Source of the DNA: a phage
Direction: 5' to 3' (one strand)
DNA: 64,000 nucleotides
Sequence record: PZ534534.1
Shown here: positions 1-64,000 of the stretch, in pieces
How the letters are laid out: every line of letters begins with the position of its first letter
Position numbering within the stretch: the first letter of the stretch is position 1
The notes under the pieces: generated by a model
What the model saw: the letters and a program-made list of their open reading frames with translations, nothing else
What the model was told of the DNA's origin: nothing
Database searches by the model: none
Position numbers and translations under genes: made by a program

Positions 1-198
1 CCTATGCCTAGCAGAGGGGTTGATGATGTAAGGATAGCAAACCGTTTTAAAACCACCTACAGAGAGTCAAGAGTCTACCCTGGACATGTGATGTGCTCTG
101 GTAACTACGCTTATAAACACCCTTATCAAGGTGATTACTGGACAGGTGCTATCCAAAAACTTGTAAATGGTCAATGGATCACTATATCTTATGCTTAA
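1..198 (+). CDS. hypothetical protein, C-terminal fragment (5' end lies upstream of window)
   Basis: Open frame runs from position 1 with no upstream stop; ends at TAA 196-198. No motif recognised. Confidence 0.3.
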   Translation, partial: PMPSRGVDDVRIANRFKTTYRESRVYPGHVMCSGNYAYKHPYQGDYWTGAIQKLVNGQWITISYA

Positions 199-209
199 AA
201 AGAGGGTAA

Positions 210-476
210 ATGAAACTAACTCAGTTTTTATGGGGACTGGTTGCGGCATCTGATGACCCTACGAAAGTGTCCCAATCTAAGCTATGGTCGAACATAGGCA
301 TGGCGGTGATGACTGGGGGGTTTATTCATATGGGGGATAATGATACGCTTCCTGAATGGTATGCGTGGATATACGCGCCTTCAGTAGCTTGCCCCCAGCT
401 TATTAGCAAATTCATCTCGCTCCGGTGGGGTTGCCAGCACCCTGACCACGTTAAAAACGAAGAGCAAAAAGCTTAA
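210..476 (+). CDS. hypothetical protein (88 aa)
   Basis: ORF with AGAGGG Shine-Dalgarno-like sequence upstream of ATG; same strand as fibre genes. No motif recognised. Confidence 0.45.
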   Translation: MKLTQFLWGLVAASDDPTKVSQSKLWSNIGMAVMTGGFIHMGDNDTLPEWYAWIYAPSVACPQLISKFISLRWGCQHPDHVKNEEQKA

Positions 477-485
477 GGAGAAATC

Positions 486-2231
486 ATGGCGCAAGACATG
501 ACAAGCTTTGAGCAGGCGGTAGATCAAGTAATTGTTGATTCTGAACGTTTGCACCTGATTGTCAACGGTAACGCTGTGGATGAAGTTGTCGTAGAGGATG
601 GGACCACCATCCCTACGGTACGAAAAGCCATGCTTGACACCCTTTATTTTAAAACGCCACCGATCCCTTGGGCGTATGGTGCATCCACAACAGTTTTTAA
701 CCAGCTGTACGAGTTTAAAGGGGACACAGGCCCTCAGTGGTGGTACGCTCCCGCAGCATCAAAATCTAACCCGGTTAGAATGCCAGCAGATCCTTCACAA
801 TCTCCAAACTGGAGATTATATACCGATTCTGCAGTAATGGCAAAATACTACGCAAAACTTAACAGTCCGAGGTTCGAAGGTGACCCGCGAGTACCTACGC
901 CTCCAATGGACGACAAATCCGAGTCTATAGCAAACACAGAGTTTGTTGTTGACTATGTGGATAGCATATTTGAAGCCATGGAGGGAATGAAAGTTACTGT
1001 AGGATCTTTGGTGGTAAAAGGTCTTACAGAACTTGCTAACACTATAGTTGGTGGCACACTCACCTTACATGGGCCTGTTAATGGAGCAGATTCTACTGCA
1101 CGCTTCAGGAACCTAATCCTCACGGCAAATACTTCTACACTTACTTTTGCGTGGAGTGATCCTAAGCATGCAGACTGGAGAAGCACAGAGCTGCAACCTC
1201 ATGAAGTGTCCACCCACAGGGTTATAGCTGACACTATAACTTCTGGGAAACCAGTGGCTAATAATAACGATGTGCATTTTGATGGTCTAGGTAATAACTT
1301 TTTTGACTACGTGTACATTCGTGGTAATGCCATGAAGGCAGCAACCGAACCGACATTGCAGGTAGATGGAACCACCAGGGTTAAGAACCTTGAGGTGACA
1401 GGCACTGTTACAGGGATAACCTACTCTGTCGATGGCACCATGATTTACCCTAGCTATATTGAAAGCACGGGGGACGCATTAATAAATGGTGATTTAGAAG
1501 TTGGCGGATCTGTAGTTATTCGAGGTACAGCCTCTATCCAAAACATAGCTCTGAATACCCTAAGAGTCAATGAGCGTGCAACTTTTGAAGGGGAAGGGCT
1601 TACAGCCAACAAAGGTGTAATTACCGAGCTGACAACCACTACTTTAACTGCAACAACTGCAAACTCTGAAAACTGCAACGTTACCAGAAACTTGCAGGTA
1701 AATGGAGATGTTAGTTTAAACGCAGCAGGGACGGGCACCACCTACCTTCACAACCTTGAAATATCCGGCACAGTGACTGGGTGGCTGCCAGACTTCTCTA
1801 ATGTCAACTTTGTTTGTAATGGCATTAACTCCAGTGGCAAGATAACCACCTCTCAAGAAATTGAGGCGGGTAAAACCATTACTGCCCCTACTTTCCACGC
1901 AGGAAAGGTAGATTTTGATTTAGAGGAGGTTGACGCGTCCAGTGGGACATGGACACCTAACGGGCAGGCCAGTATGTATGTTGTCCACGCGAAAGGGGAT
2001 TTTACAATAGGACAATGGCCTGGTACATCAGCGGAAGATAAACCTTATCCATTCACTGCGGTTATCTATGTCATTCAGGATGCTGTAGGTCACAACGTGA
2101 CTTTGCACGATAAGTATGCTATCCTGTCGGCAACGCCTGTTATTAATAACAAGGCTAATAGTGTTACCTTGCTGCAATTAACATATTGTGGTGTTGGTGA
2201 TATCGTAGACGTAGTAATTGCACAACGTTAA
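486..2231 (+). CDS. putative tail fibre / structural protein (581 aa)
   Basis: AAGGAG RBS 6 nt upstream of ATG. Thr/Gly/Asn-rich beta-strand repeats (TGTVTGITYSVDG, TTTTLTATTAN) typical of fibre/adhesin proteins; lies directly upstream of giant fibre gene. Product is inference. Confidence 0.55.
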   Translation: MAQDMTSFEQAVDQVIVDSERLHLIVNGNAVDEVVVEDGTTIPTVRKAMLDTLYFKTPPIPWAYGASTTVFNQLYEFKGDTGPQWWYAPAASKSNPVRMPADPSQSPNWRLYTDSAVMAKYYAKLNSPRFEGDPRVPTPPMDDKSESIANTEFVVDYVDSIFEAMEGMKVTVGSLVVKGLTELANTIVGGTLTLHGPVNGADSTARFRNLILTANTSTLTFAWSDPKHADWRSTELQPHEVSTHRVIADTITSGKPVANNNDVHFDGLGNNFFDYVYIRGNAMKAATEPTLQVDGTTRVKNLEVTGTVTGITYSVDGTMIYPSYIESTGDALINGDLEVGGSVVIRGTASIQNIALNTLRVNERATFEGEGLTANKGVITELTTTTLTATTANSENCNVTRNLQVNGDVSLNAAGTGTTYLHNLEISGTVTGWLPDFSNVNFVCNGINSSGKITTSQEIEAGKTITAPTFHAGKVDFDLEEVDASSGTWTPNGQASMYVVHAKGDFTIGQWPGTSAEDKPYPFTAVIYVIQDAVGHNVTLHDKYAILSATPVINNKANSVTLLQLTYCGVGDIVDVVIAQR

Positions 2232-2243
2232 TATATATCTAAC

Positions 2244-2267
2244 CGCTCCTGACGGGGCGGTTTTCTT
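2244..2267 (+). terminator. rho-independent terminator
   Basis: Hairpin CCGCTCC-TGAC-GGGGCGG followed by TTTTCTT, immediately after stop of 486..2231. Confidence 0.6.
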
Positions 2268-2281
2268 ATCTGGAGAACACA

Positions 2282-5200
2282 ATGCTTCCAATCCCTTTGC
2301 TAAAACTTGGTCGTCATTTCCTCGATAAGAGGGGTGGAATTAAGGAACTTGCTGTTCTGTCATACCCAATAGACAACAGTGATGGTACAAGCAACACAGT
2401 ATCCTATGTAAATAGCTTAGCTATACTTTTTGATGATGGTCAGCTTAATATTACTGGCTATAATAGGTTCGGAGAGTGTCGGACTGGAGATCTTGATACA
2501 ATAAACTATCCTAATGAGGCAGCTTGGAACGTAGACCATGTTTGGAGAGCTGACCGTGCATTTGTAATCCGCACATTCGATAATAAATTTTTCTATATTG
2601 GTTGCACAGCTGGTCTTATCGGATCGGAGGCAGCAGGTGGAAACGATGTTTGTGTCAGAGAGTGGACACCTTTGCCGGAACAGATCGTAACAGGGTTGCA
2701 TTTGGACACCCATCCTGAGAGACTTGTTGAAGTAATGGGTGGCGTAAACAATACCGTGTGGGTAATTGCTGCACCAGAGGCTGATGGTATGCTTCACCTG
2801 TACGGCTCTGGCAATAATACTTACGGCTCTCTTCATGTTGACAAAAGTCAACACGCTACTCCAGTTAAGATCGGTGAAACATCTGAAAGTCCAGAGACAG
2901 GTCCTTGGAAAAATCCAAGAATTAATTGTGAAGTTCATGACAACTCGGTTATTTTTGGTGGTCCTAACGGATTCTGGATTGCAGGTTACGACTTTCTGAG
3001 AAATAACAGTAGAAACGACCTTGTTTGGCCTCCTGTGCAGATTACTCGTAACGATTTGAGGGGCATTCCTGCAGATGAGGAGTGGAAAGGGTTTATGTGT
3101 GGTCCTAACGGGGCAGTAATTGCTACACAGAGGATGCATAGACCCGATGACCAGCAGCTTGTTAACGTATTTTATGGTCAAAACATTTGGGGAGATGATA
3201 CATGGCGGGAACTGAATATCACCTACACCCATGAGGTAATGATGGCTCGTGGGTACGGCACAAGTGGCATTTTCTTCAATAATGGCACTAAGCAGTATCG
3301 TGGGTTCTCTCGCAACTTATGTAATGATATTGGTGCACAATCTGCAAACAATAGTCCTAGGGCCGATTTTATCCACTATCAAGCTCTTGCTACAGCTAAA
3401 TATGTTGAGCAACGCCTGCCAGTCAGCTGGACAGAGAGTGTTTATTTCCAAGGCATCCACAGAGAAGGTTTCTTAGGTACCTTTACTGTTGTTAATGGTA
3501 AACTTTGGTGGTCAGGTATCCCAAGGGGAAGTTTTACAGGATCTAATAACCTCTTTGGCGGCAGACTTAACAGCCAAGGGTTCACAGAGATTCCGGAGAA
3601 TTGGTATAAAAATGTCCCGGTAGACAGTTGGGGTGTTGAGGATATTTTCGACGTTAACGGTGTTAGCAGCGTTAGCAATATTTACATTGGTGACACGGTC
3701 AAGATGAAATTGAAGCCTCAGCCAGAGGGGGCTACGTTCATTATTGACAAGATTGAACTGGTAAATGCTGCAGGCACGGTTGTTACAGATGCAAATTACC
3801 AATTCTCCACCAACTGGAACCACGGAGGGGCCAATGAAGTTGTTGTCACCCAGTATAACAGAAATGTTAACAGACGTGGCCTGTACTCTGTAAAAATAAC
3901 CTATCATGACAAGCATGGCACAGGCAGAACCCATACGACAAGGACTTTGAACTGGAACACCATAGTTCCTGCGTACCCGTCTGATGGTAAATGGCATACT
4001 GTCGGTAGAAACAAACAGTTCCATGTTAATGATACTGTATACTTTGGGCTGAATGGGACCCAGCCTGCAGTAGAAGGGGATACATCGTATATGGTCAGAC
4101 TCCACAGAATGGATGCTGGATCAGTCACTTATGATGTGACCCAAGAGATCTACGATCAAAGACGCGCCACGTATGACAATATTGTGAAAACACAAGCCTT
4201 GTGGGAGTTCAATCCTAATGGCAAGGGTGGTAAAATGTTGCAGGTTAATGAGCAGAACGGAACGTCGTTGACTGTTCACGAACACCCAGACCCTTGGCCT
4301 GATCCTGGAAAACCTCACCCAGGAGCTCGTACACTGAAAATTGTCAGCCATGATGCAGGGTATTTCGGAATACGCTGGGAAGCTACAGTAAGATATGTCG
4401 ACGGGACAACAAACAACATAGGGATTACACTTGGCGGCACTAGTGAAGATAACTCGCTGAAAATTGCCTACACGCCCAGAGGTATCTCTATTGATAATAT
4501 GGATGTTGTTCGCAATGGTTACGGCGATGTGAATGTCAAAGTTACTCTTGGCGAACATCTTGGTGGGGAAAGGATCATCATGTATGCCTTTGATCATGAT
4601 CCACGCACCAATGGAACTTATGCAAATCAGGCATGGAGTTACCTGATAAATGCACCTGAGCCGAATACTAAAGAGTTCTACTATGGTATGAAGCGAGATG
4701 TGTGCAAGAAAACAGGAACACATGACTGGATTGCTATCTGCGTTAAAGATGAGCGCACAGCTTGGGATGAGCCTGTTAACAGATGGTTCATAGGTATTCC
4801 TACCAGAAGTGATAAGTATGTCGCAGAATATATTGTATGCATGGGCGGTACCAACCTAAACATGTGTTGGAACGAAGATGTAAACAAATACTCTGATTAT
4901 GACTATATGAGGGATTACTCTTGTAATTTGTGGTTTAACCAAACTACAGGTTACCCTCCAAGACAGGCGAGAGTAAACCCTGCAATCTTCACAGACACGC
5001 AGGTTTTCTTGACAAAACAGGCCAACGAGGTCCAGACCTTCAAGAACAAATACGACCCTAATAAGTGGTTCTATAACTGCTATGGGGCATTTTTCTGGGG
5101 ACCTGGAGAATTACCTGGTGGTGGCTCTTGTTTTGAGGCTGCAACTTACGCCAGTGACAGATTTATGGGCCAGGTCAAGAAATACAAGATAATTCCAGGG

Positions 5201-7909
5201 CCTGAAACTTTAGGCAACGCTGTCGACCCCTATATCATCATGAGTGATCTAAGATCGAACATGGATGGAACATCCATATCTATGCAAGTTCCGGTAACAA
5301 ACGGATACAAGCGTGTTGTGATGATCATTAAGTGCGATCTGATAGGTAAGCAAGTTCTTGCAGAGAACGGAACTTCCACCCACCTATTTGAGACTGCTCT
5401 GCACTATCAGTTTGCTGATTCACCTTTTGCAGGGGATAAGAGAATATCTGACACAGACGCTGTGCGATGCAAGAAATTTATGCTAGGTGGTGGGTGGTGG
5501 TGGTATGAATTTGACTTAACAGACAAATTCACCGACACGTCTAAAGTAGTGACGGGGCTTCGTCTAGACCTTGGCGAAAACATGCACAAAAGTGTTTGTG
5601 ATGGCACCTACGGTGACCCAACAATCTACTTAAAGTATGTCTCTTTTGAGCACCCAGAGGATGTTGTTTATGGTCCAAAACTGAGACTGTTTGGCAATTG
5701 GATTGCTAAAGACAGGGTAGGTATGGGCAAGAAGGTAAGAGGCTTCTTAATAGATGCCGGTACAGAGGACATGCTAGTCAATGCAGTGTGGCCTGAATTA
5801 CCTGGGACTCAGTGGAACAACTCAGCCAAATCTATAAACTGGTTCAATATCCACAGGGCTATGTGGACAACCAACTGTTACCTGTGGAAAGAGCTGAATG
5901 ACGGCGCTTTCGGGTTCACAGGCGGCAGAAGAATGGCAATCATTTGCTGGACAACGTTGCAAAGATGTTATGACCATGACTACGAGATTGGAGGTAGGGC
6001 ATGGAAAAATATTAGGGATAGAATCATAACCAACTTTGCAGATCCTAACGGTGGTGGAGCGTATGGCTTCGACTGCAGCAGGCTCATCCATTTGAACGGA
6101 TCCTCTGCCTACAAGAAAGAAGGTTACTCTGGGTCTATGATAGAATGGGGCCTGGTGAAAGATGCTCGCGTGCTGATGGGTCAACAACTTGCTGCTGCAA
6201 TAGGTCCTAATGCAGTGCAATCTGTTAAACCTGCGTGGTTTGATATCCCATTGTGGTCATCCGGTACACCAGGAACTGCTGCAATCAACCCTACCACGGG
6301 GGATCTGGAAATCTCTTGGGAGGACTTGAAGCAGGTTGGAGGCTGGGATAAAACAGGGTATCAGGTCCAGTGGTGGAGGGCTGATGGATCTTTAGCCGCT
6401 GATGAGTTTGTTAAGGACAATTTCTACACCATGTCCTCTGCAAAAGCACAGGAATTGTTCGGTCAGGCAACTCCGTCAACGATCACCATGTCTATGTGCT
6501 GTAAAGACAACAGGACTGGAGCTTTGGGGCCAAGGGTTGCTAAAGTTTTCTCAGGTATTAAATGGAATCTACCTGTCCAAAGTATTTCATGGAAGCAAAT
6601 AGGTGATAACAAGCTGCTGGTTACCCCTGCCTGTCAGTTCAACGCAACTCTTAACGTTGATCCTGCTGTTGCGGCAAACTCAGCTAAAGCTTCTGACTTC
6701 TCTGTGTCTAACACTGCTATGGCAGATGTGAGGAAGATTGACACGCTGAACGCCAGAATTACCTGTAAAAACACTTATGGCACATTCCAAATCATCAACA
6801 ACTTCACAGATGCTGATTCTAAGGTAGTGAGGACAGCAAGCCAGACTCTGAGTTTAGGAACTCTGGCCTATGCGGCACTGATCACCGAACAGTCGGCAAC
6901 ACTCCAAGGAGGCGGTGTAGGCAAGTCCATTGCAACACCTGTGTGGAAGCCAAATGAGTGGGTTGTGTTTGATTTGACTGTGGACTTCTCCAGCGATAAT
7001 AACTGGACATGGGTAAGGAATTGTTTGTCACAGTTGATGGGCGGTCCAAGCTCCGTTAGTGATAGTCACGACTCTACTGACCCGAGTGTGTTCCAGGTAG
7101 GTAAAACTCACCCAGAGACTGGAGAAACGTTGCCTGACAGGAAGTATGCGTTGGTTTGCATCTCTTACGGGAAGGCAGATGTCACATTCTCAGGGACACA
7201 CACTTATAACGGAACTTACAACTTCTCAAGGAAGTATAGTCTCAAAGCAGGGAACATTATAGACGAGGTCGGTGTGCTGTATAATCCGGGCAACGGCATA
7301 GGGATTGTGGGCGGTAAACTGCAGATGCAGGAACCTTCTATCACCCCTTCCAACGTATCCGGGATTAGAAAGACTTGGGAAAGTAGTAATACCAACATTG
7401 CAACAGTGGATGCCACCACAGGGCTGGTAACATTTAAAGCTACTGGGAATGTCACCATAAAGTTTGTAGTTAGAGATGATGCAGGCCGCAAAACGTCTTC
7501 AACATCGTTTACTGTCAGACAGATGGCACCTCAGTGGTTTATTTGGGAAGGAAATCCTCTTGACGGGGCTTACCCTAGACCTGCAGGAACGTCCAATATG
7601 AGGGTCTTTACCGGTCCGGTCATGAACAATCCGACCACAACCACCAACCCTACATTTTTTGGTGCTTACATACCTGAAATTATTGGCCTACCAAGGAACC
7701 AGATACAACTGCTTTTCGGAGCAGGTGTTGATGGTCTAGCCACTTTTGGGTACAGTGACAACATTGATGCAGCCAGAAGCTCGGGTTGGATTGGATTTAA
7801 GTTTCAGTGGAACCCTGGTGGTAGAACATTAGGTGTTGCAAGCATAGGTGTTATGCTACCTGGTAACCAGCAATACCATCTCGAAGCTTATACAAACTTC
7901 CCTAGTTAA
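2282..7909 (+). CDS. giant tail fibre / host-recognition protein (1875 aa) with C-terminal bacterial Ig-like (BIG2-type) domain
   Basis: Single uninterrupted 5.6-kb ORF, GGAG RBS. C-terminal segment ...NVSGIRKTWESSNTNIATVDATTGLVTFKATGNVTIKFVVRDDAGRKTSSTSFTV matches the BIG2 Ig-like pattern (established family knowledge). N-terminal Gly/Asn repeats (LYGSGNNTYGSLHV) resemble RCC1-like propeller blades (weak). Tail-fibre role is inference. Confidence 0.6.
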   Translation: MLPIPLLKLGRHFLDKRGGIKELAVLSYPIDNSDGTSNTVSYVNSLAILFDDGQLNITGYNRFGECRTGDLDTINYPNEAAWNVDHVWRADRAFVIRTFDNKFFYIGCTAGLIGSEAAGGNDVCVREWTPLPEQIVTGLHLDTHPERLVEVMGGVNNTVWVIAAPEADGMLHLYGSGNNTYGSLHVDKSQHATPVKIGETSESPETGPWKNPRINCEVHDNSVIFGGPNGFWIAGYDFLRNNSRNDLVWPPVQITRNDLRGIPADEEWKGFMCGPNGAVIATQRMHRPDDQQLVNVFYGQNIWGDDTWRELNITYTHEVMMARGYGTSGIFFNNGTKQYRGFSRNLCNDIGAQSANNSPRADFIHYQALATAKYVEQRLPVSWTESVYFQGIHREGFLGTFTVVNGKLWWSGIPRGSFTGSNNLFGGRLNSQGFTEIPENWYKNVPVDSWGVEDIFDVNGVSSVSNIYIGDTVKMKLKPQPEGATFIIDKIELVNAAGTVVTDANYQFSTNWNHGGANEVVVTQYNRNVNRRGLYSVKITYHDKHGTGRTHTTRTLNWNTIVPAYPSDGKWHTVGRNKQFHVNDTVYFGLNGTQPAVEGDTSYMVRLHRMDAGSVTYDVTQEIYDQRRATYDNIVKTQALWEFNPNGKGGKMLQVNEQNGTSLTVHEHPDPWPDPGKPHPGARTLKIVSHDAGYFGIRWEATVRYVDGTTNNIGITLGGTSEDNSLKIAYTPRGISIDNMDVVRNGYGDVNVKVTLGEHLGGERIIMYAFDHDPRTNGTYANQAWSYLINAPEPNTKEFYYGMKRDVCKKTGTHDWIAICVKDERTAWDEPVNRWFIGIPTRSDKYVAEYIVCMGGTNLNMCWNEDVNKYSDYDYMRDYSCNLWFNQTTGYPPRQARVNPAIFTDTQVFLTKQANEVQTFKNKYDPNKWFYNCYGAFFWGPGELPGGGSCFEAATYASDRFMGQVKKYKIIPGPETLGNAVDPYIIMSDLRSNMDGTSISMQVPVTNGYKRVVMIIKCDLIGKQVLAENGTSTHLFETALHYQFADSPFAGDKRISDTDAVRCKKFMLGGGWWWYEFDLTDKFTDTSKVVTGLRLDLGENMHKSVCDGTYGDPTIYLKYVSFEHPEDVVYGPKLRLFGNWIAKDRVGMGKKVRGFLIDAGTEDMLVNAVWPELPGTQWNNSAKSINWFNIHRAMWTTNCYLWKELNDGAFGFTGGRRMAIICWTTLQRCYDHDYEIGGRAWKNIRDRIITNFADPNGGGAYGFDCSRLIHLNGSSAYKKEGYSGSMIEWGLVKDARVLMGQQLAAAIGPNAVQSVKPAWFDIPLWSSGTPGTAAINPTTGDLEISWEDLKQVGGWDKTGYQVQWWRADGSLAADEFVKDNFYTMSSAKAQELFGQATPSTITMSMCCKDNRTGALGPRVAKVFSGIKWNLPVQSISWKQIGDNKLLVTPACQFNATLNVDPAVAANSAKASDFSVSNTAMADVRKIDTLNARITCKNTYGTFQIINNFTDADSKVVRTASQTLSLGTLAYAALITEQSATLQGGGVGKSIATPVWKPNEWVVFDLTVDFSSDNNWTWVRNCLSQLMGGPSSVSDSHDSTDPSVFQVGKTHPETGETLPDRKYALVCISYGKADVTFSGTHTYNGTYNFSRKYSLKAGNIIDEVGVLYNPGNGIGIVGGKLQMQEPSITPSNVSGIRKTWESSNTNIATVDATTGLVTFKATGNVTIKFVVRDDAGRKTSSTSFTVRQMAPQWFIWEGNPLDGAYPRPAGTSNMRVFTGPVMNNPTTTTNPTFFGAYIPEIIGLPRNQIQLLFGAGVDGLATFGYSDNIDAARSSGWIGFKFQWNPGGRTLGVASIGVMLPGNQQYHLEAYTNFPS

Positions 7910-7924
7910 CAGGAGGCAAATAAA

Positions 7925-7952
7925 AAGGGGCCAGACGGCCCCTTTCTTTTTA
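7925..7952. terminator. bidirectional rho-independent terminator between convergent genes
   Basis: GGGGCC-AGAC-GGCCCC hairpin flanked by A-tract upstream and TTTCTTTTT downstream; lies between + gene ending 7909 and - gene ending 7956. Confidence 0.7.
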
Positions 7953-7955
7953 TAA

Positions 7956-8156
7956 TTAGTAATATTCCCAACACGACCCATCTTCAGACGGCTGGACACG
8001 CTTACCTTCATGATCGACATAGGTGTAACCACAGCCTTCACAGATAACAGGGGCCGCATAACCTTCCTTCCACTGGTCCTCTGTGATCAGTCCTTTCAGA
8101 TCTCCGCAGTCACGACCAAACAACTCTTCAGAACAATCTTTGCAAAAATCAGCCAT
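7956..8156 (-). CDS. small Cys-rich hypothetical protein (66 aa)
   Basis: ORF with CxxC...CxxC spacing (CKDCSEE...CEGCGY), possible zinc ribbon; first gene of minus-strand block. Confidence 0.45.
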   Translation of the reverse strand: MADFCKDCSEELFGRDCGDLKGLITEDQWKEGYAAPVICEGCGYTYVDHEGKRVQPSEDGSCWEYY

Positions 8157-8159
8157 TTC

Positions 8160-8606
8160 TCAGTCCTCGCATTTAACAAATTTTTCTACAGATCCACCAA
8201 GCACAGCTTGTTGTTTAATGGCACTTTCTTCATCATAGTGGATAGATTTATGTTCCGTACCTCCAAACTTACCTGTGTGGAAGGTGTGCACCCAAATCTC
8301 TTTAGGAAGGGATTTATTCTCTTCCTCCACCAACTCCCACATACCCCACAAGTGATCTGCGATATCTCTGATGAAATATCCCTCACCGAGGTTTGTATTC
8401 ACACTATAAGCTGATTCGTGATCTCCGCAAATATAACGGAAGGCAGTGTACTCTTTACCTGGTGTGAAGTGAGTGTCCATTAGTATAGCTGTTAAAGAAT
8501 AAGGGTCTCGAAAGCCTAAGAACTTTAGTTTAACAATTTCGACATTTACATCCGCAAGATTATCCATGACGATCTCCTCTGTTCGGTTGGTGAGATAATC
8601 ATACAT
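8160..8606 (-). CDS. hypothetical protein (148 aa)
   Basis: ORF tightly packed with neighbours on minus strand; no motif recognised. Confidence 0.5.
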   Translation of the reverse strand: MYDYLTNRTEEIVMDNLADVNVEIVKLKFLGFRDPYSLTAILMDTHFTPGKEYTAFRYICGDHESAYSVNTNLGEGYFIRDIADHLWGMWELVEEENKSLPKEIWVHTFHTGKFGGTEHKSIHYDEESAIKQQAVLGGSVEKFVKCED

Positions 8607-8731
8607 AGATCTGGTGTTGGTGTCAAGTTTAATTTTAAGCGATTCTGGGGGGGTATTTTGTTCAGGAGGGTAATCACACAGGGTAGGGCAATTTATGAAG
8701 GCACAGGCCTCGTTTGAGGCCTTAAAATAGG

Positions 8732-9112
8732 TTATGACGCTTTGACGTAGCGCTCTGACAAAGCTGGGAAGCCAAAAGCAGTACCTATACTACCGTATGC
8801 TACCCACCATTGAAGTTCATCGTGACACCATTTTCCGATCAGGAAGGTGCTGGGGTAGCGGGTCAGTATTTTGGCATAAGCTTTAGGGTCTGCATCCTCT
8901 GGGATAATGATACTTGGAACATCTTTGTTATGACCACAGCAGCAGTTTAGAGTTTTCAATCCTGCCGCCCATAGACTCATGATAGGCTTAGCCATGCACT
9001 TATCAAGGCACACACGTTTTTTGCCGTCACGGAGCTTTTTAGGCACATCAACGATAACATTTTGATGCTTGGCACCTTTCACTTTCCAATTATAGGATTT
9101 ACACTTGCACAT
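8732..9112 (-). CDS. hypothetical Cys-rich protein (126 aa)
   Basis: ORF; N-terminal CKCKSYNWKVKG and CCCGHNKD cysteine cluster; function unknown. Confidence 0.45.
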   Translation of the reverse strand: MCKCKSYNWKVKGAKHQNVIVDVPKKLRDGKKRVCLDKCMAKPIMSLWAAGLKTLNCCCGHNKDVPSIIIPEDADPKAYAKILTRYPSTFLIGKWCHDELQWWVAYGSIGTAFGFPALSERYVKAS

Positions 9113-9139
9113 TTAATCAGTCTCCATCTAGAAAGCAAT

Positions 9140-9313
9140 ACTTTACTTAAAATCTTTGTCACCTATTACGATTGCACGAATCCACTCATTGTGATGTTCA
9201 ATGGCGGTAAGGTGTAACATAATGCAGTGATTGTCATTACCAAACACGGTGCGGTAAGCTTTAGCAGCACCATGATATAACTTCCACATCAGGTAATGAT
9301 ATCTTCGCCTCAT
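9140..9313 (-). CDS. small hypothetical protein (57 aa), absent from ORF track
   Basis: ATG overlaps stop of upstream gene in ATGA arrangement (translational coupling); translated MRRRYHYLMWKLYHG... by hand. Confidence 0.3.
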
Positions 9314-9789
9314 GGCTCTTTCTCCGGTTCAGGATCTGGGTAATCTTCAATAATAAAGGGCCATCCGTTCCGCTTAGCCTCAGACTTGTACTCAATCTCC
9401 TTCATTGCAAACTCTAACTGATTCTTAGCCGGAATACATGCCGGAGAATCATCAATCCAGATATCTGGGTAGATATCAAACTGCGCCAAGTAGGCTGCCT
9501 TCTGCACACCGCCTGTGTAGAACACACCAACATCGAGCTCCTTGCGCCAATACTCAATGTCTACATTGTCTTGAGTAATGAATCGGAAAGTCACAAGGTA
9601 GACTGTCCACCCCTCCTTCTTCAGATCCCTGATCAGGCGGGAGAAGATGAAAGGGCTCGCATTAAACGTTCCATCAAAGTCGATGGCAATGATGTGTGTG
9701 CCGTGGCGAGTCTCGTATGGATTGCTTGTGGTAAGATTACTGTAGTTAAAAGGAACTTCTTCCCCGCAGTAGCTGTAGTCCATATTCAC
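9310..9789 (-). CDS. HAD-superfamily phosphatase (possible nucleotidase)
   Basis: HAD motif I IAIDFDGT (DxDxT), motif II VYLVTFR, motif III Lys (GGVQKAAY), motif IV DIWIDDS read in translation. Substrate is inference. Confidence 0.6.
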   Translation of the reverse strand: MNMDYSYCGEEVPFNYSNLTTSNPYETRHGTHIIAIDFDGTFNASPFIFSRLIRDLKKEGWTVYLVTFRFITQDNVDIEYWRKELDVGVFYTGGVQKAAYLAQFDIYPDIWIDDSPACIPAKNQLEFAMKEIEYKSEAKRNGWPFIIEDYPDPEPEKEP

Positions 9790-10061
9790 ACCTTCTCGTT
9801 GATAAATTTACGGGCGGTTTGGTGGGTTGTTTCTGCTGTCTTCAGAATGATATTAATTTTATTGTCAAGATCATTCATCTCTGCAGTTAGTTCAGGAATC
9901 TCTCCGGCATGCATAGTGAAATCATACATAGACATGCCCAGAATCTCATTGATGCGACGGTTGCATTCTGCAGCACGCTGGTTCATTTTCCAAGCTAACA
10001 CCAAAGCCTCCTGCGTAGCCTCTAGTGCAAAATCTAATACGTCGGCCTCTTCTTTCGTCAT
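9786..10061 (-). CDS. hypothetical protein (91 aa)
   Basis: ORF with 4-nt overlap to downstream gene; no motif recognised. Confidence 0.5.
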   Translation of the reverse strand: MTKEEADVLDFALEATQEALVLAWKMNQRAAECNRRINEILGMSMYDFTMHAGEIPELTAEMNDLDNKINIILKTAETTHQTARKFINEKV

Positions 10062-10120
10062 CTCAGTCTCTCCTGTTGTATTGTTGTTGGTAGGTGCATG
10101 AATACCTTATAACTCACCTT

Positions 10121-10651
10121 TTATTCAAACTGTAATAGCAAGTCCACTACCGCGCTAGGTCTGTCAACAAATTCCCCAGGTCCACATGCCCACAGAGGGT
10201 ATCCGTCTACATACCGCCAAATCCAACCTGCGGTGTGGAGTTCGAGCAGGGCAGTGCCGTCCTTACTGTCAACCACTCTTTCCCACAGTGTCGGGCAGCG
10301 AAGCTTGAGGACCGGATCACCTCCCTTATACCCGTCCATGTAGATACCCATTGCAAAGTTCAGCATCATCTTTTTGTGCACTGATCTCTTACTGAGGGTG
10401 CTCATCACTTCCTCTTTGTGAATGTTTGTAAGCTTCTCTTTGGCTACCCGCAGATCGTTGCAACCATTGTTCAGCAGATCTTCCAGACACTTGATCCGAA
10501 GGTCGTGAATGTCTTTGTCGTGTACCGTTGGCACAGGGTCGTAGCGGTATAGCACTGTTGATACAAGGTTGCTCGGGTGTGGGTCTGACAGCAACCCATA
10601 CCCAATGTCTCTGTCAAGCTTTCCTGTGTTGTAAGCCACATTGACCGCCAT
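10121..10651 (-). CDS. hypothetical protein (176 aa)
   Basis: ORF in minus-strand array; no motif recognised. Confidence 0.5.
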   Translation of the reverse strand: MAVNVAYNTGKLDRDIGYGLLSDPHPSNLVSTVLYRYDPVPTVHDKDIHDLRIKCLEDLLNNGCNDLRVAKEKLTNIHKEEVMSTLSKRSVHKKMMLNFAMGIYMDGYKGGDPVLKLRCPTLWERVVDSKDGTALLELHTAGWIWRYVDGYPLWACGPGEFVDRPSAVVDLLLQFE

Positions 10652-10653
10652 GA

Positions 10654-10899
10654 CTATAGCTCCACTAGCAAAGTGCTTTCAAAGTGCCGTTCATGCAGAC
10701 CGTTGTAAGGGACCACTTCCACAACACCATCACGGACATACGGGGCCATCATAGTGGTATAATCTCCAAACGGGTTGGTATTGTCACTAACCACAACCAC
10801 CTTCTGCCCTTCCTTGGCAGAGTGCCAAATAGATCTGCACTTCATCAGGTGTTCTAGAGCTCCAGGTAAAATTTTGTTACGTTCTTTACGGGTCTTCAT
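10654..10899 (-). CDS. hypothetical protein (81 aa)
   Basis: ORF, 2-nt spacing to next gene. Confidence 0.45.
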   Translation of the reverse strand: MKTRKERNKILPGALEHLMKCRSIWHSAKEGQKVVVVSDNTNPFGDYTTMMAPYVRDGVVEVVPYNGLHERHFESTLLVEL

Positions 10900-11345
10900 A
10901 ACAGGTATAGCTCCTTATGAAAGTGGTCTTTTAATTTCTCACTGAGAAACTTCTTGATACCTTCCTCTAAAGTGTTTTCGATGTAGTCCAGCTTAACTGC
11001 TTCGATGGACATATCATAGATTGCCAGCTCTAAGCTGTCAAGTCCCATCATAGCATGAACCATAAGATTTTCATCTTCAGATACATTCAGGGGACTTCCT
11101 ATAACATCTGTAGGTAGGATAGTTTCCCAATTATTCTGAGCGGTAGTTCTCCCGCCATCTACTTTACGGCGCAGTTCGAATGTGTTCTTAGTGTAGAACA
11201 CTTCATAAGAAACGATACGACTGTCACTCTCATAATAGACGAAGTTCAGGTAGGATCCTAGCCGCAGTCGGCAAACTTCCACCCCAAACCATTGTTTCTT
11301 ATAAGAATTCAGGCTAATGCTGTCGCATTCACGTTTGCTCAACAC
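10896..11345 (-). CDS. hypothetical protein (149 aa)
   Basis: ORF overlapping downstream gene by 4 nt. Confidence 0.5.
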   Translation of the reverse strand: MLSKRECDSISLNSYKKQWFGVEVCRLRLGSYLNFVYYESDSRIVSYEVFYTKNTFELRRKVDGGRTTAQNNWETILPTDVIGSPLNVSEDENLMVHAMMGLDSLELAIYDMSIEAVKLDYIENTLEEGIKKFLSEKLKDHFHKELYLL

Positions 11346-11361
11346 GGTTATCTCCTTTTTG

Positions 11362-11595
11362 TTAATCTTCGTAAATCAGGATTTCTGCTTTAGGTTTTCG
11401 TGCTTTCAGGTCCAGCTCTATCCAGTGCACCATAGCTGTTTCAAGAAAAACAGCCTGTATGCATCCGTCTTCAGCGTGCCCTACCAGCATAACAAGATCT
11501 TCACCTTCATCATCTGCATCACGAACATACAAAATCTCTCCAGATTCAAAGTCTTTCACAACCTGATTGCTGGATAATTTACGAATTTTTGCCAT
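11362..11595 (-). CDS. hypothetical protein (77 aa)
   Basis: ORF in array. Confidence 0.45.
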   Translation of the reverse strand: MAKIRKLSSNQVVKDFESGEILYVRDADDEGEDLVMLVGHAEDGCIQAVFLETAMVHWIELDLKARKPKAEILIYED

Positions 11596-11596
11596 A

Positions 11597-11860
11597 TCAG
11601 AAACCCTCTAAAAAGCTCTTGTAGAAAATAATCTCAGTATCCACACCAGTCACAATCTTGTCGTTCCTGATTTCATCTGTAAGATAGGTGTCAAAACGCA
11701 GCACCTGTGTGGTATTGTCACACATCCACTCGGCTGTGACCATGGCAAAAATCTTAGCATCTTCATTATCCGGTGTGAATGTTACCACCTCACCGCATTT
11801 AAACTTTTCGATAGGTTGCGTGTTAGCTTTTGGTTCTGCAATAGTGATTTTTGTAGTCAT
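11597..11860 (-). CDS. hypothetical protein (87 aa)
   Basis: ORF in array. Confidence 0.45.
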   Translation of the reverse strand: MTTKITIAEPKANTQPIEKFKCGEVVTFTPDNEDAKIFAMVTAEWMCDNTTQVLRFDTYLTDEIRNDKIVTGVDTEIIFYKSFLEGF

Positions 11861-12126
11861 TACTCTTCCTTCATAGTTTCACCAAATACTTCGATACGAG
11901 CGTCAAGCTCTGTTGCTTTCAGCTCCCCAACAAAATCTTTCAGTTCTTTCTCGTCAAGATCGTATGCCCACACACAAGATGAGCATGCAGATTTCACGAT
12001 TAGCAGTGTAGATACACGGCCTGACTCTGTAATCATGCTCACAATGGTTCCTACAGGGAACGTGTTGATAGCTTTTTTAACTGGGCGTTCAGCTTTAATT
12101 ACTACCTCTGTTGCCATAAATACCAT
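11860..12126 (-). CDS. hypothetical protein (88 aa)
   Basis: ORF in array. Confidence 0.45.
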   Translation of the reverse strand: MVFMATEVVIKAERPVKKAINTFPVGTIVSMITESGRVSTLLIVKSACSSCVWAYDLDEKELKDFVGELKATELDARIEVFGETMKEE

Positions 12127-12132
12127 CCTCTC

Positions 12133-13614
12133 TTACTTAGCGTACTCGATTAATTCCACAGTTTTCCCAAAGCTCGGGATATAATTTTTATTATACCCTT
12201 CGGTGAGAACCCATAAAGTATCGTACTTTTTCCACTTGTTGTCAACAGCCTTTTGTTCAAAGTTATGCTCAAAGTAGAGGTCGGTAAGGACGATGACATC
12301 TTTTGCATTCGGTATGTTAGCATCCAGATACTCGAACACGCAGGCGGCTGTTGTGCCCCATGTTGAGTGGACCTCATAGTTAATCATCTCATCGATGTTA
12401 CCGCGAGTGTATACTTTAACCTCTCCAACCTCCGTTGACCAACAGAACATAGTAACCTTAAACTCTTTATACAAATTGCACAACCCGGTGATCTCATTGA
12501 ACATTTTCTTTAAAGTTCTTTGTGAGATCGACCCAGAAACGTCTAAAGCCACTACAATATCTATAGTGTTTTCCGGATTACGACCAGGAACAATAACGTG
12601 TTGATTCTTGTTTATAGCTCCAACTTTTCGCATTGTGGTGGTCAAAGACCCAGATCGGCGACCAGGTTTTCTGTAGGTTAACTCAGCCTTTCTTTTAGAT
12701 AACATACGTTGCTTAATAATATCTATATAATTGATTACAGGCTTGCCTCTGTTTTTGACAAACTCGCGCACCGCCTCGGGGCAACGACCTCCTGAAGCTT
12801 GCATTGCTGCTTCCAACATGTCACCAGAGTCCTGCATGGCCTGATCTTTGTCAGATTGACTGATTACTGGTTGCGGCTGATCATACCCCATAGCCTTTCC
12901 AAGATCATCACTAGTGCCACCGTTCCCGCTCATGTGATCATCGGTTTGTCGTTTATCTCCTTGGGAGTTCTCACCTTTACCGTTCTTACTTTTACCGCCA
13001 TTCTGATCTCTTTGTTTATCAAGAACTGCATAGACGTTCTCAGCAATCCATCCATGAAACCTCATGTCGCAGTAGCAATTAGCTAAGAAGCCAAAAGGCT
13101 TACCTTTTACGAACTCAGTGCTTTTCCCCTTCGGGAAGAAAACACAAGGAGGCTTGCTAAAGTCAACCACAAGACCTGTGTTGATAACGTGATCACAAGC
13201 AATATTGAACAGTTCCGGCTCAAAGCTTTTACCACGGACCAGATGATCACAGATAATATGCCCCACCTCATGTGACAGAAGAAAGGCCACCTCTTTCACA
13301 GATTTTGGGGAATAGAAAACCTCAGCCATCTCAAACTGCTTGTCAGTCAGAGATGCTTTAAGAATGGTTTTACGCTCATCCGCCAACCCCATAATGAACT
13401 CAGGGCTGTAGTAGATGCGTTTATGGTCGGTTGCCATGGTGGAGCACCATGTGTGGTTTTCTACGAACTGCAACCCTGACAGTAGTGTGCCATAAAACGG
13501 CAGCTTTTCAAGGAGATACATACGTGCAGCCTGCAACATTCTCAGGGCATCATCTTTCTGCGAGGCAATGATTTCTGAACTTCTGCTATCCATTAAAACT
13601 CCAGAAGGGGCCAT
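12133..13614 (-). CDS. vWA-domain protein with N-terminal HExxH metallopeptidase-like domain
   Basis: HExxH motif LLSHEVGHIICDH in N-terminal half; vWA MIDAS motif VALDVSGSIS (DxSxS) in C-terminal half. Architecture resembles metallopeptidase-vWA partners of MoxR ATPases (established family knowledge). Confidence 0.65.
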   Translation of the reverse strand: MAPSGVLMDSRSSEIIASQKDDALRMLQAARMYLLEKLPFYGTLLSGLQFVENHTWCSTMATDHKRIYYSPEFIMGLADERKTILKASLTDKQFEMAEVFYSPKSVKEVAFLLSHEVGHIICDHLVRGKSFEPELFNIACDHVINTGLVVDFSKPPCVFFPKGKSTEFVKGKPFGFLANCYCDMRFHGWIAENVYAVLDKQRDQNGGKSKNGKGENSQGDKRQTDDHMSGNGGTSDDLGKAMGYDQPQPVISQSDKDQAMQDSGDMLEAAMQASGGRCPEAVREFVKNRGKPVINYIDIIKQRMLSKRKAELTYRKPGRRSGSLTTTMRKVGAINKNQHVIVPGRNPENTIDIVVALDVSGSISQRTLKKMFNEITGLCNLYKEFKVTMFCWSTEVGEVKVYTRGNIDEMINYEVHSTWGTTAACVFEYLDANIPNAKDVIVLTDLYFEHNFEQKAVDNKWKKYDTLWVLTEGYNKNYIPSFGKTVELIEYAK

Positions 13615-13626
13615 TGGCCCCTGTCA

Positions 13627-14670
13627 TTATTTAACGTGTTTGAAAATACCTGCCAACTCGGTCATTGTCATGCGGGTGGTCTTCATAAGATCTGTCATAG
13701 CTTTCTCCATAATTGGAGATACTACCATAAAGTTTCCTTTAGTGAAACCTTTATTCCAGTCGGTCACCAACAGGGGTTTAAGTCCAGCTCCAAGACGTTC
13801 ACCAGTTAAAGCACAGCATTTGCGAATATACGAACTCTTAAATTGGCTGAATGACAGATCAACTTTCATACCTACATCGTAGAACGTTTGACAATAGAAA
13901 GTGTAAGCTTTGGCAATCTCAACATCATCAGGTAGTGCAGGAACCTCTTCTGTAAGCTCCTCTTCGACCTCCTGAGTCTCTTTTTCCTCTTCATGCACCT
14001 GTTGCGTCATTTCTTCAATCTCTTCTGTGATAGGCTCGTTTACAATGTCGGAAATGTGCTTCTTGGGTGCACGATAAGTAACTTTAGACATCGGTAGCAT
14101 ATCTTCCTCCTCTTCTTCGTCAAAGAGTGCTAGTTTATCCTCTTCCGTTCCATATTGCAAGATGAAATCTTCAAAAGTATAATCACCTTTCAATTTCTCC
14201 ATACGCTCTTCGCTCAGGTGGAGCATCATCTGCTGGACAATTTTTCGATCAGTTTCGTCTTTAATCAAGACTGCAGTCTTTTTATCTACCAGACAGTCCT
14301 TTAGAGAGTTGCATCTCAATCCCACCACACAACAGTTATCAGCCGCATAAGGACCTTCATCATCTATCCGCTCCAGAGATGGGTAGAAAGGATTCCCCAG
14401 CCCGTTTTCATCTGTGTGCATGTCAAAAGGTATAAGGGTATAGTCGCATACTCCATCTCCTAAAAGTTTTTTACCAAATAGGAGGTATTCTTCCCATGAC
14501 AGGTCGAACTCTATATCTCGTTTCCGTGCGTTATTCTGTTTGCGTCTATATTTTTTGAGCAAGCGCTCTAACTCTTCTGGTGTATAATATTTTTCAAGAT
14601 TCATGAGTCGTCTCTCGTGCTCTGTAAGTGAAGAAATCGTATCAATTGTCTCAACAGATGTCAACATCAA
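13627..14670 (-). CDS. putative His-Me finger (HNH-like) endonuclease-domain protein with acidic C-terminal extension
   Basis: N-terminal region ...GDGVCDYTLIPF...SLERIDDEGPYAADNCCVVGLRCNSLKD resembles the DRID-type HNH pattern; Glu-rich middle; internal ATG preceded by GAGGAGG lies in a 29-bp inverted repeat shared with gene 15935..16291. Confidence 0.4.
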   Translation of the reverse strand: MMLTSVETIDTISSLTEHERRLMNLEKYYTPEELERLLKKYRRKQNNARKRDIEFDLSWEEYLLFGKKLLGDGVCDYTLIPFDMHTDENGLGNPFYPSLERIDDEGPYAADNCCVVGLRCNSLKDCLVDKKTAVLIKDETDRKIVQQMMLHLSEERMEKLKGDYTFEDFILQYGTEEDKLALFDEEEEEDMLPMSKVTYRAPKKHISDIVNEPITEEIEEMTQQVHEEEKETQEVEEELTEEVPALPDDVEIAKAYTFYCQTFYDVGMKVDLSFSQFKSSYIRKCCALTGERLGAGLKPLLVTDWNKGFTKGNFMVVSPIMEKAMTDLMKTTRMTMTELAGIFKHVK

Positions 14671-14677
14671 AAACGTG

Positions 14678-14706
14678 TTGACTTTACTCTAACTCCACAA
14701 TATAGT
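14678..14706 (+). promoter_or_regulatory. sigma70-type promoter (TTGACT-17-TATAGT)
   Basis: Read directly in divergent intergenic region upstream of 14747 gene. Confidence 0.55.
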
Positions 14707-14746
14707 GCACCCATTCGAAAGAAAACTAACATAGGAGCACTTACTT

Positions 14747-15646
14747 ATGGCAAATCTTAACAGTTTTAGTACGCGGTGGAAACAGGACATAACAACCAAT
14801 CTTTCAGCTGGGGACATCCTTTCTGCAATTTACGAGGCTTTAGATGATAAAGCTACTTCAAAAGCGGTTTGTACCAACCCATTAATTCCTATAGTGATGA
14901 AGGTTATTGAGCGTAGATTGGTATCTGGGTCTGATAAGTGGACATATTTAGATAATGAAGGACACACCTATTCCAATGGGTATGTCGATATAAAAGTAGA
15001 ATACGCGGTATCATACCGCCGGAGCGGTTCTGTAACTTTCAACTTCTCTGGAGGTTTTCGATCTCTGGCTACCTCACCTTTTGTTTCCTCAGAGGAGAAG
15101 TATGAGCTGCCATTTCTTTGGATGATGGCTAACGCGACAGGAAAAACCCCCGTTAGCATCCGAGTAAAATACAACTACAACGGATCTAGTAAGATCTATG
15201 CCGAAAGTGTCTCAGCAAGTTTTTATTTTGTGATGGGGGATGGAATCCTCAAACATATAAAGATGTGCGATATGCATGATGTTATAAATGAAGTGACTGA
15301 TAAGAATGTTCTAGTGAAAGACCTCAACAATTTTTATACACCTGGAGACTATTACGTCAGCCGTCCGCTGTGCATCTTTAATGCCGCACACCCTCTAGGT
15401 GAGTATTTGATCGCCAATAGCGATATTGCCAATAACCGCTTCGAGGTAGCAAGAGTTCAGAATGAGGTATTGACATCTTGCAAGAGCGGTGATAAGTTTA
15501 CCGAAGAAGAGATGGGTGTTTTAGAAATGATGGGATATAAGTGTAGCCTTTGGGTAGATGAGGTGTTTAATGATTGCATCTATGGACAGGATATTTACCC
15601 ATTAAAGAAGTATACTGATACAAGTTTAATTTATGCGAGGGTTTGA
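14747..15646 (+). CDS. hypothetical protein (299 aa)
   Basis: ORF with GGAG RBS; first gene of long plus-strand block. Confidence 0.6.
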   Translation: MANLNSFSTRWKQDITTNLSAGDILSAIYEALDDKATSKAVCTNPLIPIVMKVIERRLVSGSDKWTYLDNEGHTYSNGYVDIKVEYAVSYRRSGSVTFNFSGGFRSLATSPFVSSEEKYELPFLWMMANATGKTPVSIRVKYNYNGSSKIYAESVSASFYFVMGDGILKHIKMCDMHDVINEVTDKNVLVKDLNNFYTPGDYYVSRPLCIFNAAHPLGEYLIANSDIANNRFEVARVQNEVLTSCKSGDKFTEEEMGVLEMMGYKCSLWVDEVFNDCIYGQDIYPLKKYTDTSLIYARV

Positions 15647-15921
15647 CTATGATGAAGGCATGTGGTAATGTATATTACGTCGGTGAACATGTTCAGGCAG
15701 ACAGTGTGTGGAAATCTATTAAGTCCACCACTGACGATGCCTTTCTGAGTGGACTATGTTTCCCCAATCCGGGAGACATCCTCCCTCATCCTGGAGATTT
15801 TGTTGTCAACAAGATGGACGGTTATACCGTGTGCCTGATGGTTGAAAAAATCTTTTTAGACACTAGACACAATCACCGTCTTGTGTTAAAATTTCAAGAA
15901 TGTAAAATGACAATTGCCTAA
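15643..15921 (+). CDS. hypothetical protein (92 aa)
   Basis: ORF overlapping upstream stop by 4 nt. Confidence 0.5.
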   Translation: MTMMKACGNVYYVGEHVQADSVWKSIKSTTDDAFLSGLCFPNPGDILPHPGDFVVNKMDGYTVCLMVEKIFLDTRHNHRLVLKFQECKMTIA

Positions 15922-15934
15922 GGAGACCTTACCG

Positions 15935-16291
15935 ATGTCTAAAGTTACTTATCGTGCAGCTATTTACTGCAATGAACACCCAATCAATAATGATGGTCAC
16001 TGCCTTTTTAAAGAAAATCAATTGGGCTGTATTGTCCTCCCTGATGAAGGGGAAGGTTATCTGATTGCATTGACAGGGTTTGAACCTAAGGCTCTGGAAG
16101 CCAATCTGGACTACCTGGTAGAAGAGGGTGCTGCAGACCTGGTTGCCAATGGCCTCTCCATAAGCCTTGACGAAGTAGAGCGCTTCATGGGCAATTACCG
16201 TGTAGTGCGTGAGTTTACTATCGAGGTGGAAACTCCCGAGTGGGGTAGCCATGAAACTAATGCCGAAGAAAAAGAAGAGGAGGTAGAATAA
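15935..16291 (+). CDS. hypothetical acidic protein (118 aa)
   Basis: ATG with AGGAGA RBS 8 nt upstream (track start 15914 is TTG in same frame); N-terminus MSKVTYRA lies in 29-bp inverted repeat. Confidence 0.5.
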   Translation: MSKVTYRAAIYCNEHPINNDGHCLFKENQLGCIVLPDEGEGYLIALTGFEPKALEANLDYLVEEGAADLVANGLSISLDEVERFMGNYRVVREFTIEVETPEWGSHETNAEEKEEEVE

Positions 16292-16548
16292 TGAAAGTGC
16301 AGATCTTGACTAATGCCGAGAAGATGTTTATTGAAGATACACCTTTTGAAGCTGGTGAGCTACAGTTCGTTTATTTTGTTGACTTAGATAAGGTGTTTCC
16401 TGCACTGAATCTAGGTTTGGATGAAGTTCCTCATAAGGTTTTGTGCCAAGTTGTTCGTGCCTTAGCGGCAGAGGGGGAGTTCCACACCCTTCAAGATGTC
16501 CAGACCTACGGGTATCTTGAACTACAACGAGAAGAAGAGGTGGACTGA
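16291..16548 (+). CDS. hypothetical protein (85 aa)
   Basis: ORF; ATGA overlap with upstream gene. Confidence 0.5.
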   Translation: MKVQILTNAEKMFIEDTPFEAGELQFVYFVDLDKVFPALNLGLDEVPHKVLCQVVRALAAEGEFHTLQDVQTYGYLELQREEEVD

Positions 16549-16550
16549 TA

Positions 16551-16931
16551 ATGGCTCAGTGGAAGACAACAGTTGACCTTCATGATCAGTGGTTAGGACG
16601 CATCACTGAAGACGGGAAGCTAGTGGAGTGGGACAATAAGCATGTTAGCGAGTTGGCAAGTATTGTGGCTGGCAAGTTACGCTCCAAGTTCCCTGAACAA
16701 CTGGATCCTGATAGTTCAAAGTTCGATCCTGAGTTAGAGGATGTTGTATACTACTTCGACACCGTTGATGACTACGACGCGTGGTTTGCAGCACGGGAGC
16801 TTTACCCACAAGGCTCTGCTATGCGCCAGATGGAAGAAGATTATCCTCCGTGTGAGCAATTCAATAGTGCAATGACTTGCCTCTATGATTGGGCAGATAA
16901 GAACCTTGTCTGGATTCGGACTGCATTTTAG
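16551..16931 (+). CDS. hypothetical protein (126 aa)
   Basis: ORF in array. Confidence 0.5.
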   Translation: MAQWKTTVDLHDQWLGRITEDGKLVEWDNKHVSELASIVAGKLRSKFPEQLDPDSSKFDPELEDVVYYFDTVDDYDAWFAARELYPQGSAMRQMEEDYPPCEQFNSAMTCLYDWADKNLVWIRTAF

Positions 16932-16975
16932 TGGGCAGGAATGGCGGCAAGGATGCTGCTTAAGGAGTAGTAGAG

Positions 16976-17245
16976 ATGTTATACCAGCAATATGAACTTC
17001 GTGCAGAAAAAGAGTTAAATTTTGACAAAGATATTCACAGATATTATTATGGGAAAGTTAGAGGGCAAGCAAGAAAGTGTACTCCAACACTCTTTTATGC
17101 CAGCAGACGACTAGCGCCAGAAGAGGCAACAGCAGAAAGGGTTGCGTACAACTGGAGAGTCACGTATGATATTGACAGATTCGATGTGATATCTGTTTTG
17201 GAAAACTTTGAAAACACTTACACACAAGTAGAGGACTTTTACTAA
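16976..17245 (+). CDS. hypothetical protein (89 aa)
   Basis: ORF; stop overlaps start of next gene. Confidence 0.5.
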   Translation: MLYQQYELRAEKELNFDKDIHRYYYGKVRGQARKCTPTLFYASRRLAPEEATAERVAYNWRVTYDIDRFDVISVLENFENTYTQVEDFY

Positions 17246-18429
17246 TGTCAAGAAACGTATTCGAAAGTGGTCAAATCACTGTCCGTGAGTTGCCAGCTAT
17301 TATTCAGTTTGCCCAACGTCATAGCCGATCTGTCCTAATTTTGGGACCAATGGGTGTGGGTAAAAGCCAGGTGATGAAGCAGATCGCTGATAATATGTTC
17401 GGTGAGCGAGATGACAACCTTGTTGACGTGCGACTGTCAGATAAAGATCCTGCCGACTTATCTGGGCTACCTATCCCTGTAGAAGCGGATGGAACTACAC
17501 GTACAGTGTTTGCAATTCCAGAATTTTGGCCTGCGGATCCTGACTGGAGCGGAATTATCTTTCTGGATGAGCTCACTCATGCAGATAACTACCTGCAAAA
17601 GGTTGCAATGCAAATTATGCTTGACCACAAGTGCGGCACCTATGCATTCCCTAAAGGTTCTGTTTTTGTGGCTGCGGGTAACCGTTCTACAGATGGTGCG
17701 GTTCTTTCGGCGCTCGAAGCCCCTCTGGCTAACCGTTTTATCATTGTAGAGGTTACAAGCAATGCAGAGGTGTTTATTGAGGACTACGCATTCCTCAACG
17801 GGGTTCACTCCTCTGTAATTGGGTATCTGAAAAGAGTTCCATCAGCTATTGATAATTATGAGGCTATGGCTGAGATTAATTGTCCATCTTTTGCCACACC
17901 ACGATCTTGGGTTGCTGCATCTGACATCTTGCACGATTTTGACAGCGGTATTATTTCTGACGCTATGGCCCGTGTTCTTCTACAAGGTGCTATTGGTCAC
18001 ACTGCAGCGGTAGAGATCTGGACTTACCACACCAAGAAACGTAATTTACCGGAAATCGGTCGGATTATGGCAGGTGGCTGCAAAGAATACGTAGGTCCTA
18101 AGCAGCCAGACATTTTGTGGATTCTTGGATCTGAAGGTTGTATCGCTATTCGCAATATGATGGAAAATGCAAGTATCTCAGACGAAGATCTTGTCAGCTG
18201 CGTGGCAAACTTCCTCGATTTCCTTTGGGAAAACTTCAAGGACGAGAACCGAGATTTTGTATTCTCAGTCTTTATGGCGATGATGAAACCTAATGCCTTA
18301 GGAAATGCCTTGCTTATCGGTAAAGGGCGTGACAAGATTGTTGCTCAGCTGATCAAAGCATACCCAAACCTGATGAAGATTGTAAAAGAGTTTGGTGAAG
18401 AGTTTAGCGCCATTTTGGCTAAAGCTTAA
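17245..18429 (+). CDS. MoxR-like AAA+ ATPase (AAA_5 type)
   Basis: Walker A LILGPMGVGKSQ and Walker B IIFLDELTHAD, then FVAAGNRSTDG arrangement typical of MoxR/CbbQ-type ATPases. Functional partner of vWA protein is inference. Confidence 0.65.
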   Translation: MSRNVFESGQITVRELPAIIQFAQRHSRSVLILGPMGVGKSQVMKQIADNMFGERDDNLVDVRLSDKDPADLSGLPIPVEADGTTRTVFAIPEFWPADPDWSGIIFLDELTHADNYLQKVAMQIMLDHKCGTYAFPKGSVFVAAGNRSTDGAVLSALEAPLANRFIIVEVTSNAEVFIEDYAFLNGVHSSVIGYLKRVPSAIDNYEAMAEINCPSFATPRSWVAASDILHDFDSGIISDAMARVLLQGAIGHTAAVEIWTYHTKKRNLPEIGRIMAGGCKEYVGPKQPDILWILGSEGCIAIRNMMENASISDEDLVSCVANFLDFLWENFKDENRDFVFSVFMAMMKPNALGNALLIGKGRDKIVAQLIKAYPNLMKIVKEFGEEFSAILAKA

Positions 18430-18439
18430 GGGGGGTTGT

Positions 18440-18820
18440 ATGGCTAAAGTAGGTAAGCGGGGAAACTACCTGGTGGTATTGACCGAGGAGCCGGAGAAGG
18501 AGTACGAATGCAGCTCCACTTGCGTGATCGATATCCGAGAAAAAGATGTAGATGAAGTCTGGTTTAAAATATTGGACGCTTGCGATAGCAGTGATTATTT
18601 CTTCATTTATGTCAACGATAAGGCTGGATTCTTCCATGACGACGGAGAGTTGCCGTATGAAATCTATGAACTTGTAGAGGCTTGCCATCGTGGAGATGCG
18701 GAGTTGTTTGGCCTACGGCTGAAAAGCGGTAAATTCTTCTATCAAGATGAGTGCATGAATCTTCATAACTTTGTAGAGGGAACTTGCAACGATGGAGAGA
18801 TTTTGGCACACTACGATTAA
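18440..18820 (+). CDS. hypothetical protein (126 aa)
   Basis: ATG with GGGGGG RBS (track start 18392 overlaps previous gene). Confidence 0.5.
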   Translation: MAKVGKRGNYLVVLTEEPEKEYECSSTCVIDIREKDVDEVWFKILDACDSSDYFFIYVNDKAGFFHDDGELPYEIYELVEACHRGDAELFGLRLKSGKFFYQDECMNLHNFVEGTCNDGEILAHYD

Positions 18821-18828
18821 TTTCTAAG

Positions 18829-18860
18829 ACCTCCCCCGCTTCGGCGGGGATTTTCTATTT
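18829..18860 (+). terminator. rho-independent terminator (UUCG tetraloop)
   Basis: CCCCGC-TTCG-GCGGGG hairpin followed by ATTTTCTATTT. Confidence 0.7.
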
Positions 18861-18869
18861 GGAGTCATT

Positions 18870-19370
18870 GTGAAAATTAAGATCTTTGCTATTATTTTGA
18901 GCGCACTTTTATCGCTGCCTGTTGTTGCAGCACCAAAACAAAAAGTATATCATACTTGCAAGCCATCAGATACTAAGGAAAACATTCTGGCATGCAATAT
19001 CTACAGGGAAGCTAGAGGAGATGGCACGATGGGTATGCTGGCATCTGGGTTTGCCACACTAAACAGGAAATCCCACCCTAAATACCCAGACACTATAAGA
19101 AAGATTGTCTACCAACCTAACCAGTTTTCGTGGACAAACCACGGCAAAACTTTTAAGGTGACAGAAAAAGATTCATGGGATCACGCTAAAAGTCTTGCAA
19201 AGATGCTTCTAAAGGTCTATAATAACAACCATGTTGCATACATGGCTATGGACATAACAGGTGGAGCAACACACTACCATACAACCAAAGTACGACCGAA
19301 ATGGGCAAAAAAGATGCAGAGGACAGCTCAATTCGGGAGCCATATCTACTACAAGGAGCGCAATAAATGA
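18870..19370 (+). CDS. secreted SleB-type cell-wall hydrolase (Hydrolase_2 family), candidate lysis enzyme
   Basis: GTG start after GGAG RBS; N-terminal signal peptide MKIKIFAIILSALLSLPVVAAP; EARGDG...LNRK...YPDTI...VYQPNQFSW matches conserved core of SleB-type hydrolases. Confidence 0.65.
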   Translation: MKIKIFAIILSALLSLPVVAAPKQKVYHTCKPSDTKENILACNIYREARGDGTMGMLASGFATLNRKSHPKYPDTIRKIVYQPNQFSWTNHGKTFKVTEKDSWDHAKSLAKMLLKVYNNNHVAYMAMDITGGATHYHTTKVRPKWAKKMQRTAQFGSHIYYKERNK

Positions 19371-21349
19371 TTGTAAACAGTAATGAAACTAAAGCGGTAC
19401 TAACCGGGAATATGGAGGTCACCAGGGGCTCAATTTCTCTGAACAAAGAGACTTTTGGGCTAATCATTAAAGGGATTTACGAAGATAAGGTGCTGGCAAG
19501 CTGCCGTGAACCAATCTTCAATGCCGTGGACTCCCATGTTGAGTCTGGACGGGGTGATGTACCGATCATTATTCACTCTCCTACAGACCTTGAACCATAC
19601 TTCTTTGTGCAGGACGTTGGATTGGGCATGTCAGAAGAGATGGTCCGCAACACTTTCATGAATCTCGGGGAGTCAACCAAGCGCAACAGCAACGCTCTGG
19701 TAGGTAATAAAGGTGTTGGTTCAAAGGCTCCGTTCAGTATGGTGGACACTTTCGATGTTATCAGTGTGCACAATGGTGTTGAAAGCACATATCTATTGTT
19801 CTTGGATCAGGGTATCCCAAACGTTACCAAGATCCGTGAGCGGAAGACTGAAGAGCACAACGGGGTAAAAGTTCAGTTCCATGTTAAGAAAGAGCATGTC
19901 CTGAAATATCGCACTGCTATTGCGTCATGCCTACGCTATGCAAAGTTTCCGTTTACCGTTACCGACCCTATGACCAGTAAGATGCTGGAAGGTGATAAGG
20001 TTGAGGCGCAGTATCACTACGAGAAGGATGGTTGGAAAATGACCATCCTGAAAGGTTATACCAGCTCTGATGAGAGCCGTGTGGTGATGGGACACCAACC
20101 TTACCGCTCTAAGTTTCTGGAAACATTGACAGACTACCCTGCAATCTGTGTAGAGATCCCTATCGGGGATTGCAATATTAACCCTGGGCGCGAATGGACC
20201 ATAGAGGGGCACGACGATGGTGGATTCCAAGAGCGTCTGGAGGCTTTTGTCAAAGAGGGTATCCGTCTTCGTGGGGCAGAAGTTGTTGCGGAATTGGAGA
20301 CAGCAAAAACATCCTCAGAAGCACGTGAGATGATGAAGAACAGTGGAGTGTTCGGGCACATCTTCGGTAAGAATTTTATGTGGGACAGATGGGAAGAAAC
20401 AGGGCTTGGCGACTTAGGCGATTGTGAAATTTTCGCTGGAGGCTTAAATAAAGGCCGCATAGGCTATGCTCGTTACGGAAAGTCGGAGTTCTTACGAGGT
20501 GTATACCTTGTATTTAACGACGGAGATGGCAAATATAACCGAAATAAGTGTAACTATTTAAGCGAAATCACCGGACGCAACGTTTTCTATTGCCGGAATA
20601 CGGATCTAGTGAAAGAGTTTAAAGAGGCGGCACACCATCCGTTCTTTGCAGATACTGTCAAATTGTTATCAGAGCTCCCTCGCCGACCTGCGAAGAAAGG
20701 TGAAACAAAAACTCATTACGAGCCAGGTTATTGGGTTAAAAAGCTTGAGAAGGATGGTTACTTCCGTCGTGAACGTATTACTAAGGCAGAGTTCAAGAAG
20801 ATTAAGCACTGCATTCCTTATGAAGGTGATATCCAACGTGGAAGTTGTTGGCTGGGACAGCTGAGTAACATCTACCAGCAAAATTATGACCGTGTGCGTG
20901 CGGCACTCCAGATTCCTGAAGGGGAAGACCTGTACCTGGTATCAGAATCCCGTCTGCTTTGGACTGATCCTGATTGCCAGTATGTTACAGAGAAAAATGT
21001 GGAACATTTGTTGAAAGAGGATGCTTGGAAATTCTTACTGACTCGCGCAGCAAATGAAACTTCATATGACAGCCTGTATAGACAATTAGGGAAAATTATT
21101 CCCATGCAAGATTTTGGAAATTATCGGCCACATTTCCACAAGTGGGAAGGTAACACCGCGTGGAAGCACAGTGAGCTAAATCATCGTGCCAAAATCTTAA
21201 TCGCCAACCGAGTTAAATGCGGGAAGGCCTATATTGCAAGATTGGAAAAGAAATACCCACTTTTGAAGCATGTAGGCTTGAAATATTGGGACACTCCTGC
21301 TATGATTGAATACCGTGAACTGATCGATACAAAGAATAACATCAAATAA
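19367..21349 (+). CDS. rIIA: rIIA-like protein with GHKL (Bergerat-fold) ATPase domain
   Basis: N-terminal VQDVGLGMSEEMVRNTFMNLGESTK...GNKGVGSKAPFSM fits GHKL G1/G2 boxes; size (660 aa) and position next to a second large gene fit phage rIIA/rIIB pairs. rIIA identity is inference. Confidence 0.45.
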   Translation: MIVNSNETKAVLTGNMEVTRGSISLNKETFGLIIKGIYEDKVLASCREPIFNAVDSHVESGRGDVPIIIHSPTDLEPYFFVQDVGLGMSEEMVRNTFMNLGESTKRNSNALVGNKGVGSKAPFSMVDTFDVISVHNGVESTYLLFLDQGIPNVTKIRERKTEEHNGVKVQFHVKKEHVLKYRTAIASCLRYAKFPFTVTDPMTSKMLEGDKVEAQYHYEKDGWKMTILKGYTSSDESRVVMGHQPYRSKFLETLTDYPAICVEIPIGDCNINPGREWTIEGHDDGGFQERLEAFVKEGIRLRGAEVVAELETAKTSSEAREMMKNSGVFGHIFGKNFMWDRWEETGLGDLGDCEIFAGGLNKGRIGYARYGKSEFLRGVYLVFNDGDGKYNRNKCNYLSEITGRNVFYCRNTDLVKEFKEAAHHPFFADTVKLLSELPRRPAKKGETKTHYEPGYWVKKLEKDGYFRRERITKAEFKKIKHCIPYEGDIQRGSCWLGQLSNIYQQNYDRVRAALQIPEGEDLYLVSESRLLWTDPDCQYVTEKNVEHLLKEDAWKFLLTRAANETSYDSLYRQLGKIIPMQDFGNYRPHFHKWEGNTAWKHSELNHRAKILIANRVKCGKAYIARLEKKYPLLKHVGLKYWDTPAMIEYRELIDTKNNIK

Positions 21350-21359
21350 GGAGACCAAG

Positions 21360-22565
21360 ATGATTTTCATCTACGAACATTTCAAAACCCGTAAAGAAGC
21401 ACGAGACCGCCGTGCAGAACTTGAGAAGAAGGGTTTCACATGTGCCATTGAGAAAGGCGACACAACCTGGACACTGGCAGTTGGTGCCCCAGAGTTGTTC
21501 GATCCTGACCGTGACAGCGTCTGCTACACCCGTGAGGATTTTGAAACCCGCGAAGAGGCCCGTTTATTTCGATACGGTCTGGAAGATAACGGTAAGTACG
21601 CCATGATCTTAGATTTAGGCGAAGGGTCCGTTAAACGTTGGGGCGTGGTATACCCACTGTGTGTTGTTCATGGTGTGGGGTTCACTGGGGTAGCAATCAA
21701 GTCAGAAGAACCTTTAGTAGAAGTCAAAGATCCGGTGCTGGAGGTGGTGAGCAGCGTATCTCAGCAACAGACTCGAAGTATTGAGCCTTTGGTAGTTATT
21801 TGTGGGGAACTCCTCCAGATCACCTGCAACGAAGGCATTTTTGAAATTCGCCGCAGCGAAAGTGAGGAAGTTTACCAGAAAGTCTTCGACCATATCTCTG
21901 TTCAGGAATATGATGAGGCAATTGGTGAAATCCTTGTCTGGCTGGAACGCAAGAATGAGTTCACCACACTTGCAGACAACCTGGTCATGAAAGATGGTAA
22001 GCTCTACTACTACGGTGTAGAGATGCGATCCACCATTGCAAAGAAAATTGAGAAAGATTATGCAGACGGAACACTGGATGACCGCTATGTGAAATTCCTC
22101 GTTCGCCTGCTGCGCAATCCTTCTGCAAAATCTGTAAACATGCTCTACGATTTTATGCAGGCCAACGATATCCAGATTGCAGAAGATGGTCGAATCATTT
22201 GCTACAAAGGGGTTCAGTTTAACGGCAGCAAGTGGGTGGATTGGCACAGTGGTAAAGTTCCACAATACCAGGGGGCTTTTGTATCCATGCCTCGTAACTT
22301 TGTAGAGGATGATCCGGAAGCTGCGTGCTCTTATGGCTTACACTGCGCCAGCAAAGAGTATGCAAAGAGCTACGGCACTGTAATGACTGTTATGGTTGAC
22401 CCTGCAGATGTGGTTAGTGTGCCATACCAACACAATAGCGCTAAGTGCCGTGCATGCCGCTATGAGATTGTGGTAGCTCCGGAAGCACGCAAAGATGGAG
22501 ACCCTATTGAATATGTAGTTGATCGTGACGGTAACACTATCGACATTCTTTACGAGGAGGCGTAA
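21360..22565 (+). CDS. hypothetical protein (401 aa), possibly rIIB-like by position
   Basis: Large ORF directly downstream of rIIA-like gene; no diagnostic motif recognised. Confidence 0.5.
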   Translation: MIFIYEHFKTRKEARDRRAELEKKGFTCAIEKGDTTWTLAVGAPELFDPDRDSVCYTREDFETREEARLFRYGLEDNGKYAMILDLGEGSVKRWGVVYPLCVVHGVGFTGVAIKSEEPLVEVKDPVLEVVSSVSQQQTRSIEPLVVICGELLQITCNEGIFEIRRSESEEVYQKVFDHISVQEYDEAIGEILVWLERKNEFTTLADNLVMKDGKLYYYGVEMRSTIAKKIEKDYADGTLDDRYVKFLVRLLRNPSAKSVNMLYDFMQANDIQIAEDGRIICYKGVQFNGSKWVDWHSGKVPQYQGAFVSMPRNFVEDDPEAACSYGLHCASKEYAKSYGTVMTVMVDPADVVSVPYQHNSAKCRACRYEIVVAPEARKDGDPIEYVVDRDGNTIDILYEEA

Positions 22566-23935
22566 TGGAAAAAGGGCAGTATGATGTAGGCACAGATGCT
22601 GCCCTCGTTGCAATCATGAGTGGTGAGAATGTCTTCGTTTCAGGACCTGCAGGTTGTGGGAAGACGTATCTCATCAACATGATCCAGTCAATGTATGGAG
22701 ACTCTTGCATAACGGTTGCCCCGACAGGGGTAGCCGCTTTAAACGTTAATGGAGCAACAGCACACCGAACCTTCGATCTTGCAGCAGGTGTGAGCATGGA
22801 GTCAGACTGGACCGCAATAAGGGCAAAAACAGCAAAGCCTTTGAAAAGCAAGGCATTTACCATCCTGATTATCGATGAAATCTCTATGATCCGTGCTGAT
22901 AAGTTTATAGAGATGGATAGGAAACTCCGCTTCCTTCGAAAAAATGACAAACCTTTCGGAGGCATACAGGTCATATTGTTTGGCGATTTTTACCAGGCAC
23001 CTCCTGTTGTCTCTTCTATGGAGAAGGAAGCCTACTTCAACTTCTACCATACGGACCTGTGTTGCTATACCGAATCTTGGAAAGAGCTTGACCTCCACAA
23101 CATAGCCTTAGTAGATCAGTTCCGACAGGAGTCTATTCGATTTGCCACAATGCTCAACTGTGTTCGTGAGGGTCGTCGCATAAAAGAGGTTGTAGCAGAA
23201 CTTAATGCTCGCTGTTACAAAGGCGGTGTACCAACAGACGCTCTCACAATTTGCGCCACCAACAAACAAGCAGAGGAAGTGAACAGAAGGTTCTATGATG
23301 CCATCAACGCCCCAGAGAAGGTATACACTGGTGAAATGAAGGGTAAGTTTCCCTCCACCCTGCCAGTTGAGCAGGAGATGAAGTTGAAAATTGGCATGAA
23401 AGTTATGATAACCGCCAACGATGTTGACCCGACGCACAAGGTACCTTATTATGTTAACGGAACACGTGCCACAATTGTTAAATTTAAGAACAAGGCGGTG
23501 GTGGTAGAGCTTGAAGATGGAACACAGGTTGACATAGAGCAGAGGTTGTGGGAGAATAACGAGTATAAGCCCTCTCAGAGATACAACATTGCAGAAAGGA
23601 AGATGGAGAAGTTTATAGAGAGGGTAGTGATTGGGTCATACAAGCAACTTCCTCTGAAATCTGGGTACGCCGTAACATCTCATAAAAGTCAAGGACTTAC
23701 GCTAGATTGTTACAACCTGGACCTTGGAAAGAACGGAGCTTTCTCTCCTGGGATGACGTATGTTGCTTTGAGTCGGGTTAAGACAATACAAGGAATAAAC
23801 TTGTTGCGTCCACTAAGAGAAGTTGACATTATTGTTGACCCGCGAGTCGTAGAGTTTTACAATACAACATTCCCTGACTTAGACAAAATTGTCAGGAAAG
23901 ATTTTGAAACCAGAGCAGAAGAGGGGGACGTATGA
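22565..23935 (+). CDS. dda: Dda/RecD/PIF1-like SF1B DNA helicase
   Basis: Walker A VSGPAGCGKTYL, motif II ILIIDEISMI, and C-terminal VTSHKSQGLTLD...YVALSRV motifs characteristic of RecD/Dda family. Confidence 0.7.
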   Translation: MEKGQYDVGTDAALVAIMSGENVFVSGPAGCGKTYLINMIQSMYGDSCITVAPTGVAALNVNGATAHRTFDLAAGVSMESDWTAIRAKTAKPLKSKAFTILIIDEISMIRADKFIEMDRKLRFLRKNDKPFGGIQVILFGDFYQAPPVVSSMEKEAYFNFYHTDLCCYTESWKELDLHNIALVDQFRQESIRFATMLNCVREGRRIKEVVAELNARCYKGGVPTDALTICATNKQAEEVNRRFYDAINAPEKVYTGEMKGKFPSTLPVEQEMKLKIGMKVMITANDVDPTHKVPYYVNGTRATIVKFKNKAVVVELEDGTQVDIEQRLWENNEYKPSQRYNIAERKMEKFIERVVIGSYKQLPLKSGYAVTSHKSQGLTLDCYNLDLGKNGAFSPGMTYVALSRVKTIQGINLLRPLREVDIIVDPRVVEFYNTTFPDLDKIVRKDFETRAEEGDV

Positions 23936-24273
23936 GTTTGTGGAGAAATATCGTTAACTACGTGTGTGGCAATCCGACTCCTGAAGAGAAGAATGTTGTG
24001 ATTCACGATTTTACTAAAAGATCTCGTGAAAAAGATCTACTGCTAACAAAGGTGACTGATAAAGATCCTGCAGTAGGAGACTGGGCAGGTTTTGCGTTTA
24101 CATCGGACAAATACACCTTTAACAAAGGTGACTACCTTGTTGTAGATTTTAACGAAGACATTGAGGGTGCTGGACCTTACTATCAAACCCTTATTGTTGC
24201 AGGGTGTGTTAATCTCTCTGCAGGCATGCACAGTTTGATTCTTTTTGAGCTTGACTCTGAAGACCTTGAGTAG
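23932..24273 (+). CDS. hypothetical protein (113 aa)
   Basis: ORF overlapping upstream stop. Confidence 0.5.
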   Translation: MSLWRNIVNYVCGNPTPEEKNVVIHDFTKRSREKDLLLTKVTDKDPAVGDWAGFAFTSDKYTFNKGDYLVVDFNEDIEGAGPYYQTLIVAGCVNLSAGMHSLILFELDSEDLE

Positions 24274-24334
24274 TAAGGTGTGAGTATAAAGGGGAGGCAC
24301 TCCTCCCCACAAAAACTAAGGAGAGCACCAAACG

Positions 24335-25660
24335 ATGAGTAAAACCAAATTAGAACTTACCTGGATAGGTAAAAACGAGCGCAAAAAGTTAGAGCCGCAC
24401 ATTTTGTTAGAAGATTCTAGCAAATCTTACCACAGCCAGAAGGTGACCGAAAACGATATTTTTGATAATAAACTGATTTTTGGAGATAACTTATTAGCAT
24501 TGAAGGCGCTAGAGCAAGAGTATGCATGCAAAGTGAAGTGTGTTTACATAGACCCACCATTCAATACCGGGAGGGCTTTTGAGCACTACGATGATAGCCT
24601 GGAGCATTCCATTTGGCTGGGCTTAATGAGGGATAGGTTAGAAATAATTCGTAATCTTCTGAGTGATGATGGGGTAATATTCGTTCACTTAGATGGTTGC
24701 GAAATGGCGTATTTAAAAGTTTTGATGGACGAGATTTTTGGTCGTGCAAATCAGTTAAATACCATCTCGATGACCACAAATTCCCCTTCAGGATTTAAGG
24801 CAACAGGAGCCACAGTTTTCTCCACAGCAAACTTTTTGCTTGTATATGCAAAAGATCGCAACCAGAAACCGCTTAACAAAATCTATATACCTAAAGGGTA
24901 TGATACAGGATATAACAAATACCTATTAAACCCGGATGACCATTATAAAAATTGGACGTGGTGTGGTATTGCCGATGCGTTTGCAAAGGCCAATGGCTAT
25001 AAAGATGCAAAAGAAGCCAAGAAAAAACTGCCTGACACATTCGATGATGAATTAGCACAATTCGCAATTGATAATGCAGAACGTGTATTTCAATCTGTTG
25101 CAATTGGTGGTGGTGCTAAAATAAAGAGAAAAGAAACTATCGAGAAGTCAAAGAAAGACAGGGATAAGGTTTATGTACATCCAAATGAGGATGTTGAAGG
25201 ATTTTATATCGCAAATGGTAGGCAAATGGTCTTTTACTCCAACAGGCTTTTGGAAATTGACGGTGAGATGCAGCCTGCGGAACTAATAACTGATGTTTGG
25301 ACAGATATTAGTTGGAATGGAATAGCAAATGAAGGTGGCGTTAGTTTCAAAAATGGTAAAAAACCAGAAGCGCTTTTGAAGCGGATTTTCGAGATGTGTA
25401 CGCGAGAAGGCGATTTGGTATTGGATTCATTCGGTGGTTCGGGAACTACTGCTGCTGTAGCTCACAAAATGAAAAGACGTTGGATCTTGATCGAACTGGG
25501 TGATCATTGTCATACCCATATTATTCCGCGCTTGGAAAAAGTGATCGATGGCGAAGATCAAGGTGGTATTTCTAAGTCTGTAAACTGGCAAGGTGGTGGT
25601 GGCTTCCGTTATTACAAACTTACCCCGGCCTTAATTGCGAAAGATATGTCTGATCAATAA
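24335..25660 (+). CDS. DNA methyltransferase, N6-adenine/N4-cytosine class (beta-type motif order)
   Basis: Catalytic motif IV VYIDPPFNTG precedes AdoMet motif I VLDSFGGSGTT (beta-class order). Target base and site unknown. Confidence 0.7.
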   Translation: MSKTKLELTWIGKNERKKLEPHILLEDSSKSYHSQKVTENDIFDNKLIFGDNLLALKALEQEYACKVKCVYIDPPFNTGRAFEHYDDSLEHSIWLGLMRDRLEIIRNLLSDDGVIFVHLDGCEMAYLKVLMDEIFGRANQLNTISMTTNSPSGFKATGATVFSTANFLLVYAKDRNQKPLNKIYIPKGYDTGYNKYLLNPDDHYKNWTWCGIADAFAKANGYKDAKEAKKKLPDTFDDELAQFAIDNAERVFQSVAIGGGAKIKRKETIEKSKKDRDKVYVHPNEDVEGFYIANGRQMVFYSNRLLEIDGEMQPAELITDVWTDISWNGIANEGGVSFKNGKKPEALLKRIFEMCTREGDLVLDSFGGSGTTAAVAHKMKRRWILIELGDHCHTHIIPRLEKVIDGEDQGGISKSVNWQGGGGFRYYKLTPALIAKDMSDQ

Positions 25661-25673
25661 AGAGTACAATCAA

Positions 25674-25979
25674 ATGATGAAACGTTATAAACCATACACT
25701 TTTGAAATCGATTTCGAACTTGACGATATGTTTACTGTAGAAGCTCAGGCAGTTGTCCAGTTGCCAGACCCGGAGTGCCGTGATTCTGATGTTGACTATT
25801 ACGGATTTAGACAAATTACCGATGTGCATGTTTACCACAACGGTGAAGAGGTGGACTTCCACCAACTGCCAAACGATTTGCGACACTCAATTTACAAACG
25901 TGCAGCCCGTGAACTAGAGTCCTATCTGGATGCAGCGACGACAGCAGCTGCATTTGCTGAAGAAGTGGGAGGTTTCTGA
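25674..25979 (+). CDS. hypothetical protein (101 aa)
   Basis: ATG chosen downstream of MTase stop; track start 25635 is TTG in same frame. Confidence 0.45.
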   Translation: MMKRYKPYTFEIDFELDDMFTVEAQAVVQLPDPECRDSDVDYYGFRQITDVHVYHNGEEVDFHQLPNDLRHSIYKRAARELESYLDAATTAAAFAEEVGGF

Positions 25980-26377
25980 TGATTACAGGTGTGAAGATTA
26001 TCCAATACCACTTAACTAAATTGGAAGATGCTGAAAAAGAGCTTGCAGAAGTTCTGAATAGTGGATATACTTTGCTATCATGCGCCTGCTCAGATACCTA
26101 CGCTGTGTGGACACTTATCCGGAAGGAAGAGCCTGCGGGGATCTTGGTGCCAAACCCTAAGATCATTAGTGAGGTGGATGACTATGCTCAGGACGGCCTG
26201 CCAGAAGGCTGGGAAGTATGGGAAGGTGGTGAAAACCCTGCACCAGGTAAGTGGGTAAAATACAAACTACGTAGCGGTGCACAGTACGCTGACTACTCTG
26301 ATGACCTGGATTGGAGTCATTCTTCACCAGGATCATCTGCAAGTTCATATGATATCATAGCTTTTCAGGAAGAATAA
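25979..26377 (+). CDS. hypothetical protein (132 aa)
   Basis: ORF in array. Confidence 0.5.
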   Translation: MITGVKIIQYHLTKLEDAEKELAEVLNSGYTLLSCACSDTYAVWTLIRKEEPAGILVPNPKIISEVDDYAQDGLPEGWEVWEGGENPAPGKWVKYKLRSGAQYADYSDDLDWSHSSPGSSASSYDIIAFQEE

Positions 26378-26389
26378 GGAGATAGTGTT

Positions 26390-26872
26390 ATGTCAGATTT
26401 TATGTGGAAAGTAGGTTACGCAGCTCCTGAAATGTGTGAGGCTTGCTTTGTGAAAATAGGCCGCGAGGATATCGACAAAGTGATCCTTAAGTTTCGTGAT
26501 GTGGCTGTGATCGGCAACCGAGTGCTTAAGCACTTAAAGAATCTGAAGCTCACTAAAAAGAAGTTCTTCGGACTTTTCGAAGAGAAAGTTGATGCTTGGA
26601 CCCATTGCATCCAGGAAGCTAAATCTCACTACAGTGCTATCGTTACTCCAGAACGGGTAGCCAAGATGGAAGGATTCATCAACAGCACAGAATTTGAGTG
26701 TCTGAAAGCTGCACTCGATAGTTATCCGAAATGCCTCAAGCACTTGGACAAGTATGTAGAAAAGGATGGGGAAATGTATCTCACCCTGGACGCATACTAT
26801 GAGATGCAAGAAATTTTAAATTTAGATTTGACATTGGTATCCACCGAGTATACAATAGGTATCCGGGTTTAA
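26390..26872 (+). CDS. hypothetical protein (160 aa)
   Basis: ORF with GGAG RBS. Confidence 0.55.
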   Translation: MSDFMWKVGYAAPEMCEACFVKIGREDIDKVILKFRDVAVIGNRVLKHLKNLKLTKKKFFGLFEEKVDAWTHCIQEAKSHYSAIVTPERVAKMEGFINSTEFECLKAALDSYPKCLKHLDKYVEKDGEMYLTLDAYYEMQEILNLDLTLVSTEYTIGIRV

Positions 26873-26877
26873 CACTA

Positions 26878-26906
26878 GGCCCTGCCCGAAAGGGTGGGGC
26901 TTTTTG
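26878..26906 (+). terminator. rho-independent terminator (GNRA loop)
   Basis: GCCCTGCCC-GAAA-GGGTGGGGC hairpin followed by TTTTTG; near-identical copy at 39174. Confidence 0.6.
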
Positions 26907-26923
26907 CATTAGGAGACAGCAAA

Positions 26924-27688
26924 TTGAAATTCATCTACAAAGAACACTACCACAAAGGTGTTGTGTGGAGTCTATTTGACGGGTCTGGTGGTGCAGTTAT
27001 TGACTGGGCAAAAGCTGGGTACCTGTGCCTGTGCTTTAATGCAGAAGGTGCTGACCACGGCAGTTATGCAGAGGTGATAACCGATCATCCTAACATTCAC
27101 TATGTGGATTATTGGATTGACCCATGGTTCCCTCAAGAAACTTTTTGCATGTATCCAGCTCCAGACTTTATTCTTGCATTTCCTCCGTGCACGCATTTAG
27201 CGGTATCAGGAGCTGCACACTTTAAGAAAAAGCTGGCTAAGGACCCACTGATCCAAATTAATGCTGTAAAGGATGCTCGGGTTGCGGAAGAGTTGGGAGA
27301 GATTTACGATTGCCCGTGGCATGTAGAGAATCCTGTAGGTGTTATGTCCACACTGTGGCGCAAACCTGATTACCGTTTTCACCCTTCGGATTATGGCGGG
27401 TATTTACCGGAAGATGATGTAAATCCATGGTTTCCTGAATTTATAGCTCCACGTGATGCCTATCCAAAAATAACTTGCGGCTGGATAGGTAATGGATTTA
27501 TAATCCCAGCCACAAAACCTGTCCCGCAAATAGTTGACGTGGTTAGCGGGTATTCCATGCAACACGCCAAGCTGGGTGGAAAGAGTGCAAGAACGAAGAT
27601 GATTCGAAGCCTCACACCACGTGGCTGGGCAAAAGCCGTATTCTTAGCAAACGAGCCTGTAGTAAGGAGCAGAATTAATGGGAAGTAA
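26924..27688 (+). CDS. DNA cytosine-5 methyltransferase
   Basis: Motif I SLFDGSGG (FxGxGG), motif IV FPPCTHLAVSG (PC dipeptide), motif VI HVENPVG (ENV) read in order. Start set to TTG 26924 after AGGAGA RBS because track start 26894 (GTG) lies in terminator hairpin. Confidence 0.6.
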   Translation: MKFIYKEHYHKGVVWSLFDGSGGAVIDWAKAGYLCLCFNAEGADHGSYAEVITDHPNIHYVDYWIDPWFPQETFCMYPAPDFILAFPPCTHLAVSGAAHFKKKLAKDPLIQINAVKDARVAEELGEIYDCPWHVENPVGVMSTLWRKPDYRFHPSDYGGYLPEDDVNPWFPEFIAPRDAYPKITCGWIGNGFIIPATKPVPQIVDVVSGYSMQHAKLGGKSARTKMIRSLTPRGWAKAVFLANEPVVRSRINGK

Positions 27689-29756
27689 ATTTATGGCATC
27701 TGCATACAACCGTTTCGGTGAGCCAAACCCGGTTGCAACAAGATACAAAAGTGGGGGTAGTATGAAACGAGACTATCGTGATGAAAAAGAGGTTGAAACT
27801 GTAGAGACTGTTTTAGAAAATACTAAAATTGTCCCTGTCCCACAACAAAATATCGGTCTGATGGCTGCACAATATTTTGGTGTGCGATCAGCATTGTCCC
27901 AAGAAGATGGTGTGACAGTCACTGCAACATATTTCCCATATTACGACCGCTACGGAAATCTGTCCGGTTTCAAAAAGCGTGACTGGACTAAGCCGAAAGA
28001 GCAGAAAGGGCACTGGTCTGTAGTAGGCATAGTGAAGGCTAACTCCCAGATGTTTGGTCAAAAGCTGTGTGCATCTTCCAACAACCGTAAGCAGATTAAC
28101 GTTTGTGAGGGAGAAGGTGATGTTATTGCAGCATGGCAGGCTGCATATCAGATACAAGTAAAAGGGATTCTCACCAACGCTAAAGCCCCGGCAAAAGTGA
28201 AGCAGTGGGCTAAAGAGGTCCAGGACGGGATCGACGCAGTTATCAACGGTGGTGATCTGGCAGGAAAACCCTGCCTACCTTTTGTTGGAATTAACTGTGG
28301 ATGTGCAAACGCAGTAGATACTTTTGCAAACAATGAGAAATTTATCCGTAGCTACGGAACAGTGGTCCTTGCAATGGACAACGATGCAGCTAACGAGATA
28401 GAGAAGCAAAAACACGTTATCAAAGGTGTTGAAGCCACACATAATATCGCAGCATTTTTGATGGCTGATAACGTTTACCACGTGGAATATCCTGGCGAGG
28501 TAAACGACCCTGATGGTGTAAAAGATATCCGTGACATGCTGAAGGCTAAAAAGCTGGAAGATATTGTAAACATGTTCCGGCATCCTGTTAAGTATGTGCC
28601 GGATGCTGTGTCGGATTTAGAAGACTTCTCTATCGAATCTTTGCGGAAAAAGACTTCCAACGGGGTAGATATCAGCGCAGAGTTCCCAAAACTGCAAAAA
28701 ATGCTGAAAGGCTTGCACAAAGGGACACTTGTAATGCTTACAGGTCCATCAGGAGGCGGTAAAACAACTGTAGCTAAAAAACTGGAACACTGTATTGCAA
28801 GATACCTAATGGACCCGACATGTCCAAAGGCTGATGATTACGAAGAGGATGATCGTCTATGCATGATTCATCTTGAGGAGGACCCAGAGGAAGCAATTAA
28901 CTCCTTGTATGCAAACCAGTTAGGGTTTGATGTTAAAGAGTTTGTTGAAGATCCTAGCCAGTTTTTAACTGATCAAGAACACGCAGAGATTCACCAATCA
29001 TGGGCAAAAGCTGGAAAAATCAAAGTGTTCAAACATTTCGGATCTATTCCGGTGGACGAGTTGATTACCAAGCTTAAGCAAATGGTTTGCCTGTACCATT
29101 GCCGTTATATTGTGCTGGATCACCTGTCCATGGTAATTTCAGGGCTTAATGTTAAGGATGAGCGAAAAGAGCTGGACATGGCTATGACCCAACTGGCTGC
29201 GTTTTGTAAGCAGTTTAACGTGTTTATCCTAGTGATCGCTCACCTCAAACGTACAGAGATTGTGCCTCCTAAGGACAAGGATGGTAACCCGTTACCTTTC
29301 TGGTATCCTGTGCGAAAAGAGAATTTGCGAGGATCGGCTGGGCTTGAACAGTTGAGTTGGGTAGTCATAGGTGTTGAGGCTGAAGAAATGGTAGATCGTT
29401 CTCGTGGTCGTGTCCGTTTAGTAGGTCTTAAAAACCGTCCAGCAAAAACATTGGGTATTGCGGATACTTTGGTTATGGACCCACATACAGGTAAGTTCCA
29501 TGATGCCAGTAATTGGTACTGGGACAAAGAAATGCAGATGTTTACAGACGGAGAAGGTGGGGAGGTTGTTTGGAGACCTCAGGCCATGTTTGAGGACCAA
29601 GAGCATGCAGTTGTAGAAACACCTATGGGCAAGGTTGTAGCTGATAAGGTTGTAACTCCTACTATTAAGCCTGTTGACACGCAGGAAGACCTCCAGTACG
29701 ATGATCCATCTTCTGATCCGGTCCCCGGTTTTGAAGATGATGAAACACCTTTTTAA
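27678..29756 (+). CDS. primase-helicase (TOPRIM primase plus DnaB-like helicase, T7 gp4-like)
   Basis: TOPRIM motifs NVCEGEGDVIAAW and VVLAMDNDAANE in middle; helicase Walker A MLTGPSGGGKTT and Walker B YIVLDHLSM in C-terminal half. No N-terminal zinc ribbon seen. Confidence 0.65.
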   Translation: MGSKFMASAYNRFGEPNPVATRYKSGGSMKRDYRDEKEVETVETVLENTKIVPVPQQNIGLMAAQYFGVRSALSQEDGVTVTATYFPYYDRYGNLSGFKKRDWTKPKEQKGHWSVVGIVKANSQMFGQKLCASSNNRKQINVCEGEGDVIAAWQAAYQIQVKGILTNAKAPAKVKQWAKEVQDGIDAVINGGDLAGKPCLPFVGINCGCANAVDTFANNEKFIRSYGTVVLAMDNDAANEIEKQKHVIKGVEATHNIAAFLMADNVYHVEYPGEVNDPDGVKDIRDMLKAKKLEDIVNMFRHPVKYVPDAVSDLEDFSIESLRKKTSNGVDISAEFPKLQKMLKGLHKGTLVMLTGPSGGGKTTVAKKLEHCIARYLMDPTCPKADDYEEDDRLCMIHLEEDPEEAINSLYANQLGFDVKEFVEDPSQFLTDQEHAEIHQSWAKAGKIKVFKHFGSIPVDELITKLKQMVCLYHCRYIVLDHLSMVISGLNVKDERKELDMAMTQLAAFCKQFNVFILVIAHLKRTEIVPPKDKDGNPLPFWYPVRKENLRGSAGLEQLSWVVIGVEAEEMVDRSRGRVRLVGLKNRPAKTLGIADTLVMDPHTGKFHDASNWYWDKEMQMFTDGEGGEVVWRPQAMFEDQEHAVVETPMGKVVADKVVTPTIKPVDTQEDLQYDDPSSDPVPGFEDDETPF

Positions 29757-29814
29757 TGTTTAACAAAGAGTGGGAGGGGTAGTACAACCGCCTCCCCTTT
29801 AAGGAGAACACTTT

Positions 29815-30549
29815 ATGAACGAGTTCAGAGACCACTGTGTAGCCAACCACCTGTGGTCAGAGATACTGGAGTATGACGGTCAAAATCTTTTTTGGAAGAT
29901 AGACATTCTGGCAGGTAGCGGTGTAGGATATGTTAAAACTTCAGCAGGCTCCAGAGCTGACAAGGGGCAAGATGCTGATGGCAGGCCTGTAGTTAGTCTA
30001 GGAAAGCATTGCACTAAAGGTGCCCACGTCATAATCTGGGAAATGTTTAACGGCCCTGTACCGGAAGGGTATGAGGTTGACCACATCAAGGAGATAAGGG
30101 AAACAGGTGGTGTGGCTGATAACAGTATTCAAAATTTGCAACTACTCGAGCCCACAGATAACAAAAAGAAAAGTTGCAAGATACCTCGTAGCAACAACAA
30201 ATCTGGCAGGGTCGGGGTGCACTATTCTGAAGAAAGAGATGCATGGATAGCTCAAGGCACAGACTCTGTAGGGGAAAGGGTCTGGCTAGGCCAGTACAGA
30301 ACTTTTGAAGAGGCAGAGTGGGCAAGAAAGTTCTTCGAAGATAATGGTTTTTCGCACAAGAGTGGAAGAGCCGTGCAGTATAATAATACCAGCGGTTGCT
30401 CAGGGGTGAATTGGGATAAAACCCATGAAAGATGGGTAGCCAGAATTTATGTAGATGGTAAAAGGAAATGCCTTGGGTATTTCAAGAATAGGGACGATGC
30501 AATAGCTGCAAGAAAGAATGCTGAGAAGAAACAGGAGGGGACAGTATGA
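29815..30549 (+). CDS. HNH homing endonuclease with AP2 DNA-binding domains
   Basis: HNH core GYEVDHIKEIRETGGVADNSIQNLQLL; two AP2-like segments (GVHYSEERDAWIAQ..., GVNWDKTHERWVARIYVDGKRKCLGYFKNRDDAIAARKNAE). Free-standing between primase-helicase and DNA polymerase. Confidence 0.65.
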   Translation: MNEFRDHCVANHLWSEILEYDGQNLFWKIDILAGSGVGYVKTSAGSRADKGQDADGRPVVSLGKHCTKGAHVIIWEMFNGPVPEGYEVDHIKEIRETGGVADNSIQNLQLLEPTDNKKKSCKIPRSNNKSGRVGVHYSEERDAWIAQGTDSVGERVWLGQYRTFEEAEWARKFFEDNGFSHKSGRAVQYNNTSGCSGVNWDKTHERWVARIYVDGKRKCLGYFKNRDDAIAARKNAEKKQEGTV

Positions 30550-32969
30550 GTAATTGGTGCTTCGATCTGGAGGCCTCTGGGCTTTTGGAAGACCCAGATC
30601 TTTATTATCACTGCGGTCTGTTTAAAGAGCTGAATAAGAACCGTTTTATGCTGTTCCTTCCTCTAAATGACCGCACACACTACTCCGAGGAGGATATAGA
30701 AAAGGCCAAGAACTTCATTCTGGCAAAGAAAACTCTTTATAAAGATTTTGAAGTTCGCATAGCAGATTTTTCGGAGTTGGAAGGTTGGCTTACAGGCAAT
30801 TCCGACTGGTCACCAACAGCTTTGAACTGCCATAACTGCTACAGTTATGACTTTATGCTGATGGAAAGATTATCCGGTATTCATTTTGATATGTTCCGTG
30901 ATCCTAAATGCATGGGGACTATCAACGACCACCAGGTTAACCTGTTTGATACGTTGGCGATGAGTCGAATTTTGTGGCCTGATCGCCCTTTACCAAAAGG
31001 TTGTCCGGACTCTGTATTCAACCCGGTTACTAAGAAAATGCAGCCTGTTGGTCCTCACGGCCTTATGGCATGGGGCTACGCCCTTGGTAACCAGAAAGTT
31101 CAAATTGATGACTGGCGCGATCTTCCGTTGTGGAAGTATGTGGATCGTGTATTCGAGGACGTTATCATCCAGGAGCTGCTCTGGAAAGAGCTGGTAGCGG
31201 AATCAAAAGGTGTATTCTACGGCAAATCTGACATGCAGAACTTTATGTACGATCCTGCCAAAGAGAAGCCGAAAGGGTTCAAGAAGATCACCTGGAAGAA
31301 CGCATTACGCCGAGGCATGCTGCAGCACTTCCTGATGGAGCTGCAGGCCCGTCAGGGTGTGTATTTCGACATAGACGGGGCTATTGCTTTACGTGACCGC
31401 TGTGATGCGTGGATGAAAGAGATCGCTGATCGTGTTGAACCTCAACTTCCTTTAAAAGAGTTATCAATATCTCAGCGGCCTAAATTCCCTGAAAAGCCGT
31501 TCAACCAAGATGGGACAATTTCCAATAATGGCTGGAAATGGTTAAAAGATAAGCTTGGCTACCCTGTAGACATGAGCGCTTTAGAGTTCAAAGCCCCACC
31601 TAAGCGAGCATTTACCTCTACAGGAGATGTCAGTAAGATAGGGATAAAATGGTGTGAAGAGATGGGCTGCAAAGACCCCGATAAGATGGCTGATTTCTTG
31701 AGAGGCTATATTAAGGGCACCTCCACACCACAACCTTTACCTAAAGAGCTAATGGATCAGGCAATAAGTGATCTACAGCAGAAGCGAATGCCGGACTGCA
31801 AGATACCTATGAAAATCAGCAACCAGGACGACATTAAGCGATACCTGATCAGTGCTGGTTGGCTTCCGACAATGTGGAGAACTAAGGATGTAACTAAAGA
31901 CAGCAAGAAGAAAGCTCTACCTGATGCAGATGTTGATGCACGAGTATATGCATATATGGACGAGCTTTTAGAGTCAGAGTATTGTGACCTGATTATCAAC
32001 TTCTGGAACAAAACTGATGCTAAGTTCCAGACAACCGTGCACAAGTTCCGAAGCTTTCCTAACTCCGAAAGGATTAAAAAGGAAGTATTCGGGAAAATAC
32101 GTAGAAAAGCTAGGGCACTTATTACTTCTCCGCAACTGAAAGATACGTTTGGACACCTATGCCCGAATCTTGAAAAATTGAACGGAGAGATGGCTAAAGA
32201 TATCGTCTTGTGGTTATCATTGCGAAACCGCAGATCGGTCCTTGATCCAATCAAGGAGGATAAGGTTGATACTGGTCTTCTTAATCACCCACGTTTGAAG
32301 ATTGACCATAAGCTTCCTGCTAAAAGTTCTGGGTTAACAAACACTTCACGACAGAAACACAGTATTTGTGCAAACATGCCTAAACCATCTCCTAAAGTGG
32401 TTATGGGTAAAGAGATGCGTAGTCTGTGGGGTGTTCCTCCTGGATACTTTCAGATCGGTATTGACGGGTCCAACTTAGAGCAGCTTATCGGGGCTTGGGG
32501 TGCCTTTGAGTTCGACAACGGCTTGTATTATGATGTTGTAAGTAACGGGGACGCACACCAAAACAATGCTGAGGCATATACAAAAGTAGCAGGCAGAGAG
32601 GTGTCTCGTAACGACGGTAAACCTATCACGTATGGGGTTATGTACGGGGCACAAAAAGATAAAGTTGCAGATATGCTGGACATCTCTCCAGAGTTGGGAC
32701 AAAGGGTAATCGATGCACTTTGGGATGCCAACCCTGGTCTTAAGGGGCGTAAAGAGGATCTGGAGAAATTCTGGGAAGCAACGGGTAAGAAGTTTATCTA
32801 CTCTTTTGATGGTCATGCTATCTGGACCCGATCTAAACACTCTTTACTTAATGCATACCAACAGAATGGTGGTGCATCGCTGTGTGACTTAGTTGGGATA
32901 CTCATGCACCACCAAATGGTGAAGCGTGGGTGGTACGATGAAGGTGTCCGTCGTATTATCTATTACCAT
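30546..32969 (+). CDS. DNA polymerase, family A (T7 gp5-like), exon 1
   Basis: Exo I motif FDLEASGL at N-terminus; motif B RNDGKPITYGVMYG; FDGHAIWTRSKHSLLNAYQQNGGASLCDL parallels T7 gp5 segment before motif C; frame ends ...IIYYH then stop, inside motif C. Confidence 0.75.
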
Positions 32970-33812
32970 AAATAACATTGTGGCTTCATAGAGTGATCTA
33001 TGTCGAATAACCTCTTTAATTGACGGGAAAGCTAAGTTGACTTTTACACCTGAGTATGGTAAAAGCTCAATATGCTAATCCGCAGCGAAGACTAAAGGGG
33101 TGTAGTTAAAATGGCTAGAACAGCTGATTATCACGGGTATACCGTGTTTGATGATGGAACAATACCTTTATCGAAACGTGATCATACAACAATGTTTTGT
33201 TTTGATAATGGTAGAGGTTACCTTTGCGTAACCATGCTAATCGAGGGGAAGCAGTGCACAAAAGGTGTCCACCACCTGGTTGCTGAATGCTTTGTATCAA
33301 ACCCGGATCCTGAAAGGCTCACATGGGTGAACCATAAGGATGGGAATAAGTACAACAATGCATACTGGAACCTGGAATGGACCACCCCTGGTGGAAATAT
33401 CAAGCACGCCTATGATAATGACCTCAGAGTAAGGCCAGTTGGTGAGTATAATGCCAACGCTGTGCTGACAGAAGATGAGGTAATAGAGATTTGCGAACTG
33501 TTGCAGAGTGGTCTACGACAATGCGAGATTAGGGATCTTGGATATCCTTATGAGACCGTCAGGGCTATAAAGCAAAGAAGACAGTGGAAACATATCTCTA
33601 AAAACTACACCTGGTAGTAACGTTCAGAGACTATCGAAAGCATAGCTCCAACACAGGTTGGTGTGAAGAAGCGAGTAGAGTAGGCCAGCAAGTGCGGTCG
33701 AAATGGGAGGTGCCTTGTTACCAAGGCAGTGAGGTAGTCCGATCCATACAGGAAACTGTATGGCTATGCACGTAATGGTGCGGGGTAGCTTAACGACCTA
33801 CCTGAACAGATG
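32970..33812 (+). mobile_element. group I intron interrupting DNA polymerase motif C
   Basis: Exon 1 ends in T (cat), intron ends in G (...cagatg). Joined exons read YYH|DEYQLQV, restoring YHDE motif C. P7-like CAGAGACTA and TAGTCCGA segments lie downstream of internal ORF. Boundaries +/- a few nt. Confidence 0.6.
33111..33617 (+). CDS. intron-encoded HNH homing endonuclease
   Basis: VHHLVAECFVSNPDPERLTWVNHKDGNKYNNAYWNLEW is a typical HNH_3 signature; ORF lies inside the intron. Confidence 0.65.
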   Translation: MARTADYHGYTVFDDGTIPLSKRDHTTMFCFDNGRGYLCVTMLIEGKQCTKGVHHLVAECFVSNPDPERLTWVNHKDGNKYNNAYWNLEWTTPGGNIKHAYDNDLRVRPVGEYNANAVLTEDEVIEICELLQSGLRQCEIRDLGYPYETVRAIKQRRQWKHISKNYTW

Positions 33813-34166
33813 GATGAGTACCAACTTCAGGTCCCTGACACGCCTAAGTATAAGACTGTGTACACCTTCGACACAATTGAAGAATTGGAAGCATTTAAGG
33901 CAGAGCAGGAAGCCAAACTTCATGTGTTCGACGGTCATAAGTACAAAAAGGCACGCAAGGATGAGGACGGAAACGAAGTGGTTGACAGAGACGGAAACAC
34001 GGTGTACGATCCTATCCTGAACGATGACGGAAAGCTTGAACTTATCTGGAGCCCTGTGGGTGAAATGGTGGTGCATTGCTTCTGGCAAGCTTCTAAAATG
34101 ATGGGAGTCCCGTTCCAGATCACAGGTGAATACTTGTGTGGTCGTAATTGGGGTGATTGTCACTAA
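33813..34166 (+). CDS. DNA polymerase, family A, exon 2 (C-terminal motif C region)
   Basis: Begins DEYQLQV and ends ...GEYLCGRNWGDCH, parallel to T7 gp5 C-terminus ...GKMGPNWAICH; same frame as exon 1. Confidence 0.65.
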   Translation, partial: DEYQLQVPDTPKYKTVYTFDTIEELEAFKAEQEAKLHVFDGHKYKKARKDEDGNEVVDRDGNTVYDPILNDDGKLELIWSPVGEMVVHCFWQASKMMGVPFQITGEYLCGRNWGDCH

Positions 34167-34215
34167 TGTAAACTATCAACACATGGAAGTGTTGTTGAGC
34201 AAAGAGGAGACTTTT

Positions 34216-34500
34216 ATGGTAGTAGAACCAACAAAAACATTTACATCCATGACTATTCCTGTTATTATGCAGGTGGAGTGTGTTCAGGTATCTCAAGTGT
34301 GGCCTGGCACCAAAATCCCAACAGGGCCTGATTTCTTTCAGGTTGGGAAAGTGTACAATGTCTGGAAGGCACCAGATTGTTACCCTTTCATTAAAGATGA
34401 CCGTGGAATGTTGTGGTATCTTGGAAATGATTTGACACTGCACCTTGGGAATGCTATTATTGCAGTATTCAGACTTAACAAGAAGGAGACCGATCAATGA
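34216..34500 (+). CDS. hypothetical small protein, paralog family 1
   Basis: ATG after AAGAGGAG RBS (track start 34126 would overlap polymerase exon 2). C-terminus FFQVGKVYNVWKAP...GMLWYLG shared with next two genes. Confidence 0.5.
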   Translation: MVVEPTKTFTSMTIPVIMQVECVQVSQVWPGTKIPTGPDFFQVGKVYNVWKAPDCYPFIKDDRGMLWYLGNDLTLHLGNAIIAVFRLNKKETDQ

Positions 34501-34724
34501 CAACTTTGGTTAAAGCTACTTTTGTAGAAGAAAAGATGACAGACCTGTCCTTCTTTAAAGAAGGAAAGACCTACGAGGTTTATTACGATAAAGATCGTGC
34601 AAACAAGATGATTAAAGACGAGGAAGGGATTGCCTGGTTTATCTCCCATCTGGCAAACGGTGAGTATCATATCTACGGAACCACCCTGCTTGCCAAGTTT
34701 GTAGCTGTTGAAGAGGACCTATGA
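34497..34724 (+). CDS. hypothetical small protein, paralog family 1
   Basis: FFKEGKTYEVYYD...EEGIAWFISH...YHIYGTTLLAKF pattern shared with neighbours. Confidence 0.5.
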   Translation: MTTLVKATFVEEKMTDLSFFKEGKTYEVYYDKDRANKMIKDEEGIAWFISHLANGEYHIYGTTLLAKFVAVEEDL

Positions 34725-34915
34725 AAGTAAAGTATCTGGCTGAGGGTATGAGTAGGTATTTCACCCTTGGTGAAGAATATTGGCCCTTTACAAGCAACGG
34801 CGATGTCTACGTGAAAGATAATTTCGGCACTCCGTGGTTTCTGCACTCTAATGGGCTGGGATACTCCATTTACTGTGGTGCAGTGAACAACACAACCCTT
34901 GCAGAGTTCGTTTAG
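34721..34915 (+). CDS. hypothetical small protein, paralog family 1
   Basis: YFTLGEEYWPF...FGTPWFLHSNG...YSIYCGAV pattern shared with neighbours. Confidence 0.5.
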   Translation: MKVKYLAEGMSRYFTLGEEYWPFTSNGDVYVKDNFGTPWFLHSNGLGYSIYCGAVNNTTLAEFV

Positions 34916-34925
34916 AGGAGGTAGA

Positions 34926-35297
34926 ATGTTAGTAAAAGGTACCCACACAGTCAAACAACGTATCGAAGTTGAGATCGATGACTGTGAGCTGAAGCATATT
35001 TTACGATCATGCTCCAACGTTTTGCTCCTCAGTATTCTCCAGGAGCGAGTGGAGAACGAGTTCTTAAATGCACTGGCAGGCCGCCCTGGTGACTTCTGTG
35101 TGCGTAAGCGTGGTGACAACAAGTCATGGCTGTGGGAGATAGACGCAGAATGGGATTACCACAAAAATGAGGGTATAGATGAGCCTATTCGTGAATTGAC
35201 AGACAAAGAGGTTCAGACGTACAATGAAGTTTGTCATTGGGCAACACGCCAACAAATTTACCTCGACCCTGTGTGGCTGATTGAAAATAGTCATTGA
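34926..35297 (+). CDS. hypothetical protein (123 aa)
   Basis: ATG after GAGGAGG RBS (track start 34899 upstream in same frame). Confidence 0.5.
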   Translation: MLVKGTHTVKQRIEVEIDDCELKHILRSCSNVLLLSILQERVENEFLNALAGRPGDFCVRKRGDNKSWLWEIDAEWDYHKNEGIDEPIRELTDKEVQTYNEVCHWATRQQIYLDPVWLIENSH

Positions 35298-35322
35298 CAA
35301 GAAGTAAGATTAGATATAAGAT
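35294..35322 (+). promoter_or_regulatory. sigma70-type promoter (TTGACA-17-TAAGAT)
   Basis: Read directly upstream of 35374 gene. Confidence 0.5.
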
Positions 35323-35373
35323 GCTTCACACAAACAGAGAGTTGATTTTTAAATAATTGAGGAGACTGCTAAA

Positions 35374-35628
35374 ATGAAAATCATGTTGAAACCAGCATGC
35401 GTTGCAAATGACCGAGCTTTTAAAGATTGCACGCTTGGTGCTATTTATGAAGCAGAGTTTTGTGAGAACCCTTTAGTAAAAGCCCTTTTGGAAGAAGGGG
35501 CTCCTTTATCACAAGAAGAGATTGATGAGCTGGAAAACTCAGCCCAGTGCCTTACCTTTAAAGATGATGAAGGAGATTCTGTCTGGTGCACCGTTAACGA
35601 AGTGGTTTTTGTAAAACCTGAACATTAA
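35374..35628 (+). CDS. hypothetical small protein, paralog family 2
   Basis: KP..AFKDCT...DDEGDSVWCT pattern shared with 35692 gene. Confidence 0.55.
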   Translation: MKIMLKPACVANDRAFKDCTLGAIYEAEFCENPLVKALLEEGAPLSQEEIDELENSAQCLTFKDDEGDSVWCTVNEVVFVKPEH

Positions 35629-35631
35629 TAC

Positions 35632-35660
35632 TTGACAAGAAAGATGGGGCCAGATATAAT
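35632..35660 (+). promoter_or_regulatory. consensus sigma70 promoter (TTGACA-17-TATAAT) with -10 embedded in GATGGGGCC/GGCCCCATC palindrome
   Basis: Perfect -35 and -10 hexamers with 17-bp spacer read directly; inverted repeat brackets the -10. Confidence 0.65.
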
Positions 35661-35691
35661 GGCCCCATCTAAGAAAAAGGAGACCATAGCA

Positions 35692-35952
35692 ATGACCAAA
35701 CAATATCAACGAATTAAAGCCAAGGTTAAGCCAGACTATCTGGAGAAGGACTCCGCTTTTCGGGACTGCACAGCTGACAAAGTTTACACAGGGGCCGTCC
35801 TGTTGAACGATAAACTTGAAGTAGATGTGCTGGGTAAAGAGGCCGTTATCGAGGATGACAACGGTGACTGTGTTTTCTGCACCACACGGGAGCTAGAAGT
35901 CTTAGAATACTTCGGTGAAATCTTCAACTCCTTAGACGACGAGGAAGCGTGA
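35692..35952 (+). CDS. hypothetical small protein, paralog family 2
   Basis: ATG after AAGGAG RBS; KPDYLEKDSAFRDCT...DDNGDCVFCT pattern. Confidence 0.55.
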   Translation: MTKQYQRIKAKVKPDYLEKDSAFRDCTADKVYTGAVLLNDKLEVDVLGKEAVIEDDNGDCVFCTTRELEVLEYFGEIFNSLDDEEA

Positions 35953-36341
35953 TGAAAAATATTTGGGATATTGATATCTTTGAAGCCTCTAAGCTTGACG
36001 GTGCTGATGGAGTTATTATGGTGTCTGATGGCAAGGCAACACTAACTTCCGGAGATATCATCTATGACTTGGACGAGCTGGCGCTTCTGAAATCTACCGG
36101 TAACACTTTAGAGGAGCGTCTTCAAGGCTTCGCCTTCAAAGAAGGCACAAATACCGCCATGATGTGCACCACACGGACAGTTCAGGTTGGTAACGGTGTC
36201 TATATGATCATTGCTGTGTGTCCTAAATTCAGCAACGTCAATAAAGATGATGCTGACGCTGTCAACGATGTGGTTGTTCTCTTCGTGGGTGACGCTATGG
36301 CAGATCTGATGAATGCAGGAGAAGCAGCAAATGAAGACTGA
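35949..36341 (+). CDS. hypothetical protein (130 aa)
   Basis: ORF overlapping upstream stop. Confidence 0.5.
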   Translation: MMKNIWDIDIFEASKLDGADGVIMVSDGKATLTSGDIIYDLDELALLKSTGNTLEERLQGFAFKEGTNTAMMCTTRTVQVGNGVYMIIAVCPKFSNVNKDDADAVNDVVVLFVGDAMADLMNAGEAANED

Positions 36342-36633
36342 AAACATCACCCCAGCAGGGTTTTTAAAAGTATACCGTGAACTGCTATATACTACAGAGG
36401 ACAGTGTTCTAGAGTATCCAGAATATCTTTTGCTGTATAAGTATCTGCAGGAGGCTGGTGAAAATCTGCCAGTTAGTGCAGAAGGTGGTCCAAACTGGAT
36501 ATACAGCGCATGGAGAAAGGTTGACATTCTCCCAGACCCAGGTAAAGATATGGTAGTTTGGCAGCTTATCAACAACATCGGGATTCCAATCTTTGATGAA
36601 GCTGTTAAAATCTATTTTGAACTTGACGATTAA
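36331..36633 (+). CDS. hypothetical protein (100 aa)
   Basis: ATG after AGGAGA RBS; 11-nt overlap with upstream gene. Confidence 0.45.
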   Translation: MKTENITPAGFLKVYRELLYTTEDSVLEYPEYLLLYKYLQEAGENLPVSAEGGPNWIYSAWRKVDILPDPGKDMVVWQLINNIGIPIFDEAVKIYFELDD

Positions 36634-36650
36634 TATCAGGAGACCTTAAG

Positions 36651-36896
36651 ATGGCTGAAGCAGTTGCTCGCGCAGGACAGAAAGTACGTTGTGTGGAAGT
36701 AGGTTTTGGTGGCAAAGGGTGTCAAAACTTGACTCAAGGTAAGGAATACGCTGTTATTTCTGGTGGTGGCGACGAGAGTATTGTGTTCGAGGACCACATC
36801 CTGGATGCTGAAAACTTTGAAATCTTTGACGACGATGGGGATCCGATCACCTGCCTGCTAGACGGGAATTGGGGAACTTTTGAAGTGATTGGCTAA
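36651..36896 (+). CDS. hypothetical small protein (81 aa)
   Basis: GGAG RBS; DDDGDPITC motif loosely related to family 2. Confidence 0.5.
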   Translation: MAEAVARAGQKVRCVEVGFGGKGCQNLTQGKEYAVISGGGDESIVFEDHILDAENFEIFDDDGDPITCLLDGNWGTFEVIG

Positions 36897-36979
36897 CAAA
36901 TACCTATTGTAATTTGCAGAAGGGGATGCTAAAATAGTGTCTCCTTCTATGTTGTTCAAATAAAATCGGAGATTCCATA

Positions 36980-37345
36980 ATGGAACAAATGAACGATCAA
37001 ACGTCGGTTGCAATGAACGAGCAAGAACAACCTCAAGAATTTTTCTTAGGGTTAAGTAAAGATCAAGTGTCTCTTTTGCTAGTGCTTTCTTCTTTCATGG
37101 GAAGACTTCAGGAGCTCACACAACAACCGGAGGCTGAACAATTATTTCAGGCTCTGCGTGAAGAAGAAAAATATCGTCGTTTGGACTATGCCTTAGGTTG
37201 GGTAGCTCAACAACGAGATATGCTAATGGCCCTCTCTGGGACTACAAGTTTTGCAATGGGGCTGTTGGCTCAAGTTCAGGACAAATTAATTCAAGCAGGG
37301 TTTGCACATACGGCAAACACTAACGAAGAACAAGGAGACAAATAA
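36980..37345 (+). CDS. hypothetical protein (121 aa)
   Basis: GGAG RBS; Gln-rich. Confidence 0.5.
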   Translation: MEQMNDQTSVAMNEQEQPQEFFLGLSKDQVSLLLVLSSFMGRLQELTQQPEAEQLFQALREEEKYRRLDYALGWVAQQRDMLMALSGTTSFAMGLLAQVQDKLIQAGFAHTANTNEEQGDK

Positions 37346-38571
37346 TGAGCGTTATTCAACAATTCGCTAACCCGATGAATCCGCGTGAAACTGTTTTACT
37401 GGCTCACGGCATGATTAAACGTGTCAGCATCAAGCCTATCAAAGGTGCTGATCCTACAACAGGTATTAAAACCACTGTGTGGCAAGGTAAGAAAATTGAA
37501 TCCAGCCACACCATCTCTTTACTGATTTCTGAACTGGATTCCTCTGATAACCTGCTTCAAGGTGGTGAAGAAGTTTGGATCAGCATGGGTGATAAGCTGC
37601 TTAAACCTGGTCATCAAGACTCTGTCTCTGTTAAAATTGATGACAAGTGGGAAACCGTAACGCCGGGATGGATCGTAAATATCCCTTTGAAGGCAAACGA
37701 GCATAACGGTAAGACCTATTACAAAGGCTCACTGGCTAAGATGGTCAAGCTGGGTGCAGGAGAGGCTCCAGCAGCGACTCAGCAGCAAAAACAGCAACAA
37801 GGTGCACAATCACAAGGCCAGAAGCAGAAACCTCAGCAGAATGCCAATCAGGACGTTTTACGCATCTATGGCGATGTGACTCAGATTGTTGGCAACGTGG
37901 TTACTGTTAATGACCACAAGATTGGCGAAGGTGCTATGGTTGTAACTGATGAGCAGCTTAAAGACCTGGTGGTAGGTGGTCGTGTTGCAGCCATTGTTGA
38001 CAAAGACACCGGAAACATTATCAGTGGTTTCAAAGCCTATCCCCCTAAGGCAGAGAACGGCACTCAAGGCTCTGGTGGCAAGCGTAAATCCTCTTACGAC
38101 CCTATTGGTGTGGAGACGGGACATAGCATCAACGCGTTGCAAATCATCCTGGATCGCGGGTTTAAGGTAGACGACCCACTAGGTGTGGCTAAAACACTGC
38201 ACGTAGTCACCATTGAGCTTAAGAAAGAGTATGCTCAAGCCACCAACCGAACCGAAGATGAAGTAGGTGCCAGTGTCGGTAATGCGGTGTTGAACGCTTG
38301 TCGCCGTATTGACAAGAAAACGAAAGTTGAGGATTTTGCAGCGGCAATTACTGCAGAAGCAAAAGATGTCTTGACTAATCTGGCTGAGCCGTTGTACGAT
38401 TGGATCAAGAACGGTGCTGGGTCCACTGACCATCAAGAACCTCAAGCTGCCAAGCAGGAAGCTGCTCCACAGCAAAACACTATAGACGCTCCTCCTGTAA
38501 ATGATGAGGAAGATGACCCGATGGATCAGAATCCGGCGCAGTATGAGTTCGATGACTCGATCCCTTTCTAA
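37345..38571 (+). CDS. putative ssDNA-binding protein with SSB-type acidic C-terminal tail
   Basis: Ends ...YEFDDSIPF, mimicking bacterial SSB C-terminal tip DDDIPF; Gln/Gly-rich linker QQQKQQQGAQSQGQKQKPQQ; location in replication module. OB fold not verified. Confidence 0.45.
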   Translation: MSVIQQFANPMNPRETVLLAHGMIKRVSIKPIKGADPTTGIKTTVWQGKKIESSHTISLLISELDSSDNLLQGGEEVWISMGDKLLKPGHQDSVSVKIDDKWETVTPGWIVNIPLKANEHNGKTYYKGSLAKMVKLGAGEAPAATQQQKQQQGAQSQGQKQKPQQNANQDVLRIYGDVTQIVGNVVTVNDHKIGEGAMVVTDEQLKDLVVGGRVAAIVDKDTGNIISGFKAYPPKAENGTQGSGGKRKSSYDPIGVETGHSINALQIILDRGFKVDDPLGVAKTLHVVTIELKKEYAQATNRTEDEVGASVGNAVLNACRRIDKKTKVEDFAAAITAEAKDVLTNLAEPLYDWIKNGAGSTDHQEPQAAKQEAAPQQNTIDAPPVNDEEDDPMDQNPAQYEFDDSIPF

Positions 38572-38579
38572 GGTCAGTT

Positions 38580-39158
38580 ATGAAATGCAAACGTTGTGGG
38601 GAGGACAAGGAGGCCTCCGACTTCTATACCAGCAACAAATCAACGTGCAAAGAGTGCTGTAAGAAGGCCAGCAGGGAGGCTGACCAATTTGCTAAAGACT
38701 CTTCAGAAAAAGGTGTAATACGTGTGTTGTACAAGACTCAAAAGTGCAACAGCAAGCAAAGAGGTCACCCTCCTCCGACTTACACCAAAAAAGAGTTTAA
38801 GGAGTGGCTATACCTGAACGGTTACAAAGAGTTGTATGATCAGTGGGTAGCCAGCGGATACGACAAAAGGAAAAAGCCTTCTTGTGACAGGATAGATGAT
38901 TTCAAAGGGTACTCTTTTGATAATATCCGTTTAACGACCTGGGGAGAAAATAAAGACAAGCAGACAGAGGATATTTTGTTACATAGAAGCACCAGCGGTA
39001 GACGGTGCAAAAATGTAAGGAGGTTGGACATGAATGGCAACGTTCTTAAAGAGTGGGTATCCCACAACTCTTGCAGCAGAGAAACCGGAATATATGTTGG
39101 TTACTACATTCATGAAAAAATTCCAGCTCCCGATGGATACCTCTATGAATACTTCTAA
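38580..39158 (+). CDS. putative endonuclease-like protein with N-terminal zinc ribbon
   Basis: N-terminal CxxC...CxxC (CKRCGED...CKECCKK); CDRIDDFKGYSFDNIRL resembles DRID-type His-Me finger motif. Weak. Confidence 0.35.
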   Translation: MKCKRCGEDKEASDFYTSNKSTCKECCKKASREADQFAKDSSEKGVIRVLYKTQKCNSKQRGHPPPTYTKKEFKEWLYLNGYKELYDQWVASGYDKRKKPSCDRIDDFKGYSFDNIRLTTWGENKDKQTEDILLHRSTSGRRCKNVRRLDMNGNVLKEWVSHNSCSRETGIYVGYYIHEKIPAPDGYLYEYF

Positions 39159-39173
39159 CATCTAGTTAACATA

Positions 39174-39203
39174 GCCCTGCCCGAAATGGTGGGGCATTTT
39201 TGT
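39174..39203 (+). terminator. rho-independent terminator (near-identical to 26878 copy)
   Basis: GCCCTGCCCGAAATGGTGGGGC hairpin followed by ATTTTTG. Confidence 0.55.
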
Positions 39204-39220
39204 ATAAGGAGATCTGAAAA

Positions 39221-39637
39221 ATGACATTAGAAGATATCATTGTTAAACCTGAGAACTATGACCAATACAACCTGTCAACTCAATCTGTAGACCTTGGATG
39301 CGCCACAGTCAGTGCATGGCTGGTTAACGGAAAAGAGCTGGATAAATGCTTAGAAGCTCACATGTCTATTAACAAGTTTCTGGATGAAAATACTCACTGG
39401 CTTGAAGGTGCAGGCGTATATGCTTCATGGTTGGAGAGTATGGGATTCGACTACCAATCTGAAGAGGGGTGGTGGAGCTATTTAGCTATCTGCCCAGAGA
39501 CGCTGCAATGCTTCATGAAATATTCTGAAGATTTGGAGTACCGGGCGGTGGTTGATAGTGCTATTGCCCGTTATAGCCGTAAACCTTTTTCCCACGACAT
39601 TAAAACTGTGGAAGAATTTGTTGAAGTTTTCTGTTGA
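39221..39637 (+). CDS. hypothetical protein (138 aa)
   Basis: ORF with AAGGAG RBS. Confidence 0.55.
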   Translation: MTLEDIIVKPENYDQYNLSTQSVDLGCATVSAWLVNGKELDKCLEAHMSINKFLDENTHWLEGAGVYASWLESMGFDYQSEEGWWSYLAICPETLQCFMKYSEDLEYRAVVDSAIARYSRKPFSHDIKTVEEFVEVFC

Positions 39638-39733
39638 CACAAGTTGAAAGGTGTGTAATTATAACTTCATAGAACGGGAGGACGTGATGAACGAAGAAAA
39701 CTGGGATGTATAACTAACAGGAGGCCACTGCCC

Positions 39734-39931
39734 ATGATTTATCGAATCCGTGTAAGAGAAGATGCACCAGGCTGTTACTTTGACTGGCGTGGGTGGTGGT
39801 TTCTCCACCCGATGGATGGACTCACAGATAGAATGCTGGATGCTGCCCTTTATACAGATACCGACATAGAATATAATCTCTATCTGAAGGACGGTATAGA
39901 TAACGGTCTATTTGAAGCAATTCCTGTGTAA
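39734..39931 (+). CDS. hypothetical protein (65 aa)
   Basis: ORF with AGGAGG RBS. Confidence 0.5.
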   Translation: MIYRIRVREDAPGCYFDWRGWWFLHPMDGLTDRMLDAALYTDTDIEYNLYLKDGIDNGLFEAIPV

Positions 39932-39999
39932 GAGACTGTGATAGCCATGTTTTATGATCTTCCTGTAGCACCACCACCTGTTGAACCCGGAGAACTAAG

Positions 40000-40425
40000 A
40001 TGATCTATGAAATGCCAAAACTGATTCGTGACGATGCCCAAAACGCTCACACCATTATTATGGGCAAACGCATGGATATTATTTGTCATAAAGATTTCTG
40101 GGAAGGAAGTTACTTCACAGAGTATTTTGGTAAACTGGACAATGGTCTGCTGATCCAGTTCTACACCGATGCGGAAAACAACATTCCCTGGGAGTTCGAA
40201 ACTGAAGATGTCCATAAACTTTTCACCTTCCTCGGTATTAAGGTTAAGGCCAAGTTTGAAGAAGGTGAGTGCGACGATTGTGGATTTTATGAGGTAACAG
40301 ATTTCTACCTTCCTAGCGGTAAGAACCTTTACTATGAAAGCCACTTCGGTAACTCCAATATGCCACAGTGCTGGACTGAGTTTTTTGAAATTGCGGAAGA
40401 GGAGCTGGCTTACCGTGATTATTGA
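40000..40425 (+). CDS. hypothetical protein (141 aa)
   Basis: ORF in array. Confidence 0.5.
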   Translation: MIYEMPKLIRDDAQNAHTIIMGKRMDIICHKDFWEGSYFTEYFGKLDNGLLIQFYTDAENNIPWEFETEDVHKLFTFLGIKVKAKFEEGECDDCGFYEVTDFYLPSGKNLYYESHFGNSNMPQCWTEFFEIAEEELAYRDY

Positions 40426-40873
40426 TACTGTAGAGGGAGATTTAATCTCCCTTTTTAAGAGTGGTGCTGGTCACCTGATCCACGGTTGTAACTGCTTCCA
40501 CACAATGGGCAAGGGTATAGCAAAACAGATTGCCCGTGAGTTTCCTCAAGCACTGTCAGCCGACAAAGAGACTAGATACGGTTGCCTAAGTAAACTGGGT
40601 GCGTTCTCCCGATGGGAGCACTTATCTCCGATAGGTATTGTCTACGGAATCAATCTATATACCCAGTTCTACCCAGGACCTAATGCTGAGTATTTCTCAA
40701 TCCTGAAAGGCTTTGAGCTAGTCAATGAAGTATTCAGCGGATCGACTTTACCATTCTACATCCCTAAGATCGGGTGCGGCATAGGCGGTTTGAAGTTGGA
40801 ACACGTAGAGGACGTTATTAACCTTGCCACTTTCGACATAGATATTGTCGTGGTGGAGTACAAAAAGTGTTGA
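40415..40873 (+). CDS. macro-domain-like protein (putative ADP-ribose binding/processing)
   Basis: GTG start after GAGGAG; N-terminal VEGDLISLFKSGAGHLIHGCNCFHTMGKGIAKQIAREFP resembles macro-domain core. Not HMM-verified. Confidence 0.45.
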   Translation: MIIDTVEGDLISLFKSGAGHLIHGCNCFHTMGKGIAKQIAREFPQALSADKETRYGCLSKLGAFSRWEHLSPIGIVYGINLYTQFYPGPNAEYFSILKGFELVNEVFSGSTLPFYIPKIGCGIGGLKLEHVEDVINLATFDIDIVVVEYKKC

Positions 40874-40927
40874 CGACCATCTTCTGAGGTGATATAGTTT
40901 CCACGACAACTAAGAGAGGAGAGCACT

Positions 40928-41098
40928 GTGGAGACTAAAATCTTAATTCTTGCTGTGGTAGATACAACCGAAGGAGCTATATTCGAATCTGCAGGAGGGT
41001 ATTTCTACCTACCATACGGAAAAAGAACTTCCGAGCCAAGTAAAGATTCAATCCTCAAAGTGTTCCCGTGTGCTTTCTGGCTGGAGATTTTGGTATAA
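40928..41098 (+). CDS. small hypothetical protein (56 aa), absent from ORF track
   Basis: GTG start after GAGGAG RBS; translated by hand. Confidence 0.25.
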   Translation: METKILILAVVDTTEGAIFESAGGYFYLPYGKRTSEPSKDSILKVFPCAFWLEILV

Positions 41099-41124
41099 GA
41101 TTGCAGAGGATTTGGGAGAGAATT

Positions 41125-41319
41125 ATGAGAAACAAGAAAGAACTTTACTCCGGTGAGTGGATCAACGATCAACAGGTGGGAGAGGTAACCTGCTTCCGAT
41201 GTTTTACCAGGTACAATCTTAAAACTGCACCAAAAAGTGTTCCAAAGACTGACGGTTACTACATAAAAGAACCTCATTGCCCAAAATGTAAATGCCGATT
41301 GTACTGGAGCAATCTGTAA
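41125..41319 (+). CDS. small zinc-ribbon protein (64 aa)
   Basis: ATG after GGGAGAG; CFRCF...CPKCKC four-Cys pattern. Confidence 0.5.
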   Translation: MRNKKELYSGEWINDQQVGEVTCFRCFTRYNLKTAPKSVPKTDGYYIKEPHCPKCKCRLYWSNL

Positions 41320-41323
41320 GAGG

Positions 41324-41352
41324 TTGACATCTGAAAACTGCAGTGTATAATA
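41324..41352 (+). promoter_or_regulatory. consensus sigma70 promoter (TTGACA-17-TATAAT)
   Basis: Perfect hexamers read directly upstream of 41383 gene. Confidence 0.65.
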
Positions 41353-41382
41353 TACGCATAAACTAACAGAGGGTGATGTATT

Positions 41383-41574
41383 ATGGTAATTTTTAACCGG
41401 GATGGTATCATAGTTAGACAGCACCCGTTCCTTGAATACTATCAAATTGAGCAATGGTGCTACGGGGATTGCAGTCACTCCTATGGGCAAAGTTGGGGAT
41501 ATCGTGCAGTTTTTGAATCCACAGACCTTGACAAAGTAAGACAGAAAGTTTTAGAACTTATTAACAACAAGTGA
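41383..41574 (+). CDS. hypothetical protein (63 aa)
   Basis: ORF downstream of consensus promoter, GAGGG RBS. Confidence 0.5.
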   Translation: MVIFNRDGIIVRQHPFLEYYQIEQWCYGDCSHSYGQSWGYRAVFESTDLDKVRQKVLELINNK

Positions 41575-41584
41575 GTATCGTGCC

Positions 41585-41917
41585 ATGGTAACATTGGAAA
41601 GACGTAAAGCTATCGCCGCCACACTGGCAGACATCTTTTGGGATTGCAACTTAAAAGATACCCGAAATTGTGGCGCATCTGTAGATGTATTATTCCCACG
41701 GCCTACTATTGTTGCAATGGGCAACCTGCTCGATGTGGTATATGGAGCATGGGACAAGGAAGGTGGATTCTATATCTGGCAACCTGACTACGGGACTTGG
41801 AAAGAGGTTAGTGGTTCTTCGGACTTCACTCCTGCAGTGGCTAAAATGGATGGCTGGAAAATCTATGTCGGTAACGACATGGAACTGAAAGGCGAAATTG
41901 TTTACTGGTTACCTTAA
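41585..41917 (+). CDS. hypothetical protein (110 aa)
   Basis: ORF in array. Confidence 0.5.
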   Translation: MVTLERRKAIAATLADIFWDCNLKDTRNCGASVDVLFPRPTIVAMGNLLDVVYGAWDKEGGFYIWQPDYGTWKEVSGSSDFTPAVAKMDGWKIYVGNDMELKGEIVYWLP

Positions 41918-41938
41918 GAAAGTCCAGGAGATAAAGTT

Positions 41939-42184
41939 ATGAACAAAGGGTGGACATTTGTAGACGGCGTTAAAAACATGCCTCTAGGAAAGTATATTGT
42001 AGCCATGGCAGATGAGAATGGCAAGGTTGATTTCGGAGTTTGCGAGGTTGTTCTTGCAGGATCTGGTGACTATGCTCACAAAACTGGGATAATTAACGGT
42101 CATTTCTACTTTGATTACAACCCTGTTGTGGCGTATATGGCTATGCCAGAGTTCGAGCTCCCAAAGGAAGGTGCAGATGTTTAA
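41939..42184 (+). CDS. hypothetical protein (81 aa)
   Basis: AGGAGA RBS. Confidence 0.5.
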   Translation: MNKGWTFVDGVKNMPLGKYIVAMADENGKVDFGVCEVVLAGSGDYAHKTGIINGHFYFDYNPVVAYMAMPEFELPKEGADV

Positions 42185-42374
42185 GCTTAAATCTGCATGG
42201 AACATCGCTGTGGGGGACGAGATCCGTATCCCAGGTGGAAAGACCATTATGAAAATATCTCGTATCGAGTACGAAGGTGATCGTGTATTTCATATCTTTG
42301 CAGAAGATGGTCGAGAAATTTATATACAGGCAGGCTCTCACATCTATATTCGTAAGAAAGGGGAGGACAAATGA
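42177..42374 (+). CDS. hypothetical protein (65 aa)
   Basis: ATG after AAGGAAGG overlapping upstream stop (track start 42111 in same frame). Confidence 0.45.
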   Translation: MFKLKSAWNIAVGDEIRIPGGKTIMKISRIEYEGDRVFHIFAEDGREIYIQAGSHIYIRKKGEDK

Positions 42375-42700
42375 CAGAGATCATCATTTCAACTGCAGGG
42401 TATGTATTCCTGACAATCATTGCGCTGGCTATTCTGGTGGCGGTGTATGGATTTGTTATCCTTCCTATTCTTGAGACATTTAGTTTGTGTCGGTGTTGGA
42501 GAAAAGCTTACGGTCCACAACCATGGAAGGACTGGCCCCACCTGGTGCGCTTAGCGTTCTCTTATGCTTACGATCACTCCAGTAGTGCATGCATAACCGG
42601 ATACCACGCCCACAACTGGAGCTGGGAAGGGTTGAGGAAATGGAATGTTACAAAGACCATACCTCTGCGCATGTACAAACCTAAAAACAAAGACAACTGA
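42371..42700 (+). CDS. membrane protein (109 aa)
   Basis: N-terminal hydrophobic segment IIISTAGYVFLTIIALAILVAVYGFVILPIL; GGGGAGG RBS. Confidence 0.5.
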   Translation: MTEIIISTAGYVFLTIIALAILVAVYGFVILPILETFSLCRCWRKAYGPQPWKDWPHLVRLAFSYAYDHSSSACITGYHAHNWSWEGLRKWNVTKTIPLRMYKPKNKDN

Positions 42701-42724
42701 TACTTGAAAATTCCTGGCATATCA

Positions 42725-43200
42725 AGTATAAGGGGGATTTCTAAAATGGATTTCCTCCTTTTGATATTTCACCGGGCTGGATATTTTAAAATTCTTAGAA
42801 AATCAGAAAATGGATCGAAAACTAAAATGGATTTTTCAGAGTAGGCGCGACAAGCTGAATAGCTCATCCTATCGTTTGCACCATATTCCAGACCACCATT
42901 ATAGATTTCCCACACATGCTAACCTCCCTCTACTAGAACTTCCTCCACTTACCCTTGACCTTCTATGGTAACAATCTAACCACTATCTTGAAGTTGCGGT
43001 GCAGCTTTCCAGGTACTCGATCTACTTTTCATTCCAGGGCTTGGATTTTCTGAAAATTTTTCTCGATAAATTTCTCAGTACTCGATCTGTTTTTCGTTTT
43101 CTGAATCGGATTTTCTGGAAATCGTTCCGGATCTCGACCTGAAATTTTTGGGGACGAAATCTATTTTTCGTTTTCAGAAATGGATTTTTAAAATTTCTAT
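42725..43200. repeat. iteron-like direct-repeat region (GGATTTTC[T/G]GAAA and TACTCGATCT...TTTTCGTTTTC units)
   Basis: At least six GGATTT(T/C)-containing units plus duplicated TACTCGATCT and TTTTCGTTTTC blocks in AT-rich gene-free DNA, read directly. Confidence 0.5.
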
Positions 43201-43665
43201 ATGGGAATATTTTATGGGGCACTGTTTTATAGGAAATTGTTACGGAGGGTAATTAGCATGCTAATTAAATTTATTAAATGCGAGGGATTCTTATTTAGAA
43301 TTTTGAATGATAATTATTCTCGTTTGCAGAATAACGGGCAGGCCCGGTGATTGTCTCCCGGCCCCTGCTGCCCCGGCTTGTTATTATAGTATCACACAGG
43401 ACAAAGAAGGCAAGGATTTTTTGCATAAATTTTTAAATGATAATGATAACCGTTCTCATTTTATGAAGCGCCCATCCCCGGTGGTTGTCTCCCCCGTCAC
43501 CGGTGCCTGCCGTCCTTTCGATAGGTATATTATGCCGCCTGGCGGGGCCGCTGTCAACACTTTTCAAAAAATTTTTCTAACCTGATGCGCTAACCGTTGC
43601 AACCTGGCGGGGCCAGCCTGGCAGGTCCGCACTATAAAGTAAACAGCTACAGAAGAGGTACAAAA

Positions 43666-43842
43666 ATGAAAGGTAATGCTACTCGCCTGGGAAATGTAGT
43701 GATTAATGATACGGAAGCTATCGCCCTGGTTGAAAAGGTTATGGCGGGAGCGTTGGAACATAAAGAAGAGTACGAAAAAAAATGGTGGTTAACCTGGCGG
43801 GGGGCGGCAGGTGGATTCTATCATAAAAATAATTTAAAATAG
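43666..43842 (+). CDS. small early protein (58 aa)
   Basis: ATG after AGAAGAGG RBS (track start 43597 lies in GC-rich repeat). Confidence 0.45.
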   Translation: MKGNATRLGNVVINDTEAIALVEKVMAGALEHKEEYEKKWWLTWRGAAGGFYHKNNLK

Positions 43843-43844
43843 TC

Positions 43845-43874
43845 GTTGACAACAAGGTTAATCATGGTATTATT
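43845..43874 (+). promoter_or_regulatory. sigma70-type promoter (TTGACA-18-TATTAT)
   Basis: Read directly; track ORF start 43846 falls inside this promoter. Confidence 0.5.
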
Positions 43875-43923
43875 ACCCTACAAGGTGAACAACACCGCAC
43901 TAACCAGTAAAGAGGATAAATTT

Positions 43924-44121
43924 ATGAACGCATACGGGATCAAAGTACGTCGCAACACTCGCCAGGTGGTCACCAATCAAGTGATTTGCCGGGTGGATGT
44001 AACCATTAACAACGGGCAAGGCCTTTATAAATTTCGTCGCGGTCATAGCTATACCCTGCAACAGCTTGATCGTTGCGCCCTGACAAAAGGACAGATCAAC
44101 CACTGGTTTAATAAAAAATAA
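43924..44121 (+). CDS. small early protein (65 aa)
   Basis: ATG after AAGAGGA RBS downstream of promoter. Confidence 0.5.
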   Translation: MNAYGIKVRRNTRQVVTNQVICRVDVTINNGQGLYKFRRGHSYTLQQLDRCALTKGQINHWFNKK

Positions 44122-44124
44122 GTA

Positions 44125-44153
44125 TTGACATATAGTCCGACACCAAATACACT
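44125..44153 (+). promoter_or_regulatory. sigma70-type promoter (TTGACA-17-TACACT)
   Basis: Read directly upstream of 44186 gene. Confidence 0.5.
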
Positions 44154-44185
44154 AAAAGCACAAAAGACACTAAGAGGATAAAATC

Positions 44186-44584
44186 ATGAAAACCACTACC
44201 TTTAATTTTGATAATGCGGACTTTTCTTTTTCTGATGTCAAGAACTGCCGCCGTGATCGTGGATTTTACAAGGCTTATAATCTGGTGGGCCTGGACGATG
44301 ACAATAATTTGCACGAAGTAGCTGAGATCCGGTATTATGCCGCCGCCAGCGGGAACACTCACTACTGCGTGTTTTGGATTCACGACAACAAGAACAATAA
44401 GTACGGTTATACTGGCGGCAAGGCGAGCGGTCACGGTTACGATAAAGCTAACGCAGCACTTGAGGGCGCATTAAATGCTATGGGGATCACTGCCGACGGC
44501 TGGATCTACGAAGAAGAGTTTTTGTCGGCACTTGCTGACCACCTGGGCTATAAAAAACACATTGTAACATGTGCCCACGAATAA
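44186..44584 (+). CDS. early protein (132 aa)
   Basis: AAGAGGA RBS. Confidence 0.55.
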   Translation: MKTTTFNFDNADFSFSDVKNCRRDRGFYKAYNLVGLDDDNNLHEVAEIRYYAAASGNTHYCVFWIHDNKNNKYGYTGGKASGHGYDKANAALEGALNAMGITADGWIYEEEFLSALADHLGYKKHIVTCAHE

Positions 44585-44668
44585 AAAATTATTGACACGC
44601 TGCAAAATTCAAGTAAACTATACACAAAAGGCGGGAATGTTTCCCGCCAACACAAAGGAAAAAAGATC

Positions 44669-45064
44669 ATGAATAAGAACGTACGCCGCATCATGAACGA
44701 ACTGGCAAACGATGAAAAAATTATTGATATGCATTTGGTCAACATTTGCCACCGTTGTGTAACATACAACAACCGCGCCGCGAAAGCGCGTGAGATGAAC
44801 GCAAAAGGCACCTTAAAGCCCTTTCAGGTGGTTGTAAAATCTATAACTAGCGCAGCAGGCCAGGCGCATGACCACAACAACGAGAGCGCTAATATTGATC
44901 CGTCTTACGTAATGAAACGGATCCGGACTTGCAAGAATAAAGAGCAGGTGTATAACGTCATAGATTGGCTGGACTCCCTGGGCGATGTGGTTTACAATAG
45001 GTTTTCTGCAGCTATTGAGATTCAGTTAGACAGGTTGGACGGGAAAGTACTGAAAACTTACTGA
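44669..45064 (+). CDS. early protein (131 aa)
   Basis: 5' leader hairpin GCGGGAA-TGT-TTCCCGC then ACACAAAGGA RBS. Confidence 0.55.
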   Translation: MNKNVRRIMNELANDEKIIDMHLVNICHRCVTYNNRAAKAREMNAKGTLKPFQVVVKSITSAAGQAHDHNNESANIDPSYVMKRIRTCKNKEQVYNVIDWLDSLGDVVYNRFSAAIEIQLDRLDGKVLKTY

Positions 45065-45065
45065 G

Positions 45066-45111
45066 TTTATTTTTAGATGGCCTTGACTCCAGGGCCATCA
45101 ATAAAGTAAAC
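45066..45111 (+). repeat. conserved about 46-bp regulatory element, copy 1 (UP-like A/T tract + GATGGCC-TTGACTCCA-GGCCATC palindrome + AATAAAGTAAAC)
   Basis: Near-identical copies at 45688 and 49405; palindrome contains TTGACT. Confidence 0.6.
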
Positions 45112-45144
45112 TAACCACAGTTGAGCGGAAAGGGGGGCTTAAAG

Positions 45145-45264
45145 ATGAGTACTACACGCCAGCACACAAAGGTAACTATTATCGTTTGCATCATTGGGTA
45201 CATCCTGGCGCAAATGTTGATGGGTAGCGCCAACGGTGTCGCAAAATTTTTCTTAAACTTTTAA
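45145..45264 (+). CDS. small hydrophobic peptide (39 aa), absent from ORF track
   Basis: ATG after AAAGGGGGG RBS; IIVCIIGYILAQMLMG hydrophobic core; translated by hand. Confidence 0.35.
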   Translation: MSTTRQHTKVTIIVCIIGYILAQMLMGSANGVAKFFLNF

Positions 45265-45292
45265 TTGACAAGCTAACTTAAATCGATATAAT
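45265..45292 (+). promoter_or_regulatory. sigma70-type promoter (TTGACA-16-TATAAT)
   Basis: Read directly; followed by AAACGGGAAAACTTCCC leader hairpin. Confidence 0.55.
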
Positions 45293-45343
45293 AAGCACAT
45301 AAACGGGAAAACTTCCCAGAATACACAAAAGGAGAAAAACACC

Positions 45344-45685
45344 ATGACTACTATGACCGCCGCAGAAAAAGCTATGCAGATCGCTGAACTGAAAAAACAG
45401 ATCGCAGACCTTGAGAATAAGATCGATAACTTTGAAATCGACGAGGACAAGTACGACGAAAACTATGATGAATGGTTAGACGAGATCTACGGCGAAATTA
45501 TGATCGGAAACATTTCTTTTCTTCCGTCGCGTATCCTCAAGGAGTTAGATCCTATCGCTTACCGCTGCGGATTTAGCGACTACATCGACAGCCTGGATAT
45601 TGAGGACGATGAAGAATACCAGGAATTGCAGACAGAGCTGGAAGAAATGAAAGAAGAGCTTTCAGAGCTGGAAGAAAACGAGTAA
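45344..45685 (+). CDS. acidic coiled-coil early protein (113 aa)
   Basis: AAAGGAGAAAAAC RBS; heptad-like Glu/Leu-rich sequence. Confidence 0.55.
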   Translation: MTTMTAAEKAMQIAELKKQIADLENKIDNFEIDEDKYDENYDEWLDEIYGEIMIGNISFLPSRILKELDPIAYRCGFSDYIDSLDIEDDEEYQELQTELEEMKEELSELEENE

Positions 45686-45687
45686 AA

Positions 45688-45733
45688 TTTATTTTTAGAT
45701 GGCCTTGACTCCAGGGCCATCAATAAAGTAAAC
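45688..45733 (+). repeat. conserved about 46-bp regulatory element, copy 2
   Basis: Identical core to copy 1. Confidence 0.6.
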
Positions 45734-45772
45734 TTTACACTGTTAACACTGAACTAATGAGGAGTTAAAACC

Positions 45773-46018
45773 ATGGCAGCACTAATCACAAAATATTATG
45801 CGCCCACCAACACCAAAAGCGCCCGTATCATGGTAAAAGGCTTCGGACGTAAAAAGGTTTACACCTGGGATTATGCCTTAGACACGGAAGACAACTACAC
45901 CAACGCGATGACCGATTTTATTAATGATCTGAACACGCGGATCTTGACAAATTATAAAATTACCGATATTGCCTATATAGGGGAAGGCGGGATCTGTTTT
46001 GTCGGTATCGTCAAATAA
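45773..46018 (+). CDS. early protein (81 aa)
   Basis: TIR GGAGTTAAAACCATGGC identical to that of 50019 gene. Confidence 0.55.
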   Translation: MAALITKYYAPTNTKSARIMVKGFGRKKVYTWDYALDTEDNYTNAMTDFINDLNTRILTNYKITDIAYIGEGGICFVGIVK

Positions 46019-46093
46019 GCTGTTTTTTCGGTGGTCCTGGTAGCAGGGCCATCTATAAAGACAGTTTATCAACACAATGAAAGGAGAAAGTAC

Positions 46094-46447
46094 ATGATCA
46101 GCGGGGCAAGTTTTATTATTGGCGCTATTGCTACGGCTTTAATTGTAAACAAGATCCAATCTAAAAACGAAAAAGAGAGCAACGCGCTCACAGAATACCC
46201 ATTTTGGGTATTCAACGACAATGAAGACTACATTATCAAGTACAAGAATGAGAAGGGCGACCAGGTAACACCGCGACCGATCCCGGCTTACAAAATGCAG
46301 GAAACACTATACCGCCTAAAGGCTGGGGGCGCAAAAATTGTAGACTTTTGGGGATACGATCACACAGATCAGGAAGTTATAAAGCGCCGTATCCGGGCTA
46401 TTCAGGCCAATATTGAAGTTAGCAAGGGGGGAATATATGAAAATTAA
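46094..46447 (+). CDS. membrane-anchored early protein (117 aa)
   Basis: ATG after AAGGAGAAAG; N-terminal TM helix ISGASFIIGAIATALIV (track start 46031 lies in upstream palindrome). Confidence 0.5.
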   Translation: MISGASFIIGAIATALIVNKIQSKNEKESNALTEYPFWVFNDNEDYIIKYKNEKGDQVTPRPIPAYKMQETLYRLKAGGAKIVDFWGYDHTDQEVIKRRIRAIQANIEVSKGGIYEN

Positions 46448-46634
46448 TTTCGAGAAAATTGTAAAGCGCCCTCATGATTCCGAAGAGCTGCCAGAACGCC
46501 GCCAGCGTAACAATAAACTGAATAAGCCAAAAAGGTTTGGGAAGATCTGGCGTAATCATTATGATCGTAAATTGCCCGGCCTACTTTTGGAACGTGAACG
46601 ACAGGCAGAACGATACCGCCATAAAGACAAATAA
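46437..46634 (+). CDS. small basic early protein (65 aa)
   Basis: ATG after AAGGGGGG; Arg/Lys-rich. Confidence 0.45.
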   Translation: MKINFEKIVKRPHDSEELPERRQRNNKLNKPKRFGKIWRNHYDRKLPGLLLERERQAERYRHKDK

Positions 46635-46641
46635 CAACCAA

Positions 46642-46672
46642 CGCCCCGCCATTGTGCGGGGCTTTTTATTTC
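46642..46672 (+). terminator. rho-independent terminator
   Basis: GCCCCGC-cattgt-GCGGGGC hairpin followed by TTTTTATTT. Confidence 0.7.
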
Positions 46673-46792
46673 TATCCTACGAATAGCGCCCCTGGTTGGC
46701 CCTGTAAGCGCCAAAAAGGCCCCCACCTATGCAATCGCCCCCTTTAACCTGAAAACATCGCCCAAGGCCGTTTTATGGCGTTAAAAATATCA

Positions 46793-46820
46793 TTGACATC
46801 GTCAACAGGTTAGCTATACT
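46793..46820 (+). promoter_or_regulatory. sigma70-type promoter (TTGACA-16-TATACT)
   Basis: Read directly. Confidence 0.55.
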
Positions 46821-46852
46821 AACCACATCAAAGAGAGAAAGGAGTAAACGCC

Positions 46853-47113
46853 ATGCGTAAATTAAAAAATTTTGATAAAGTTGATGTTGTCCTGAATAAT
46901 TTTTACTACTGCAACAACAAGGCTATTTGGTGGCGTGATAGTTCCACCGATAAAGTCAAGGCGCGCTTTCTCCAGGGGCACTGGCAAGGCCGCCCAGTGA
47001 TTAAAATCATGGGGCAATTGGTAGCGTTTAAAAATTGCCGCCGTGTTGATGACGTTGAGGAGATTTTAAACATTTTGCGCCACAATAATTTAAAAAATAG
47101 TGTTGACAAGTAA
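46853..47113 (+). CDS. early protein (86 aa)
   Basis: AAAGGAG RBS. Confidence 0.55.
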   Translation: MRKLKNFDKVDVVLNNFYYCNNKAIWWRDSSTDKVKARFLQGHWQGRPVIKIMGQLVAFKNCRRVDDVEEILNILRHNNLKNSVDK

Positions 47114-47129
47114 ATCTTGATAAGTATAC
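47102..47129 (+). promoter_or_regulatory. sigma70-type promoter (TTGACA-16-TATACT) overlapping end of upstream gene
   Basis: Read directly; followed by AAACGGGAAAACTTCCCG leader hairpin. Confidence 0.55.
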
Positions 47130-47187
47130 TTAAACACGTAAACGGGAAAACTTCCCGCCACTAACAAAGAAAACAGGAGAAAATATC

Positions 47188-47811
47188 ATGACCACCGTTA
47201 ACATTACCACAGGTTACAATTTATCTTTCGACGTGCTGACCGACGAACAAAAAGAAAAAGCCATTGAAATGGTACGCGAAAGAGAAGAACACAGCGGGGA
47301 TGACTTTTTTGCAGAAAGTGTAATTGAACACTACAAAGAATATATCTTTCCAGAGTACGGCCTTGAAGATACCGAAGTACATTGGTCCGGCTTTTGGTGC
47401 CAGGGTGACGGCGCTTCAATCAGTGCTGAAAACGTGGATTTAGAAAAATTTTTGCGTAAAGTAAAGGCCCTGACCAAGTTCCGATCAATTCGTCACTTGT
47501 TCGGCACAATGCACGATGGCGAGTTATCAGCCAGTGTTGAACGCGACAAGTACAGCCATTACAGCCATGAAAACACTGTAAGCGGATACATTGATACCAC
47601 CTGGCTAGATCTGACCGCCAAACAAGAAAACAAAGTGGAAGACCTGGAAGAGCTGATCACCGAGACGGTACGGGAGCTATCCCGCAAGGTTTACGTAGAC
47701 CTGGAGGGGGCCTATCTTGAACAATTCACTACCGAAAACCTGATCGGCCTTATCGAGGCCAATGATTGGCGGTTTGATGTGGATGAAGATGGCGAGATGA
47801 CTTTTTCATAA
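47188..47811 (+). CDS. early protein (207 aa)
   Basis: ACAGGAGAAAA RBS; acidic. Confidence 0.6.
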   Translation: MTTVNITTGYNLSFDVLTDEQKEKAIEMVREREEHSGDDFFAESVIEHYKEYIFPEYGLEDTEVHWSGFWCQGDGASISAENVDLEKFLRKVKALTKFRSIRHLFGTMHDGELSASVERDKYSHYSHENTVSGYIDTTWLDLTAKQENKVEDLEELITETVRELSRKVYVDLEGAYLEQFTTENLIGLIEANDWRFDVDEDGEMTFS

Positions 47812-47901
47812 ATAAAGTGTTGCAATAACCTAAAAACCTGCTATATTAAAACTCAAGGGGGCAAGACGTTTGCCCCCACACAAAACAAAGAGGAAAACAT
47901 C

Positions 47902-48282
47902 ATGAAAAACACTACTAAAGCTATTGACACCGTTATGTTTAACCTGGTTACCTTTCGCGAGGATATGAAAGATCTTCCGCGTGAAACAGTGTGCGACCAT
48001 ATCGAAAACTATCGCAAACTAATCAAAGAGTTGCCTTTAAAACGTGATCAGTATGCGGCTAACGCCATGCTTAATGCCATGATCAAAAAGATGATCCAGT
48101 GTGATTTAACTCTAGCCTATGATTATGCGGGTGGTCGTTTTGCAGTATACAATCAGCCCGTGCCCGGTATGAGCACCACCGAAGAATTGCACGCGCTCAA
48201 TCTAAAACAAGACGTGTGGGATAGTATGCCTCGCGTGGTGGTATGGGTAGAAAGCGGAAAGATTTACGGCGATAATTTTTAA
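47902..48282 (+). CDS. early protein (126 aa)
   Basis: Leader hairpin GGGGGCAAGACGTTTGCCCCC + ACACAAAACAAAGAGGAAAAC RBS. Confidence 0.55.
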   Translation: MKNTTKAIDTVMFNLVTFREDMKDLPRETVCDHIENYRKLIKELPLKRDQYAANAMLNAMIKKMIQCDLTLAYDYAGGRFAVYNQPVPGMSTTEELHALNLKQDVWDSMPRVVVWVESGKIYGDNF

Positions 48283-48291
48283 TCAGGTAAC

Positions 48292-48316
48292 AGGCGGCAT
48301 ATTTGCCGCCTTATTG
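48292..48316 (+). terminator. rho-independent terminator
   Basis: GGCGGCA-tat-TGCCGCC hairpin followed by TTATTGTT. Confidence 0.6.
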
Positions 48317-48346
48317 TTAATCAGAACTGTAAAAGAGGTACATAGA

Positions 48347-48718
48347 ATGGAATTTATTATTTTGGCTGTATTGGTTGCCTTGTTTAACGCCTGGATCGCT
48401 GGCAAGATGGGAAGATCCGCCTTTTTATGGTTTATTATATCTATTTTCCTGGGGGTGGTTGCAACTATTGTATTGGTTATCCTTGCAATTGTTGACAAGG
48501 GGAATAATAGAAAGGGTAAAGTATTTTCAGACCTGTACGACGCTCAAACGTTTGTCAACGCCTATTATAGTGATCTTCCAGTCTCCCTACGTTGCAGCCT
48601 TGCACAACAGGTTTTCGATGAAGCTAAAACCAGAGATCACGCCCATGAGATTTGTTTAACTGAGGCGGATCGCTTATTTGAGAGGAATAGAAAATATGTG
48701 GGCCAGCCGTTTAAATAA
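48347..48718 (+). CDS. membrane protein (123 aa, two predicted TM segments)
   Basis: ATG after AAAAGAGG; MEFIILAVLVALFNAWIAG and FLWFIISIFLGVVATIVLVILAIV hydrophobic segments. Confidence 0.5.
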   Translation: MEFIILAVLVALFNAWIAGKMGRSAFLWFIISIFLGVVATIVLVILAIVDKGNNRKGKVFSDLYDAQTFVNAYYSDLPVSLRCSLAQQVFDEAKTRDHAHEICLTEADRLFERNRKYVGQPFK

Positions 48719-48937
48719 TACCACGTTAATTAATCCATTTAGTGAAGATTTGAGGCCAGCCGCCTGGCGGGATGGATTCAATAATGAAAGCTTTATTTTC
48801 AGGCCTGATCTTAAGGAATTTTATAACAATGGATCGAACAACGACAGAGATAATTTTTCTTGTAATGTGCGTGGTGATAATACTCCTGGGGGCCATTGCA
48901 AACCACGTCACTACTAACAGGAGGAAAGGGGGAGACG

Positions 48938-49057
48938 ATGACACCCAAGGATAAGCCCCGCACCGATAAGGCGCGCCGTGTTATGGTATGGCTGGAGATC
49001 ATCGCCCTTGAAATATTGTTAGGCGTAGGGATGTATTTTATCGCTGTACGCACCTGA
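48938..49057 (+). CDS. small membrane peptide (39 aa), absent from ORF track
   Basis: ATG after AGGAGGAAAGGGGGAG RBS; C-terminal TM WLEIIALEILLGVGMYFIAV; followed by terminator. Confidence 0.4.
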   Translation: MTPKDKPRTDKARRVMVWLEIIALEILLGVGMYFIAVRT

Positions 49058-49061
49058 TAAC

Positions 49062-49090
49062 GGCCCCCGATCCCTGGGGGCCTAACTTTT
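49062..49090 (+). terminator. rho-independent terminator
   Basis: GGCCCCC-gatccct-GGGGGCC hairpin followed by TAACTTTTC. Confidence 0.55.
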
Positions 49091-49113
49091 CAAAAAATTT
49101 TTCTTCCGGGGTG

Positions 49114-49141
49114 TTGCAATCCGGTCCAGAATATGGATAAT
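49114..49141 (+). promoter_or_regulatory. sigma70-type promoter with extended -10 (TTGCAA-16-TGGATAAT)
   Basis: Read directly; same AATATGGATAATA block recurs at 49951. Confidence 0.5.
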
Positions 49142-49201
49142 AACAATCAACGGGGAGACACTCCCCCACCACATAGACAAAGTTCCAAAAGGAGAAACAA
49201 A

Positions 49202-49402
49202 ATGAGCAACAATATCCGCGTTATTAACTTCAAAAAAGAAGAAAAAATTGCTGTGCTGGTTGATGGTCAAGAAATATTCAAGGGGTATTATGAAGATCAT
49301 CAGGTGGCGATCAGTATTACCCGCGTGATTGGTTATCATAATTTCTACCCCCAAGGCGCTGAGGCAGCAGTTAAACGAATCAAAGAGATTGTAGGCCTGT
49401 AA
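49202..49402 (+). CDS. small early protein (66 aa)
   Basis: ATG after AAAGGAGAAAC (track start 49133 upstream in same frame). Confidence 0.5.
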   Translation: MSNNIRVINFKKEEKIAVLVDGQEIFKGYYEDHQVAISITRVIGYHNFYPQGAEAAVKRIKEIVGL

Positions 49403-49404
49403 AA

Positions 49405-49450
49405 TTTATTTTTAGATGGTCTTGACTCCAGGACCATCAATAAAGTAAAT
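49405..49450 (+). repeat. conserved about 46-bp regulatory element, copy 3 (compensatory variant GATGGTC...GACCATC)
   Basis: Same element as copies 1 and 2, with paired substitutions that preserve the inverted repeat. Confidence 0.6.
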
Positions 49451-49493
49451 TTAAACCCTGTTAAAATAATCAGTGCAAAAAGGAGCAATGATC

Positions 49494-49793
49494 ATGTTTA
49501 TACCCGCCAATAATCTTTATTTCTTTGATGGTCAGATCGTAGACGGCGTGGAAGTTGAGATCACTGGATGTCAAGGCGGCCAGGTAATGATCTTCCGCAA
49601 TAGTGCATTTAACGATCAATTCATTACAATGACCATGGAAGTCAAAAAGCTGGACGATAAGAAGACACTCATTGACTATTCCGTGAAAGATCATCCAGAC
49701 TACCACATGATCTATGGTGATTTGTGCATTGTTGACCGTGACAAGGTGGGCGGCATTGTGATCGCTATTGTGAACGATGTTTTCTCTGAATAA
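49494..49793 (+). CDS. early protein (99 aa)
   Basis: ATG after AAAAGGAG. Confidence 0.5.
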   Translation: MFIPANNLYFFDGQIVDGVEVEITGCQGGQVMIFRNSAFNDQFITMTMEVKKLDDKKTLIDYSVKDHPDYHMIYGDLCIVDRDKVGGIVIAIVNDVFSE

Positions 49794-49933
49794 TTCCAGC
49801 AAATGATGCAAAATAAGGCCCATGGCAGGGCCTGCAGCGATATAATCACATAAAGGCTATGCGGTTGCATGGCCTTTATTATTTTGGCGCTACAGCGGCC
49901 CCCAAGGCGCTTAAAAAATTTTTAAAGAAGTAC

Positions 49934-49961
49934 TTGCATCAAGCCCTACAATATGGATAAT
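49934..49961 (+). promoter_or_regulatory. sigma70-type promoter with extended -10 (TTGCAT-16-TGGATAAT)
   Basis: Read directly upstream of 50019 gene. Confidence 0.5.
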
Positions 49962-50018
49962 AGGACGTGTCAGGGGGGCGGCCCCCAATCATTAACCGGA
50001 TAGATAGGAGTTAAAACC

Positions 50019-50303
50019 ATGGCTATTGTTACCGTTGGCGATGTAGTAGAAATGGAAGCAAAATACTTAAAAGCGGGTATGCATATCCTACGCAACGATC
50101 TTGAACTAGTCCTGACAATGGTTGACTATAATCCCGGTCAGGATTATCCAAGCATCGACTACTTTTTTGAGTATGTCGATGAAGAGCTAAAAGAGGATGA
50201 GGCCTATTGCGGTGAGTTCTGCAACTTCTTTTGTCCTGATGAGGTTGTAAAAGTTATCTATCAACCTGGCGTACCTTTCCCGCTGCATGCTATCAACAAA
50301 TAA
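50019..50303 (+). CDS. early protein (94 aa)
   Basis: AGGAGTTAAAACCATGGC TIR. Confidence 0.55.
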   Translation: MAIVTVGDVVEMEAKYLKAGMHILRNDLELVLTMVDYNPGQDYPSIDYFFEYVDEELKEDEAYCGEFCNFFCPDEVVKVIYQPGVPFPLHAINK

Positions 50304-50358
50304 ACCTGGCGGGGCCGAAAAGGCCCCCAATTATGAAAATAAAGAGAGGCAAATCATC

Positions 50359-50478
50359 ATGATGGAACAAATTAAACGCACCGAGGCTATTAATGGCAAC
50401 GTGATCTATTTTGTCAGCAATAACGAAAAAGGCGTACCCTATGCGGCGGTAATAGTACAACCTGACGGCGATTATTAG
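50359..50478 (+). CDS. small early peptide (39 aa)
   Basis: ATG after AGAGAGG downstream of GGGGCC-GAAAA-GGCCCC hairpin (track start 50287 upstream in same frame). Confidence 0.35.
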   Translation: MMEQIKRTEAINGNVIYFVSNNEKGVPYAAVIVQPDGDY

Positions 50479-50663
50479 TTTACTGTGTACGGCGCTTATT
50501 CTTTTGGGCGTCCGGTGCATGATAGAATTTTGAAAGTAGCGAACCCTACCGGGAAAAATATCACAGCAGAAAAATTTTTTGAAAATAGTTGACATGACCA
50601 TATAAGACTGTAGTATATAAATCAAAGGGGCAAGCCCCACCAACCACAAAGAGGATAAAAATC

Positions 50664-50843
50664 ATGGCTATTATTGCAAAGACTGAGATCGTAGGCTTGG
50701 ATTCTATTCTCCTCGCATATGAGGAAGCTATAGAAATGTATGTGGTTTCCTATGGTGAGTATATCCGTGAATATAAATCTATTGATCTGGCTTTTGAATG
50801 TTATATTCGCCAGGTTAATAAAGCGTACGATGATTATCGTTAA
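50664..50843 (+). CDS. small early protein (59 aa), absent from ORF track
   Basis: Leader hairpin GGGGCAAGCCCC + ACCACAAAGAGGATAAAAATC RBS + ATG; TTGACA promoter at 50589. Confidence 0.5.
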   Translation: MAIIAKTEIVGLDSILLAYEEAIEMYVVSYGEYIREYKSIDLAFECYIRQVNKAYDDYR

Positions 50844-50933
50844 AATAGTTTGAAAACAAACAACCATCTTACAAAGCATAATACATAAGGCGGTGGAATG
50901 GTCCGCCACCTGGAACAAGAAGAGGAAAACAAG

Positions 50934-51038
50934 ATGAAACAGAAATTAATTGATGCGGTGATCCTAGCTATTGCCCTGGGTATTGGCCTGATTGCAACCA
51001 TGTCTAATATGATCTTGTCTTCCAACGGTATCGGGTGA
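50934..51038 (+). CDS. small membrane peptide (34 aa), absent from ORF track
   Basis: AAGAAGAGGAAAAC RBS; hydrophobic AVILAIALGIGLIA. Confidence 0.35.
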   Translation: MKQKLIDAVILAIALGIGLIATMSNMILSSNGIG

Positions 51039-51047
51039 GGTTGGCAA

Positions 51048-51263
51048 ATGATCACTAACAAAACAGGCAAAACAGAATTTTTACGCAACTTACAGATCGG
51101 CAAGCCTGAGATCTGGTATTGCACTAAAACACCACGTGACGAAATGAAAGACTTCACCGCCACGCTGCAACGGGTAAAGATATCCATCACGCAGAAAAAG
51201 GCCTTATTAGTGGTGGAAGGTGAGATCCCCCAAACCGTTGTTATAGTTGAGCGTACAGCATAG
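51048..51263 (+). CDS. small early protein (71 aa)
   Basis: GAGGT RBS. Confidence 0.5.
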   Translation: MITNKTGKTEFLRNLQIGKPEIWYCTKTPRDEMKDFTATLQRVKISITQKKALLVVEGEIPQTVVIVERTA

Positions 51264-51354
51264 TTTAATTTATACCGATACCCGAAAATTAACCAACAAA
51301 GCATAAACAGGCGGTTACCGCCGCCTTAAACGTAGCAGAAAGAGGATAGACACA

Positions 51355-51639
51355 ATGAAAAAGATGATCGCAGTGGTTGCCCTAGTTGTTGGACTTAATG
51401 CGCCTGTAATGGCCAAAGAGCTGGCAAAAGAGGTTAATCTAACGGATATTCATGCCGTCAATCGAATCGGGGTTACTTATCGCTTATGCCTTGCCACTAA
51501 AACTTTTAAGGACGGCACAACAGAGTACTACGGATTCGAGGGTGTCCGGTGCGGTGAGCTTGCTCGCGACCTTAAGGAAGATCCAGACCTGGAAGATCTG
51601 CCCATCACCGTAAACGGTAAAGCTTACGTAAACCGTTAA
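51355..51639 (+). CDS. secreted small protein with signal peptide (94 aa)
   Basis: AAAGAGGA RBS; N-terminal MKKMIAVVALVVGLNAPVMA signal-peptide-like segment. Confidence 0.55.
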   Translation: MKKMIAVVALVVGLNAPVMAKELAKEVNLTDIHAVNRIGVTYRLCLATKTFKDGTTEYYGFEGVRCGELARDLKEDPDLEDLPITVNGKAYVNR

Positions 51640-51641
51640 CC

Positions 51642-51776
51642 ATGAGAAAGATAATCATCACCTTGGGGATTGTGGTGGCAATATTGGCGCTCTTTCCCCT
51701 TATGGTTAGGTATGTGCTGATCGGTATTGTCCTGGTAGTCAGTGATCTATTGGAAACGGTTGGCACCTTGTTTTAA
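51642..51776 (+). CDS. small membrane peptide (44 aa), absent from ORF track
   Basis: ATG 2 nt after upstream stop (coupled); two hydrophobic stretches. Confidence 0.3.
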   Translation: MRKIIITLGIVVAILALFPLMVRYVLIGIVLVVSDLLETVGTLF

Positions 51777-51788
51777 AGAGCGGTAAAA

Positions 51789-51980
51789 ATGAATATCGAA
51801 CAAGTTAGAAAGGTATTGGCGGTACTGCGTTATCATAATCATAGAAAGGTTATAGACGATCCTGATTATGTTGATTCAAGTCTGGAAGGGGATACACTGC
51901 AAGCCATAAGCAACATGCAAGAATTGCTAAAGCGCATGACAGAGAAAAACCGACCGGACTACATAGGCGAAAAAATATAA
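51789..51980 (+). CDS. small early protein (63 aa)
   Basis: ORF from track; weak terminator-like hairpin follows. Confidence 0.45.
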   Translation: MNIEQVRKVLAVLRYHNHRKVIDDPDYVDSSLEGDTLQAISNMQELLKRMTEKNRPDYIGEKI

Positions 51981-52192
51981 TATTTATAAACTACAAAACA
52001 GGGCTTGCAATGGTCCTGTTTTTTGTTATACTTGTTTCACGGCAGGCACCTGGCGACAGGGGGAGACAATCACCGGGTGTGCCTGCTATATAAAAACTAT
52101 AAAAACCGTTGACATCTGCCAGGTGGTGGGGTAGCATTTATCTCGAAGGGGGCAAAAGCGCCCACACAACAACCGGAAGAGAGGAAAACGCC

Positions 52193-52465
52193 ATGTTAAG
52201 CTGGATTAACCAAGAAGTTGAATCACGTTTTAATGCTATTTGGGATCTCATCGAAAAAGAGGACGGAACATCAAGCCCTTATCTCAATAATCTTGAATTC
52301 CATTTCGTGGAAGCGATGAACGCAGAACATGATCACGAAGGTGGTGCGGATGAATTCGCTAAAGGATATGGCTTCAACAATGCCAACGAAATGATCGAGG
52401 CGGTTGTACTCCAGGCTGAGGAAGATTATCAATTAAAAACGCTTGAATTCTGCCGCCGTAAGTAA
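52193..52465 (+). CDS. early protein (90 aa)
   Basis: ATG after GGAAGAGAGGAAAAC preceded by leader hairpin (track start 52109 lies in promoter). Confidence 0.5.
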   Translation: MLSWINQEVESRFNAIWDLIEKEDGTSSPYLNNLEFHFVEAMNAEHDHEGGADEFAKGYGFNNANEMIEAVVLQAEEDYQLKTLEFCRRK

Positions 52466-52525
52466 TAAGATAATGACACGGGCCAAAAGGCCCACTAATC
52501 AGAACCACACAAAGGGAGAAAGAAA

Positions 52526-52744
52526 ATGACAACCCGTAAAATTAAAGTTGTTTGCATTGAATCGACTGGGGGCGCTTTTGTAGTTGGTCAGGAATATAAT
52601 GCGGTTTTAATGGGTACGGATTGGAAGGTTAAAGGCCTTAATGGTTACGAGTACGGCACTACTTGCGGCTTGCGTGGTCGAATCGGATACGTGAGTTTAG
52701 ACAATAAAGAAAAATTTGTTTTCGACACCCTTGTGAGTAAATAG
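52526..52744 (+). CDS. small early protein (72 aa)
   Basis: Leader hairpin GGGCCAAAAGGCCC + CACACAAAGGGAGAAAG RBS. Confidence 0.55.
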   Translation: MTTRKIKVVCIESTGGAFVVGQEYNAVLMGTDWKVKGLNGYEYGTTCGLRGRIGYVSLDNKEKFVFDTLVSK

Positions 52745-52822
52745 CATGAATTGCTAAAAACTGATCTGCGAACTGCTGTATTATCAACTAATCAAAACGA
52801 ACCACATAAAGAGGAAAACATC

Positions 52823-53086
52823 ATGAAACGTCTGGATCAGCTTAAATTAGTTCAGTACATGGCCTACAGAATTCTTGAAGTCCAAAAAGGTAGCAAAAAA
52901 GAGGTTTGCGAGAAAGCTTATAAGATCTTTACTCGCAAAAAAGATGACTGGATGCTACGCCAGACCAAAAAATCCGATATCCTGGGGTACCTGGAAGAAG
53001 AGATCCGGCTTGAAGAGCAAGAAGAGATCCGCCGTAGTGAGGCAGATTATCAGGCAGCTTGGGAAAACTGGATGAGCAACAAATAA
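52823..53086 (+). CDS. early protein (87 aa)
   Basis: ATG after CATAAAGAGGAAAACATC (track start 52751 upstream in same frame). Confidence 0.5.
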   Translation: MKRLDQLKLVQYMAYRILEVQKGSKKEVCEKAYKIFTRKKDDWMLRQTKKSDILGYLEEEIRLEEQEEIRRSEADYQAAWENWMSNK

Positions 53087-53152
53087 TACAACAAGTTACA
53101 TGGTCAGGGGCAATAAAGCCCCTTGATCACATAAAAATTATGCTATCCTTGG

Positions 53153-53181
53153 TTGACAGGGATCGGCAGTTTTGCTATATT
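53153..53181 (+). promoter_or_regulatory. sigma70-type promoter (TTGACA-17-TATATT)
   Basis: Read directly upstream of 53232 gene. Confidence 0.55.
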
Positions 53182-53231
53182 CTTTTTTGAAGGGAAGTTG
53201 TAAGAAAATTAACTGAGAGGTAAAAAACACC

Positions 53232-53651
53232 ATGAACATTAAATCTGATAATCCGGCATATAGCTTTGATAACGCTTTTTGTCACGGTCCGGCGGCGAAA
53301 GGATTCGAAATCGATGGTAAACTAATTATTGTCAATGTTGACGGGGAAGAGGTTGCAGTATATCCGGTGGCGGACGTTAAAAGCCGTCTACAATGCCGCA
53401 TGGATGTTACCGCCTATCAGCTTGATCCGGTCCGCATAGTTGCCCTGGTCCTGGAAGAAGAAATTAAAGCCATGCACCATAGCAACAGATTTATTGGTGA
53501 CGCGCAGGATAATATGAAAGTATGCCGCCATAAAGTTAATGAAGTGCTTAAAGAGTACGGTTATAAAGATCTTATGATCAAACGTGAGGAAAAATTCCGC
53601 TACCGTAACGACCTGGCAAATCGGATTTTTGAAATATACGAATCATTATAA
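53232..53651 (+). CDS. early protein (139 aa)
   Basis: GAGAGG RBS; last gene of plus-strand early block. Confidence 0.55.
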   Translation: MNIKSDNPAYSFDNAFCHGPAAKGFEIDGKLIIVNVDGEEVAVYPVADVKSRLQCRMDVTAYQLDPVRIVALVLEEEIKAMHHSNRFIGDAQDNMKVCRHKVNEVLKEYGYKDLMIKREEKFRYRNDLANRIFEIYESL

Positions 53652-53670
53652 TTTTTTAACTGAATTATCA

Positions 53671-53699
53671 AGGGGCTTAGGCCCCTTTCTTTTTGTCTG
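53671..53699 (+). terminator. rho-independent terminator
   Basis: AGGGGC-tta-GCCCCT hairpin followed by TTCTTTTTG. Confidence 0.7.
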
Positions 53700-56098
53700 C
53701 TCTTCTCCTACCATAAACGGCCCTACCTGGCAAGTGGAATAATTGACTAGCTATTAATCCCACACACTGTACAAATATACATGGAAAATAACTATTGCAT
53801 AATTTTTCATTGTGTGGTAGCAAGGCCATTTTTGCCCGTTTTCTCTCCCAAAATTGCACGTAATGCCGCTATTGCATAAATTTTAACCTGATGCATATCT
53901 TCAATATCTTGTCAACAAATAAAAATTCTTATAAGTCATACACTTACACAACATCGAAAGCGTGTCCTATGCGAAAAATCGAGTATAACTATAGCCGCCA
54001 GATTTCAGAATTTACGTACGCTCACCATTCTATAGCTTGCTAAGTATTTATTCCAACCATAGAATAACGGAATAGTCAATACCTGCATAAAATAATTATT
54101 CGTTTAAATTGCATAACATAAATCAGCTCAGGTGTCAACATTTTTCGTAAACAGTCCGAAATTGTCACGGCAAGTTATCATAAGCAGAGAAATCTTTAGT
54201 CGTCTAATGTTTACTGTACGTTACTATACTAACTGGAATCATTAGATGACTAACAGAAAGATAAGAAATAATTAATAATGTAATTGTTTTACCTGTAACA
54301 ATAAGGCAACTATGCAAACGAATGGCATGGCGCGACGGAGTCGCGACATAATATAAAAGCAGTAACCATCACCCCCGTGATAGTTTGTCTGCAAACTATT
54401 AATCAGATCATAGTTGCCTTGTATTTAGTTAATCATGACATAACAAGCAAGGCAACTATAGATCTGCTAATAGTTGCCCTGCTTTTATATTATGTCATAT
54501 ATTATTAACTTGTTAATTGTTAACTTGCTAATTGTTTTCATGCAAACGAATGTCATGGCTTATCATATCTGTGTAAACTGTCAAGGTGTAAACAGTCTAT
54601 GCGGGAACAATCTATACGTGAACAGTGAAACATGAAATAATAACAGTCGTTATTGTGCCATATTGTGTCCGGTGTGTCAGACAAGTTTTTCTCCTCTTTG
54701 TCAAGTGCTGCATGAAAAATTTACAAACTGGTATGGTAGCATTTTTGCGGCCCTGTTTACATTCAGCGATGTATGTATAATCCTTGTTGTGTGGGCGTTT
54801 AGACGTCTAGACGGTTGGAAGTCTGCAGGTCAATATCTAATCTATTGGCTGCTAACTATATCCCACACAAATAGTAAGAAATATGATTGTTATATGCGTA
54901 AACTGTAACTCATGTTATCAATCCCTGTATGTATCGCCAGTGGTGCGCATAATGGGTATTATGTTAAATTGCCCGTAATGATAACTATTCTCACAATGAT
55001 AGGTATTCTCATTCACCCCCACAAGATAGGTTGCAAATGTTGTGCCACTGTGTGAACGGCCTCACCTATTAATTTGCCTCACTGCCTCGATATTTGAGAA
55101 TTATTATAAGAATGAGAAGTATTCCCATTTCGTCCGCCTGGCAGCACTCCAGTCGCTACCGCTCATGACAGGGCAGAACTAGACCCTCTTCAGATATTTC
55201 TGGCTGACTCTTCAGGTCTGTGTGGGAAAAGCCAACCTCTCCGGCGGGGAAGGGGAGGTCAATTAAAAAATTTACGTGGTGTATGAAGCGCTCTTCAGGT
55301 AAGGCATGTGTTATGGGATGAAACCCTCTTCAGGCAATGATATTTGTGGGTGTGATATTTGCTGGAAAGCCAGATATGACGGGACTCCCGGCGGGGCAGG
55401 GGTAGTACAGACAAGGAAAATGTGGGGATGTGGTGGGAGTAAATTGATCAGACAGGTAGAGTATGGAATATGTTACAGGTATGTTAAATAGGGAGGCTGA
55501 ATATCTGTAAGATTTGTGTGTAAAATCAAAGACTTAAGTGGTGTTGTGGTATTTTCTATAAATAATTCAAGTTTAATAGGTAATATTTGTCTCTATCCGC
55601 CTTGTGTGGTAAACAGATTCAGATGAGATTGGTTTACAAGTGTATACATAATATACAAATTAAAGATACAAGAAACCCCCCTCCCCCTTCGGCTACCATT
55701 CACCTTTTCCTCTGACTGGTACTTAAACACTTATTCAGACTCTTCAGGTTATCACCCATATATCATATGGCAGTGACTGGTGTCCTCCGGCCACTCTTTC
55801 GTCACCCGTCCGCTTCGCCATGCTAATGCCATAGCCAATGGTTCGGTTGTTCACCCTGTTCACTCAGGTGTATCTCCATACCCCTTCAAACCGAAGAGAA
55901 CAGAAAACCCGAATTACTCGGTAAAAGAAAAGAGAAGAACTTAATTTTATCAGGATAGGCAAGAATGTCAAGGCATGACTGCTCACTAAACAAGCAAACA
56001 GTCATGTGTGGGAGGTAAGTGATTGTGGTGGTAGGAAATTTAGTTGAAAGATGTGTTATAGGTGCTTCCAGCACTTTAGCCGGGCAGCTAATTGTGTG
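53700..56098. other. 2.4-kb gene-free strand-switch region with nested palindromes and iterated motifs (candidate replication origin / regulatory hub)
   Basis: No convincing ORF on either strand; inverted repeats, direct repeats and six CTCTTCAGG copies read directly. Confidence 0.5.
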
Positions 56099-56395
56099 TC
56101 AGTCCAGCGGTTCATCCTCTACTTCACTGAAATCAATATTCATGGTCTCTTCCCAACCATCGATCTCAGCACAAGAGTGGAGTTCTTTAGGGTTTACTCC
56201 CAAAGCCTCAGCAACAGAGTCTATATTTAACACCTCTGGCAGGTATGATTCATCGAATTCAAGGTAAATCAGGCCACGAGTGTTGTCAGCCCCACCAAAT
56301 ATTTCTATCTTCATAAAATCTCCTCTGGGAATGAGAGTGTGAACAGGGTTTTATACGTTCCAATGCACAAGAATTATACACGTTTGCCTCTTCAG
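55186..56395 (+). repeat. six dispersed copies of CTCTTCAGG-type motif, all in same orientation
   Basis: Copies at about 55186, 55208, 55291, 55326, 55740, 56387, read directly. Confidence 0.5.
56099..56314 (-). CDS. small acidic protein (71 aa)
   Basis: GAGGAG RBS 6 nt upstream on minus strand. Confidence 0.5.
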   Translation of the reverse strand: MKIEIFGGADNTRGLIYLEFDESYLPEVLNIDSVAEALGVNPKELHSCAEIDGWEETMNIDFSEVEDEPLD

Positions 56396-56435
56396 GCCAT
56401 GCTTTAGCATGAGGAACCTGTGTGGGCTCGGTGCT

Positions 56436-56648
56436 TCATAGTCTACCACCTCTGAACTCTTCGTGCTCAGGCATAATAGAGAACCAGATATCTACGATGT
56501 CCTCCCACGTCAGGTCATCAGCCTCAGGATCTGTCTGGGACGAAGATGAAGAGTCCTCAGAATCTAAGTTTTCCTCTTTAACTGGCTCATCCAAGGGACA
56601 TATGGTCACTCCTTCGGATGTCTCTTCAGATGCATGTGTGTTGATCAT
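56436..56648 (-). CDS. small acidic Ser/Glu/Asp-rich protein (70 aa)
   Basis: ORF with GGGTGGA RBS. Confidence 0.45.
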   Translation of the reverse strand: MINTHASEETSEGVTICPLDEPVKEENLDSEDSSSSSQTDPEADDLTWEDIVDIWFSIMPEHEEFRGGRL

Positions 56649-57008
56649 GTTCCACCCGTGAGTATTCCGGCAACAGCCGCTATGGACGTAATGATCATCA
56701 GGATCACCACTAAAACTTCGGACAATGTTCTCATTGTGTACTCCATATTCTACAAACTATGTGTGGATACTATCACTGGATCGGTAATGTGTCAACAGAA
56801 ACGCCGCGAGGGTTTGGTTAAAATCCGAGCGTATGGTGATTTGGGTCAAAACGGACGTGCGTTCTCGCTACGCTCGAAAGAGAGATTTGTTTGTAGGAAG
56901 CTCTTAAACGCTCTGTAACGAGATTATCTGTCCAAGGTATGCAATCGTGCACCAGATAAAGAAAAGGACGCCACAGAGCGTCCTAGGTGTCTTAAATTTG
57001 ATATTTTG

Positions 57009-57320
57009 CTATACCCATGAGGGCTTATCAAGGTTGGAGTAGCTGAAAGGTGTCAAAAGGTGACTGTCAAAATCTCTCAAACTATCCAAATCTTTTTCCT
57101 CGTCCTGACACCATCTGTGCCTACATTTATTGTTGTAGTGCATAGAATGCATAGCGTTCTGCAACTTAACAGGCACAAGTGATTCAGGAGTAGATAGTAT
57201 TGTTGGGTATGCCAGAACCACCTCAAACAGTGGAAACACATCGAAACTAAAGTCTACCTCTGCAGAGGTTGATGGCATGTAAGAGTATTTAGCCGCCTTT
57301 GTAGACATAATCCACCTCAC
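57009..57320 (-). CDS. hypothetical protein (103 aa)
   Basis: ORF overlapping upstream gene by 4 nt. Confidence 0.5.
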   Translation of the reverse strand: MRWIMSTKAAKYSYMPSTSAEVDFSFDVFPLFEVVLAYPTILSTPESLVPVKLQNAMHSMHYNNKCRHRWCQDEEKDLDSLRDFDSHLLTPFSYSNLDKPSWV

Positions 57321-57643
57321 ACAGGTTTGATAATACCTTTACCGAATAACTCTTCGTATCTAATCTTATCCGGATCCCACTCCTGGATAATTTCGAAGAC
57401 AATATCCAACCCTGGGATAATCACTTCTCCAGTGTCGAGCTTAGCAAGAACAAAACCGGAGGGTTGAATGGTTTCCCAGTTGCGCCGATTGGAATAGAAG
57501 ACCTCGAAAATATCGCCGACCTTTATCTGTTGATCAAGATGTTCAAGATTCTCTTTCATATAGACGCAGCGGATTTTTCGTGCAGGCCATAGACCACCTG
57601 CATCACGTTCATTCAATTCTTTTACAGTGATAGGTATACCCAT
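57317..57643 (-). CDS. hypothetical protein (108 aa)
   Basis: ORF in array. Confidence 0.5.
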   Translation of the reverse strand: MGIPITVKELNERDAGGLWPARKIRCVYMKENLEHLDQQIKVGDIFEVFYSNRRNWETIQPSGFVLAKLDTGEVIIPGLDIVFEIIQEWDPDKIRYEELFGKGIIKPV

Positions 57644-57670
57644 CTCAAATCTCCTTCATAGATAGTAAAA

Positions 57671-57696
57671 AGAGGGGTCCAAGCCCCTCTTTTTGT
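57671..57696. terminator. bidirectional rho-independent terminator
   Basis: AGAGGGG-tccaag-CCCCTCT hairpin flanked by A-tract and T-tract; lies just 3' of minus-strand gene 57699..58004. Confidence 0.65.
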
Positions 57697-57698
57697 CA

Positions 57699-58004
57699 TT
57701 ATTCTACAGAGCGTTTGAACAGAATGTCTGCCTCGGACATGTGCTCAACCTCTTCTTCGATTTTAGCTCGACGTTTTTCAGCCTCATAGCGAATATCGAA
57801 CTCGGTAGCCACCAGAGATTTGATGAATTTAGGAGAATACAGGTGATCCTGCTTCTCAACGAGAATGATATCCTTGATGGCATCTTTCAGATCTTTAATC
57901 TGAAGTTGGAGTTCCACCAGTTCTTCGATTGTTTTGCGAAGGCGATCACGCTCTGCAGTGTCAGAAGGAAGAGAGGTGAACAGTTCAACTTTAGATTTAG
58001 CCAT
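57699..58004 (-). CDS. coiled-coil protein (101 aa)
   Basis: Glu/Lys/Leu-rich heptad-like sequence. Confidence 0.5.
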   Translation of the reverse strand: MAKSKVELFTSLPSDTAERDRLRKTIEELVELQLQIKDLKDAIKDIILVEKQDHLYSPKFIKSLVATEFDIRYEAEKRRAKIEEEVEHMSEADILFKRSVE

Positions 58005-58032
58005 AGTAAGAGTCTCCTTATGTTGTTTTAAA

Positions 58033-58284
58033 TTAACGTTCTACAAAAATACCGTTTAGTTCAATAACCAGGAATTTCTGGTCTTCACTGTCGTCTCGTG
58101 CCAGCACCTCACAGACGTATCGGTCATCTCCATCATCATCGCAGTCAAATACAAGACTGAGGACTTTATCATGATAAACCTTCGCCACTACCGCCTCGTA
58201 AGTATTGCCGATTGTGAATCCAAGATAATCTCCGATGCATTTGACAACAACATGGTCGCCAGCATTCAAGTCAATCTTCGTCAT
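58033..58284 (-). CDS. hypothetical protein (83 aa)
   Basis: ATG after AAGGAG RBS (track start 58350 upstream in same frame). Confidence 0.5.
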   Translation of the reverse strand: MTKIDLNAGDHVVVKCIGDYLGFTIGNTYEAVVAKVYHDKVLSLVFDCDDDGDDRYVCEVLARDDSEDQKFLVIELNGIFVER

Positions 58285-58439
58285 TACTGCGCTCCTTGGG
58301 TAATAATACTGTATGTAAAACTTTAACCAGAGATGTGAATAACGCCCCAAAACACACCGATAGCGCTAAAACAGACAAGGCCATCATTAAAGCTTCAGTA
58401 AAATCAGTCACTCCTCACCTCTTGTTAGTCACTATACTG

Positions 58440-58703
58440 TCATTTATCCTTGCCGTCAAGAACTTTTTTAAATCTTTCAGGGATATCGCCTGTTCTTAGA
58501 TAGCTCATGACCTCACAAGGTTCCCACTTGAATTTCTTACAAAGCAGGGCGGCTGAGATTGTTTCATTGCGAAAAGAAAGGATATTAATATCCCATTCTG
58601 AGAACCCCAACTTCCGAAGGGTAGCTACAGAAATCCTCACCGCAACCCAGCAGCAAAAACATGCAACAAACGCCACTGCTATAACCCACATCAGGATGTT
58701 CAT
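58440..58703 (-). CDS. membrane protein (87 aa)
   Basis: N-terminal TM MNILMWVIAVAFVACFCCWVAV. Confidence 0.5.
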   Translation of the reverse strand: MNILMWVIAVAFVACFCCWVAVRISVATLRKLGFSEWDINILSFRNETISAALLCKKFKWEPCEVMSYLRTGDIPERFKKVLDGKDK

Positions 58704-58792
58704 ACAAGCACCTCACTGAAATACAAGACACAGTGTTAAGGTTACTGACCAGCAAATAATTAGCAGGACCATTGCAACCTTGGCAAGATTTA

Positions 58793-59080
58793 TCATAGTG
58801 CCTCTAAGATTTCATATCCTTCAGGTCGAAATACAAGCCACTCCGTGGCTCCGTTTGGTCGATACGCTTTATACAGAACAACCTGATCTCGGCACATGCA
58901 CATGGCTACATAGTTTTCATCCACACCTGCAGCCTGCATTGCATCTTCTTCTCCGGCAACTGCTTTGCTTACAACTTCCTTGGTAGGCAGGTGTGCGATC
59001 AGCTCGTCACCATCATTAATTCCAAAATGACTGAGTTCTCCATTGGTATCTTTAATCTTAATCTTAACCAGATCTTTCAT
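58793..59080 (-). CDS. small acidic protein (95 aa)
   Basis: ORF in tandem array. Confidence 0.5.
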   Translation of the reverse strand: MKDLVKIKIKDTNGELSHFGINDGDELIAHLPTKEVVSKAVAGEEDAMQAAGVDENYVAMCMCRDQVVLYKAYRPNGATEWLVFRPEGYEILEAL

Positions 59081-59409
59081 TAGTCTTTCTCCAGGTTCAA
59101 AGGTCCTAAGATTTCATATGCTAGATTAGAAGTTACCAGAGGGTCTTCTGCATCTTTAGTATTGTACCACCCGTGAATAACCAGAGTCCCACTTTGTTTC
59201 ATATCCAACTGGAACTGTTCTGCAGTTTCCTCATCCATCTCTAAGATCTCCATGAGGTATTTGATGTTAGGAAGGTATGCAGCTGTTACAGTTCCCTCCA
59301 CCAAACCTTCGGGCCAACCTACATCCGGATGACAAGTAGGAACCAGATTAGTCAGCTTAATAGTGTACGCTTTTTCTGCACGAGCCTTCAGTAACGGGTC
59401 AATCTTCAT
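59080..59409 (-). CDS. small acidic protein (109 aa)
   Basis: ORF in tandem array; 1-nt overlaps. Confidence 0.5.
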   Translation of the reverse strand: MKIDPLLKARAEKAYTIKLTNLVPTCHPDVGWPEGLVEGTVTAAYLPNIKYLMEILEMDEETAEQFQLDMKQSGTLVIHGWYNTKDAEDPLVTSNLAYEILGPLNLEKD

Positions 59410-59759
59410 TATTCGTCCTCCTCTTCGGTGCCTGCTTCCAGTAATAAGTTAAGAATATCTTCTGCACAAGGTTCATAGAACTCTTGGCCTTCATTATCGA
59501 TGATTTTGTAGTCATCTCCACGAATAATCAGGGGATCACTCTCAAAATTATCGAGACCTTTAACAACGACAACACGATCGATTGCCATCATTGTAAGAAC
59601 TTTATCGACATCTTCCTCTGCTACACCATACTGCAGCAGAATGTCTTTGGTAGGAGGAACAGCATCCACCACAACGCCGTTACCAAAACCTTCTGGAAGT
59701 TTAGCTAAAATATCTTCCGGAACCACATTCACATCAAAACCGGTAATTTCTACTTTCAT
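59409..59759 (-). CDS. small acidic protein (116 aa), paralog family C
   Basis: MKVEITGFD... and acidic tail; resembles 59760 and 61184 genes. Confidence 0.5.
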   Translation of the reverse strand: MKVEITGFDVNVVPEDILAKLPEGFGNGVVVDAVPPTKDILLQYGVAEEDVDKVLTMMAIDRVVVVKGLDNFESDPLIIRGDDYKIIDNEGQEFYEPCAEDILNLLLEAGTEEEDE

Positions 59760-60020
59760 TTACAGCACCTCTTCGTCAACTACTTCATAAAAATGGCCTG
59801 GGATTGCAATAGCGTTCTCACCTTCACCTACAAACACAGTTCCGTCAAGAATCAACATCATAAGAATTTCTGTAATATCCTCTTCCGGAACGTTGCCAAA
59901 ACCTTTAATCAGCTCGTAGGTTGGAATATTTACCTCTAAGATGTCACCATCTTTAGAACGGAAATCAACACCGTCCTGAATCTCTGCCGTTTCAAGGTTT
60001 TTCAATTTAATCTTCATCAA
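59760..60020 (-). CDS. small acidic protein (86 aa), paralog family C
   Basis: MMKIKLKNL...GEGENAIAIPGHFYEVVDEEVL parallels 61184 gene ending ...GNGEELIVTPDVYEIVEE. Confidence 0.5.
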   Translation of the reverse strand: MMKIKLKNLETAEIQDGVDFRSKDGDILEVNIPTYELIKGFGNVPEEDITEILMMLILDGTVFVGEGENAIAIPGHFYEVVDEEVL

Positions 60021-60096
60021 TCGGTCTCCTGTCTTGTTAAGATGAAGGTATTATTTCACACAGGGTTGGCGTTGTCAACACCTGTGTGCAAGAAAA

Positions 60097-60492
60097 TTAC
60101 TGAAACAGTGCGGATAAATTACCTTCTGGTGGGAACTTATCTGCCAAAAACGGTGTTAGCACAGTAGCCTTCTGAAGATCTGGGGTCCACTCGTTGTTCA
60201 GAACATCCCAGTAGTACGCAATGTTGCTGTGTGGGTGCCGCATTACGAACTTTTTCCCTTCGTAGTCATCTGAAACCTCTACAGAAGAAATAACAACAGA
60301 ATCTTCAAGGGTTTCTTCATAGAAAGATCCGCCTTCAAATTTCCAACGAGATGCAAGAGCCCCTGCCTTGAACGCTGCAGATAACGGACTGTCGGCAAGA
60401 ACATACATTTCTTGCACTCTGTCGCTGCGATCTTTGCTTCTTACGTTGTATACAGTATCTGAGCTATACTCAACACGGTATAGGCTTACCAT
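60097..60492 (-). CDS. hypothetical protein (131 aa), paralog family B
   Basis: Shares ...HPHSNIAYYWDVLNNEWTPD... with 62304 gene (...HPDSRVKHYWNARTKTWTPF...). Confidence 0.55.
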   Translation of the reverse strand: MVSLYRVEYSSDTVYNVRSKDRSDRVQEMYVLADSPLSAAFKAGALASRWKFEGGSFYEETLEDSVVISSVEVSDDYEGKKFVMRHPHSNIAYYWDVLNNEWTPDLQKATVLTPFLADKFPPEGNLSALFQ

Positions 60493-60824
60493 TACCGCAC
60501 CTCCTCAATAACTTCCACATCTGAACCTACCACAAATGCAAAAGGACAGGTTTCATGAAAGACATCCGGATCGCCGCCAAGCTTGCTAACAATCTCTCCA
60601 CCACTAATAAACACAAGCTCACCGATATTCATCAGATTGCTGAAATAGTACCCATAATGATTAAAGAATGCAGCAGGGTCAGGTAGACTAGTAGCCTCAA
60701 GCACTACATCAGTTGAGGTTACTTTCTTATCATAACCTCTCGCCTTTTGAGATGCAAGATCTGCAGAATCCTCAGGCGACCGGAGATGCACAGGAATTGT
60801 TTCACCAATAAAGCGTACTTTCAT
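60492..60824 (-). CDS. hypothetical protein (110 aa), paralog family A
   Basis: ATG chosen (MKVRFIGE...) by analogy to paralogs; shares ...ISGGEIV...VVGSDVEVIEEV with 62704 and 62948 genes. Confidence 0.5.
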   Translation of the reverse strand: MKVRFIGETIPVHLRSPEDSADLASQKARGYDKKVTSTDVVLEATSLPDPAAFFNHYGYYFSNLMNIGELVFISGGEIVSKLGGDPDVFHETCPFAFVVGSDVEVIEEVR

Positions 60825-60828
60825 ATTA

Positions 60829-61092
60829 TCACCCAACAACCATAGCTTCAAAAGGGGTCATGAACGAATAAACGGCATCATCATCTGCTTCAGGGAATGC
60901 TCCCAAAGACTTCATGTCTGAGCCCTTGACAAATACAAGGTTTTGATCAAAAGCTTCTTGAGGATCAATCCGATACATATTCCGTAGAATATCGCCTACC
61001 TCCTCATCAAGAGGTGAGTATGCTGTGCACGTTTTTCCGATCAAGCTTTGAGAATCAGGGTATCCACCTGAAGTTTTAAAATAAACAATCAT
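60829..61092 (-). CDS. hypothetical protein (87 aa)
   Basis: ORF in tandem array. Confidence 0.5.
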   Translation of the reverse strand: MIVYFKTSGGYPDSQSLIGKTCTAYSPLDEEVGDILRNMYRIDPQEAFDQNLVFVKGSDMKSLGAFPEADDDAVYSFMTPFEAMVVG

Positions 61093-61183
61093 ATAGTATC
61101 ACCTCTGGTAAGAGATTGGGATTCCTTTCCCACAAATAATTACAAACCTTCCTTATCGAGGAAGTATGCTAATCCAAGCAGGA

Positions 61184-61453
61184 TTATTCCTCTACAATCT
61201 CATACACATCCGGAGTTACAATCAACTCTTCTCCGTTACCCGGTGCAACAAACACCACCAGACCTTCAGGTGTGTGCTTTTTAGCCATCTCGATGACATC
61301 TTCTCGCAGAGCTGGCTCCATCAGATCAAAACCTTCACCCAAGGCATCACGAACCACCTTCATGTAGTCCACTGGTTGTGCTTCAACAATCATGCCTTCA
61401 ACCAGTCCACAGTTTTTGTCTGCCAGCTCAGTTTTGAATAATTTAATTTTCAT
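61184..61453 (-). CDS. small acidic protein (89 aa), paralog family C
   Basis: MKIKLFKTEL...YEIVEE. Confidence 0.5.
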   Translation of the reverse strand: MKIKLFKTELADKNCGLVEGMIVEAQPVDYMKVVRDALGEGFDLMEPALREDVIEMAKKHTPEGLVVFVAPGNGEELIVTPDVYEIVEE

Positions 61454-61590
61454 TTAGAGGTCTCCTCAATTATTTGATATCAATAGCCGTAACCTAACAC
61501 ATTAACTACAACTGCGATTGCAAACATAATTTCAAAGCATGCAATCTCTACACTTGGGACTAATTTCTTAATCACGCCCATTGTAGCACC

Positions 61591-61908
61591 TCATTCTCCA
61601 AAGTCAATCTTTACTTTTCCTTTCCCTTTACCTTTCTTTCCACCACATTTAGCCAGCTGACGTGCTGCAACATCTACCATACGGTCAGTTGCCTCGTAAG
61701 CATCACTGCCTTTAGCTTTGGCAATAACTTCTTTTCCAGAAGTGTCAAAAATGAACGCCATAACTTCCTGGTGATCATTTTCAACTTTTACACTTACACG
61801 TGCATGATTTACAGAAGGATGTAGACGCTCCAGTTTTGACATTTTGTGGGAAATGAAAGACACCATACCTTCGGTGATTTCTACGTTGCCAGTGATCTCA
61901 ATTTGCAT
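61591..61908 (-). CDS. hpf: ribosome hibernation promoting factor / RaiA (YfiA) family homologue
   Basis: MQIEITGNVEITEGM...KLERL...VSVKVEN...AKAKGSDAYEATDRMVDVAARQLAK parallels E. coli HPF (MQLNITGNNVEITEAL...KLEQY...VVLKVEK...AEGQDMYAAIDGLIDKLARQLTK) along full length; Lys/Gly tail. Recalled alignment, not computed. Confidence 0.7.
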   Translation of the reverse strand: MQIEITGNVEITEGMVSFISHKMSKLERLHPSVNHARVSVKVENDHQEVMAFIFDTSGKEVIAKAKGSDAYEATDRMVDVAARQLAKCGGKKGKGKGKVKIDFGE

Positions 61909-61995
61909 AACGTGCTCCTCTCAAGGAAGGGAGAATAACAACCATCTCTCTTTGAAAACAATAATACTATAGCTGAAGCGTTGTGTCAACAGTTT

Positions 61996-62286
61996 TTACA
62001 GCTTGTTGTCGATAGTATCTAAAATATCTACAGCAAGATCTGCCATTTTTCGAACATACTCTGCAAACTCAACAGGATCCTTGATCAAAGAATTCACAGG
62101 GTCGTACCCTAGAGCGTTCAAAATGGCTGCAGCATCTACAACCTTTTCATCATTTGCAAAGATCTCTCCGTCAAACTTATAGGTCCATTTTGAGTCAATC
62201 TTGGCAGGGCATGGTTGGTACATGCTTGTTACACCATCGTCTTTAACCTCTCCTGCGTTATCAATATTCAGAACTAAATCCATCAT
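61996..62286 (-). CDS. hypothetical protein (96 aa)
   Basis: ORF in tandem array. Confidence 0.5.
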   Translation of the reverse strand: MMDLVLNIDNAGEVKDDGVTSMYQPCPAKIDSKWTYKFDGEIFANDEKVVDAAAILNALGYDPVNSLIKDPVEFAEYVRKMADLAVDILDTIDNKL

Positions 62287-62303
62287 AGTGGCACCTCACT
62301 GTT

Positions 62304-62702
62304 TCAGTTTAGCTTTTCTTCAACAACCCCATAGCTCGGGGCAGAGTCAAGAGCTTTTTGGTTTAAAAGTGGTGTAGCAGAATCTGCAAACGGTGTCCAA
62401 GTTTTTGTTCTGGCATTCCAGTAATGCTTCACTCTGGAATCTGGATGCACTATAACAAAAACTTTTTCACTTGTCAACACATTAATTTCTTCTGCACCTT
62501 TGCTGATAATTTCTCCGTCATAGCCACCAGTCTGGTACCCTTCGTACCATGTTCTTGCATAGGCATAGCCAGCCTGCCAGCATGCAGCCTCCTCCGAGGT
62601 GGAGACTACGTAGAAGTCTTTCTCAAATTCTGGAATACGTCCTTGCTTTACGCTCCAAGCTCCGCGAATTTTCATTGTTACTTTGAAAAGCTTGTTCTTC
62701 AT
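62304..62702 (-). CDS. hypothetical protein (132 aa), paralog family B
   Basis: See 60097 gene. Confidence 0.55.
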   Translation of the reverse strand: MKNKLFKVTMKIRGAWSVKQGRIPEFEKDFYVVSTSEEAACWQAGYAYARTWYEGYQTGGYDGEIISKGAEEINVLTSEKVFVIVHPDSRVKHYWNARTKTWTPFADSATPLLNQKALDSAPSYGVVEEKLN

Positions 62703-62703
62703 A

Positions 62704-62958
62704 CTACCGCTCTACAATCTCTACATCTGTTCCTACACCGAAGGCATAGTAATGTTCTTCCTCAAAGTAATACTTGGGGACACCAGCTTTGATCAGATCT
62801 GACCCGCGAATAAATACCACACAGTGTGATACAGTGGAATGCTTCTGACGCACAGGATCGTTGTCAGGCAACCATTCGAAGTATGCCGCAGGTACGACCT
62901 TTCCTTTCAGGAAGGATTGTCCCAAGTAGACGTTAGAGTCAAGAATTTTAACCTTCAT
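62704..62958 (-). CDS. hypothetical protein (84 aa), paralog family A
   Basis: MKVKILDSNVYLGQ...IRGSDLIKAG...GTDVEIVER. Confidence 0.55.
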   Translation of the reverse strand: MKVKILDSNVYLGQSFLKGKVVPAAYFEWLPDNDPVRQKHSTVSHCVVFIRGSDLIKAGVPKYYFEEEHYYAFGVGTDVEIVER

Positions 62959-63175
62959 GATCGTCCTCCACTATCTCCACATCCTCTCCTAGGGCAAAGT
63001 TGTAGGTCCACTGACTGTCAAAGCATTCCTGAGATGCGCCAGCGGCAATAAGAGCTGACCCTTTTATTTTTAAAAGGTCAGGGTAATCTTTATTAGGAAC
63101 AGCGGTAAACACTTTTCCAACCAAAGGCTCTTGACCAATATAGAAGCTTGAATCTAAAACTTTAACTTTCATCAA
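62948..63175 (-). CDS. hypothetical protein (75 aa), paralog family A
   Basis: MMKVKVLDSSFYIGQ...IKGSALIAAG...GEDVEIVEDD. Confidence 0.55.
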   Translation of the reverse strand: MMKVKVLDSSFYIGQEPLVGKVFTAVPNKDYPDLLKIKGSALIAAGASQECFDSQWTYNFALGEDVEIVEDDHEG

Positions 63176-63459
63176 CGGTCTCCATCAGGTGGTTGTGGGA
63201 CGTAAACACTGTTACGAATATCGTCCGCAGTATAGTAATAAGTGTCTCCAACCCTATCTCTGGCTGCAATGTACTCTGCTATACCAATAAGTGCCATTGA
63301 TTTGGTGGCGTATCTTCCCAACTCGTTAGCTCCCCAGTAGAATTTAGACCAATAGGGAATAAGACCGAACAAATATACCTTTTGACGAACTTCCCAGTAA
63401 GTGCCTTTCCCGACAAGTTTAAACTCAACTTCACCACTGTTAACCTTTTTCATTATCAA
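63172..63459 (-). CDS. hypothetical protein (95 aa)
   Basis: ORF in tandem array. Confidence 0.5.
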   Translation of the reverse strand: MIMKKVNSGEVEFKLVGKGTYWEVRQKVYLFGLIPYWSKFYWGANELGRYATKSMALIGIAEYIAARDRVGDTYYYTADDIRNSVYVPQPPDGDR

Positions 63460-63752
63460 TCTCCCTCCACCGTGGTTGGATTGTCAGTAAGAAATTGAGC
63501 ATTGGCTGGAGGAACGCCTGACATTTTCCACACAACCATAAGTTTGTAACCAGGCACTCTATTAAGTGCAGATCGAGTAGAGTTTGTGCACGTATACTTT
63601 CTCTTTCCAAACCCGTTCTCCATCATAATCCAGTACCCAGTATCTTTGTCACCAGGTATTGGTAGACCACATTCATCAACCCACTGAATGGACCACGGCA
63701 CGATGGCTACAGCTTTATATTTAAACTTTTTAAACCACTCAAAAAGTTTCAT
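63456..63752 (-). CDS. hypothetical protein (98 aa)
   Basis: ORF in tandem array. Confidence 0.5.
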   Translation of the reverse strand: MKLFEWFKKFKYKAVAIVPWSIQWVDECGLPIPGDKDTGYWIMMENGFGKRKYTCTNSTRSALNRVPGYKLMVVWKMSGVPPANAQFLTDNPTTVEGD

Positions 63753-63755
63753 AAT

Positions 63756-63845
63756 TCAGCCTCGCATAGACATAATCACTATAAACAGGCAAACAATGAA
63801 TCCGAATGCCACGCCACCCATAAACGTTAATATTGATGCAATCAT
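63756..63845 (-). CDS. small hydrophobic peptide (29 aa), absent from ORF track
   Basis: ATG overlaps stop of upstream partial gene (TGACTATGA); MIASILTFMGGVAFGFIVCLFIVIM hydrophobic; translated by hand. Confidence 0.3.
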   Translation of the reverse strand: MIASILTFMGGVAFGFIVCLFIVIMSMRG

Positions 63846-63847
63846 AG

Positions 63848-64000
63848 TCAATCAGCCTCGCTTGGCAACTCTTCTACCTTAACATGCCGAAAAGTGTTAC
63901 CGTAATGGTTGATCCATGACATCAGCTCGCTTTCTTGCTCTTCCTCTGGGATGAACTCTCGAATGCTGACAAGTTTTAAGAAAACCCAATCACAATCTGC
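63848..64000 (-). CDS. hypothetical protein, C-terminal fragment (5' end beyond window)
   Basis: Minus-strand frame open from window edge to TGA at 63848-63850. Confidence 0.35.
   Translation of the reverse strand, partial: ADCDWVFLKLVSIREFIPEEEQESELMSWINHYGNTFRHVKVEELPSEAD

Follow-up and report, generated by a model that had tools for sequence, protein, structure and literature searches.

Phages of the rV5-like group (the Vequintavirinae and their relatives) find wide use as candidates for therapy and biocontrol. In iteron origins, such as lambda ori with its O protein, pSC101, P1 oriR, and the Rep-iteron plasmids, direct repeats of 17–22 nt follow one another at ~22 bp. In the primary origin of T7, an AT-rich stretch lies downstream of tandem promoters, and this origin serves the gp4/gp5 replisome with no need for a dedicated initiator. 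In T5, "Repeat Region 3" holds the mapped first-step stop of DNA transfer, near position 9618 (bioRxiv 10.1101/866236). For rV5, a search for the origin was unsuccessful, and only a "non-coding" box was marked (PMC3606486).

We analysed a 64,000-nt stretch of sequence record PZ534534.1 (the window). The source genome is that of a Vequintavirus, i.e., an rV5-like myovirus infecting Escherichia coli, and it shares 99.9% identity with phage naswa. The window contains a non-coding gap at 42701–43665, larger than the region at 42725–43260 that an earlier note had described as gene-free, AT-rich, and carrying iteron-like direct repeats. Elements that recall each of the three settings above (direct repeats, predicted promoters facing AT-rich DNA, and Fur-box-like palindromes) lie together in this gap.

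The repeats and their surroundings

A repeat search recovered three degenerate direct units, 65–75 bp apart and all on the + strand (Table 1). They share a 36-nt core of the form GGTaCTCGATC-N3-TTTTC-N11-CG[G/T]ATT, in short GGTACTCGATC...CGGATT, which is followed in every copy by an A/T tract. Half-copies of the core lie in island 1. The repeats are real and above chance. The hexamer GGATTT occurs six times on the + strand between 42700 and 43300, where 0.4 copies would be expected over both strands if it were evenly spread; the Poisson probability of at least six same-strand copies in 536 bp is ~4e-8. As a non-circular test, a profile was built from other genera alone, without the window's own genus, and run against the 64 kb with nhmmer. 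It matched at 43078 and 43012 (E-values in Table 1), and all else was worse than E = 3. Unit 3 was a member in the repeat search, gave a weak nhmmer match at 43159–43186, and is nearly invariant among nine Vequintaviruses.

The four GGATTT-type units of the earlier note were found again at 42735–42755, 43043–43061, 43108–43126, and 43182–43200. Its "duplicated block" stood in part: TACTCGATCT is present at 43014 and 43079 and TTTTCGTTTTC at 43091 and 43165, but the two occur together only in the middle unit. The region is also AT-rich, as claimed, with a GC content of 37.5% against 43.7% for the stretch overall, which is among the lowest 2% of 536-bp windows; the three-unit array has 34%. There are 16 A-tracts in 210 bp of array (99.8th percentile of the window), and their 10–11 bp periodicity is at the 99.7th percentile, so phased that the array DNA is probably curved. 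By nearest-neighbour stability, the least stable 40-mer within 42000–44500 begins at 43176, in unit 3.

Table 1. Features of the gap, its flanks, and the inferred genome end (positions in the window)
Feature	Position	Strand	Details
Primase-helicase (gp4-type)	27678–29756		Upstream of the gap
DNA polymerase (PolA-type)	30546–32975		Upstream of the gap
Island 1	42735–42845	+	Half-units TTTCnnAAATGGATTT at 42738–42753 and 42819–42834; GATATTT at 42763 and 42780; repeat family
Variable spacer between repeat clusters	42846–43009		74% mean pairwise identity, 44% invariant columns
Whole three-unit array	43010–43215	+	Phased A-tracts; contains TCGATAAATT at 43063–43072
Unit 1 core GGTACTCGATCTACTTTTCATTCCAGGGCTTGGATT	43012–43047	+	A/T tract GGATTTTCTGAAAATTTTT at 43043–43061; nhmmer, other-genera profile, E = 0.005
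Unit 2 core AGTACTCGATCTGTTTTTCGTTTTCTGAATCGGATT	43077–43112	+	Tract GGATTTTCTGGAAATCGTT at 43108–43126; nhmmer, other-genera profile, E = 0.0015
Unit 3 core	43152–43187	+	5' half diverged (GGACGAAATCTATTTTTCG...), 3' half kept (TTTTCAGAAATGGATT); tract GGATTTTTAAAATTTCTAT at 43182–43200
Fur-box-like palindrome A AATGATAATTATTCTCGTT	43306–43324		16/19 against the family palindrome consensus
Conserved GC-rich element, copy A GCAGAATAaCGGGCAGG..CGGTGATTGTCTC	43325–43365		Copy B at ~43466–43500
Second, weaker leftward predicted promoter TTGCCT-19-TATAAT	43413 to 43383	-	Read by eye
Fur-box-like palindrome B	43442–43460		Overlapping 19-mer GATAATGATAACCGTTCTC at 43439–43457, 16/19 against the E. 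coli Fur consensus
Leftward sigma-70-like predicted promoter TTGACA-17-CATAAT	43529–43557	-	11/12 match; faces the Fur-box-like palindromes and the array
First gene of the small-gene cluster	43666–43842	+	PHROG 21957, function unassigned; annotated in naswa
Inferred direct terminal repeat (physical genome end)	54680–55138		Mapped here from the annotated 459-bp repeat_region of Gotham

The array forms the distal part of a control region of ~1 kb. The primase-helicase and DNA polymerase genes lie upstream, and the cluster of small genes extends from 43666 to about 53.65 kb, so that the repeats do stand between a replication module and an early cluster, as had been proposed. The gap is gene-free as well. 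A protein-coding reading was rejected, since its ORFs translate to low-complexity junk and the small-ORF annotations of ten GenBank records are mutually inconsistent.

Just beyond the coordinates of the earlier note sit two Fur-box-like palindromes. The note's alternative term, "tandem operator sites", suits these 19-bp palindromes and suits the units less well. The window palindromes match the 19-bp Fur inverted repeat GATAATGATAATCATTATC at 14–16 of 19 positions and those of relatives at up to 16 of 19, with overlap of a predicted promoter. In relatives (e.g., Mydo), members of the palindrome family are exact or near-exact matches over 19–22 nt to the E. coli mntH operator region, and other genera hold two to four copies at 29-bp spacing. 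Palindrome A is flanked on the + strand by TTGAAT and CAGAAT (-35-like and -10-like hexamers), and the block 43301–43400 is invariant in Vequintaviruses (97.6% identity). The adjoining GC-rich element shows 75–86% blastn identity with other genera and subfamilies; an RNA reading of it was rejected because RNAalifold gave -1.9 kcal/mol and covariation was essentially absent.

Promoter-like sites were more frequent than in shuffled controls. The leftward sites recur at equivalent positions in CR3, Mydo, and PVP-SE1, i.e., in four genera including that of the window, and we take the promoters to be of the host sigma-70 type because a phage RNA polymerase was not seen. PMC7471380 and PMC6563267 both describe the terminal repeat. 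From the gap to the inferred physical end, the distance is 11.5–12.4 kb (~8.6%), and ~8.8 kb (~6%) in KPP-1 (with PMC7471380, PMC6563267, and PMC9862379). Fur-box-like sites are also present in the terminal repeat, at 54977, 54995, and 55111.

Conservation of the array across related phages

The array recurs as three same-strand copies, at 63–78 bp spacing and at the same genome position, in at least six related phage lineages. Besides Vequintavirus, these are Seunavirus, Certrevirus, Mydovirus, a Serratia phage, and one further related contig. It was detected in PVP-SE1, CR3, KaOmega, phiTE, Mydo, KPP-1, ChuuTotoro, and ~10 IMG/VR contigs, with one array per contig. Unit spacings differ by genus (74+67, 78+63, 66+65, and ~65+75 in the window), and the span from unit 1 to unit 3 (~141 bp) is the sole constant distance across genera. 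GATC is present in five to six copies inside the ~200-bp array in CR3 and Mydo, and totals 8–10 in the gap of most other genera versus 4–5 expected.

Among nine Vequintaviruses, the array (43010–43215) has a mean pairwise identity of 93.4% with 81% invariant columns, compared with 87% for the first early gene. From this alignment, we conclude that the array is under purifying selection. Island 1 has 86.5% mean pairwise identity and 65% invariant columns in the same nine phages, and its motif GATATTTTAAAATTC has an identical copy in Klebsiella phage KPP-1. The variable spacer between the two clusters (Table 1) could not be aligned across genera.

Searches for a source outside these phages gave no arrays in 596 Gb of bacterial genomes, just scattered single matches. 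No similarity above chance was detected in 5,426 E. coli genomes (E = 6), and the sole match to the units among plasmids was a mis-filed phage genome. The idea that the units are host-derived sites was rejected on these grounds. In W70 and ukendt, which are phages of E. coli, other repeats occupy the same position; the difference likewise applies to W70 and a Phapecoctavirus. Judged by these comparisons, the array is lineage-specific and not host-specific, as would be expected of sites that evolve together with a binding protein encoded by the phage. "Iteron-like" was in this respect an apt description of direct repeats that share one strand, are confined to a single locus, are under purifying selection, keep their position and number, and are specific to the lineage. 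Together with the half-units of island 1, the units are most likely iterons, i.e., candidate sequence-specific sites for a phage-encoded DNA-binding protein.

Candidate roles of the array

We tentatively favour, at a probability clearly short of even, a reading in which transcription activates a replication origin used by a T7-like replisome, with the array as its core. Host RNA polymerase would start at the predicted leftward promoters (43557 and ~43413) and transcribe across the Fur operators into the array. An R-loop or local negative supercoiling from this transcription, together with the bound phage protein, would melt the A/T-rich DNA, after which the gp4-type primase-helicase would load and the PolA-type polymerase would extend. 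Host Fur on the palindromes between promoters and iterons could gate initiation. The points that we count for an origin are the location of the array at the edge of the replication module, its curved and readily melted DNA, the GATC excess, and the promoters facing the array; the replisome is T7-like, with a primase-helicase and PolA.

No initiator gene was recognised, and the flanking ORFs had no Pfam or PHROG replication-initiator match. The gene directly upstream of the gap varies by genus (unknown, HNH, or NADAR). Two candidate binders were rejected: a ~270-aa protein that other genera encode in synteny upstream of the gap, which is acidic, of no known family, and absent from the window, and the reverse-strand small ORFs of other genera, which are non-homologous to each other and also absent from the window. 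Consensus sites for DnaA (TTWTNCACA) and IHF (WATCARNNNNTTR) were not detected in 42700–43670, nor were LexA boxes in the window's gap. Nearest-neighbour stability revealed no unwinding element distinctive across genera, and outside the window's genus the lowest duplex stability of the region does not consistently fall in the array. The 63–78 bp spacing of the 36-nt cores is out of helical register, unlike that of classical iterons. In five lineages, the GC skew of the + strand falls from 0.12–0.13 left of the gap to 0.01–0.08 right of it, a step opposite to the prediction for a bidirectional origin that gene class could equally explain. The features supporting an origin are also compatible with an element controlling transcription or DNA entry.

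Control of early transcription is the first of these, and we regard it as a somewhat unlikely role. The units would act from upstream by binding a phage regulator or, as curved DNA, H-NS, and the array and island 1 would loop or insulate the promoters at 43300–43660, as an early operon switch or a block to read-through from the replication operon. A conserved cluster of predicted promoters and putative Fur operators does lie 50–260 bp downstream of the array in every genus, the presence of two repeat clusters with a variable spacer of ~165 bp suggests looping, the A-tracts are phased, and TCGATAAATT agrees fully with the high-affinity motif published for H-NS. Moreover, the gene blocks on both sides of the gap share a strand, so insulation would be useful. 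Yet the units neither contain nor overlap a sigma-70-like promoter, numerous other promoters of the early cluster lack units (the profile matches nowhere else), so strict a conservation of a 36-nt core and its copy number would be uncommon in an element that does no more than bend DNA or act in the manner of an UP element, and there is no conserved adjoining regulator gene, the reverse-strand small ORFs varying by genus. Less probable still is that the gap marks a pause or hand-over in DNA entry, the left-end ~8% with its small early genes entering first, as in T5. The gap's distance from the inferred end is close to that of the T5 stop (7.9%), and between gap and end there are only small genes without assigned function, transcribed toward the end. 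Repeat Region 3 of T5 holds the same family of Fur-box palindromes (9473–9636), then phage-specific direct repeats, in the same order from the genome end; both regions are ~1 kb, untranslated, and conserved beyond their coding neighbours. Vequintaviruses also share hypersensitivity to daunorubicin with T5-like phages; the drug stops a T5-like phage after first-step transfer (PMC13250531), and we count this for the T5-like reading. Against it, no two-step transfer is reported for rV5-like phages, and homologues of T5 A1, A2, and dmp were not found; in tblastn searches with the T5 left-terminal-repeat proteins, the window and six related loci gave HNH fragments only. The units have no counterpart in T5 1–11500 (unit profile, best E = 1.4), and the DnaA and LexA boxes of T5 are missing from the window's gap. 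Perfect Fur-box palindromes number at least 120 in viral contigs, which makes the sequence link to T5 non-specific, and phages with terminal repeats commonly have an early cluster of ~10 kb beside a genome end. The fuller proposal that rV5-like phages enter in two steps as T5 does, with Fur boxes and phage-specific repeats lying ~6–9% into both genomes and host Fur gating or arresting entry, appears improbable from this comparison; Fur would then be the cytoplasmic factor, possibly with LexA and DnaA in T5.

A role at the RNA level is much harder to credit. The leftward predicted promoters aim into the array, and their transcripts might be small or antisense RNAs, might mimic an antitoxin as the pseudo-ToxI of phiTE does, or might form weak terminators; at 43144–43181 there is one AT-rich hairpin with a T-run behind it. 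In phiTE, a relative, 36-nt tandem repeats serve as an RNA decoy (PMC3475682), which we also counted in favour. However, a permissive Rfam search of the window's gap and seven related loci gave nothing credible, with no family match, and ARAGORN gave no tRNA. The dyads of the units are in differing registers between copies, and the invariant box GGTnCTCGATC is unpaired. The decoy was rejected specifically as being at another locus and without a sequence match: pseudo-ToxI lies beside phiTE_202 whereas the gap of phiTE is flanked by phiTE_078 and phiTE_079, the best ToxI match within that gap is 20/36, and the units are spaced at 63–78 bp against 34–40 nt for the head-to-tail ToxI repeats. Conservation across hosts is, furthermore, the reverse of what an arms-race decoy would be expected to show. 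Least plausible of all is a packaging signal, with the units as sites for the terminase small subunit as in lambda cosB or SPP1 pac. Three repeats within ~140 bp of bent DNA, as in the array, make a layout akin to the grammar of cosB, and GATATTT(G) motifs are found both in island 1 and beside the terminus. Nevertheless, mapped terminal repeats are 8–12 kb distant in two genera, and the unit profile gave nothing significant near the terminus. A genome terminus or packaging site at the gap was rejected, with the Gotham terminal repeat ~11.5 kb away and KPP-1 alike.

Whichever role applies, the analysis defines a precise, deletable cis-element composed of three 36-nt iterons, half-iterons, putative Fur operators, and inward-facing predicted promoters. 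It is conserved beyond the surrounding genes in phages of Escherichia, Salmonella, Cronobacter, Klebsiella, Proteus, Serratia, and Pectobacterium, and offers a target for origin mapping, binding-protein pull-down, and engineering (e.g., as a site for safe insertions or as a switch for conditional replication).

In T5, the repeat region around the injection stop combines Fur boxes with a LexA box; its Fur-box part is shared by rV5-like phages at the equivalent genome position. This shared part may matter more, as it turns an old T5 question into a hypothesis testable with fur mutants and iron status. If the two-step proposal were true, the nature of the long-sought injection-stop signal of T5 would be identified, and two-step transfer would not be confined to T5-like phages.

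Comparison with known systems

Repeat Region 3 of T5 (AY587007, 9194–10409) resembles the gap as ~1 kb of untranslated DNA with repeats in conserved order, ~8% from the left end and bordered by early or pre-early genes, in which a Fur-box-like array (DRC/palE-I) is followed by phage-specific direct repeats. The units are not related to the T5-specific repeats, i.e., the DRD, the IRC/IRD with paired DnaA boxes (IRD'/IRC'), and the palindrome with the LexA box. The 10-kb terminal repeat, the nicks, and the A1/A2 proteins of T5 were not seen in the rV5-like window, and it is in T5 only that a stop function has been mapped experimentally.

The likeness to Fur operators (mntH and aerobactin iucA) concerns the 19-bp palindromes adjoining the array, with their Fur consensus and the promoter hexamers around 43306, and does not extend to the units. 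The phage palindromes differ in that they belong to a virulent phage, stand in arrays with a spacing of 29 bp, and recur in the terminal repeat.

With iteron origins, the array shares same-strand direct repeats at one locus that are lineage-specific, along with A-tract bending, GATC excess, adjoining palindromic operators and a promoter, and nearby replication genes. It differs in its 36-nt core at 63–78 bp, as opposed to 17–22 nt at ~22 bp, in having no adjoining or enclosing initiator gene found and no DnaA or IHF boxes, and in that its palindromes are putative host Fur boxes with a sequence unrelated to the iterons; no plasmid similarity was seen. With the primary origin of T7, the locus shares a T7-like replisome and two to three conserved predicted promoters directed into gene-free, AT-rich DNA, and differs from it in the sigma-70 type of these promoters, the conserved iterons, and the intervening putative Fur operators.

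Setting and structure of the repeat array

The repeats, three iterons and accompanying half-iterons, form an array that occupies a single locus in phased A-tract DNA, is specific to the phage lineage, and is under strong constraint. This array makes up the distal portion of a compound control region that also has predicted Fur operators and inward-pointing promoters, and lies where the terminal early segment has its inner boundary.

The region 42300-43700 shared 99.9% identity with Escherichia phages naswa, magaca, and EmilHeitz. It was matched by 117 phage records, nearly all Vequintavirus, rV5-like myoviruses of ~137 kb. The earlier note had correctly placed the repeats between the replication module and the early cluster, in a non-coding gap that spans 42701-43665: primase-helicase and polymerase lie 5' of it, as do rIIA/rIIB, a Dda-like helicase, and two DNA methyltransferases (+ strand), and small genes follow 3'. 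Its description as gene-free and AT-rich also held. ORFs in the gap yield low-complexity junk on translation, ten GenBank records annotate small ORFs that differ, frames included, and GC content of the noted region is 37.5% versus 43.7% overall (lowest 2% of same-size windows).

The entire gap was also found at 91.8% identity in CP057073.1 (PLSDB; E. coli, cattle faeces), which is filed as a plasmid but has Vequintavirus size (137,565 bp); it probably represents phage DNA assembled along with the host's, or else a carrier state. Repeated elements of 45-67 bp in the early cluster (45066-45112 and 45682-45746) match several sites in the Gotham early region that coincide with predicted promoters, and look like reiterated early promoters.

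Every repeat unit quoted in the earlier note was found where it had been placed. The + strand of 42700-43300 contains six copies of GGATTT, compared with 0.4 expected (Poisson P ~4e-8). The duplicated TACTCGATCT...TTTTCGTTTTC block stood in part: each half is duplicated, but both halves occur together in the middle unit only. Repeat searches resolved three degenerate underlying units 65-75 bp apart (families D1/D2) and four copies of a shorter element, TTTCnnAAATGGATTT (family D3). Across genera, the unit has a 36-nt core, GGTnCTCGATC-N3-TTTTC-N11-CGTATT, with an A/T tract, for example GAAAAAATTTTT, after it; the previously noted GGATTTTCTGAAAATTTTT is the CGTATTTTTTCT-N9-GAAAAAATTTTT of other genera minus the inner spacer.

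An nhmmer core profile matched only these three units in the 64-kb window. With a profile free of any Vequintavirus sequence, E-values were 0.0015 for unit 2 and 0.005 for unit 1, with nothing better than 3 in the rest of the window. Nearly every rV5-like contig carried exactly three same-strand copies in one array, 63-78 bp apart and with ~141 bp from unit 1 to unit 3. The array is probably intrinsically curved, given its A-tract density (16 in 210 bp, 99.8th percentile of the window) and 10-11 bp phasing (99.7th percentile). The least stable 40-mer in 42000-44500 starts at 43176, in unit 3; the stability minimum was not consistently at the array in other genera.

Between units 1 and 2, TCGATAAATT (43063-43072), invariant in nine Vequintaviruses, is identical to the high-affinity nucleation motif published for H-NS. 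A perfect 16-bp palindrome, AATTAGCATGCTAATT (43251-43266), separates the units from the Fur boxes; substitutions in relatives break its symmetry, and thus it is maybe not selected as a palindrome.

Coordinates and conservation of the main features (L-numbers denote related phage loci; identities refer to the alignment of nine Vequintaviruses)
Feature	Position	Strand	Mean pairwise identity	Invariant columns	Remark
T7 gp4-type primase-helicase	27678-29756	+			upstream of gap
PolA-type polymerase	30546-32975	+			upstream of gap
Island 1 (half-units, GATATTT motifs)	42735-42845		86.5%	65%	
Spacer	42846-43009		74%	44%	
Unit array	43010-43215		93.4%	81%	
Fur box A and GC-rich element	43301-43400		97.6%	94%	
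Second copy and leftward promoter	43401-43565		95%	85%	
Strong leftward sigma-70-like site	43557 to 43529	-			TTGACA-17-CATAAT, aimed at Fur boxes and units
First early gene	43666-43842		87%	66%	
Small genes, function unassigned	from 43666 on				downstream of gap
19-bp palindromes	43277-43324, 43439-43460, 54977-55013, 55111-55129				
GATATTT(G) sites	55089, 55193, 55339, 55354, 42763, 42780; L009 18842-18987, 9448-9513				
CCWGG-type promoter spacers	43536-43550, 43600-43625; L005 1798-1826; L003 about 2195-2225				
GC-rich CTACCGGCGATCCACCTTCC...GTTAGCCCCGCCTTTTCGCCGTGGGGTGGCG block	L004 1640-1730, L005 1620-1715, L006 1670-1765				equivalent position in L003, L010, L011, L012, L041

Conservation and lineage specificity

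Sensitive blastn matched the gap at the nucleotide level in other genera and even another subfamily, where it was always unannotated. We compared syntenic gaps of PVP-SE1 (Seunavirus), CR3, KaOmega, and phiTE (Certrevirus), Mydo and KPP-1 (Mydovirus), Serratia phage ChuuTotoro, W70, and ukendt (Phapecoctavirus). They share one modular plan of six parts, from left to right: GATATTT motifs with short half-units, a variable spacer, three tandem 36-nt-core units each with an A/T tract, one to four 19-bp palindromes (usual spacing 29 bp), a conserved GC-rich element, and promoters. Constraint was estimated from an aligned 2.2-kb region in nine Vequintaviruses whose identity to the window there is 74-97%. 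The block identities indicate purifying selection on the repeats as DNA, or possibly as RNA.

Another GC-rich block of ~90-110 nt (CTACCGGCGATCCACCTTCC...GTTAGCCCCGCCTTTTCGCCGTGGGGTGGCG), absent from the window, is nearly invariant in Seunavirus, Certrevirus, Mydovirus, W70, and Phapecoctavirus. On the + strand it forms a hairpin with G-U pairs, then a U/C-rich tail. It had no Rfam match; a small RNA is one possibility, a terminator-bearing leader another.

The units follow phage lineage, not host. The E. coli phage W70 carries four copies of a variant unit (ACTTGAGRGGTTTTTC...), and in ukendt, also an E. coli phage, two or three repeats of unrelated sequence occupy the corresponding position; the canonical unit is common to phages of six other host genera. 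The unit pattern gave scattered single matches only in 596 Gb of bacterial genomes and none above chance in E. coli genomes, and the sole match in plasmids was a mis-filed phage genome. Lineage-tracking without bacterial arrays is the pattern expected for sites co-evolving with a phage-encoded protein; a search for a phage protein binding the units identified none.

Predicted Fur boxes and promoters, and the genome end

The 19-bp palindromes have the consensus AATGAGAATCATTCTCATT; scored against the E. coli Fur consensus, the window copies agree at 14-16/19. In other genera the palindrome is present 2-4 times, spaced by exactly 29 bp. In the E. coli chromosome, the best match to the palindrome of a related phage is 19-22 nt immediately upstream of mntH, a gene repressed by Fur/MntR; the palindrome beside this match is presumably the MntR box. 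The perfect form of this palindrome was present in at least 120 viral contigs. Based on the consensus score, the mntH match, and the viral contigs, we read the palindromes as predicted host Fur operators. Fur-like palindromes also occur within the terminal repeat (54977, 54995, 55111). That palindromes of this sequence are present both at the early control region and in the terminal repeat, in a phage that is strictly virulent, suggests iron-/Fur-dependent control, or Fur titration.

In Vequintavirus, a ~134-bp module comprising a Fur box, a GC-rich element (CCCGGTGRTTGTCTCCC), and a -10-like box is tandemly duplicated (43300-43430 and 43432-43565); other genera have a single copy, then a different conserved block. 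The conserved GC-rich element beside the Fur boxes showed no RNA covariation. At the equivalent position, CR3, Mydo, and PVP-SE1 also have leftward promoter-like sites, and in these phages such sites outnumbered those of shuffled controls. Spacers of promoter-like sites in this region are GC-rich, partly palindromic, and almost always contain CCWGG (Dcm site), for example TTGACA-GCGGCCCCGCCAGGCGG-CATAAT.

Direct terminal repeats of Vequintaviruses are 458-459 bp long (PMC7471380, PMC6563267). The annotated repeat of Gotham falls at window 54680-55138, which puts 11.5-12.4 kb, ~8.6% of the genome, between the gap and the left physical end; this stretch has only small early-type genes, transcribed endward. 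KPP-1, with a 514-bp terminal repeat mapped by PhageTerm (PMC9862379), has an equivalent arrangement, the gap being ~8.8 kb from the end. Such distant terminal repeats in Vequintavirus and KPP-1 ruled out the units as a genome terminus.

The 1.47-kb region 53664-55138 (36.6% GC) holds the inferred 459-bp direct terminal repeat (Gotham homology; end ~55138), and the window therefore spans the junction of virion DNA ends. The earlier note called its repeat region a second gene-free AT-rich region, and 53664-55138 is probably the one counted first. GATATTT(G) clusters lie inside and just outside the terminal-repeat boundary and in island 1, in two genera, and TGATATTTGTGGG beside the window's terminus is identical to the gap start in CR3.

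Candidate functions and known systems

The reading we rank first, tentatively and from sequence features, is a transcription-activated origin. Conserved promoters would fire into gene-free, curved, easily melted DNA beside a T7-like replication module, and an origin best explains such promoters next to a module without a recognisable initiator. Against it, no initiator gene was recognised, a search of the window's gap found neither DnaA nor IHF boxes, and the repeat geometry is atypical. The + strand GC skew falls from ~0.12 (about 35000-42700) to ~0.08 (43666-53600; 0.05 in the first 4 kb), with AT skew rising across the gap and the coding strand unchanged. The step recurs in KPP-1, CR3, and two IMG/VR relatives, and has the wrong sign for a bidirectional origin in five lineages, although gene class confounds this measure. 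An element that controls or insulates early transcription from upstream, within a region of predicted operators and promoters, is possible but a weaker candidate. An RNA-level function is improbable, and a packaging signal still more so, as mapped terminal repeats lie far from the units in Vequintavirus and KPP-1.

A T5-like entry boundary we consider unlikely. The untranslated 'Repeat Region 3' of T5 includes the mapped first-step-transfer stop near 9618, and DnaA boxes are the only host sites named for it (bioRxiv 10.1101/866236). We found at least five copies of the window's Fur-box palindrome family there (9473-9636), then phage-specific direct repeats. The DRC/palE-I repeats score up to 18/19 against the phage palindrome consensus and 15-16/19 against the Fur consensus, and palindrome D (9330-9349, AY587007) is a LexA (SOS) box at 19/20; Repeat Region 3 seems to consist of sites for host transcription factors. 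A 2026 screen found daunorubicin hypersensitivity common to Vequintaviruses and T5-like phages, with the drug arresting a T5-like phage after first-step transfer (PMC13250531). The units, however, have no counterpart in T5 (profile, best E = 1.4), and no homologues of T5 A1, A2, or dmp were found here.

The rV5 paper drew a 'non-coding' box and did not locate an origin (PMC3606486), and no account of these repeats turned up in the literature that could be searched. Elements of this kind, iterons within a control or origin region, are known; the geometry here is non-classical, with a 36-nt core in three copies over a constant ~141-bp span, coupled to predicted Fur operators.

Follow-up and report, generated by a model that had tools for sequence, protein, structure and literature searches.

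A small-ORF region of an rV5-like Escherichia coli phage as a probable array of promoter-hairpin-gene cassettes

Described counterparts of the small-gene region

Described counterparts are the small-gene region of phage rV5 and the promoter-early stem-loop (PeSL) cassettes of T4-type phages. Kropinski (2013) described the region in rV5 as hypothetical ORFs of small size accompanied by sigma70 promoters, with 88 mainly small ORFs across the wider region and sigma70-type promoters spread throughout the genome, and in the rV5 GenBank record the matching region has ORF164-197 annotated, together with six sigma70 promoters. PeSL cassettes were defined and assayed in RB49/phi1, and in RB49-like T4-type phages they occupy variable (hyperplastic) regions. 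The same design is found here in a different subfamily. The intergenic regions of JSE, an RB49-like phage, follow a pattern of stop codon, AT-rich stretch, TTGACA, hairpin, -10 and Shine-Dalgarno (SD) sequence, and a 250-kb phage contig with a homolog of g11 (described below) carries TTGCAA-16-TATAAT, a hairpin 12 nt later, and then an SD.

The 64-kb window (the whole stretch of DNA analysed) belongs to a Vequintavirus (rV5-like) genome from an E. coli phage. Its positions 43600-53700, hereafter the region, correspond to rV5 ORF164-197 at 92-94% identity, and this level of identity extends over 97-100% of the region's length in rV5, Mangalyan, and many other Vequintavirus genomes. The small-gene cluster and several of its promoters are already annotated in rV5, and this is a known kind of region rather than a new system. 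The cluster also begins upstream, near 40900, and not at 43600 as the first-pass annotation had proposed. Taken as a whole, the region is probably best explained as the distal part of a small-ORF hyperplastic accessory region, organized in promoter-hairpin-gene cassettes. Its most distinctive anatomy is the layer of hairpins and repeats together with cassette shuffling, which the first reading overlooked.

Promoters, hairpins and terminators

Twelve sigma70-type promoters are present in the region, without exception on the + strand, as are all features given below. Those with counterparts annotated in rV5 are P1 (43846..43873, TTGACA-16-TATTAT with TG; rV5 P195B), P2 (44125..44153, TTGACA-17-TACACT; P195A), P4 (45265..45317, TTGACA-16-TATAAT, a 12/12 match with a 5' hairpin at 45305-45317; P192), P5 (46793..46820, TTGACA-16-TATACT; P186), P12 (53153..53181, TTGACA-17-TATATT with TG; P164) and, probably, judging by position, P11 (52109..52163, TTGACA-17-TAGCAT, 5' hairpin 52148-52163; P168). 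The others each have a 5' hairpin: P3 (44592..44648, TTGACA-16-TAAACT, hairpin 44630-44648), P6 (47103..47157, TTGACA-16-TATACT, hairpin 47143-47157), P7 (47820..47877, TTGCAA-16-TATATT with TG, hairpin 47857-47877), P8 (49114..49166, TTGCAA-16-GATAAT, hairpin 49152-49166), P9 (49934..49986, TTGCAT-16-GATAAT, hairpin 49973-49986), and P10 (50589..50638, TTGACA-16-TAGTAT, hairpin 50627-50638).

Several of these promoters had been read in the first-pass annotation. The sequences given for 45265 and 46793, and for TTGACA-17-TATAAT at 35632, are present as stated. At 41324 both hexamers are found with a spacer of 16 nt instead of 17, the promoter placed at 47102 starts at 47103, and that at 53153 has its TTGACA and 17-nt spacer with a -10 of TATATT preceded by TG, not TATACT or TATAAT. 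The extended -10 elements assigned to 49114 and 49934 are non-canonical, because the TG lies at -14/-13 (TATGGATAAT); the promoter scan flagged 49114 without a TG, and 49934, which was outside the scan's listed sites, was read directly from the sequence. The statement that most genes stand behind a near-consensus promoter was too strong, as 12 genes have a conserved promoter of their own, five of them matching at 11/12 positions or better, and the genes without one take places two to five in short operons.

The proposal that host RNA polymerase drives the region is nonetheless supported by strand-specific promoters far above the shuffled expectation, by upstream A+T content, and by hexamer conservation. 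Matches of at least 11/12 number five on the + strand and none on the - strand, against a mean of 0.12 in dinucleotide shuffles (maximum 2 over 200 shuffles), and matches of at least 10/12 number ten and none, against 1.75 in shuffles. A+T content reaches 78% in the 20 nt preceding the -35, compared with 57% region-wide. Among 11 relatives, none of the 72 positions in -35 hexamers vary (Fisher p 8e-10) and 8/72 do so in -10 hexamers (Fisher p 0.004), compared with 57/195 in spacers and 526/2014 (26%) at other intergenic positions; by this measure, the promoter hexamers are under purifying selection among these relatives.

A GC hairpin follows 9/12 promoters, starting at predicted position +4 to +7 of the transcript; the hairpin of P3 starts at about +5 (-14.6 kcal/mol, z -5.0), and that of P7 reaches -15.9 kcal/mol (z -5.7). 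The density of GC hairpins is 9.2 per kb in intergenic sequence versus 1.4 per kb in coding sequence, and variable positions are rarer in stems (61/358) than in loops (47/111; p 1e-7). Outside D1, described next, the post-promoter hairpins display little covariation: a single compensatory pair type was seen, alongside 15 changes on one side that preserve the pair and 27 that break it. Units are closed by five or six intrinsic terminators, located at 46643..46670 (seven GC pairs and a T-run, the stem invariant in relatives), 49062..49092, 49850-49879, 51995..52030, and 53670..53697, where the + strand block ends, with a terminator or attenuator at 48292..48320 (8-bp stem, weak T-run).

D1 is a 20-bp two-part hairpin with four copies in the window, all within the region, and it sits between cistrons that have no promoter of their own. 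Copy 1 (45064..45112, 79 bits) occupies the g4/g5 gap, copy 2 (45686..45734) the g6/g7 gap, copy 3 (46018..46066, 77 bits) the g7/g8 gap, and copy 4 (49403..49451) the g16/g17 gap. Copy 3 has diverged in sequence with its pairing unchanged, including compensatory changes in the lower stem, and it lacks the -35-like TTGAC; copy 4 has a U-A pair in the window where 11/11 relatives have C-G. By BLAST, D1 was retrieved from Vequintavirus-type records only, at about three copies per genome. In the alignment, 98.3% of cells are paired and five pairs change on both sides. The covariation score is 0.245 versus 0.146 in shuffles (0/500 reach 0.245), and sliding the partners leaves no more than 0.07. 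Only the + strand has G-U pairs. D1 most likely acts as RNA, and we propose a processing or stabilizing signal likened to the RNase III sites of T7.

In the proposed picture, about 29 small genes would be grouped into short transcription units that share one standard intergenic layout. The stop codon of the preceding gene is followed by A+T-rich DNA and then by a sigma70 -35 and -10 spaced 16-17 nt apart; the predicted transcript has a GC hairpin beginning a few bases from its 5' end, continues as a CA-rich leader without structure, and leads into a strong SD and ATG. Unmodified host holoenzyme should fire these promoters upon DNA entry, so that the genes would be early genes. We infer this early timing from the promoters; a literature search found no transcriptome for rV5-like phages, and since sigma70-like promoters occur across the whole rV5 genome, expression may not be limited to the early phase. 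Judged solely by position, the 5'-terminal hairpins most likely shield short mRNAs from 5'-end-dependent decay, with damping of read-through from the units before them as a possible second role.

Small genes and their likely roles

The count of about 28 mini-genes was close, as 30 candidate + strand ORFs with SD sites were found, of which about 28-29 are credible; their sizes span 34-207 aa, as had been stated. All but one match a PHROG family (29/30), each family being of unknown function, and pooled variable sites by codon position (first:second:third, counted among up to 11 natural relatives) are 235:154:715. Together, these data indicate that about 29 + strand genes are real. No family reached the cut-off in Pfam and NCBIfam searches of the region's ORFs, in agreement with the earlier reading that none carries a known enzymatic motif. 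The ORF at 49859-49960 (33 aa) is probably no gene, having no PHROG match and variable sites of 6:5:4, and overlapping a terminator hairpin.

The series opens with g1 (43666..43842, 58 aa, SD GAGGT, PHROG 21957 of unknown function), which has in-frame indels in relatives, and g2 (43924..44121, 65 aa, PHROG 7119, 4:4:13), intact in 10/10 relatives. They are followed by the narrow ORFan g3 (44186..44584, 132 aa, PHROG 7028, 6:3:35; four homolog clusters only) and the basic g4 (44669..45064, 131 aa, PHROG 13245, 3:4:13). Both g5 (45145..45264, PHROG 16391, 7:1:13) and g6 (45344..45685, 113 aa, PHROG 9294) are absent from phage ime; g6 is very acidic (pI 4.1) and coiled-coil-like, with just sub-threshold coiled-coil noise in Pfam. 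Next come g7 (45773..46018, 81 aa, PHROG 3199, 5:5:32), g8 with an N-terminal membrane segment (46094..46447, 117 aa, PHROG 12734, 16:9:49), the very basic g9 (46437..46634, 65 aa, PHROG 8176, 4:4:26), and g10 (46853..47113, 86 aa, PHROG 11241, 6:3:25).

The acidic, fast-evolving g11 (47188..47811, 207 aa, PHROG 5162) has 73 synonymous and 70 non-synonymous codon variants among relatives, homologs down to 34% identity, and the conserved motifs WSGFWSQGDGAS and YSHENTV. It yields the region's one confident structure model (AF2, pLDDT 86.5), for which no informative fold neighbour was retrieved from PDB or BFVD. Downstream are g12 (47902..48282, 126 aa, PHROG 7352, 6:6:37), g13 (48347..48718, 123 aa, PHROG 13090, 7:1:30), with two membrane segments and labelled 'membrane protein' or 'putative holin' in relatives, and g14 (48696..48917, 73 aa, PHROG 12060, 14:14:17), which is intact in 5/11 relatives and whose coding status is weak.

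Membrane peptides under 45 aa had been predicted, and four with one segment are present, namely g5 (39 aa), g15 (48938..49057, 39 aa, PHROG 13629, 6:3:11), g22 (50934..51038, 34 aa, PHROG 14631, with few variable sites, 3:2:3), and the very hydrophobic g25 (51642..51776, 44 aa, PHROG 16005, GRAVY 1.94), which is absent from relative L003 and, at 16:11:16, therefore has no third-position bias. Between them lie g16 (49202..49402, 66 aa, PHROG 12347, 3:1:23), g17 (49494..49793, 99 aa, PHROG 7366), the acidic g19 (50019..50303, 94 aa, PHROG 12610, 12:5:49), g20 (50359..50592, PHROG 9227), g21 (50664..50843, 59 aa, PHROG 9374, 2:2:11), g23 (51048..51263, 71 aa, PHROG 5988, 6:1:26), and g24 (51355..51639, 94 aa, PHROG 9845). 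In the window, the 77-aa g20 is interrupted in frame at 50476-50478 by an amber codon that stands in place of the TGG of relatives, and its product matches profile positions 1-39 of 77 only. An N-terminal signal peptide read from the sequence of g24 suggests a secreted or periplasmic product; g24 is about 80% identical to a Phapecoctavirus counterpart and absent from relative L011, as is g26 (51789..51980, 63 aa, PHROG 9599).

The block ends with the acidic g27 (52193..52465, 90 aa, PHROG 7287), with distant homologs by tblastn in T1-like and other coliphages, the facultative cassette g28 (52526..52744, 72 aa, PHROG 27558), absent from 7/11 relatives, g29 (52823..53086, 87 aa, PHROG 11701, 8:3:31), and the facultative narrow ORFan g30 (53232..53651, 139 aa, PHROG 12277), absent from L010 and L011, whose homologs are all at least 74% identical and whose low-confidence structure model yields no function. 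Some records label g29 'DNA translocase FtsK', which neither Pfam nor NCBIfam supports.

For at least seven genes (g5, g6, g24, g25, g26, g28, and g30), one natural relative or more lacks a copy, which makes much of the content dispensable accessory cargo and not a fixed takeover programme. Because the products are small, many are membrane, secreted, or acidic, presence is patchy, and one family evolves fast, the cargo would be consistent with accessory roles in host interaction, exclusion, or counter-defence and not with core replication or morphogenesis. The takeover and anti-defence roles raised in the first reading are putative, and none of the proteins could be given a function by these searches.

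Whole-gene exchange between cassettes

Relatives differ through insertions and deletions of whole genes with ends in shared regulatory sequences. Comparison with 11 relatives yields 15 distinct indel events of 100 nt or longer; just 6/26 ends fall deeper than 15 nt within a gene, though 67% of the region lies there (p 6e-6). Selection could produce the same enrichment, with gene-disrupting indels simply purged, so the breakpoint pattern need not mean a preference in recombination.

Since the cassettes have sequence in common, homologous recombination between them inserts, removes, and exchanges whole genes while leaving expression intact, as natural relatives show. In phage ime, the deletion of g5 and g6 has D1 copy 1 as its left partner and copy 2 as its right, and the g4|g7 junction is a chimeric D1. 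One insertion hot spot (49794..49933) contains the terminator at 49850-49879, and five relatives carry a 335-349-nt gene at 49798-49807. At another, in the g22 leader (50844..50949, with a hairpin at 50889-50907), relatives have 291-634 nt comprising one or two extra genes, the insert bounded by a 32-nt repeat spanning the SD and first codons. Three relatives have a 354-nt gene just after the terminator at 51995..52030. Like the relatives' extra genes, g28 is flanked by repeated leader/SD sequence, in its case leader repeats of about 25 nt. Cross-family transfer was examined in one case, at 41383-41574, where homology to JSE is confined to the ORF and does not include the promoter, suggesting that transfer between families can be ORF-only.

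The small-gene locus, its coding content and its promoters

The small-gene array at 43600-53700 (+ strand) was matched by 236 GenBank phage records using megablast; 60 of these span 80% or more of the region, with identities of 91-95%, and almost all of the 60 are Vequintavirus (rV5-like) E. coli myoviruses. An orthology test against rV5 gave 92-94% identity across 97-100% of the region, with genes collinear with rV5 ORF164-197. In the rV5 record itself (DQ832317; PMC3606486), the orthologous locus is 92.6% identical over 99% of the region and keeps the gene order. Differences in gene content are slight, with rV5 having extra or missing small ORFs and the phage studied here having an amber-interrupted gene, g20. 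All of ORF164-197 are annotated as hypothetical in DQ832317, which also lists six “Sigma70-type” promoters (P195B, P195A, P192, P186, P168, and P164). The rV5 annotation already includes the adjacent “non-coding” box and the rV5 genome paper predicts 33 sigma70-like promoters genome-wide (PMC3606486). The region is only the distal third of a wider small-ORF region whose start lies near 40900. Twenty-three GenBank records labelled as “Campylobacter phage” (MG0656xx; host C. jejuni), unannotated and approximately 92-94% identical to the region, look like mislabelled or contaminating coliphage assemblies.

The cluster of about 28 mini-genes and near-consensus sigma70 promoters described in the first-pass annotation is real and lies well above chance, but it is a rediscovery of a feature described for the rV5 phage group; the gene-and-promoter cluster is already known, with half of the promoters in the rV5 record. 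The present analysis adds anatomy, namely twelve promoters under purifying selection, a standard 5' hairpin leader, and a covarying intercistronic hairpin, here called D1. Neither the 5' hairpins, the D1 repeat, nor the cassette indels appear in the rV5 record or in the available text of Kropinski et al. 2013 (PMC3606486). The organization is that of an accessory cassette array of the promoter-early stem-loop (PeSL) type, now seen in Vequintavirinae.

A scan for start codons and Shine-Dalgarno (SD) sequences yielded 30 candidate genes on the + strand (g1 to g30), encoding 34-207 aa, of which 29 match PHROG families, all with “unknown function”. The small proteins had been said to lack known enzymatic motifs, in agreement with Pfam and NCBIfam searches in which no candidate scored above the cut-off. 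To assess coding, eleven relatives (loci L001-L011) were fetched and aligned to the window. Variable sites at codon positions 1:2:3 number 235:154:715, a third-position bias that is the signature of translated genes. Coding status is weak for g14 (14:14:17) and for g25 (44 aa, hydrophobic; 16:11:16), g22 has too few changes for a codon-position judgement, and two or three of the smallest ORFs have no coding signal. An ORF at 49859-49960 was rejected as a gene, with variable sites of 6:5:4, no PHROG match, and an overlap with a terminator hairpin. In g20 (50359-50592), an in-frame amber TAG at 50476-50478, where relatives have TGG, shortens the product of a conserved gene from 77 to 39 aa in this phage, and the 185-nt apparent intergenic gap upstream of g21 is the remainder of this interrupted gene. 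The membrane peptides under 45 aa that had been proposed are represented by four single-pass candidates, g5, g15, g22, and g25 (34-44 aa); additionally, two membrane segments are predicted in g13 and one in g8, and g24 carries a signal peptide.

The individual promoters named in the first-pass annotation all exist, with small corrections needed. In the 10.1-kb region, matches to TTGACA-N16-18-TATAAT at 11 or more of 12 positions number five on the + strand and none on the - strand (dinucleotide-shuffle mean 0.12), and matches at 10 or more positions number ten and none (1.75 expected from shuffles). At 9 or more positions there are 32 matches on the + strand versus 13.6 in shuffles. Each window position was mapped to the eleven relatives and classed, and removal of three sites inside D1 hairpins left twelve promoters. 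Among the relatives, none of 72 positions in the -35 hexamers are variable, compared to 8/72 in the -10 hexamers, 57/195 in the spacers, and 526/2014 (26%) at other intergenic positions (Fisher p = 8e-10 for -35 and p = 0.004 for -10, each against other intergenic positions); codon positions 2 and 3 are variable at 8% and 34%, respectively. The 20 nt upstream of the -35 box are 78% A+T, versus 57% for the region. These comparisons are strong evidence that the predicted sites are used by a sigma70-type holoenzyme, and the earlier proposal of host-RNAP-type promoters is thus upheld by strand specificity, hexamer conservation, and A+T-rich upstream DNA. We take the promoters to be early because they are of the sigma70 type. 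A literature search returned no transcriptome of an rV5-like phage and no functional screen of rV5-like early genes.

Hairpins between cistrons and behind promoters

The D1 element was found by repeat search as a 57-nt repeat on the + strand at 45066, 45688, and 49405, with a diverged copy at 46024. It forms a hairpin (45064-45112, 45686-45734, 46018-46066, and 49403-49451) in which a 2x3 internal loop separates a lower and an upper stem of 10 bp each, the upper one capped by a 4-nt loop. Each copy begins a few bases past a stop codon and ends approximately 35-45 nt before the next start codon, and the gene downstream of each copy has no promoter of its own. When 21 distinct copies, taken from the window and the relatives, are compared, pairing is kept in 98.3% of cells and five pairs have changes on both sides. 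The covariation score is 0.245, compared to 0.146 for shuffles (reached by 0 of 500), while slid partners give at most 0.07, and G-U pairs occur in the + sense only. The diverged copy has lost TTGACT and retains all 20 pairs via compensatory changes; among its orthologues, the lower stem passes from CUGU/ACAG through a G-U intermediate to UUAU/AUAA. A covariance-model search found no copies beyond these four in the 64-kb window. Blast retrieved D1 only in Vequintavirus-type records (121, with about three copies each), where it is never annotated, and the covarying hairpin is the one element of the region that looks undescribed.

The T7 early region has RNase III processing sites (R0.3-R1.3) between its early genes. 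Like these, D1 is intercistronic, pairs over about 20 bp that an asymmetric internal loop divides into two halves of about 10 bp, and recurs between early cistrons within a single polycistronic unit; it has the duplex expected of a T7-type RNase III signal. D1 shows no sequence similarity to the T7 sites, which it resembles in shape and placement. We propose with moderate confidence that D1 would act as an RNA processing or stability signal. Cleavage by host RNase III, or binding of a phage factor, might in this way set the stoichiometry and lifetime of early messages. In a Keio screen with phage LL12, only LPS genes were required and rnc was not among them, so RNase III is not essential for a V5-like phage; this is uninformative on D1 cleavage, and RNase III is likewise not essential for T7.

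It is rather unlikely, although it deserves the most weight among the alternatives, that the D1 repeats are instead PeSL-type promoters (TTGACT in the loop, 18 nt, TAAACT) and/or recombination sites at the DNA level, and not RNA signals. Three of the four copies carry TTGACT-18-TAAACT or TAAATT, and the commonest PeSL layout has the stem-loop between or over the -35 and -10 boxes (Arbiol 2010, PMC2839356); D1 is also the demonstrated crossover site for a deletion of g5 and g6 in the related phage ime. The third copy (46018-46066), however, has no -35 box and reads GACAGT at the -10 position, yet keeps every pair. The conserved feature is the pairing, including that of the lower stem at the would-be -10, G-U pairs are restricted to the + sense, and an 18-nt spacer with a 4/6 -10 box would make a weak promoter. 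The D1 sites at 45083, 45705, and 49422 were dropped as sigma70 promoters, as covariation shows the pairing and not the boxes to be conserved. It is possible, if somewhat doubtful as a joint claim, that D1 is an undescribed phage mRNA-processing or regulatory RNA signal and that some products of the region are new defence inhibitors or superinfection-exclusion factors. If true, D1 and the promoter cassette with a hairpin near +5 would form a portable expression kit common to unrelated coliphage lineages.

GC-rich hairpins are 6.5 times denser between genes (23 in 2.5 kb) than within them (11 in 7.6 kb), and their stems are less variable than their loops (61/358 versus 47/111 positions, p 1e-7). 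At nine of the twelve promoters, a stable hairpin sits at a fixed place, starting 9-12 nt after the -10 box, or +4 to +7 of the predicted transcript, and is followed by a CA-rich unpaired leader and then the SD. Two promoters have no hairpin at all, and their leaders are short (26 nt). A 5'-terminal stem-loop is a classic stabilizer of E. coli mRNA, as in ompA and the T7 phi10 leader, and our preferred reading is that the post-promoter hairpins would likewise act as 5' mRNA stabilizers.

We regard it as unlikely that these hairpins are antisense terminators, or that they terminate or attenuate transcription so as to shield each cassette from read-through out of upstream units. One PeSL stem-loop did lower lacZ as strongly as rrnB T1 (Arbiol 2010, PMC2839356), several of the hairpins, read on the - strand, are followed by T/G-rich tracts and scored as terminator-like, and 31 terminator-like sites were found versus 13.6 expected. 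On the + strand, however, the hairpins have no U-tract and form part of their own transcript, where, at +4 to +7, a strong terminator would kill the downstream gene. Canonical T-run terminators are also present as separate features on the + strand, at 46643, 49062, 49850, 51995, and 53670; the terminator scan also gave a weaker one at 48292.

Gene traffic and the PeSL design

Structural events of at least 100 nt were called from chained blastn against the eleven relatives, and 15 distinct events were found. Only 6 of 26 event ends fall more than 15 nt inside a gene, though such deep coding sequence makes up 67% of the region (binomial p 6e-6); the other 20 of 26 lie in intergenic DNA or within 15 nt of it. 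Selection against disrupted genes may contribute to this bias, but it cannot explain the junctions that are bounded by repeats. In phage ime, which lacks g5 and g6, the spacer between g4 and g7 is a chimeric D1 with the left flank of copy 1 and the right flank of copy 2. Two repeats of leader sequence, each about 25 nt long (ACTAATCA..AACCACA.AAAG.GG), lie on either side of g28, a gene that 7 of 11 relatives lack, and an extra gene found upstream of g22 in several relatives is bracketed by a 32-nt repeat covering the SD and first five codons. The genes g24, g25, g26, and g30 are likewise missing from some relatives, and insertion hot spots lie at 49798-49807, 50918-50949, and 51981-52021. This is direct evidence that the shared regulatory sequences are where genes are gained and lost.

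PeSL cassettes were described in hyperplastic regions of the T4-type phages RB49/phi1, T4/PST, and KVP40/nt-1, where a stop codon, an A+T-rich stretch, a sigma70 consensus, a G/C stem-loop, an SD, and an ATG follow one another, with five alternative places for the stem-loop, one of them downstream of the -10 box; they are associated with ORFan indels with crossovers inside the motif (PMC2839356; PMC4122927). Arbiol 2010 additionally used reporter promoter/terminator activity and circular excision products (mini-circles) as criteria (PMC2839356). In the region studied here, a composite motif also fills the stop-to-ATG space between small ORFans: intergenic gaps are mostly 58-91 nt with the elements in the same order, they contain the repeat families D1, D3, and D7, and the sigma70 -35 and -10 boxes follow an A+T-rich stretch. 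The PeSL stem-loop is often a G-run/C-run and in one subclass is arranged downstream of the -10 box, as here. Indels between close relatives have crossovers within the motif in both systems, and here the events are bounded by motifs, to which selection against disrupted genes could contribute.

There are also differences. The PeSL-bearing phages belong to Straboviridae and this phage to Vequintavirinae, the stem-loop here almost always follows the -10 box where RB49-like phages mostly have it between the boxes, and crossovers here additionally use the leader and SD part. We found no sequence relatedness to the RB49/phi1 PeSL consensus, and the PeSLs of the RB49-like phage JSE, which have the same cassette layout with the stem-loop between the boxes, share that layout only. 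PeSL is a design class and not a sequence family, so the likeness is limited to “works like”; as judged by sequence comparison, the motif likeness across phage groups is one of shared design, not shared descent. No mention of PeSLs in rV5-like phages was found in the searchable literature.

The same arrangement was found further afield. A homolog of g11, 58% identical, belongs to an array whose genes encode about 60-200 aa, in a 250-kb ENA contig (k123_64921; L012, 3500-10500). Many of its spacers are about 60-100 nt and read GTACTTGCA-N16-TATAAT, 12 nt, a GGGG..CCCC hairpin, and an SD; this promoter form (TTGCAA-16-TATAAT), followed by hairpin and SD, is the arrangement seen at 43600-53700. 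The predicted cassette of a promoter and then a +5 hairpin is thus also present in a very different, jumbo-sized phage. The rV5-like and RB49-like groups also exchange genes. The 63-aa ORF at 41383-41574 (L016 1501-1692), behind a perfect promoter at 41324, matches Krischvirus JSE and its relatives with 84% DNA and about 87% protein identity to the JSE gene. Apart from this ORF there is no nucleotide homology to JSE; the match stops no more than 4 nt from either end of the reading frame and has no accompanying promoter in JSE, which indicates a recent ORF-precise exchange between two unrelated myovirus families. Homologs of g27 that are 34-51% identical occur in T1-like and other coliphages, and g24 has a homolog of about 80% identity in Phapecoctavirus.

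The idea of PeSLs as mobile regulatory cassettes is hereby extended beyond T4-type phages to a therapeutically used coliphage group. Phage cocktails and the BASEL collection commonly include rV5-like phages. The map shows which approximately 29 ORFs can be deleted or swapped, and where, and the conserved cassettes are ready-made strong (predicted early) expression modules for phage engineering.

Cargo of the cassettes and neighbouring regions

In common with the present region, the SPO1 host-takeover module, the T4 early “monkey-wrench” genes, and the T5 pre-early genes form clusters of numerous tiny genes that have strong host-type promoters and SDs of their own, with products of unknown or host-inhibitory function. 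No homology to them was found, and gene content here varies between isolates. Lambdoid morons, described by Hendrix and colleagues, are autonomous units with their own promoter and terminator, inserted between genes and variably present. The units here are similarly autonomous and variable among relatives; they differ from morons in lying in a virulent phage, in a tandem array, with shared regulatory repeats that mediate exchange.

The first-pass annotation had proposed a host-RNAP-driven takeover module. We consider it improbable that the region is a fixed module of the SPO1, T5 pre-early, or T7 class I type, in which conserved early proteins shut off host DNA, RNA, and protein synthesis. The dense strong sigma70 promoters, strong SDs, and small proteins without enzymatic domains would fit such a module, as would the presence of about two thirds of the genes in all 11 relatives. 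At least seven genes are nevertheless missing from natural viable relatives, others are inserted at the three hot spots, one gene is amber-interrupted in this phage, and there is no similarity to known shut-off proteins in PHROG, Pfam, or NCBIfam. The cluster is also the distal part of an approximately 39-kb block whose larger ORFs are all on the + strand, and probably not at a genome end that would enter the cell first. Least probable by far is that an A+T-rich spacer region has given rise to the promoter matches and the small ORFs by chance or through annotation error: simple consensus scans do give many weak matches at the 9/12 level and the smallest few ORFs lack a coding signal, but strand-specific promoters with invariant hexamers, the third-codon-position bias, and 29 candidates in PHROG families refute it.

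For the accessory cassette array, that the cargo includes host or defence inhibitors is a hope and not a result, based on the analogy that it is small, driven by early promoters, variably present, and partly membrane-targeted or acidic. Candidate defence inhibitors or exclusion factors could be the fast-evolving family of the 207-aa g11, for which the predicted fold is confident and without match, the putatively secreted g24, and the four 34-44-aa membrane peptides. PDB sequence searches with g11, g3, g30, g24, and a g11 profile returned nothing meaningful. The g30 model is poor (pLDDT 69) with no Foldseek match, and g3 and g30 are confined to close relatives, with too few diverse homologs for a useful alignment. 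Labels in other records as a YeeU-like antitoxin (g11), an acetyltransferase (g3), and an FtsK translocase (g29) had no significant sequence or fold match, and the labels phosphonoacetaldehyde hydrolase and holin in other GenBank records were rejected for want of support.

Just upstream of the small-gene cluster, a 179-aa macro-domain protein is encoded at 40334-40873. It has a weak match to the DarG antitoxin macrodomain (NCBIfam E 7e-10, well below the cut-off) and is labelled “phosphatase” or “macro domain” in relatives. The product is a candidate ADP-ribose-removing counter-defence enzyme; other Vequintavirinae have been reported with NADAR-type anti-DarT factors. Closer to the region, three tandem T-rich repeats of about 65-74 nt (43003-43190) lie in an ORF-poor stretch (42700-43600), where the rV5 annotation has a gap too.

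Downstream, the rV5 non-coding box (53700-56000) lies between converging + and - gene blocks and is not uniform. Variable columns make up 4-9% of 54300-54499 and 2-5% of 55700-55999, versus 26% in ordinary intergenic DNA, and between these two conserved blocks lies a hypervariable stretch rich in indels (54500-54699, 55-73% variable). Iteron-like ATAGTTGCC(T/C)TG units occur in either orientation in the first block, which also has a perfect inverted repeat of 18 nt (54345-54362 and 54479-54496), with tandem 15-mers and 18-mers following. A - strand promoter, TTGACA-16-TAAAAT at 55971-55944, points into the second block. Folded as RNA, 55700-56000 gave a z of -1.5, which is not notable, and Rfam and tRNA scans of the window and the non-coding box returned no hits. 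The conserved blocks could serve as an origin or as regulatory DNA, or could encode a small RNA that is not annotated. Beyond the box, 56000-64000 holds a mirror-image small-gene block on the - strand, with seven sigma70-like sites of at least 10/12 on the - strand and none on the + strand, and the cassette organization probably continues there.

Follow-up and report, generated by a model that had tools for sequence, protein, structure and literature searches.

Three GC-rich sequences in a 64-kb stretch of phage DNA (the whole stretch, 64,000 nucleotides, is hereafter the window) are best explained as paralogous non-coding elements that are coupled to an early sigma-70 promoter and likely serve as a transcribed control signal, an explanation whose chances we put at about even. 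The phage is an rV5-like coliphage (Vequintavirus), and the window showed 97.8% identity to phages naswa and EmilHeitz. The elements, designated copies A, B, and C, lie as follows.

43328..43400, minus strand (the probable transcribed, G-rich sense): copy A, core at 43344-43359 written on the plus strand, exact 16-mer
43468..43515, minus strand: copy B, core at 43478-43493 on the plus strand
52036..52092, plus strand (the G-rich sense): copy C, core at 52061-52076 with CCGGTG... on the minus strand

The 16-mer core CCGGTG(A/G)TTGTCTCCC was found exactly three times in the 64 kb, the three CCGGTGRTTGTCTCCC sites being the core positions given above, and this search bore out both the positions and the orientations in the original prediction; when up to 3 mismatches were allowed across the whole 64 kb, no further site was found. 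Similarity beyond the core had also been predicted and was observed, with 78% complementarity across 37 nt for copies B and C and 86% across 29 nt for copies A and C; besides the core, copies B and C have the block GGTGCCTGCCGT in common. A covariance model of 78 positions was built from relatives and run on the window with filters off, which gave 96.9 bits for copy C, 32.1 bits for copy A (E 4e-5, spanning all 78 model positions), and 17 bits for copy B (a partial match, E 0.23), with no fourth copy. The GC fraction of the model matches was 0.51-0.70 versus about 0.43 locally, in agreement with the description of GC-rich elements in an AT-rich context. By our estimate, chance in 64 kb yields roughly one repeated exact 16-mer pair; what makes the repeat significant is the third copy, together with the similarity outside the core and the conservation seen in other phages. 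The copies had been thought to bracket a mini-gene cluster, which was inaccurate: co-oriented small ORFs on the plus strand run from about 41 kb to 54.9 kb, and thus the copies lie inside the small-gene region and not at its ends.

In other phages, the element formed an island of 50-140 nt with 75-90% identity in 278 phage records (conservation of copy C was recorded in 124 and 278 phage records), covering the Vequintavirinae (Vequinta-, Certre-, Seuna-, and Henunavirus) and the Stephanstirmvirinae (Phapecocta- and Justusliebigvirus), with about two BLAST-detectable places per genome. Essentially all of the approximately 120 Vequintavirus genomes carried the copies at the same places, and the other genera had one or two copies without the bracketing arrangement. 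Copy C is the copy with orthologues in two phage subfamilies, and its locus is, on our reading, ancestral; the locus type of copy A recurs in Erwinia phage Hena1 and Salmonella phage SSE121. In the metagenomic relative L188, the 5' half of copy C is rV5-like and the 3' half is Phapecoctavirus-like; therefore, homologous exchange took place within the conserved core at least once. Among the annotated records inspected, the element was located in gaps between annotated genes, within the region of small early genes, and the ORF calls over it were short and differed between records. One such ORF in the window covers two copies.

43307..43585, plus strand: 92-aa ORF spanning copies A and B, a non-gene

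This ORF is broken in relatives, by a frameshift in phage EdH4 and by two in-frame stops in a metagenomic relative, and the suspicion that it is an artefact was thereby confirmed; its annotation is inconsistent across records, yet frequent enough to have formed phrog_14993.

Each copy lies a short way downstream of a predicted early promoter that reads the G-rich strand, and we propose that the core as RNA (...CAGGGGGAGACAAUCACCGG...) would begin near position +22 of the transcript. Transcription would run leftward through copies A and B and rightward through copy C, which alone suffices to explain the inverted-repeat appearance. The predicted signals and neighboring gene are listed below.

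43383..43413, minus strand: promoter-like site TTGCCT-16-(TG)TACTAT, leftward into copy A (own scan)
43529..43557, minus strand: predicted promoter TTGACA-17-CATAAT with an A/T-rich upstream tract, leftward into copy B (tool scan, 11/12 positions)
51789-51980: conserved 63-aa gene (phrog_9599)
51995..52022, plus strand: intrinsic terminator of the 63-aa gene, with T-runs on both sides in this phage
52005..52032, plus strand: predicted promoter P1, TTGCAA-16-TATACT with an extended -10 TG (tool scan)
52109..52137, plus strand: second predicted promoter P2, TTGACA-17-TAGCAT, located after copy C; it feeds the gene at 52193-52465

On the G-rich strand, a sigma-70-type promoter was predicted in all 25 instances scanned from several lineages and locus types (promoters and start sites here are consensus predictions), and the core was separated from the -10 end by 29 nt in 17 of them, by 27 nt in 5, and by 36 nt in 3. 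The opposite strand had promoters in only 5 of the 25, at scattered distances, and a random site has a 3-4% chance of a promoter-like -10 end 25-38 nt upstream. The spacing set includes A-type loci (Hena1, SSE121, and L044), the spacers of which cannot be aligned with those of C-type loci. The tool scan independently called promoters at two of the three window copies, 43557-43529 (-) and 52005-52032 (+), and its only promoter-like site in 42800-43800 was the one at copy B. The -10 ends 36 nt from the core at copy B, 27 nt at copy A, where the site overlaps a perfect TATAAT at 43388-43383, and 29 nt at copy C, where the -35 of P1 sits in the loop of the upstream terminator. At C-type loci, TGnTATnnT is kept in all genera and only hexamer positions 4-5 vary; the spacing is 29 nt in most and 27 nt in tuntematon, and in one lineage two indels separating promoter and core, -1 and +1, compensate each other and keep it unchanged. 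At C-type loci, part of this constancy could come from descent of the entire 78-nt unit from a common ancestor and not from selection. A predicted promoter at a fixed distance makes transcription of the element very probable. We infer that the G-rich sense is the one transcribed and that the core acts through its linear sequence, not as a conserved hairpin, being recognized by RNA polymerase or by a factor that binds RNA shortly after the polymerase leaves the promoter.

Copy C directly follows the terminator of the 63-aa gene and precedes P2, which corresponds to the annotated promoter P168 of phage rV5; because of this position between terminator and second promoter, only transcripts from the first promoter would have the element in their 5' leader. 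The 700-bp gene-free control region holds copies A and B, each adjoining a Fur-like palindrome. In favor of this reading, A-type loci are followed by no annotated gene in the G-rich sense, so that their promoters would have nothing else to express. Against it, no terminator was found beyond the element in that sense, and leftward transcripts from copies A and B would meet the plus strand genes head-on. As a guess at the mechanism, the element may give the transcripts of these few promoters a different fate, such as read-through of the many terminators, stability, or factor sequestration, and a protein bound to the palindrome would gate the locus.

Many copies of the element adjoin a Fur-like 7-1-7 palindrome, TGA(T/G)AAnnnTTCTCA, and two of these are in the window.

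43308..43322, unstranded: 7-1-7 palindrome TGATAATTATTCTCG, adjoining copy A, Fur-box-like, a putative operator
43444..43458, unstranded: 7-1-7 palindrome TGATAACCGTTCTCA, adjoining copy B, 11/12

In Hena1 and SSE121, the site at the same place beside copy A is the perfect palindrome TGAGAATCATTCTCA, and the palindrome beside copy B matches the E. coli Fur consensus at 16/19 positions (at 43439). Three 7-1-7 sites matched at 11/12 or better versus 0.28 expected, and the palindromes cluster beside the copies and in the gene-free 54.9-55.1 kb; matches to the Fur box GATAATGATAATCATTATC (14-16/19) and to the 7-1-7 motif TGATAATnATTATCA (12/14) were enriched over Markov controls. The palindromes beside copies A and B, and beside most copies in other genera, have the 7-1-7 layout of Fur-family operators, but the phage consensus TGA(G/T)AAnnnTTCTCA has symmetric G/C replacing T/A, and some lineages carry TGATAG-n7-CTATCA instead. 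This likeness concerns the neighboring putative operator and not the GC-rich element. The palindromes beside copies A and B probably bind a dimeric regulator.

Each copy had been described as internally palindromic, which was true of copy C only: it folds into a significant hairpin, GCAGGCAC/GTGCCTGC (z = -3.3, with 0/200 shuffles as stable), whereas on both strands the folds of copies A and B were no more stable than those of shuffled sequence. Across relatives, 64% of the cells of the candidate hairpin pair, a value reached by 466/500 shuffles, and pairing was equal on both strands (267 vs 268 of 415). A secondary structure conserved across the element family is therefore not supported by these alignments, and a put-type structured RNA is unlikely, because the pairing was no better than in shuffles and the strands were equal. 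The earlier idea of structured RNA elements accordingly stands as regards transcription, to which the promoter at fixed distance points, but fails as regards conserved structure in the shuffle test. In the long forms of Certre- and Seunavirus, a hairpin uses G-U pairs that are workable only in the opposite, C-rich sense, a point against our reading. A scan against Rfam 15 gave no family at the gathering threshold and only weak, unrelated matches at E up to 10, a tRNA search found none, and the element family appears to be undescribed so far. Certreviruses do carry repeats resembling ToxI antitoxin repeats, but these differ from the element in both sequence and locus.

The opposite strand offers a different product, a small RNA in the C-rich sense (5'-...CCGGUGAUUGUCUCCCCCUG...) that would end at the bidirectional terminator and measure about 90 nt for copy C; the palindromic operator would overlap its promoter, and its C/U-rich core would base-pair with sequences of the Shine-Dalgarno type, so that the RNA could act either in trans or in cis, as an antisense of the G-rich leader. 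Copy C has the corresponding layout of 5' hairpin, A-rich linker, and terminator with U-run, and a U-run in the C-rich sense is found in most genera but is lacking after the hairpin in Certrevirus. The pairing of the Certre- and Seunavirus long-form hairpin survives C-to-U changes, which are tolerated only in this sense, yet the hairpin has no covariation support. The operator overlaps a -10-like TATTCT or CATTAT in several lineages; however, promoter-like sites were confined to 5 of the 25 instances at scattered distances, and the likely start for copy C would fall within the hairpin's 5' arm. Apart from the element itself, the window's best complement lies at the ribosome-binding site of a gene for a 39-aa membrane peptide (48938-49057; AAGGGGGAGACGAUG, -32.8 kcal/mol), a site conserved in Vequintavirus relatives; against this, a 12-bp complement is by estimate about chance level in 128 kb, and the 39-aa gene is limited to Vequintavirus while the element is far more widespread. 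We regard such an RNA as unlikely. Quite unlikely, too, is an element acting at the DNA level, as a binding site for a phage or host protein in the initially transcribed region or as part of a transcription-primed replication origin, in which the G-cluster RNA of a strong promoter would form an R-loop beside AT-rich repeats and protein-binding palindromes. The conservation of primary sequence alone, without structure, and the fixed promoter distance agree with it, as do copies A and B, which fire toward three tandem AT-rich repeats of 65-74 nt (43003-43188) and are themselves located among 7-1-7 palindromes; repeats, palindrome, element, and promoter have the same layout in Hena1 and SSE121. 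Nevertheless, a non-palindromic site of 16-30 nt would be unusual for a dimeric DNA-binding protein, R-loop nucleation needs no exactly conserved sequence, and neither gene orientation nor GC skew pointed to an origin at 43 or 52 kb, positions that are both within a long co-oriented plus strand block.

Two further explanations are very improbable. The core could be the start of a 12-15-aa peptide (GTG ATT GTC TCC CCC TGT ..., giving M-I/V/F-V/I-S/F-P-C-x-Q-V-P-A/P-V), since an ORF of 12-15 codons is retained in most C-type copies and several differences between genera are synonymous (CCT/CCC/CCG, GTG/GTC/GTT/GTA, CAA/CAG, and TGT/TGC). But this ORF has no Shine-Dalgarno sequence, its start is a GTG within a GC-rich stretch, and its frame is changed by a 1-nt shift in the CR3-like/Seunavirus lineage and by a 2-nt deletion in tuntematon, despite which the nucleotides CAGGTGCC.../GTGCCGCCCGTT are conserved; copies A and B would yield unrelated products of 29-34 aa. 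The inverted copies had also been read as possible recombination scars or crossover sites around a mobile, exchangeable, or invertible 8.7-kb cassette. Their inverted orientation, the hybrid copy C of L188, and the other promoter/hairpin cassettes repeated in the region would fit, but the copies are kept at the same places in the Vequintavirus genomes, related genera have the element without the bracketed segment, and the small-gene region reaches beyond the copies in both directions. When a synthetic inversion junction served as the query, its two halves matched separately in the 126 records with matches, none of which covered 80% or more of it, and the native junctions gave contiguous single alignments across both sites, so that this reading is largely refuted. 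Of specific forms, a Gin/Hin/Cin-type invertible segment was rejected on the lack of the inversion junction in the 126 matching records, the non-palindromic core, and the 18 ORF products tested, encoded near the copies and inside the bracketed segment, which had no match to a recombinase family and no informative Pfam/PHROG match; an IS/MITE-like cassette with terminal inverted repeats was rejected on the lack of presence/absence polymorphism in the approximately 120 Vequintavirus genomes.

For the promoter-coupled element, we tentatively suggest either a leader signal of the lambda nut kind or a short non-coding RNA made early in infection. Lambda nut and HK022 put are promoter-proximal antitermination signals of early phage operons. 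Like them (boxA/boxB in the case of nut), the present element has few copies per genome in the leader just downstream of early promoters, is oriented with the promoter so that copies on divergent transcripts form an inverted pair, lies in a region dense in intrinsic terminators, and has a linear conserved part with flanks that differ between lineages; the -10 of the predicted promoters ends 27-36 nt from the core in 25/25 instances. Unlike them, it is accompanied by no identified N-like protein and no conserved secondary structure, no genes follow copies A and B in the direction in which they are read, and no boxA/boxB was recognized by eye in the sequences read. An antitermination role, by this likeness, would be a guess. 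With cis-antisense RNAs from phage control loci (P22 sar and lambda OOP) and with Hfq-type sRNAs, the element shares an intergenic unit, a terminator shared with a convergent gene, and a C/U-rich conserved stretch that could pair with a Shine-Dalgarno-like sequence. As for the traits of a small-RNA gene, a seed-like core and terminator are present in copy C and most genera, but a promoter on that strand was found in only 5/25, Certrevirus has no U-run, and there was no Rfam match.

The PeSL (promoter-early stem-loop) cassettes of T4-type phages, reportedly described by Arbiol and colleagues in 2010, are likewise short conserved modules of early promoter and hairpin repeated among small early genes, and the one mosaic junction inside the present element (L188) is a further similarity. 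A genome contains many PeSLs, each beside an individual ORF, whereas the present element has 1-3 copies (three in the 64 kb, with a stem-loop significant only in copy C), an exactly conserved core downstream of the promoter, and orthologous loci in two subfamilies. Separate PeSL-like cassettes, belonging to a different sequence family, are present in the window at 45066, 45688, and 49405.

The 16-mer CCGGTGRTTGTCTCCC occurred at exactly three sites in the window, which confirmed the positions and orientations of the copies in the original prediction, and the copies were also as GC-rich as claimed:

43344 (+): core of copy A (43328..43400; inferred transcribed sense, - strand)
43478 (+): core of copy B (43468..43515; inferred transcribed sense, - strand)
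52061-52076 (-): core of copy C (52036..52092; inferred transcribed sense, + strand)

No further core site with up to three mismatches was present in the window. Copy C matched copy A at 86% over 29 nt and copy B at 78% over 37 nt, and the block GGTGCCTGCCGT was common to copies B and C. A covariance model of 78 nt, derived from 18 relatives, scored copy C at 96.9 bits, copy A at 32.1 bits (E 4e-5, with the whole 78-nt model aligned), and copy B at 17 bits, and found no fourth copy in the 64 kb with filters off. The window copies constitute a three-member paralogous family of a non-coding element. Each copy had also been described as internally palindromic; however, only the hairpin of copy C was more stable than shuffled sequence (z = -3.3), whereas copies A and B folded no more stably than shuffles when both strands were checked. 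Nor do the copies bracket the mini-gene cluster, as all three sit within the small-gene region and not at its borders.

Sequence comparisons showed the element to be an undescribed and widely conserved non-coding family. A 141-nt query from a Certrevirus-like phage recovered it in 278 records of Vequintavirinae and Stephanstirmvirinae, with hosts including Escherichia, Salmonella, Klebsiella, Cronobacter, Enterobacter, Pectobacterium, Pantoea, and Erwinia, and the match between genera was mostly limited to 50-140 nt. In the annotated records inspected, the element was intergenic or lay beneath short ORF calls that varied by record. Two recurrent locus types were observed. At C-type loci, the element follows the terminator of a small gene, with CCGGTG... 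antisense relative to the neighbouring genes, and in Vequintavirus, Phapecoctavirus, and Salmonella phage SSBI34 the product of this upstream gene is phrog_9599, a 63-aa protein shared by all three. At A-type loci, which include window copy A, Erwinia phage Hena1, and Salmonella phage SSE121, a palindrome is fused directly to GAATA(A/G)C(G/A)GGCAGG..CCGGTG. Aligned to the long Certrevirus form, copy A showed a deletion between short GAA repeats, and Pectobacterium phage CB7 retained the palindrome and the 5' part and had lost all sequence after CCGGTGTTT. No Rfam family resembling the element was found at the gathering threshold or at E up to 10, and a tRNA/tmRNA search gave no match for it. 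A host origin was rejected, with 0 matches in 5,426 complete E. coli genomes. Scanning IMG/VR with the bare 16-mer returned mostly chance matches in the HK97-type capsid gene of prophages, and tighter patterns returned relatives only; in the metagenome scan, 8 of 127 were relevant among the matches listed. Our literature searches found no published description of the element, and the Certrevirus paper that reports a sigma-70-like early promoter consensus does not describe it (PMC7344957).

A 3-kb query around the element region matched 122 phage records, most closely (97.8% identity) those of naswa and EmilHeitz, two Escherichia phages of the rV5-like genus Vequintavirus. The larger ORFs at about 14.7-55 kb lie almost without exception on the + strand, small + strand ORFs form a run at roughly 41-54.9 kb, and from about 57 kb onward the ORFs lie on the - strand. 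In relatives, the small-gene region is annotated with hypothetical proteins almost throughout, and Pfam and PHROG searches gave no functional assignment and no recombinase for the 18 ORF products searched, which came from the surroundings of the copies and from inside the bracketed segment. The suspicion that the 92-aa ORF over copies A and B is not a real gene proved correct: its frame is shifted in EdH4, and in another relative it is interrupted by two in-frame stops. This spurious ORF has been annotated frequently enough to make up phrog_14993; the annotation is corrected here, in that at least one PHROG family rests on a non-coding control region.

We conclude that the element and an early-type promoter are coupled, as it lies at a fixed position downstream of predicted sigma-70-type promoters. 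In the window, a tool scan placed two such promoters on the G-rich strand:

43557-43529, G-rich strand: TTGACA-17-CATAAT, aimed at copy B; the sole promoter-like site in 42800-43800
52005-52032, G-rich strand: TTGCAA-16-TGtTATACT, aimed at copy C; -35 in the terminator loop

When 25 element instances (the window and 20 other loci) were scanned by the same kind of promoter rule, all 25 had a predicted promoter on the G-rich strand. The distance from the -10 end to the core was 29 nt in most instances (17) and either 27 nt (5) or 36 nt (3) in the others, and this set included A-type loci whose spacer is unalignable with the C-type spacer; the chance of a promoter-like -10 end lying 25-38 nt upstream of a random position is 3-4%. 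The C-type -10 of the different genera follows the pattern TGnTAT(n)(n)T, with variation confined to the two least important hexamer positions, and in one lineage -1 and +1 indels compensate so that the promoter-core spacing is intact. Most probably, transcription of the element is in the G-rich sense and places the core near +22. On this reading, copy C points rightward and the other two copies leftward, and the inverted repeat follows from this arrangement.

The element is also associated with 7-1-7 palindromes. The form AATGATAAYnATTCTCA agreed with the Fur box at 14-16 of 19 positions and was enriched relative to Markov controls, and the relatives carried a 7-1-7 palindrome with the consensus TGA(G/T)AAnnnTTCTCA, which was perfect in Hena1, SSE121, and one Certrevirus-like metagenomic contig. 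Window sites matching at least 11 of 12 positions numbered 3, versus 0.28 expected, and 7 of the 11 palindrome matches in the window fell in two gene-free stretches:

43051, 43308, 43444: palindromes, first gene-free stretch
54979, 54997, 55095, 55113: palindromes, second gene-free stretch

Certrevirus DU_PP_IV has about eight palindromes in a 1.7-kb gap equivalent to the second stretch (229-1915 of its locus, L123), and some lineages have TGATAG-n7-CTATCA at the equivalent position. The palindrome is best read as a putative operator for a dimeric regulator, and host Fur is a candidate for its binder.

We infer that the element acts as a leader, or as a short early RNA, and that recognition of its linear core takes place shortly after promoter escape. 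In the mechanism that we propose, the core would act as a nut-like or decoy-like signal tagging the transcripts of these few promoters, and a palindrome-binding protein would gate the element locus; this scheme is plausible, though by itself less likely than not. It is rather improbable that the core is a still unrecognised promoter-coupled RNA or non-template-strand signal (a nut/put analogue or early decoy RNA body) common to rV5-like and phi92-like phages across many hosts among the enterobacteria, with Fur-type 7-1-7 operator gating. If such gating were true, the iron status of the host, or a Fur-like regulator encoded by the phage, would set the level at which a virulent phage makes an early non-coding transcript. 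Phages of these two groups are often isolated and are components of therapy cocktails and the BASEL collection; their early regions carry no annotation beyond hypothetical proteins, and to our knowledge neither a regulatory RNA nor an operator has been described for them. A promoter-locked sequence island, paired with Fur-like palindromes and common to two subfamilies, offers a cheaply testable handle on early transcription control.

Other explanations of the conserved core were weighed against a leader or short RNA of G-rich sense. Initially we read the element as a small RNA of CCGGUG sense under Fur control, a view weakened by the generality of the palindrome and by the consistent placement of promoters on the opposite strand. 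A less probable but live explanation is an antisense small RNA of C-rich sense, because a further hairpin, seen in the long forms (CCGG-GCCU-CCUG-loop-CGGG-AGGU-CCGG), accommodates C-to-U changes in that sense alone; copy C in the CCGGUG sense likewise has a small-RNA-like layout of hairpin, A-rich linker, and terminator, but promoters predicted on this strand were poor and occurred in only 5 of the 25 instances, at scattered distances. A DNA-level site or R-loop origin is a further rival. A conserved hairpin in the element was rejected: in a model with outer stem GCAGGCA/TGCCTGC and inner stem CCGGTG/CGCC-GG, counted on 32 distinct sequences, 64% of cells paired, 466 of 500 shuffles did equally well or better, G-C changed to A-U at one pair, and the reverse-strand pair count was 268 versus 267 of 415. 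With pairing at shuffle level and strand-neutral, the conservation is of primary sequence, and the copy C hairpin is lineage-specific. We also rejected the core as a micro-peptide start; a 12-15-codon ORF from GTG shows some synonymous-looking variation, but it lacks a ribosome-binding site and is broken by frame-shifting indels in two lineages in which the nucleotides are still conserved.

The proposal that the inverted copies are the ends of a mobile or invertible cassette is essentially excluded. In dozens of relatives, one unbroken alignment runs across the A/B site and another across the C site. Copy C was recovered from 124 records and the A/B region from 122, and a synthetic junction, built as expected from inversion between copies B and C, matched 126 records, all as two separate halves and none at 80% coverage or more. 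Copy C of L188 (4899-4976), a human-gut metagenome contig of 136,967 bp, is chimeric, with rV5-like sequence 5' of the core and a Phapecoctavirus-like 3' side and terminator. This chimera shows recombination between subfamilies inside the conserved core, which is thus able to act as a crossover point; this is ordinary mosaicism and no evidence for a cassette. If any element mediates gene shuffling in this region, a 57-nt cassette, TTTATTTTTAGATGGCCTTGACTCCAGGGCCATCAATAAAGTAAAC, is a stronger candidate than the GC-rich element. It is repeated at 82-100% identity at 45066-45122, 45688-45744, and 49405-49461, with a diverged copy at 46024-46060, comprises a hairpin with a TTGACT -35 hexamer in its loop and a -10-like box after it, and is similar to the promoter/stem-loop (PeSL) cassettes of T4-type phages.

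Several other repeats were observed. Directly left of copy A, 43003-43188 holds three tandem AT-rich repeats of 65-74 nt with the motifs TCTCGAT, GAAAATTTTTC, and GTTTTCAGAA, one of which repeats includes the palindrome-like site at 43051; they look iteron-like in sequence, and similar motifs adjoin the A-type element in Hena1 and SSE121 (positions 430-560 of their loci, L285 and L286). The ORF-poor stretch of about 1.5 kb at 54900-56400, where + and - strand gene blocks converge, holds four palindromes that form two pairs with 18-bp spacing (54979/54997 and 55095/55113). It also contains repeats of CTCTTCAGG (55186-55339, 56387) and a pair of CCGGCGGGG(A/C)AGGGG motifs (55241, 55388), and is a candidate for either a major control region or a locus of long non-coding RNA. 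The motif CYGGCGGGG occurs at 43538, 43603, 48763, 50305, 55245, and 55384, on the + strand in the sites seen so far, and frequently lies within promoter spacers or adjoins GGGGCC-GAAAA-GGCCCC hairpins. In addition, a segment of about 90 bp with a promoter (TTGTCAAATTTATTT...TGTATAAAT) and the palindrome TAAAACGCGTTTTA flips its orientation to the element between genera, reflecting either a fixed evolutionary inversion or, possibly, a genuine promoter switch:

L125 2830-2915, L158 2390-2500 (comparison loci): segment in one orientation
L156 2330-2420, L155 2330-2420, L291 430-520 (comparison loci): segment in the opposite orientation

The best complement of the C-rich core elsewhere in the window was the ribosome-binding site of a 39-aa membrane-peptide gene (48938-49057); this match is at about chance level and not significant alone, and the site is kept within the genus and the gene is absent from other genera. 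The gene (phrog_13629; 119 records, Vequintavirus only) encodes a basic N-terminus and one transmembrane helix, MTPKDKPRTDKARRVMVWLEIIALEILLGVGMYFIAVRT, and its product looks like a type I toxin or holin by sequence. Its ribosome-binding site, AAGGGGGAGACGATG, is closely similar to the G-rich core of the element.

ToxI-like repeats are known from Certrevirus phiTE, and kinship of the element with ToxI or pseudo-ToxI was rejected, as those repeats differ in locus and sequence. Mimicry of ToxI reportedly has a single published case, phiTE. The ToxI antitoxin of the ToxIN abortive-infection system has a 36-nt repeat, near-perfect copies of which occurred in about 200 phage records, mostly of Klebsiella phages, and such mimicry seems much more widespread than that case; copies were also located in three phages:

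DU_PP_I 143739-143809: ToxI repeat
DU_PP_IV 144049-144117: ToxI repeat
CB7 141138-141201: ToxI repeat
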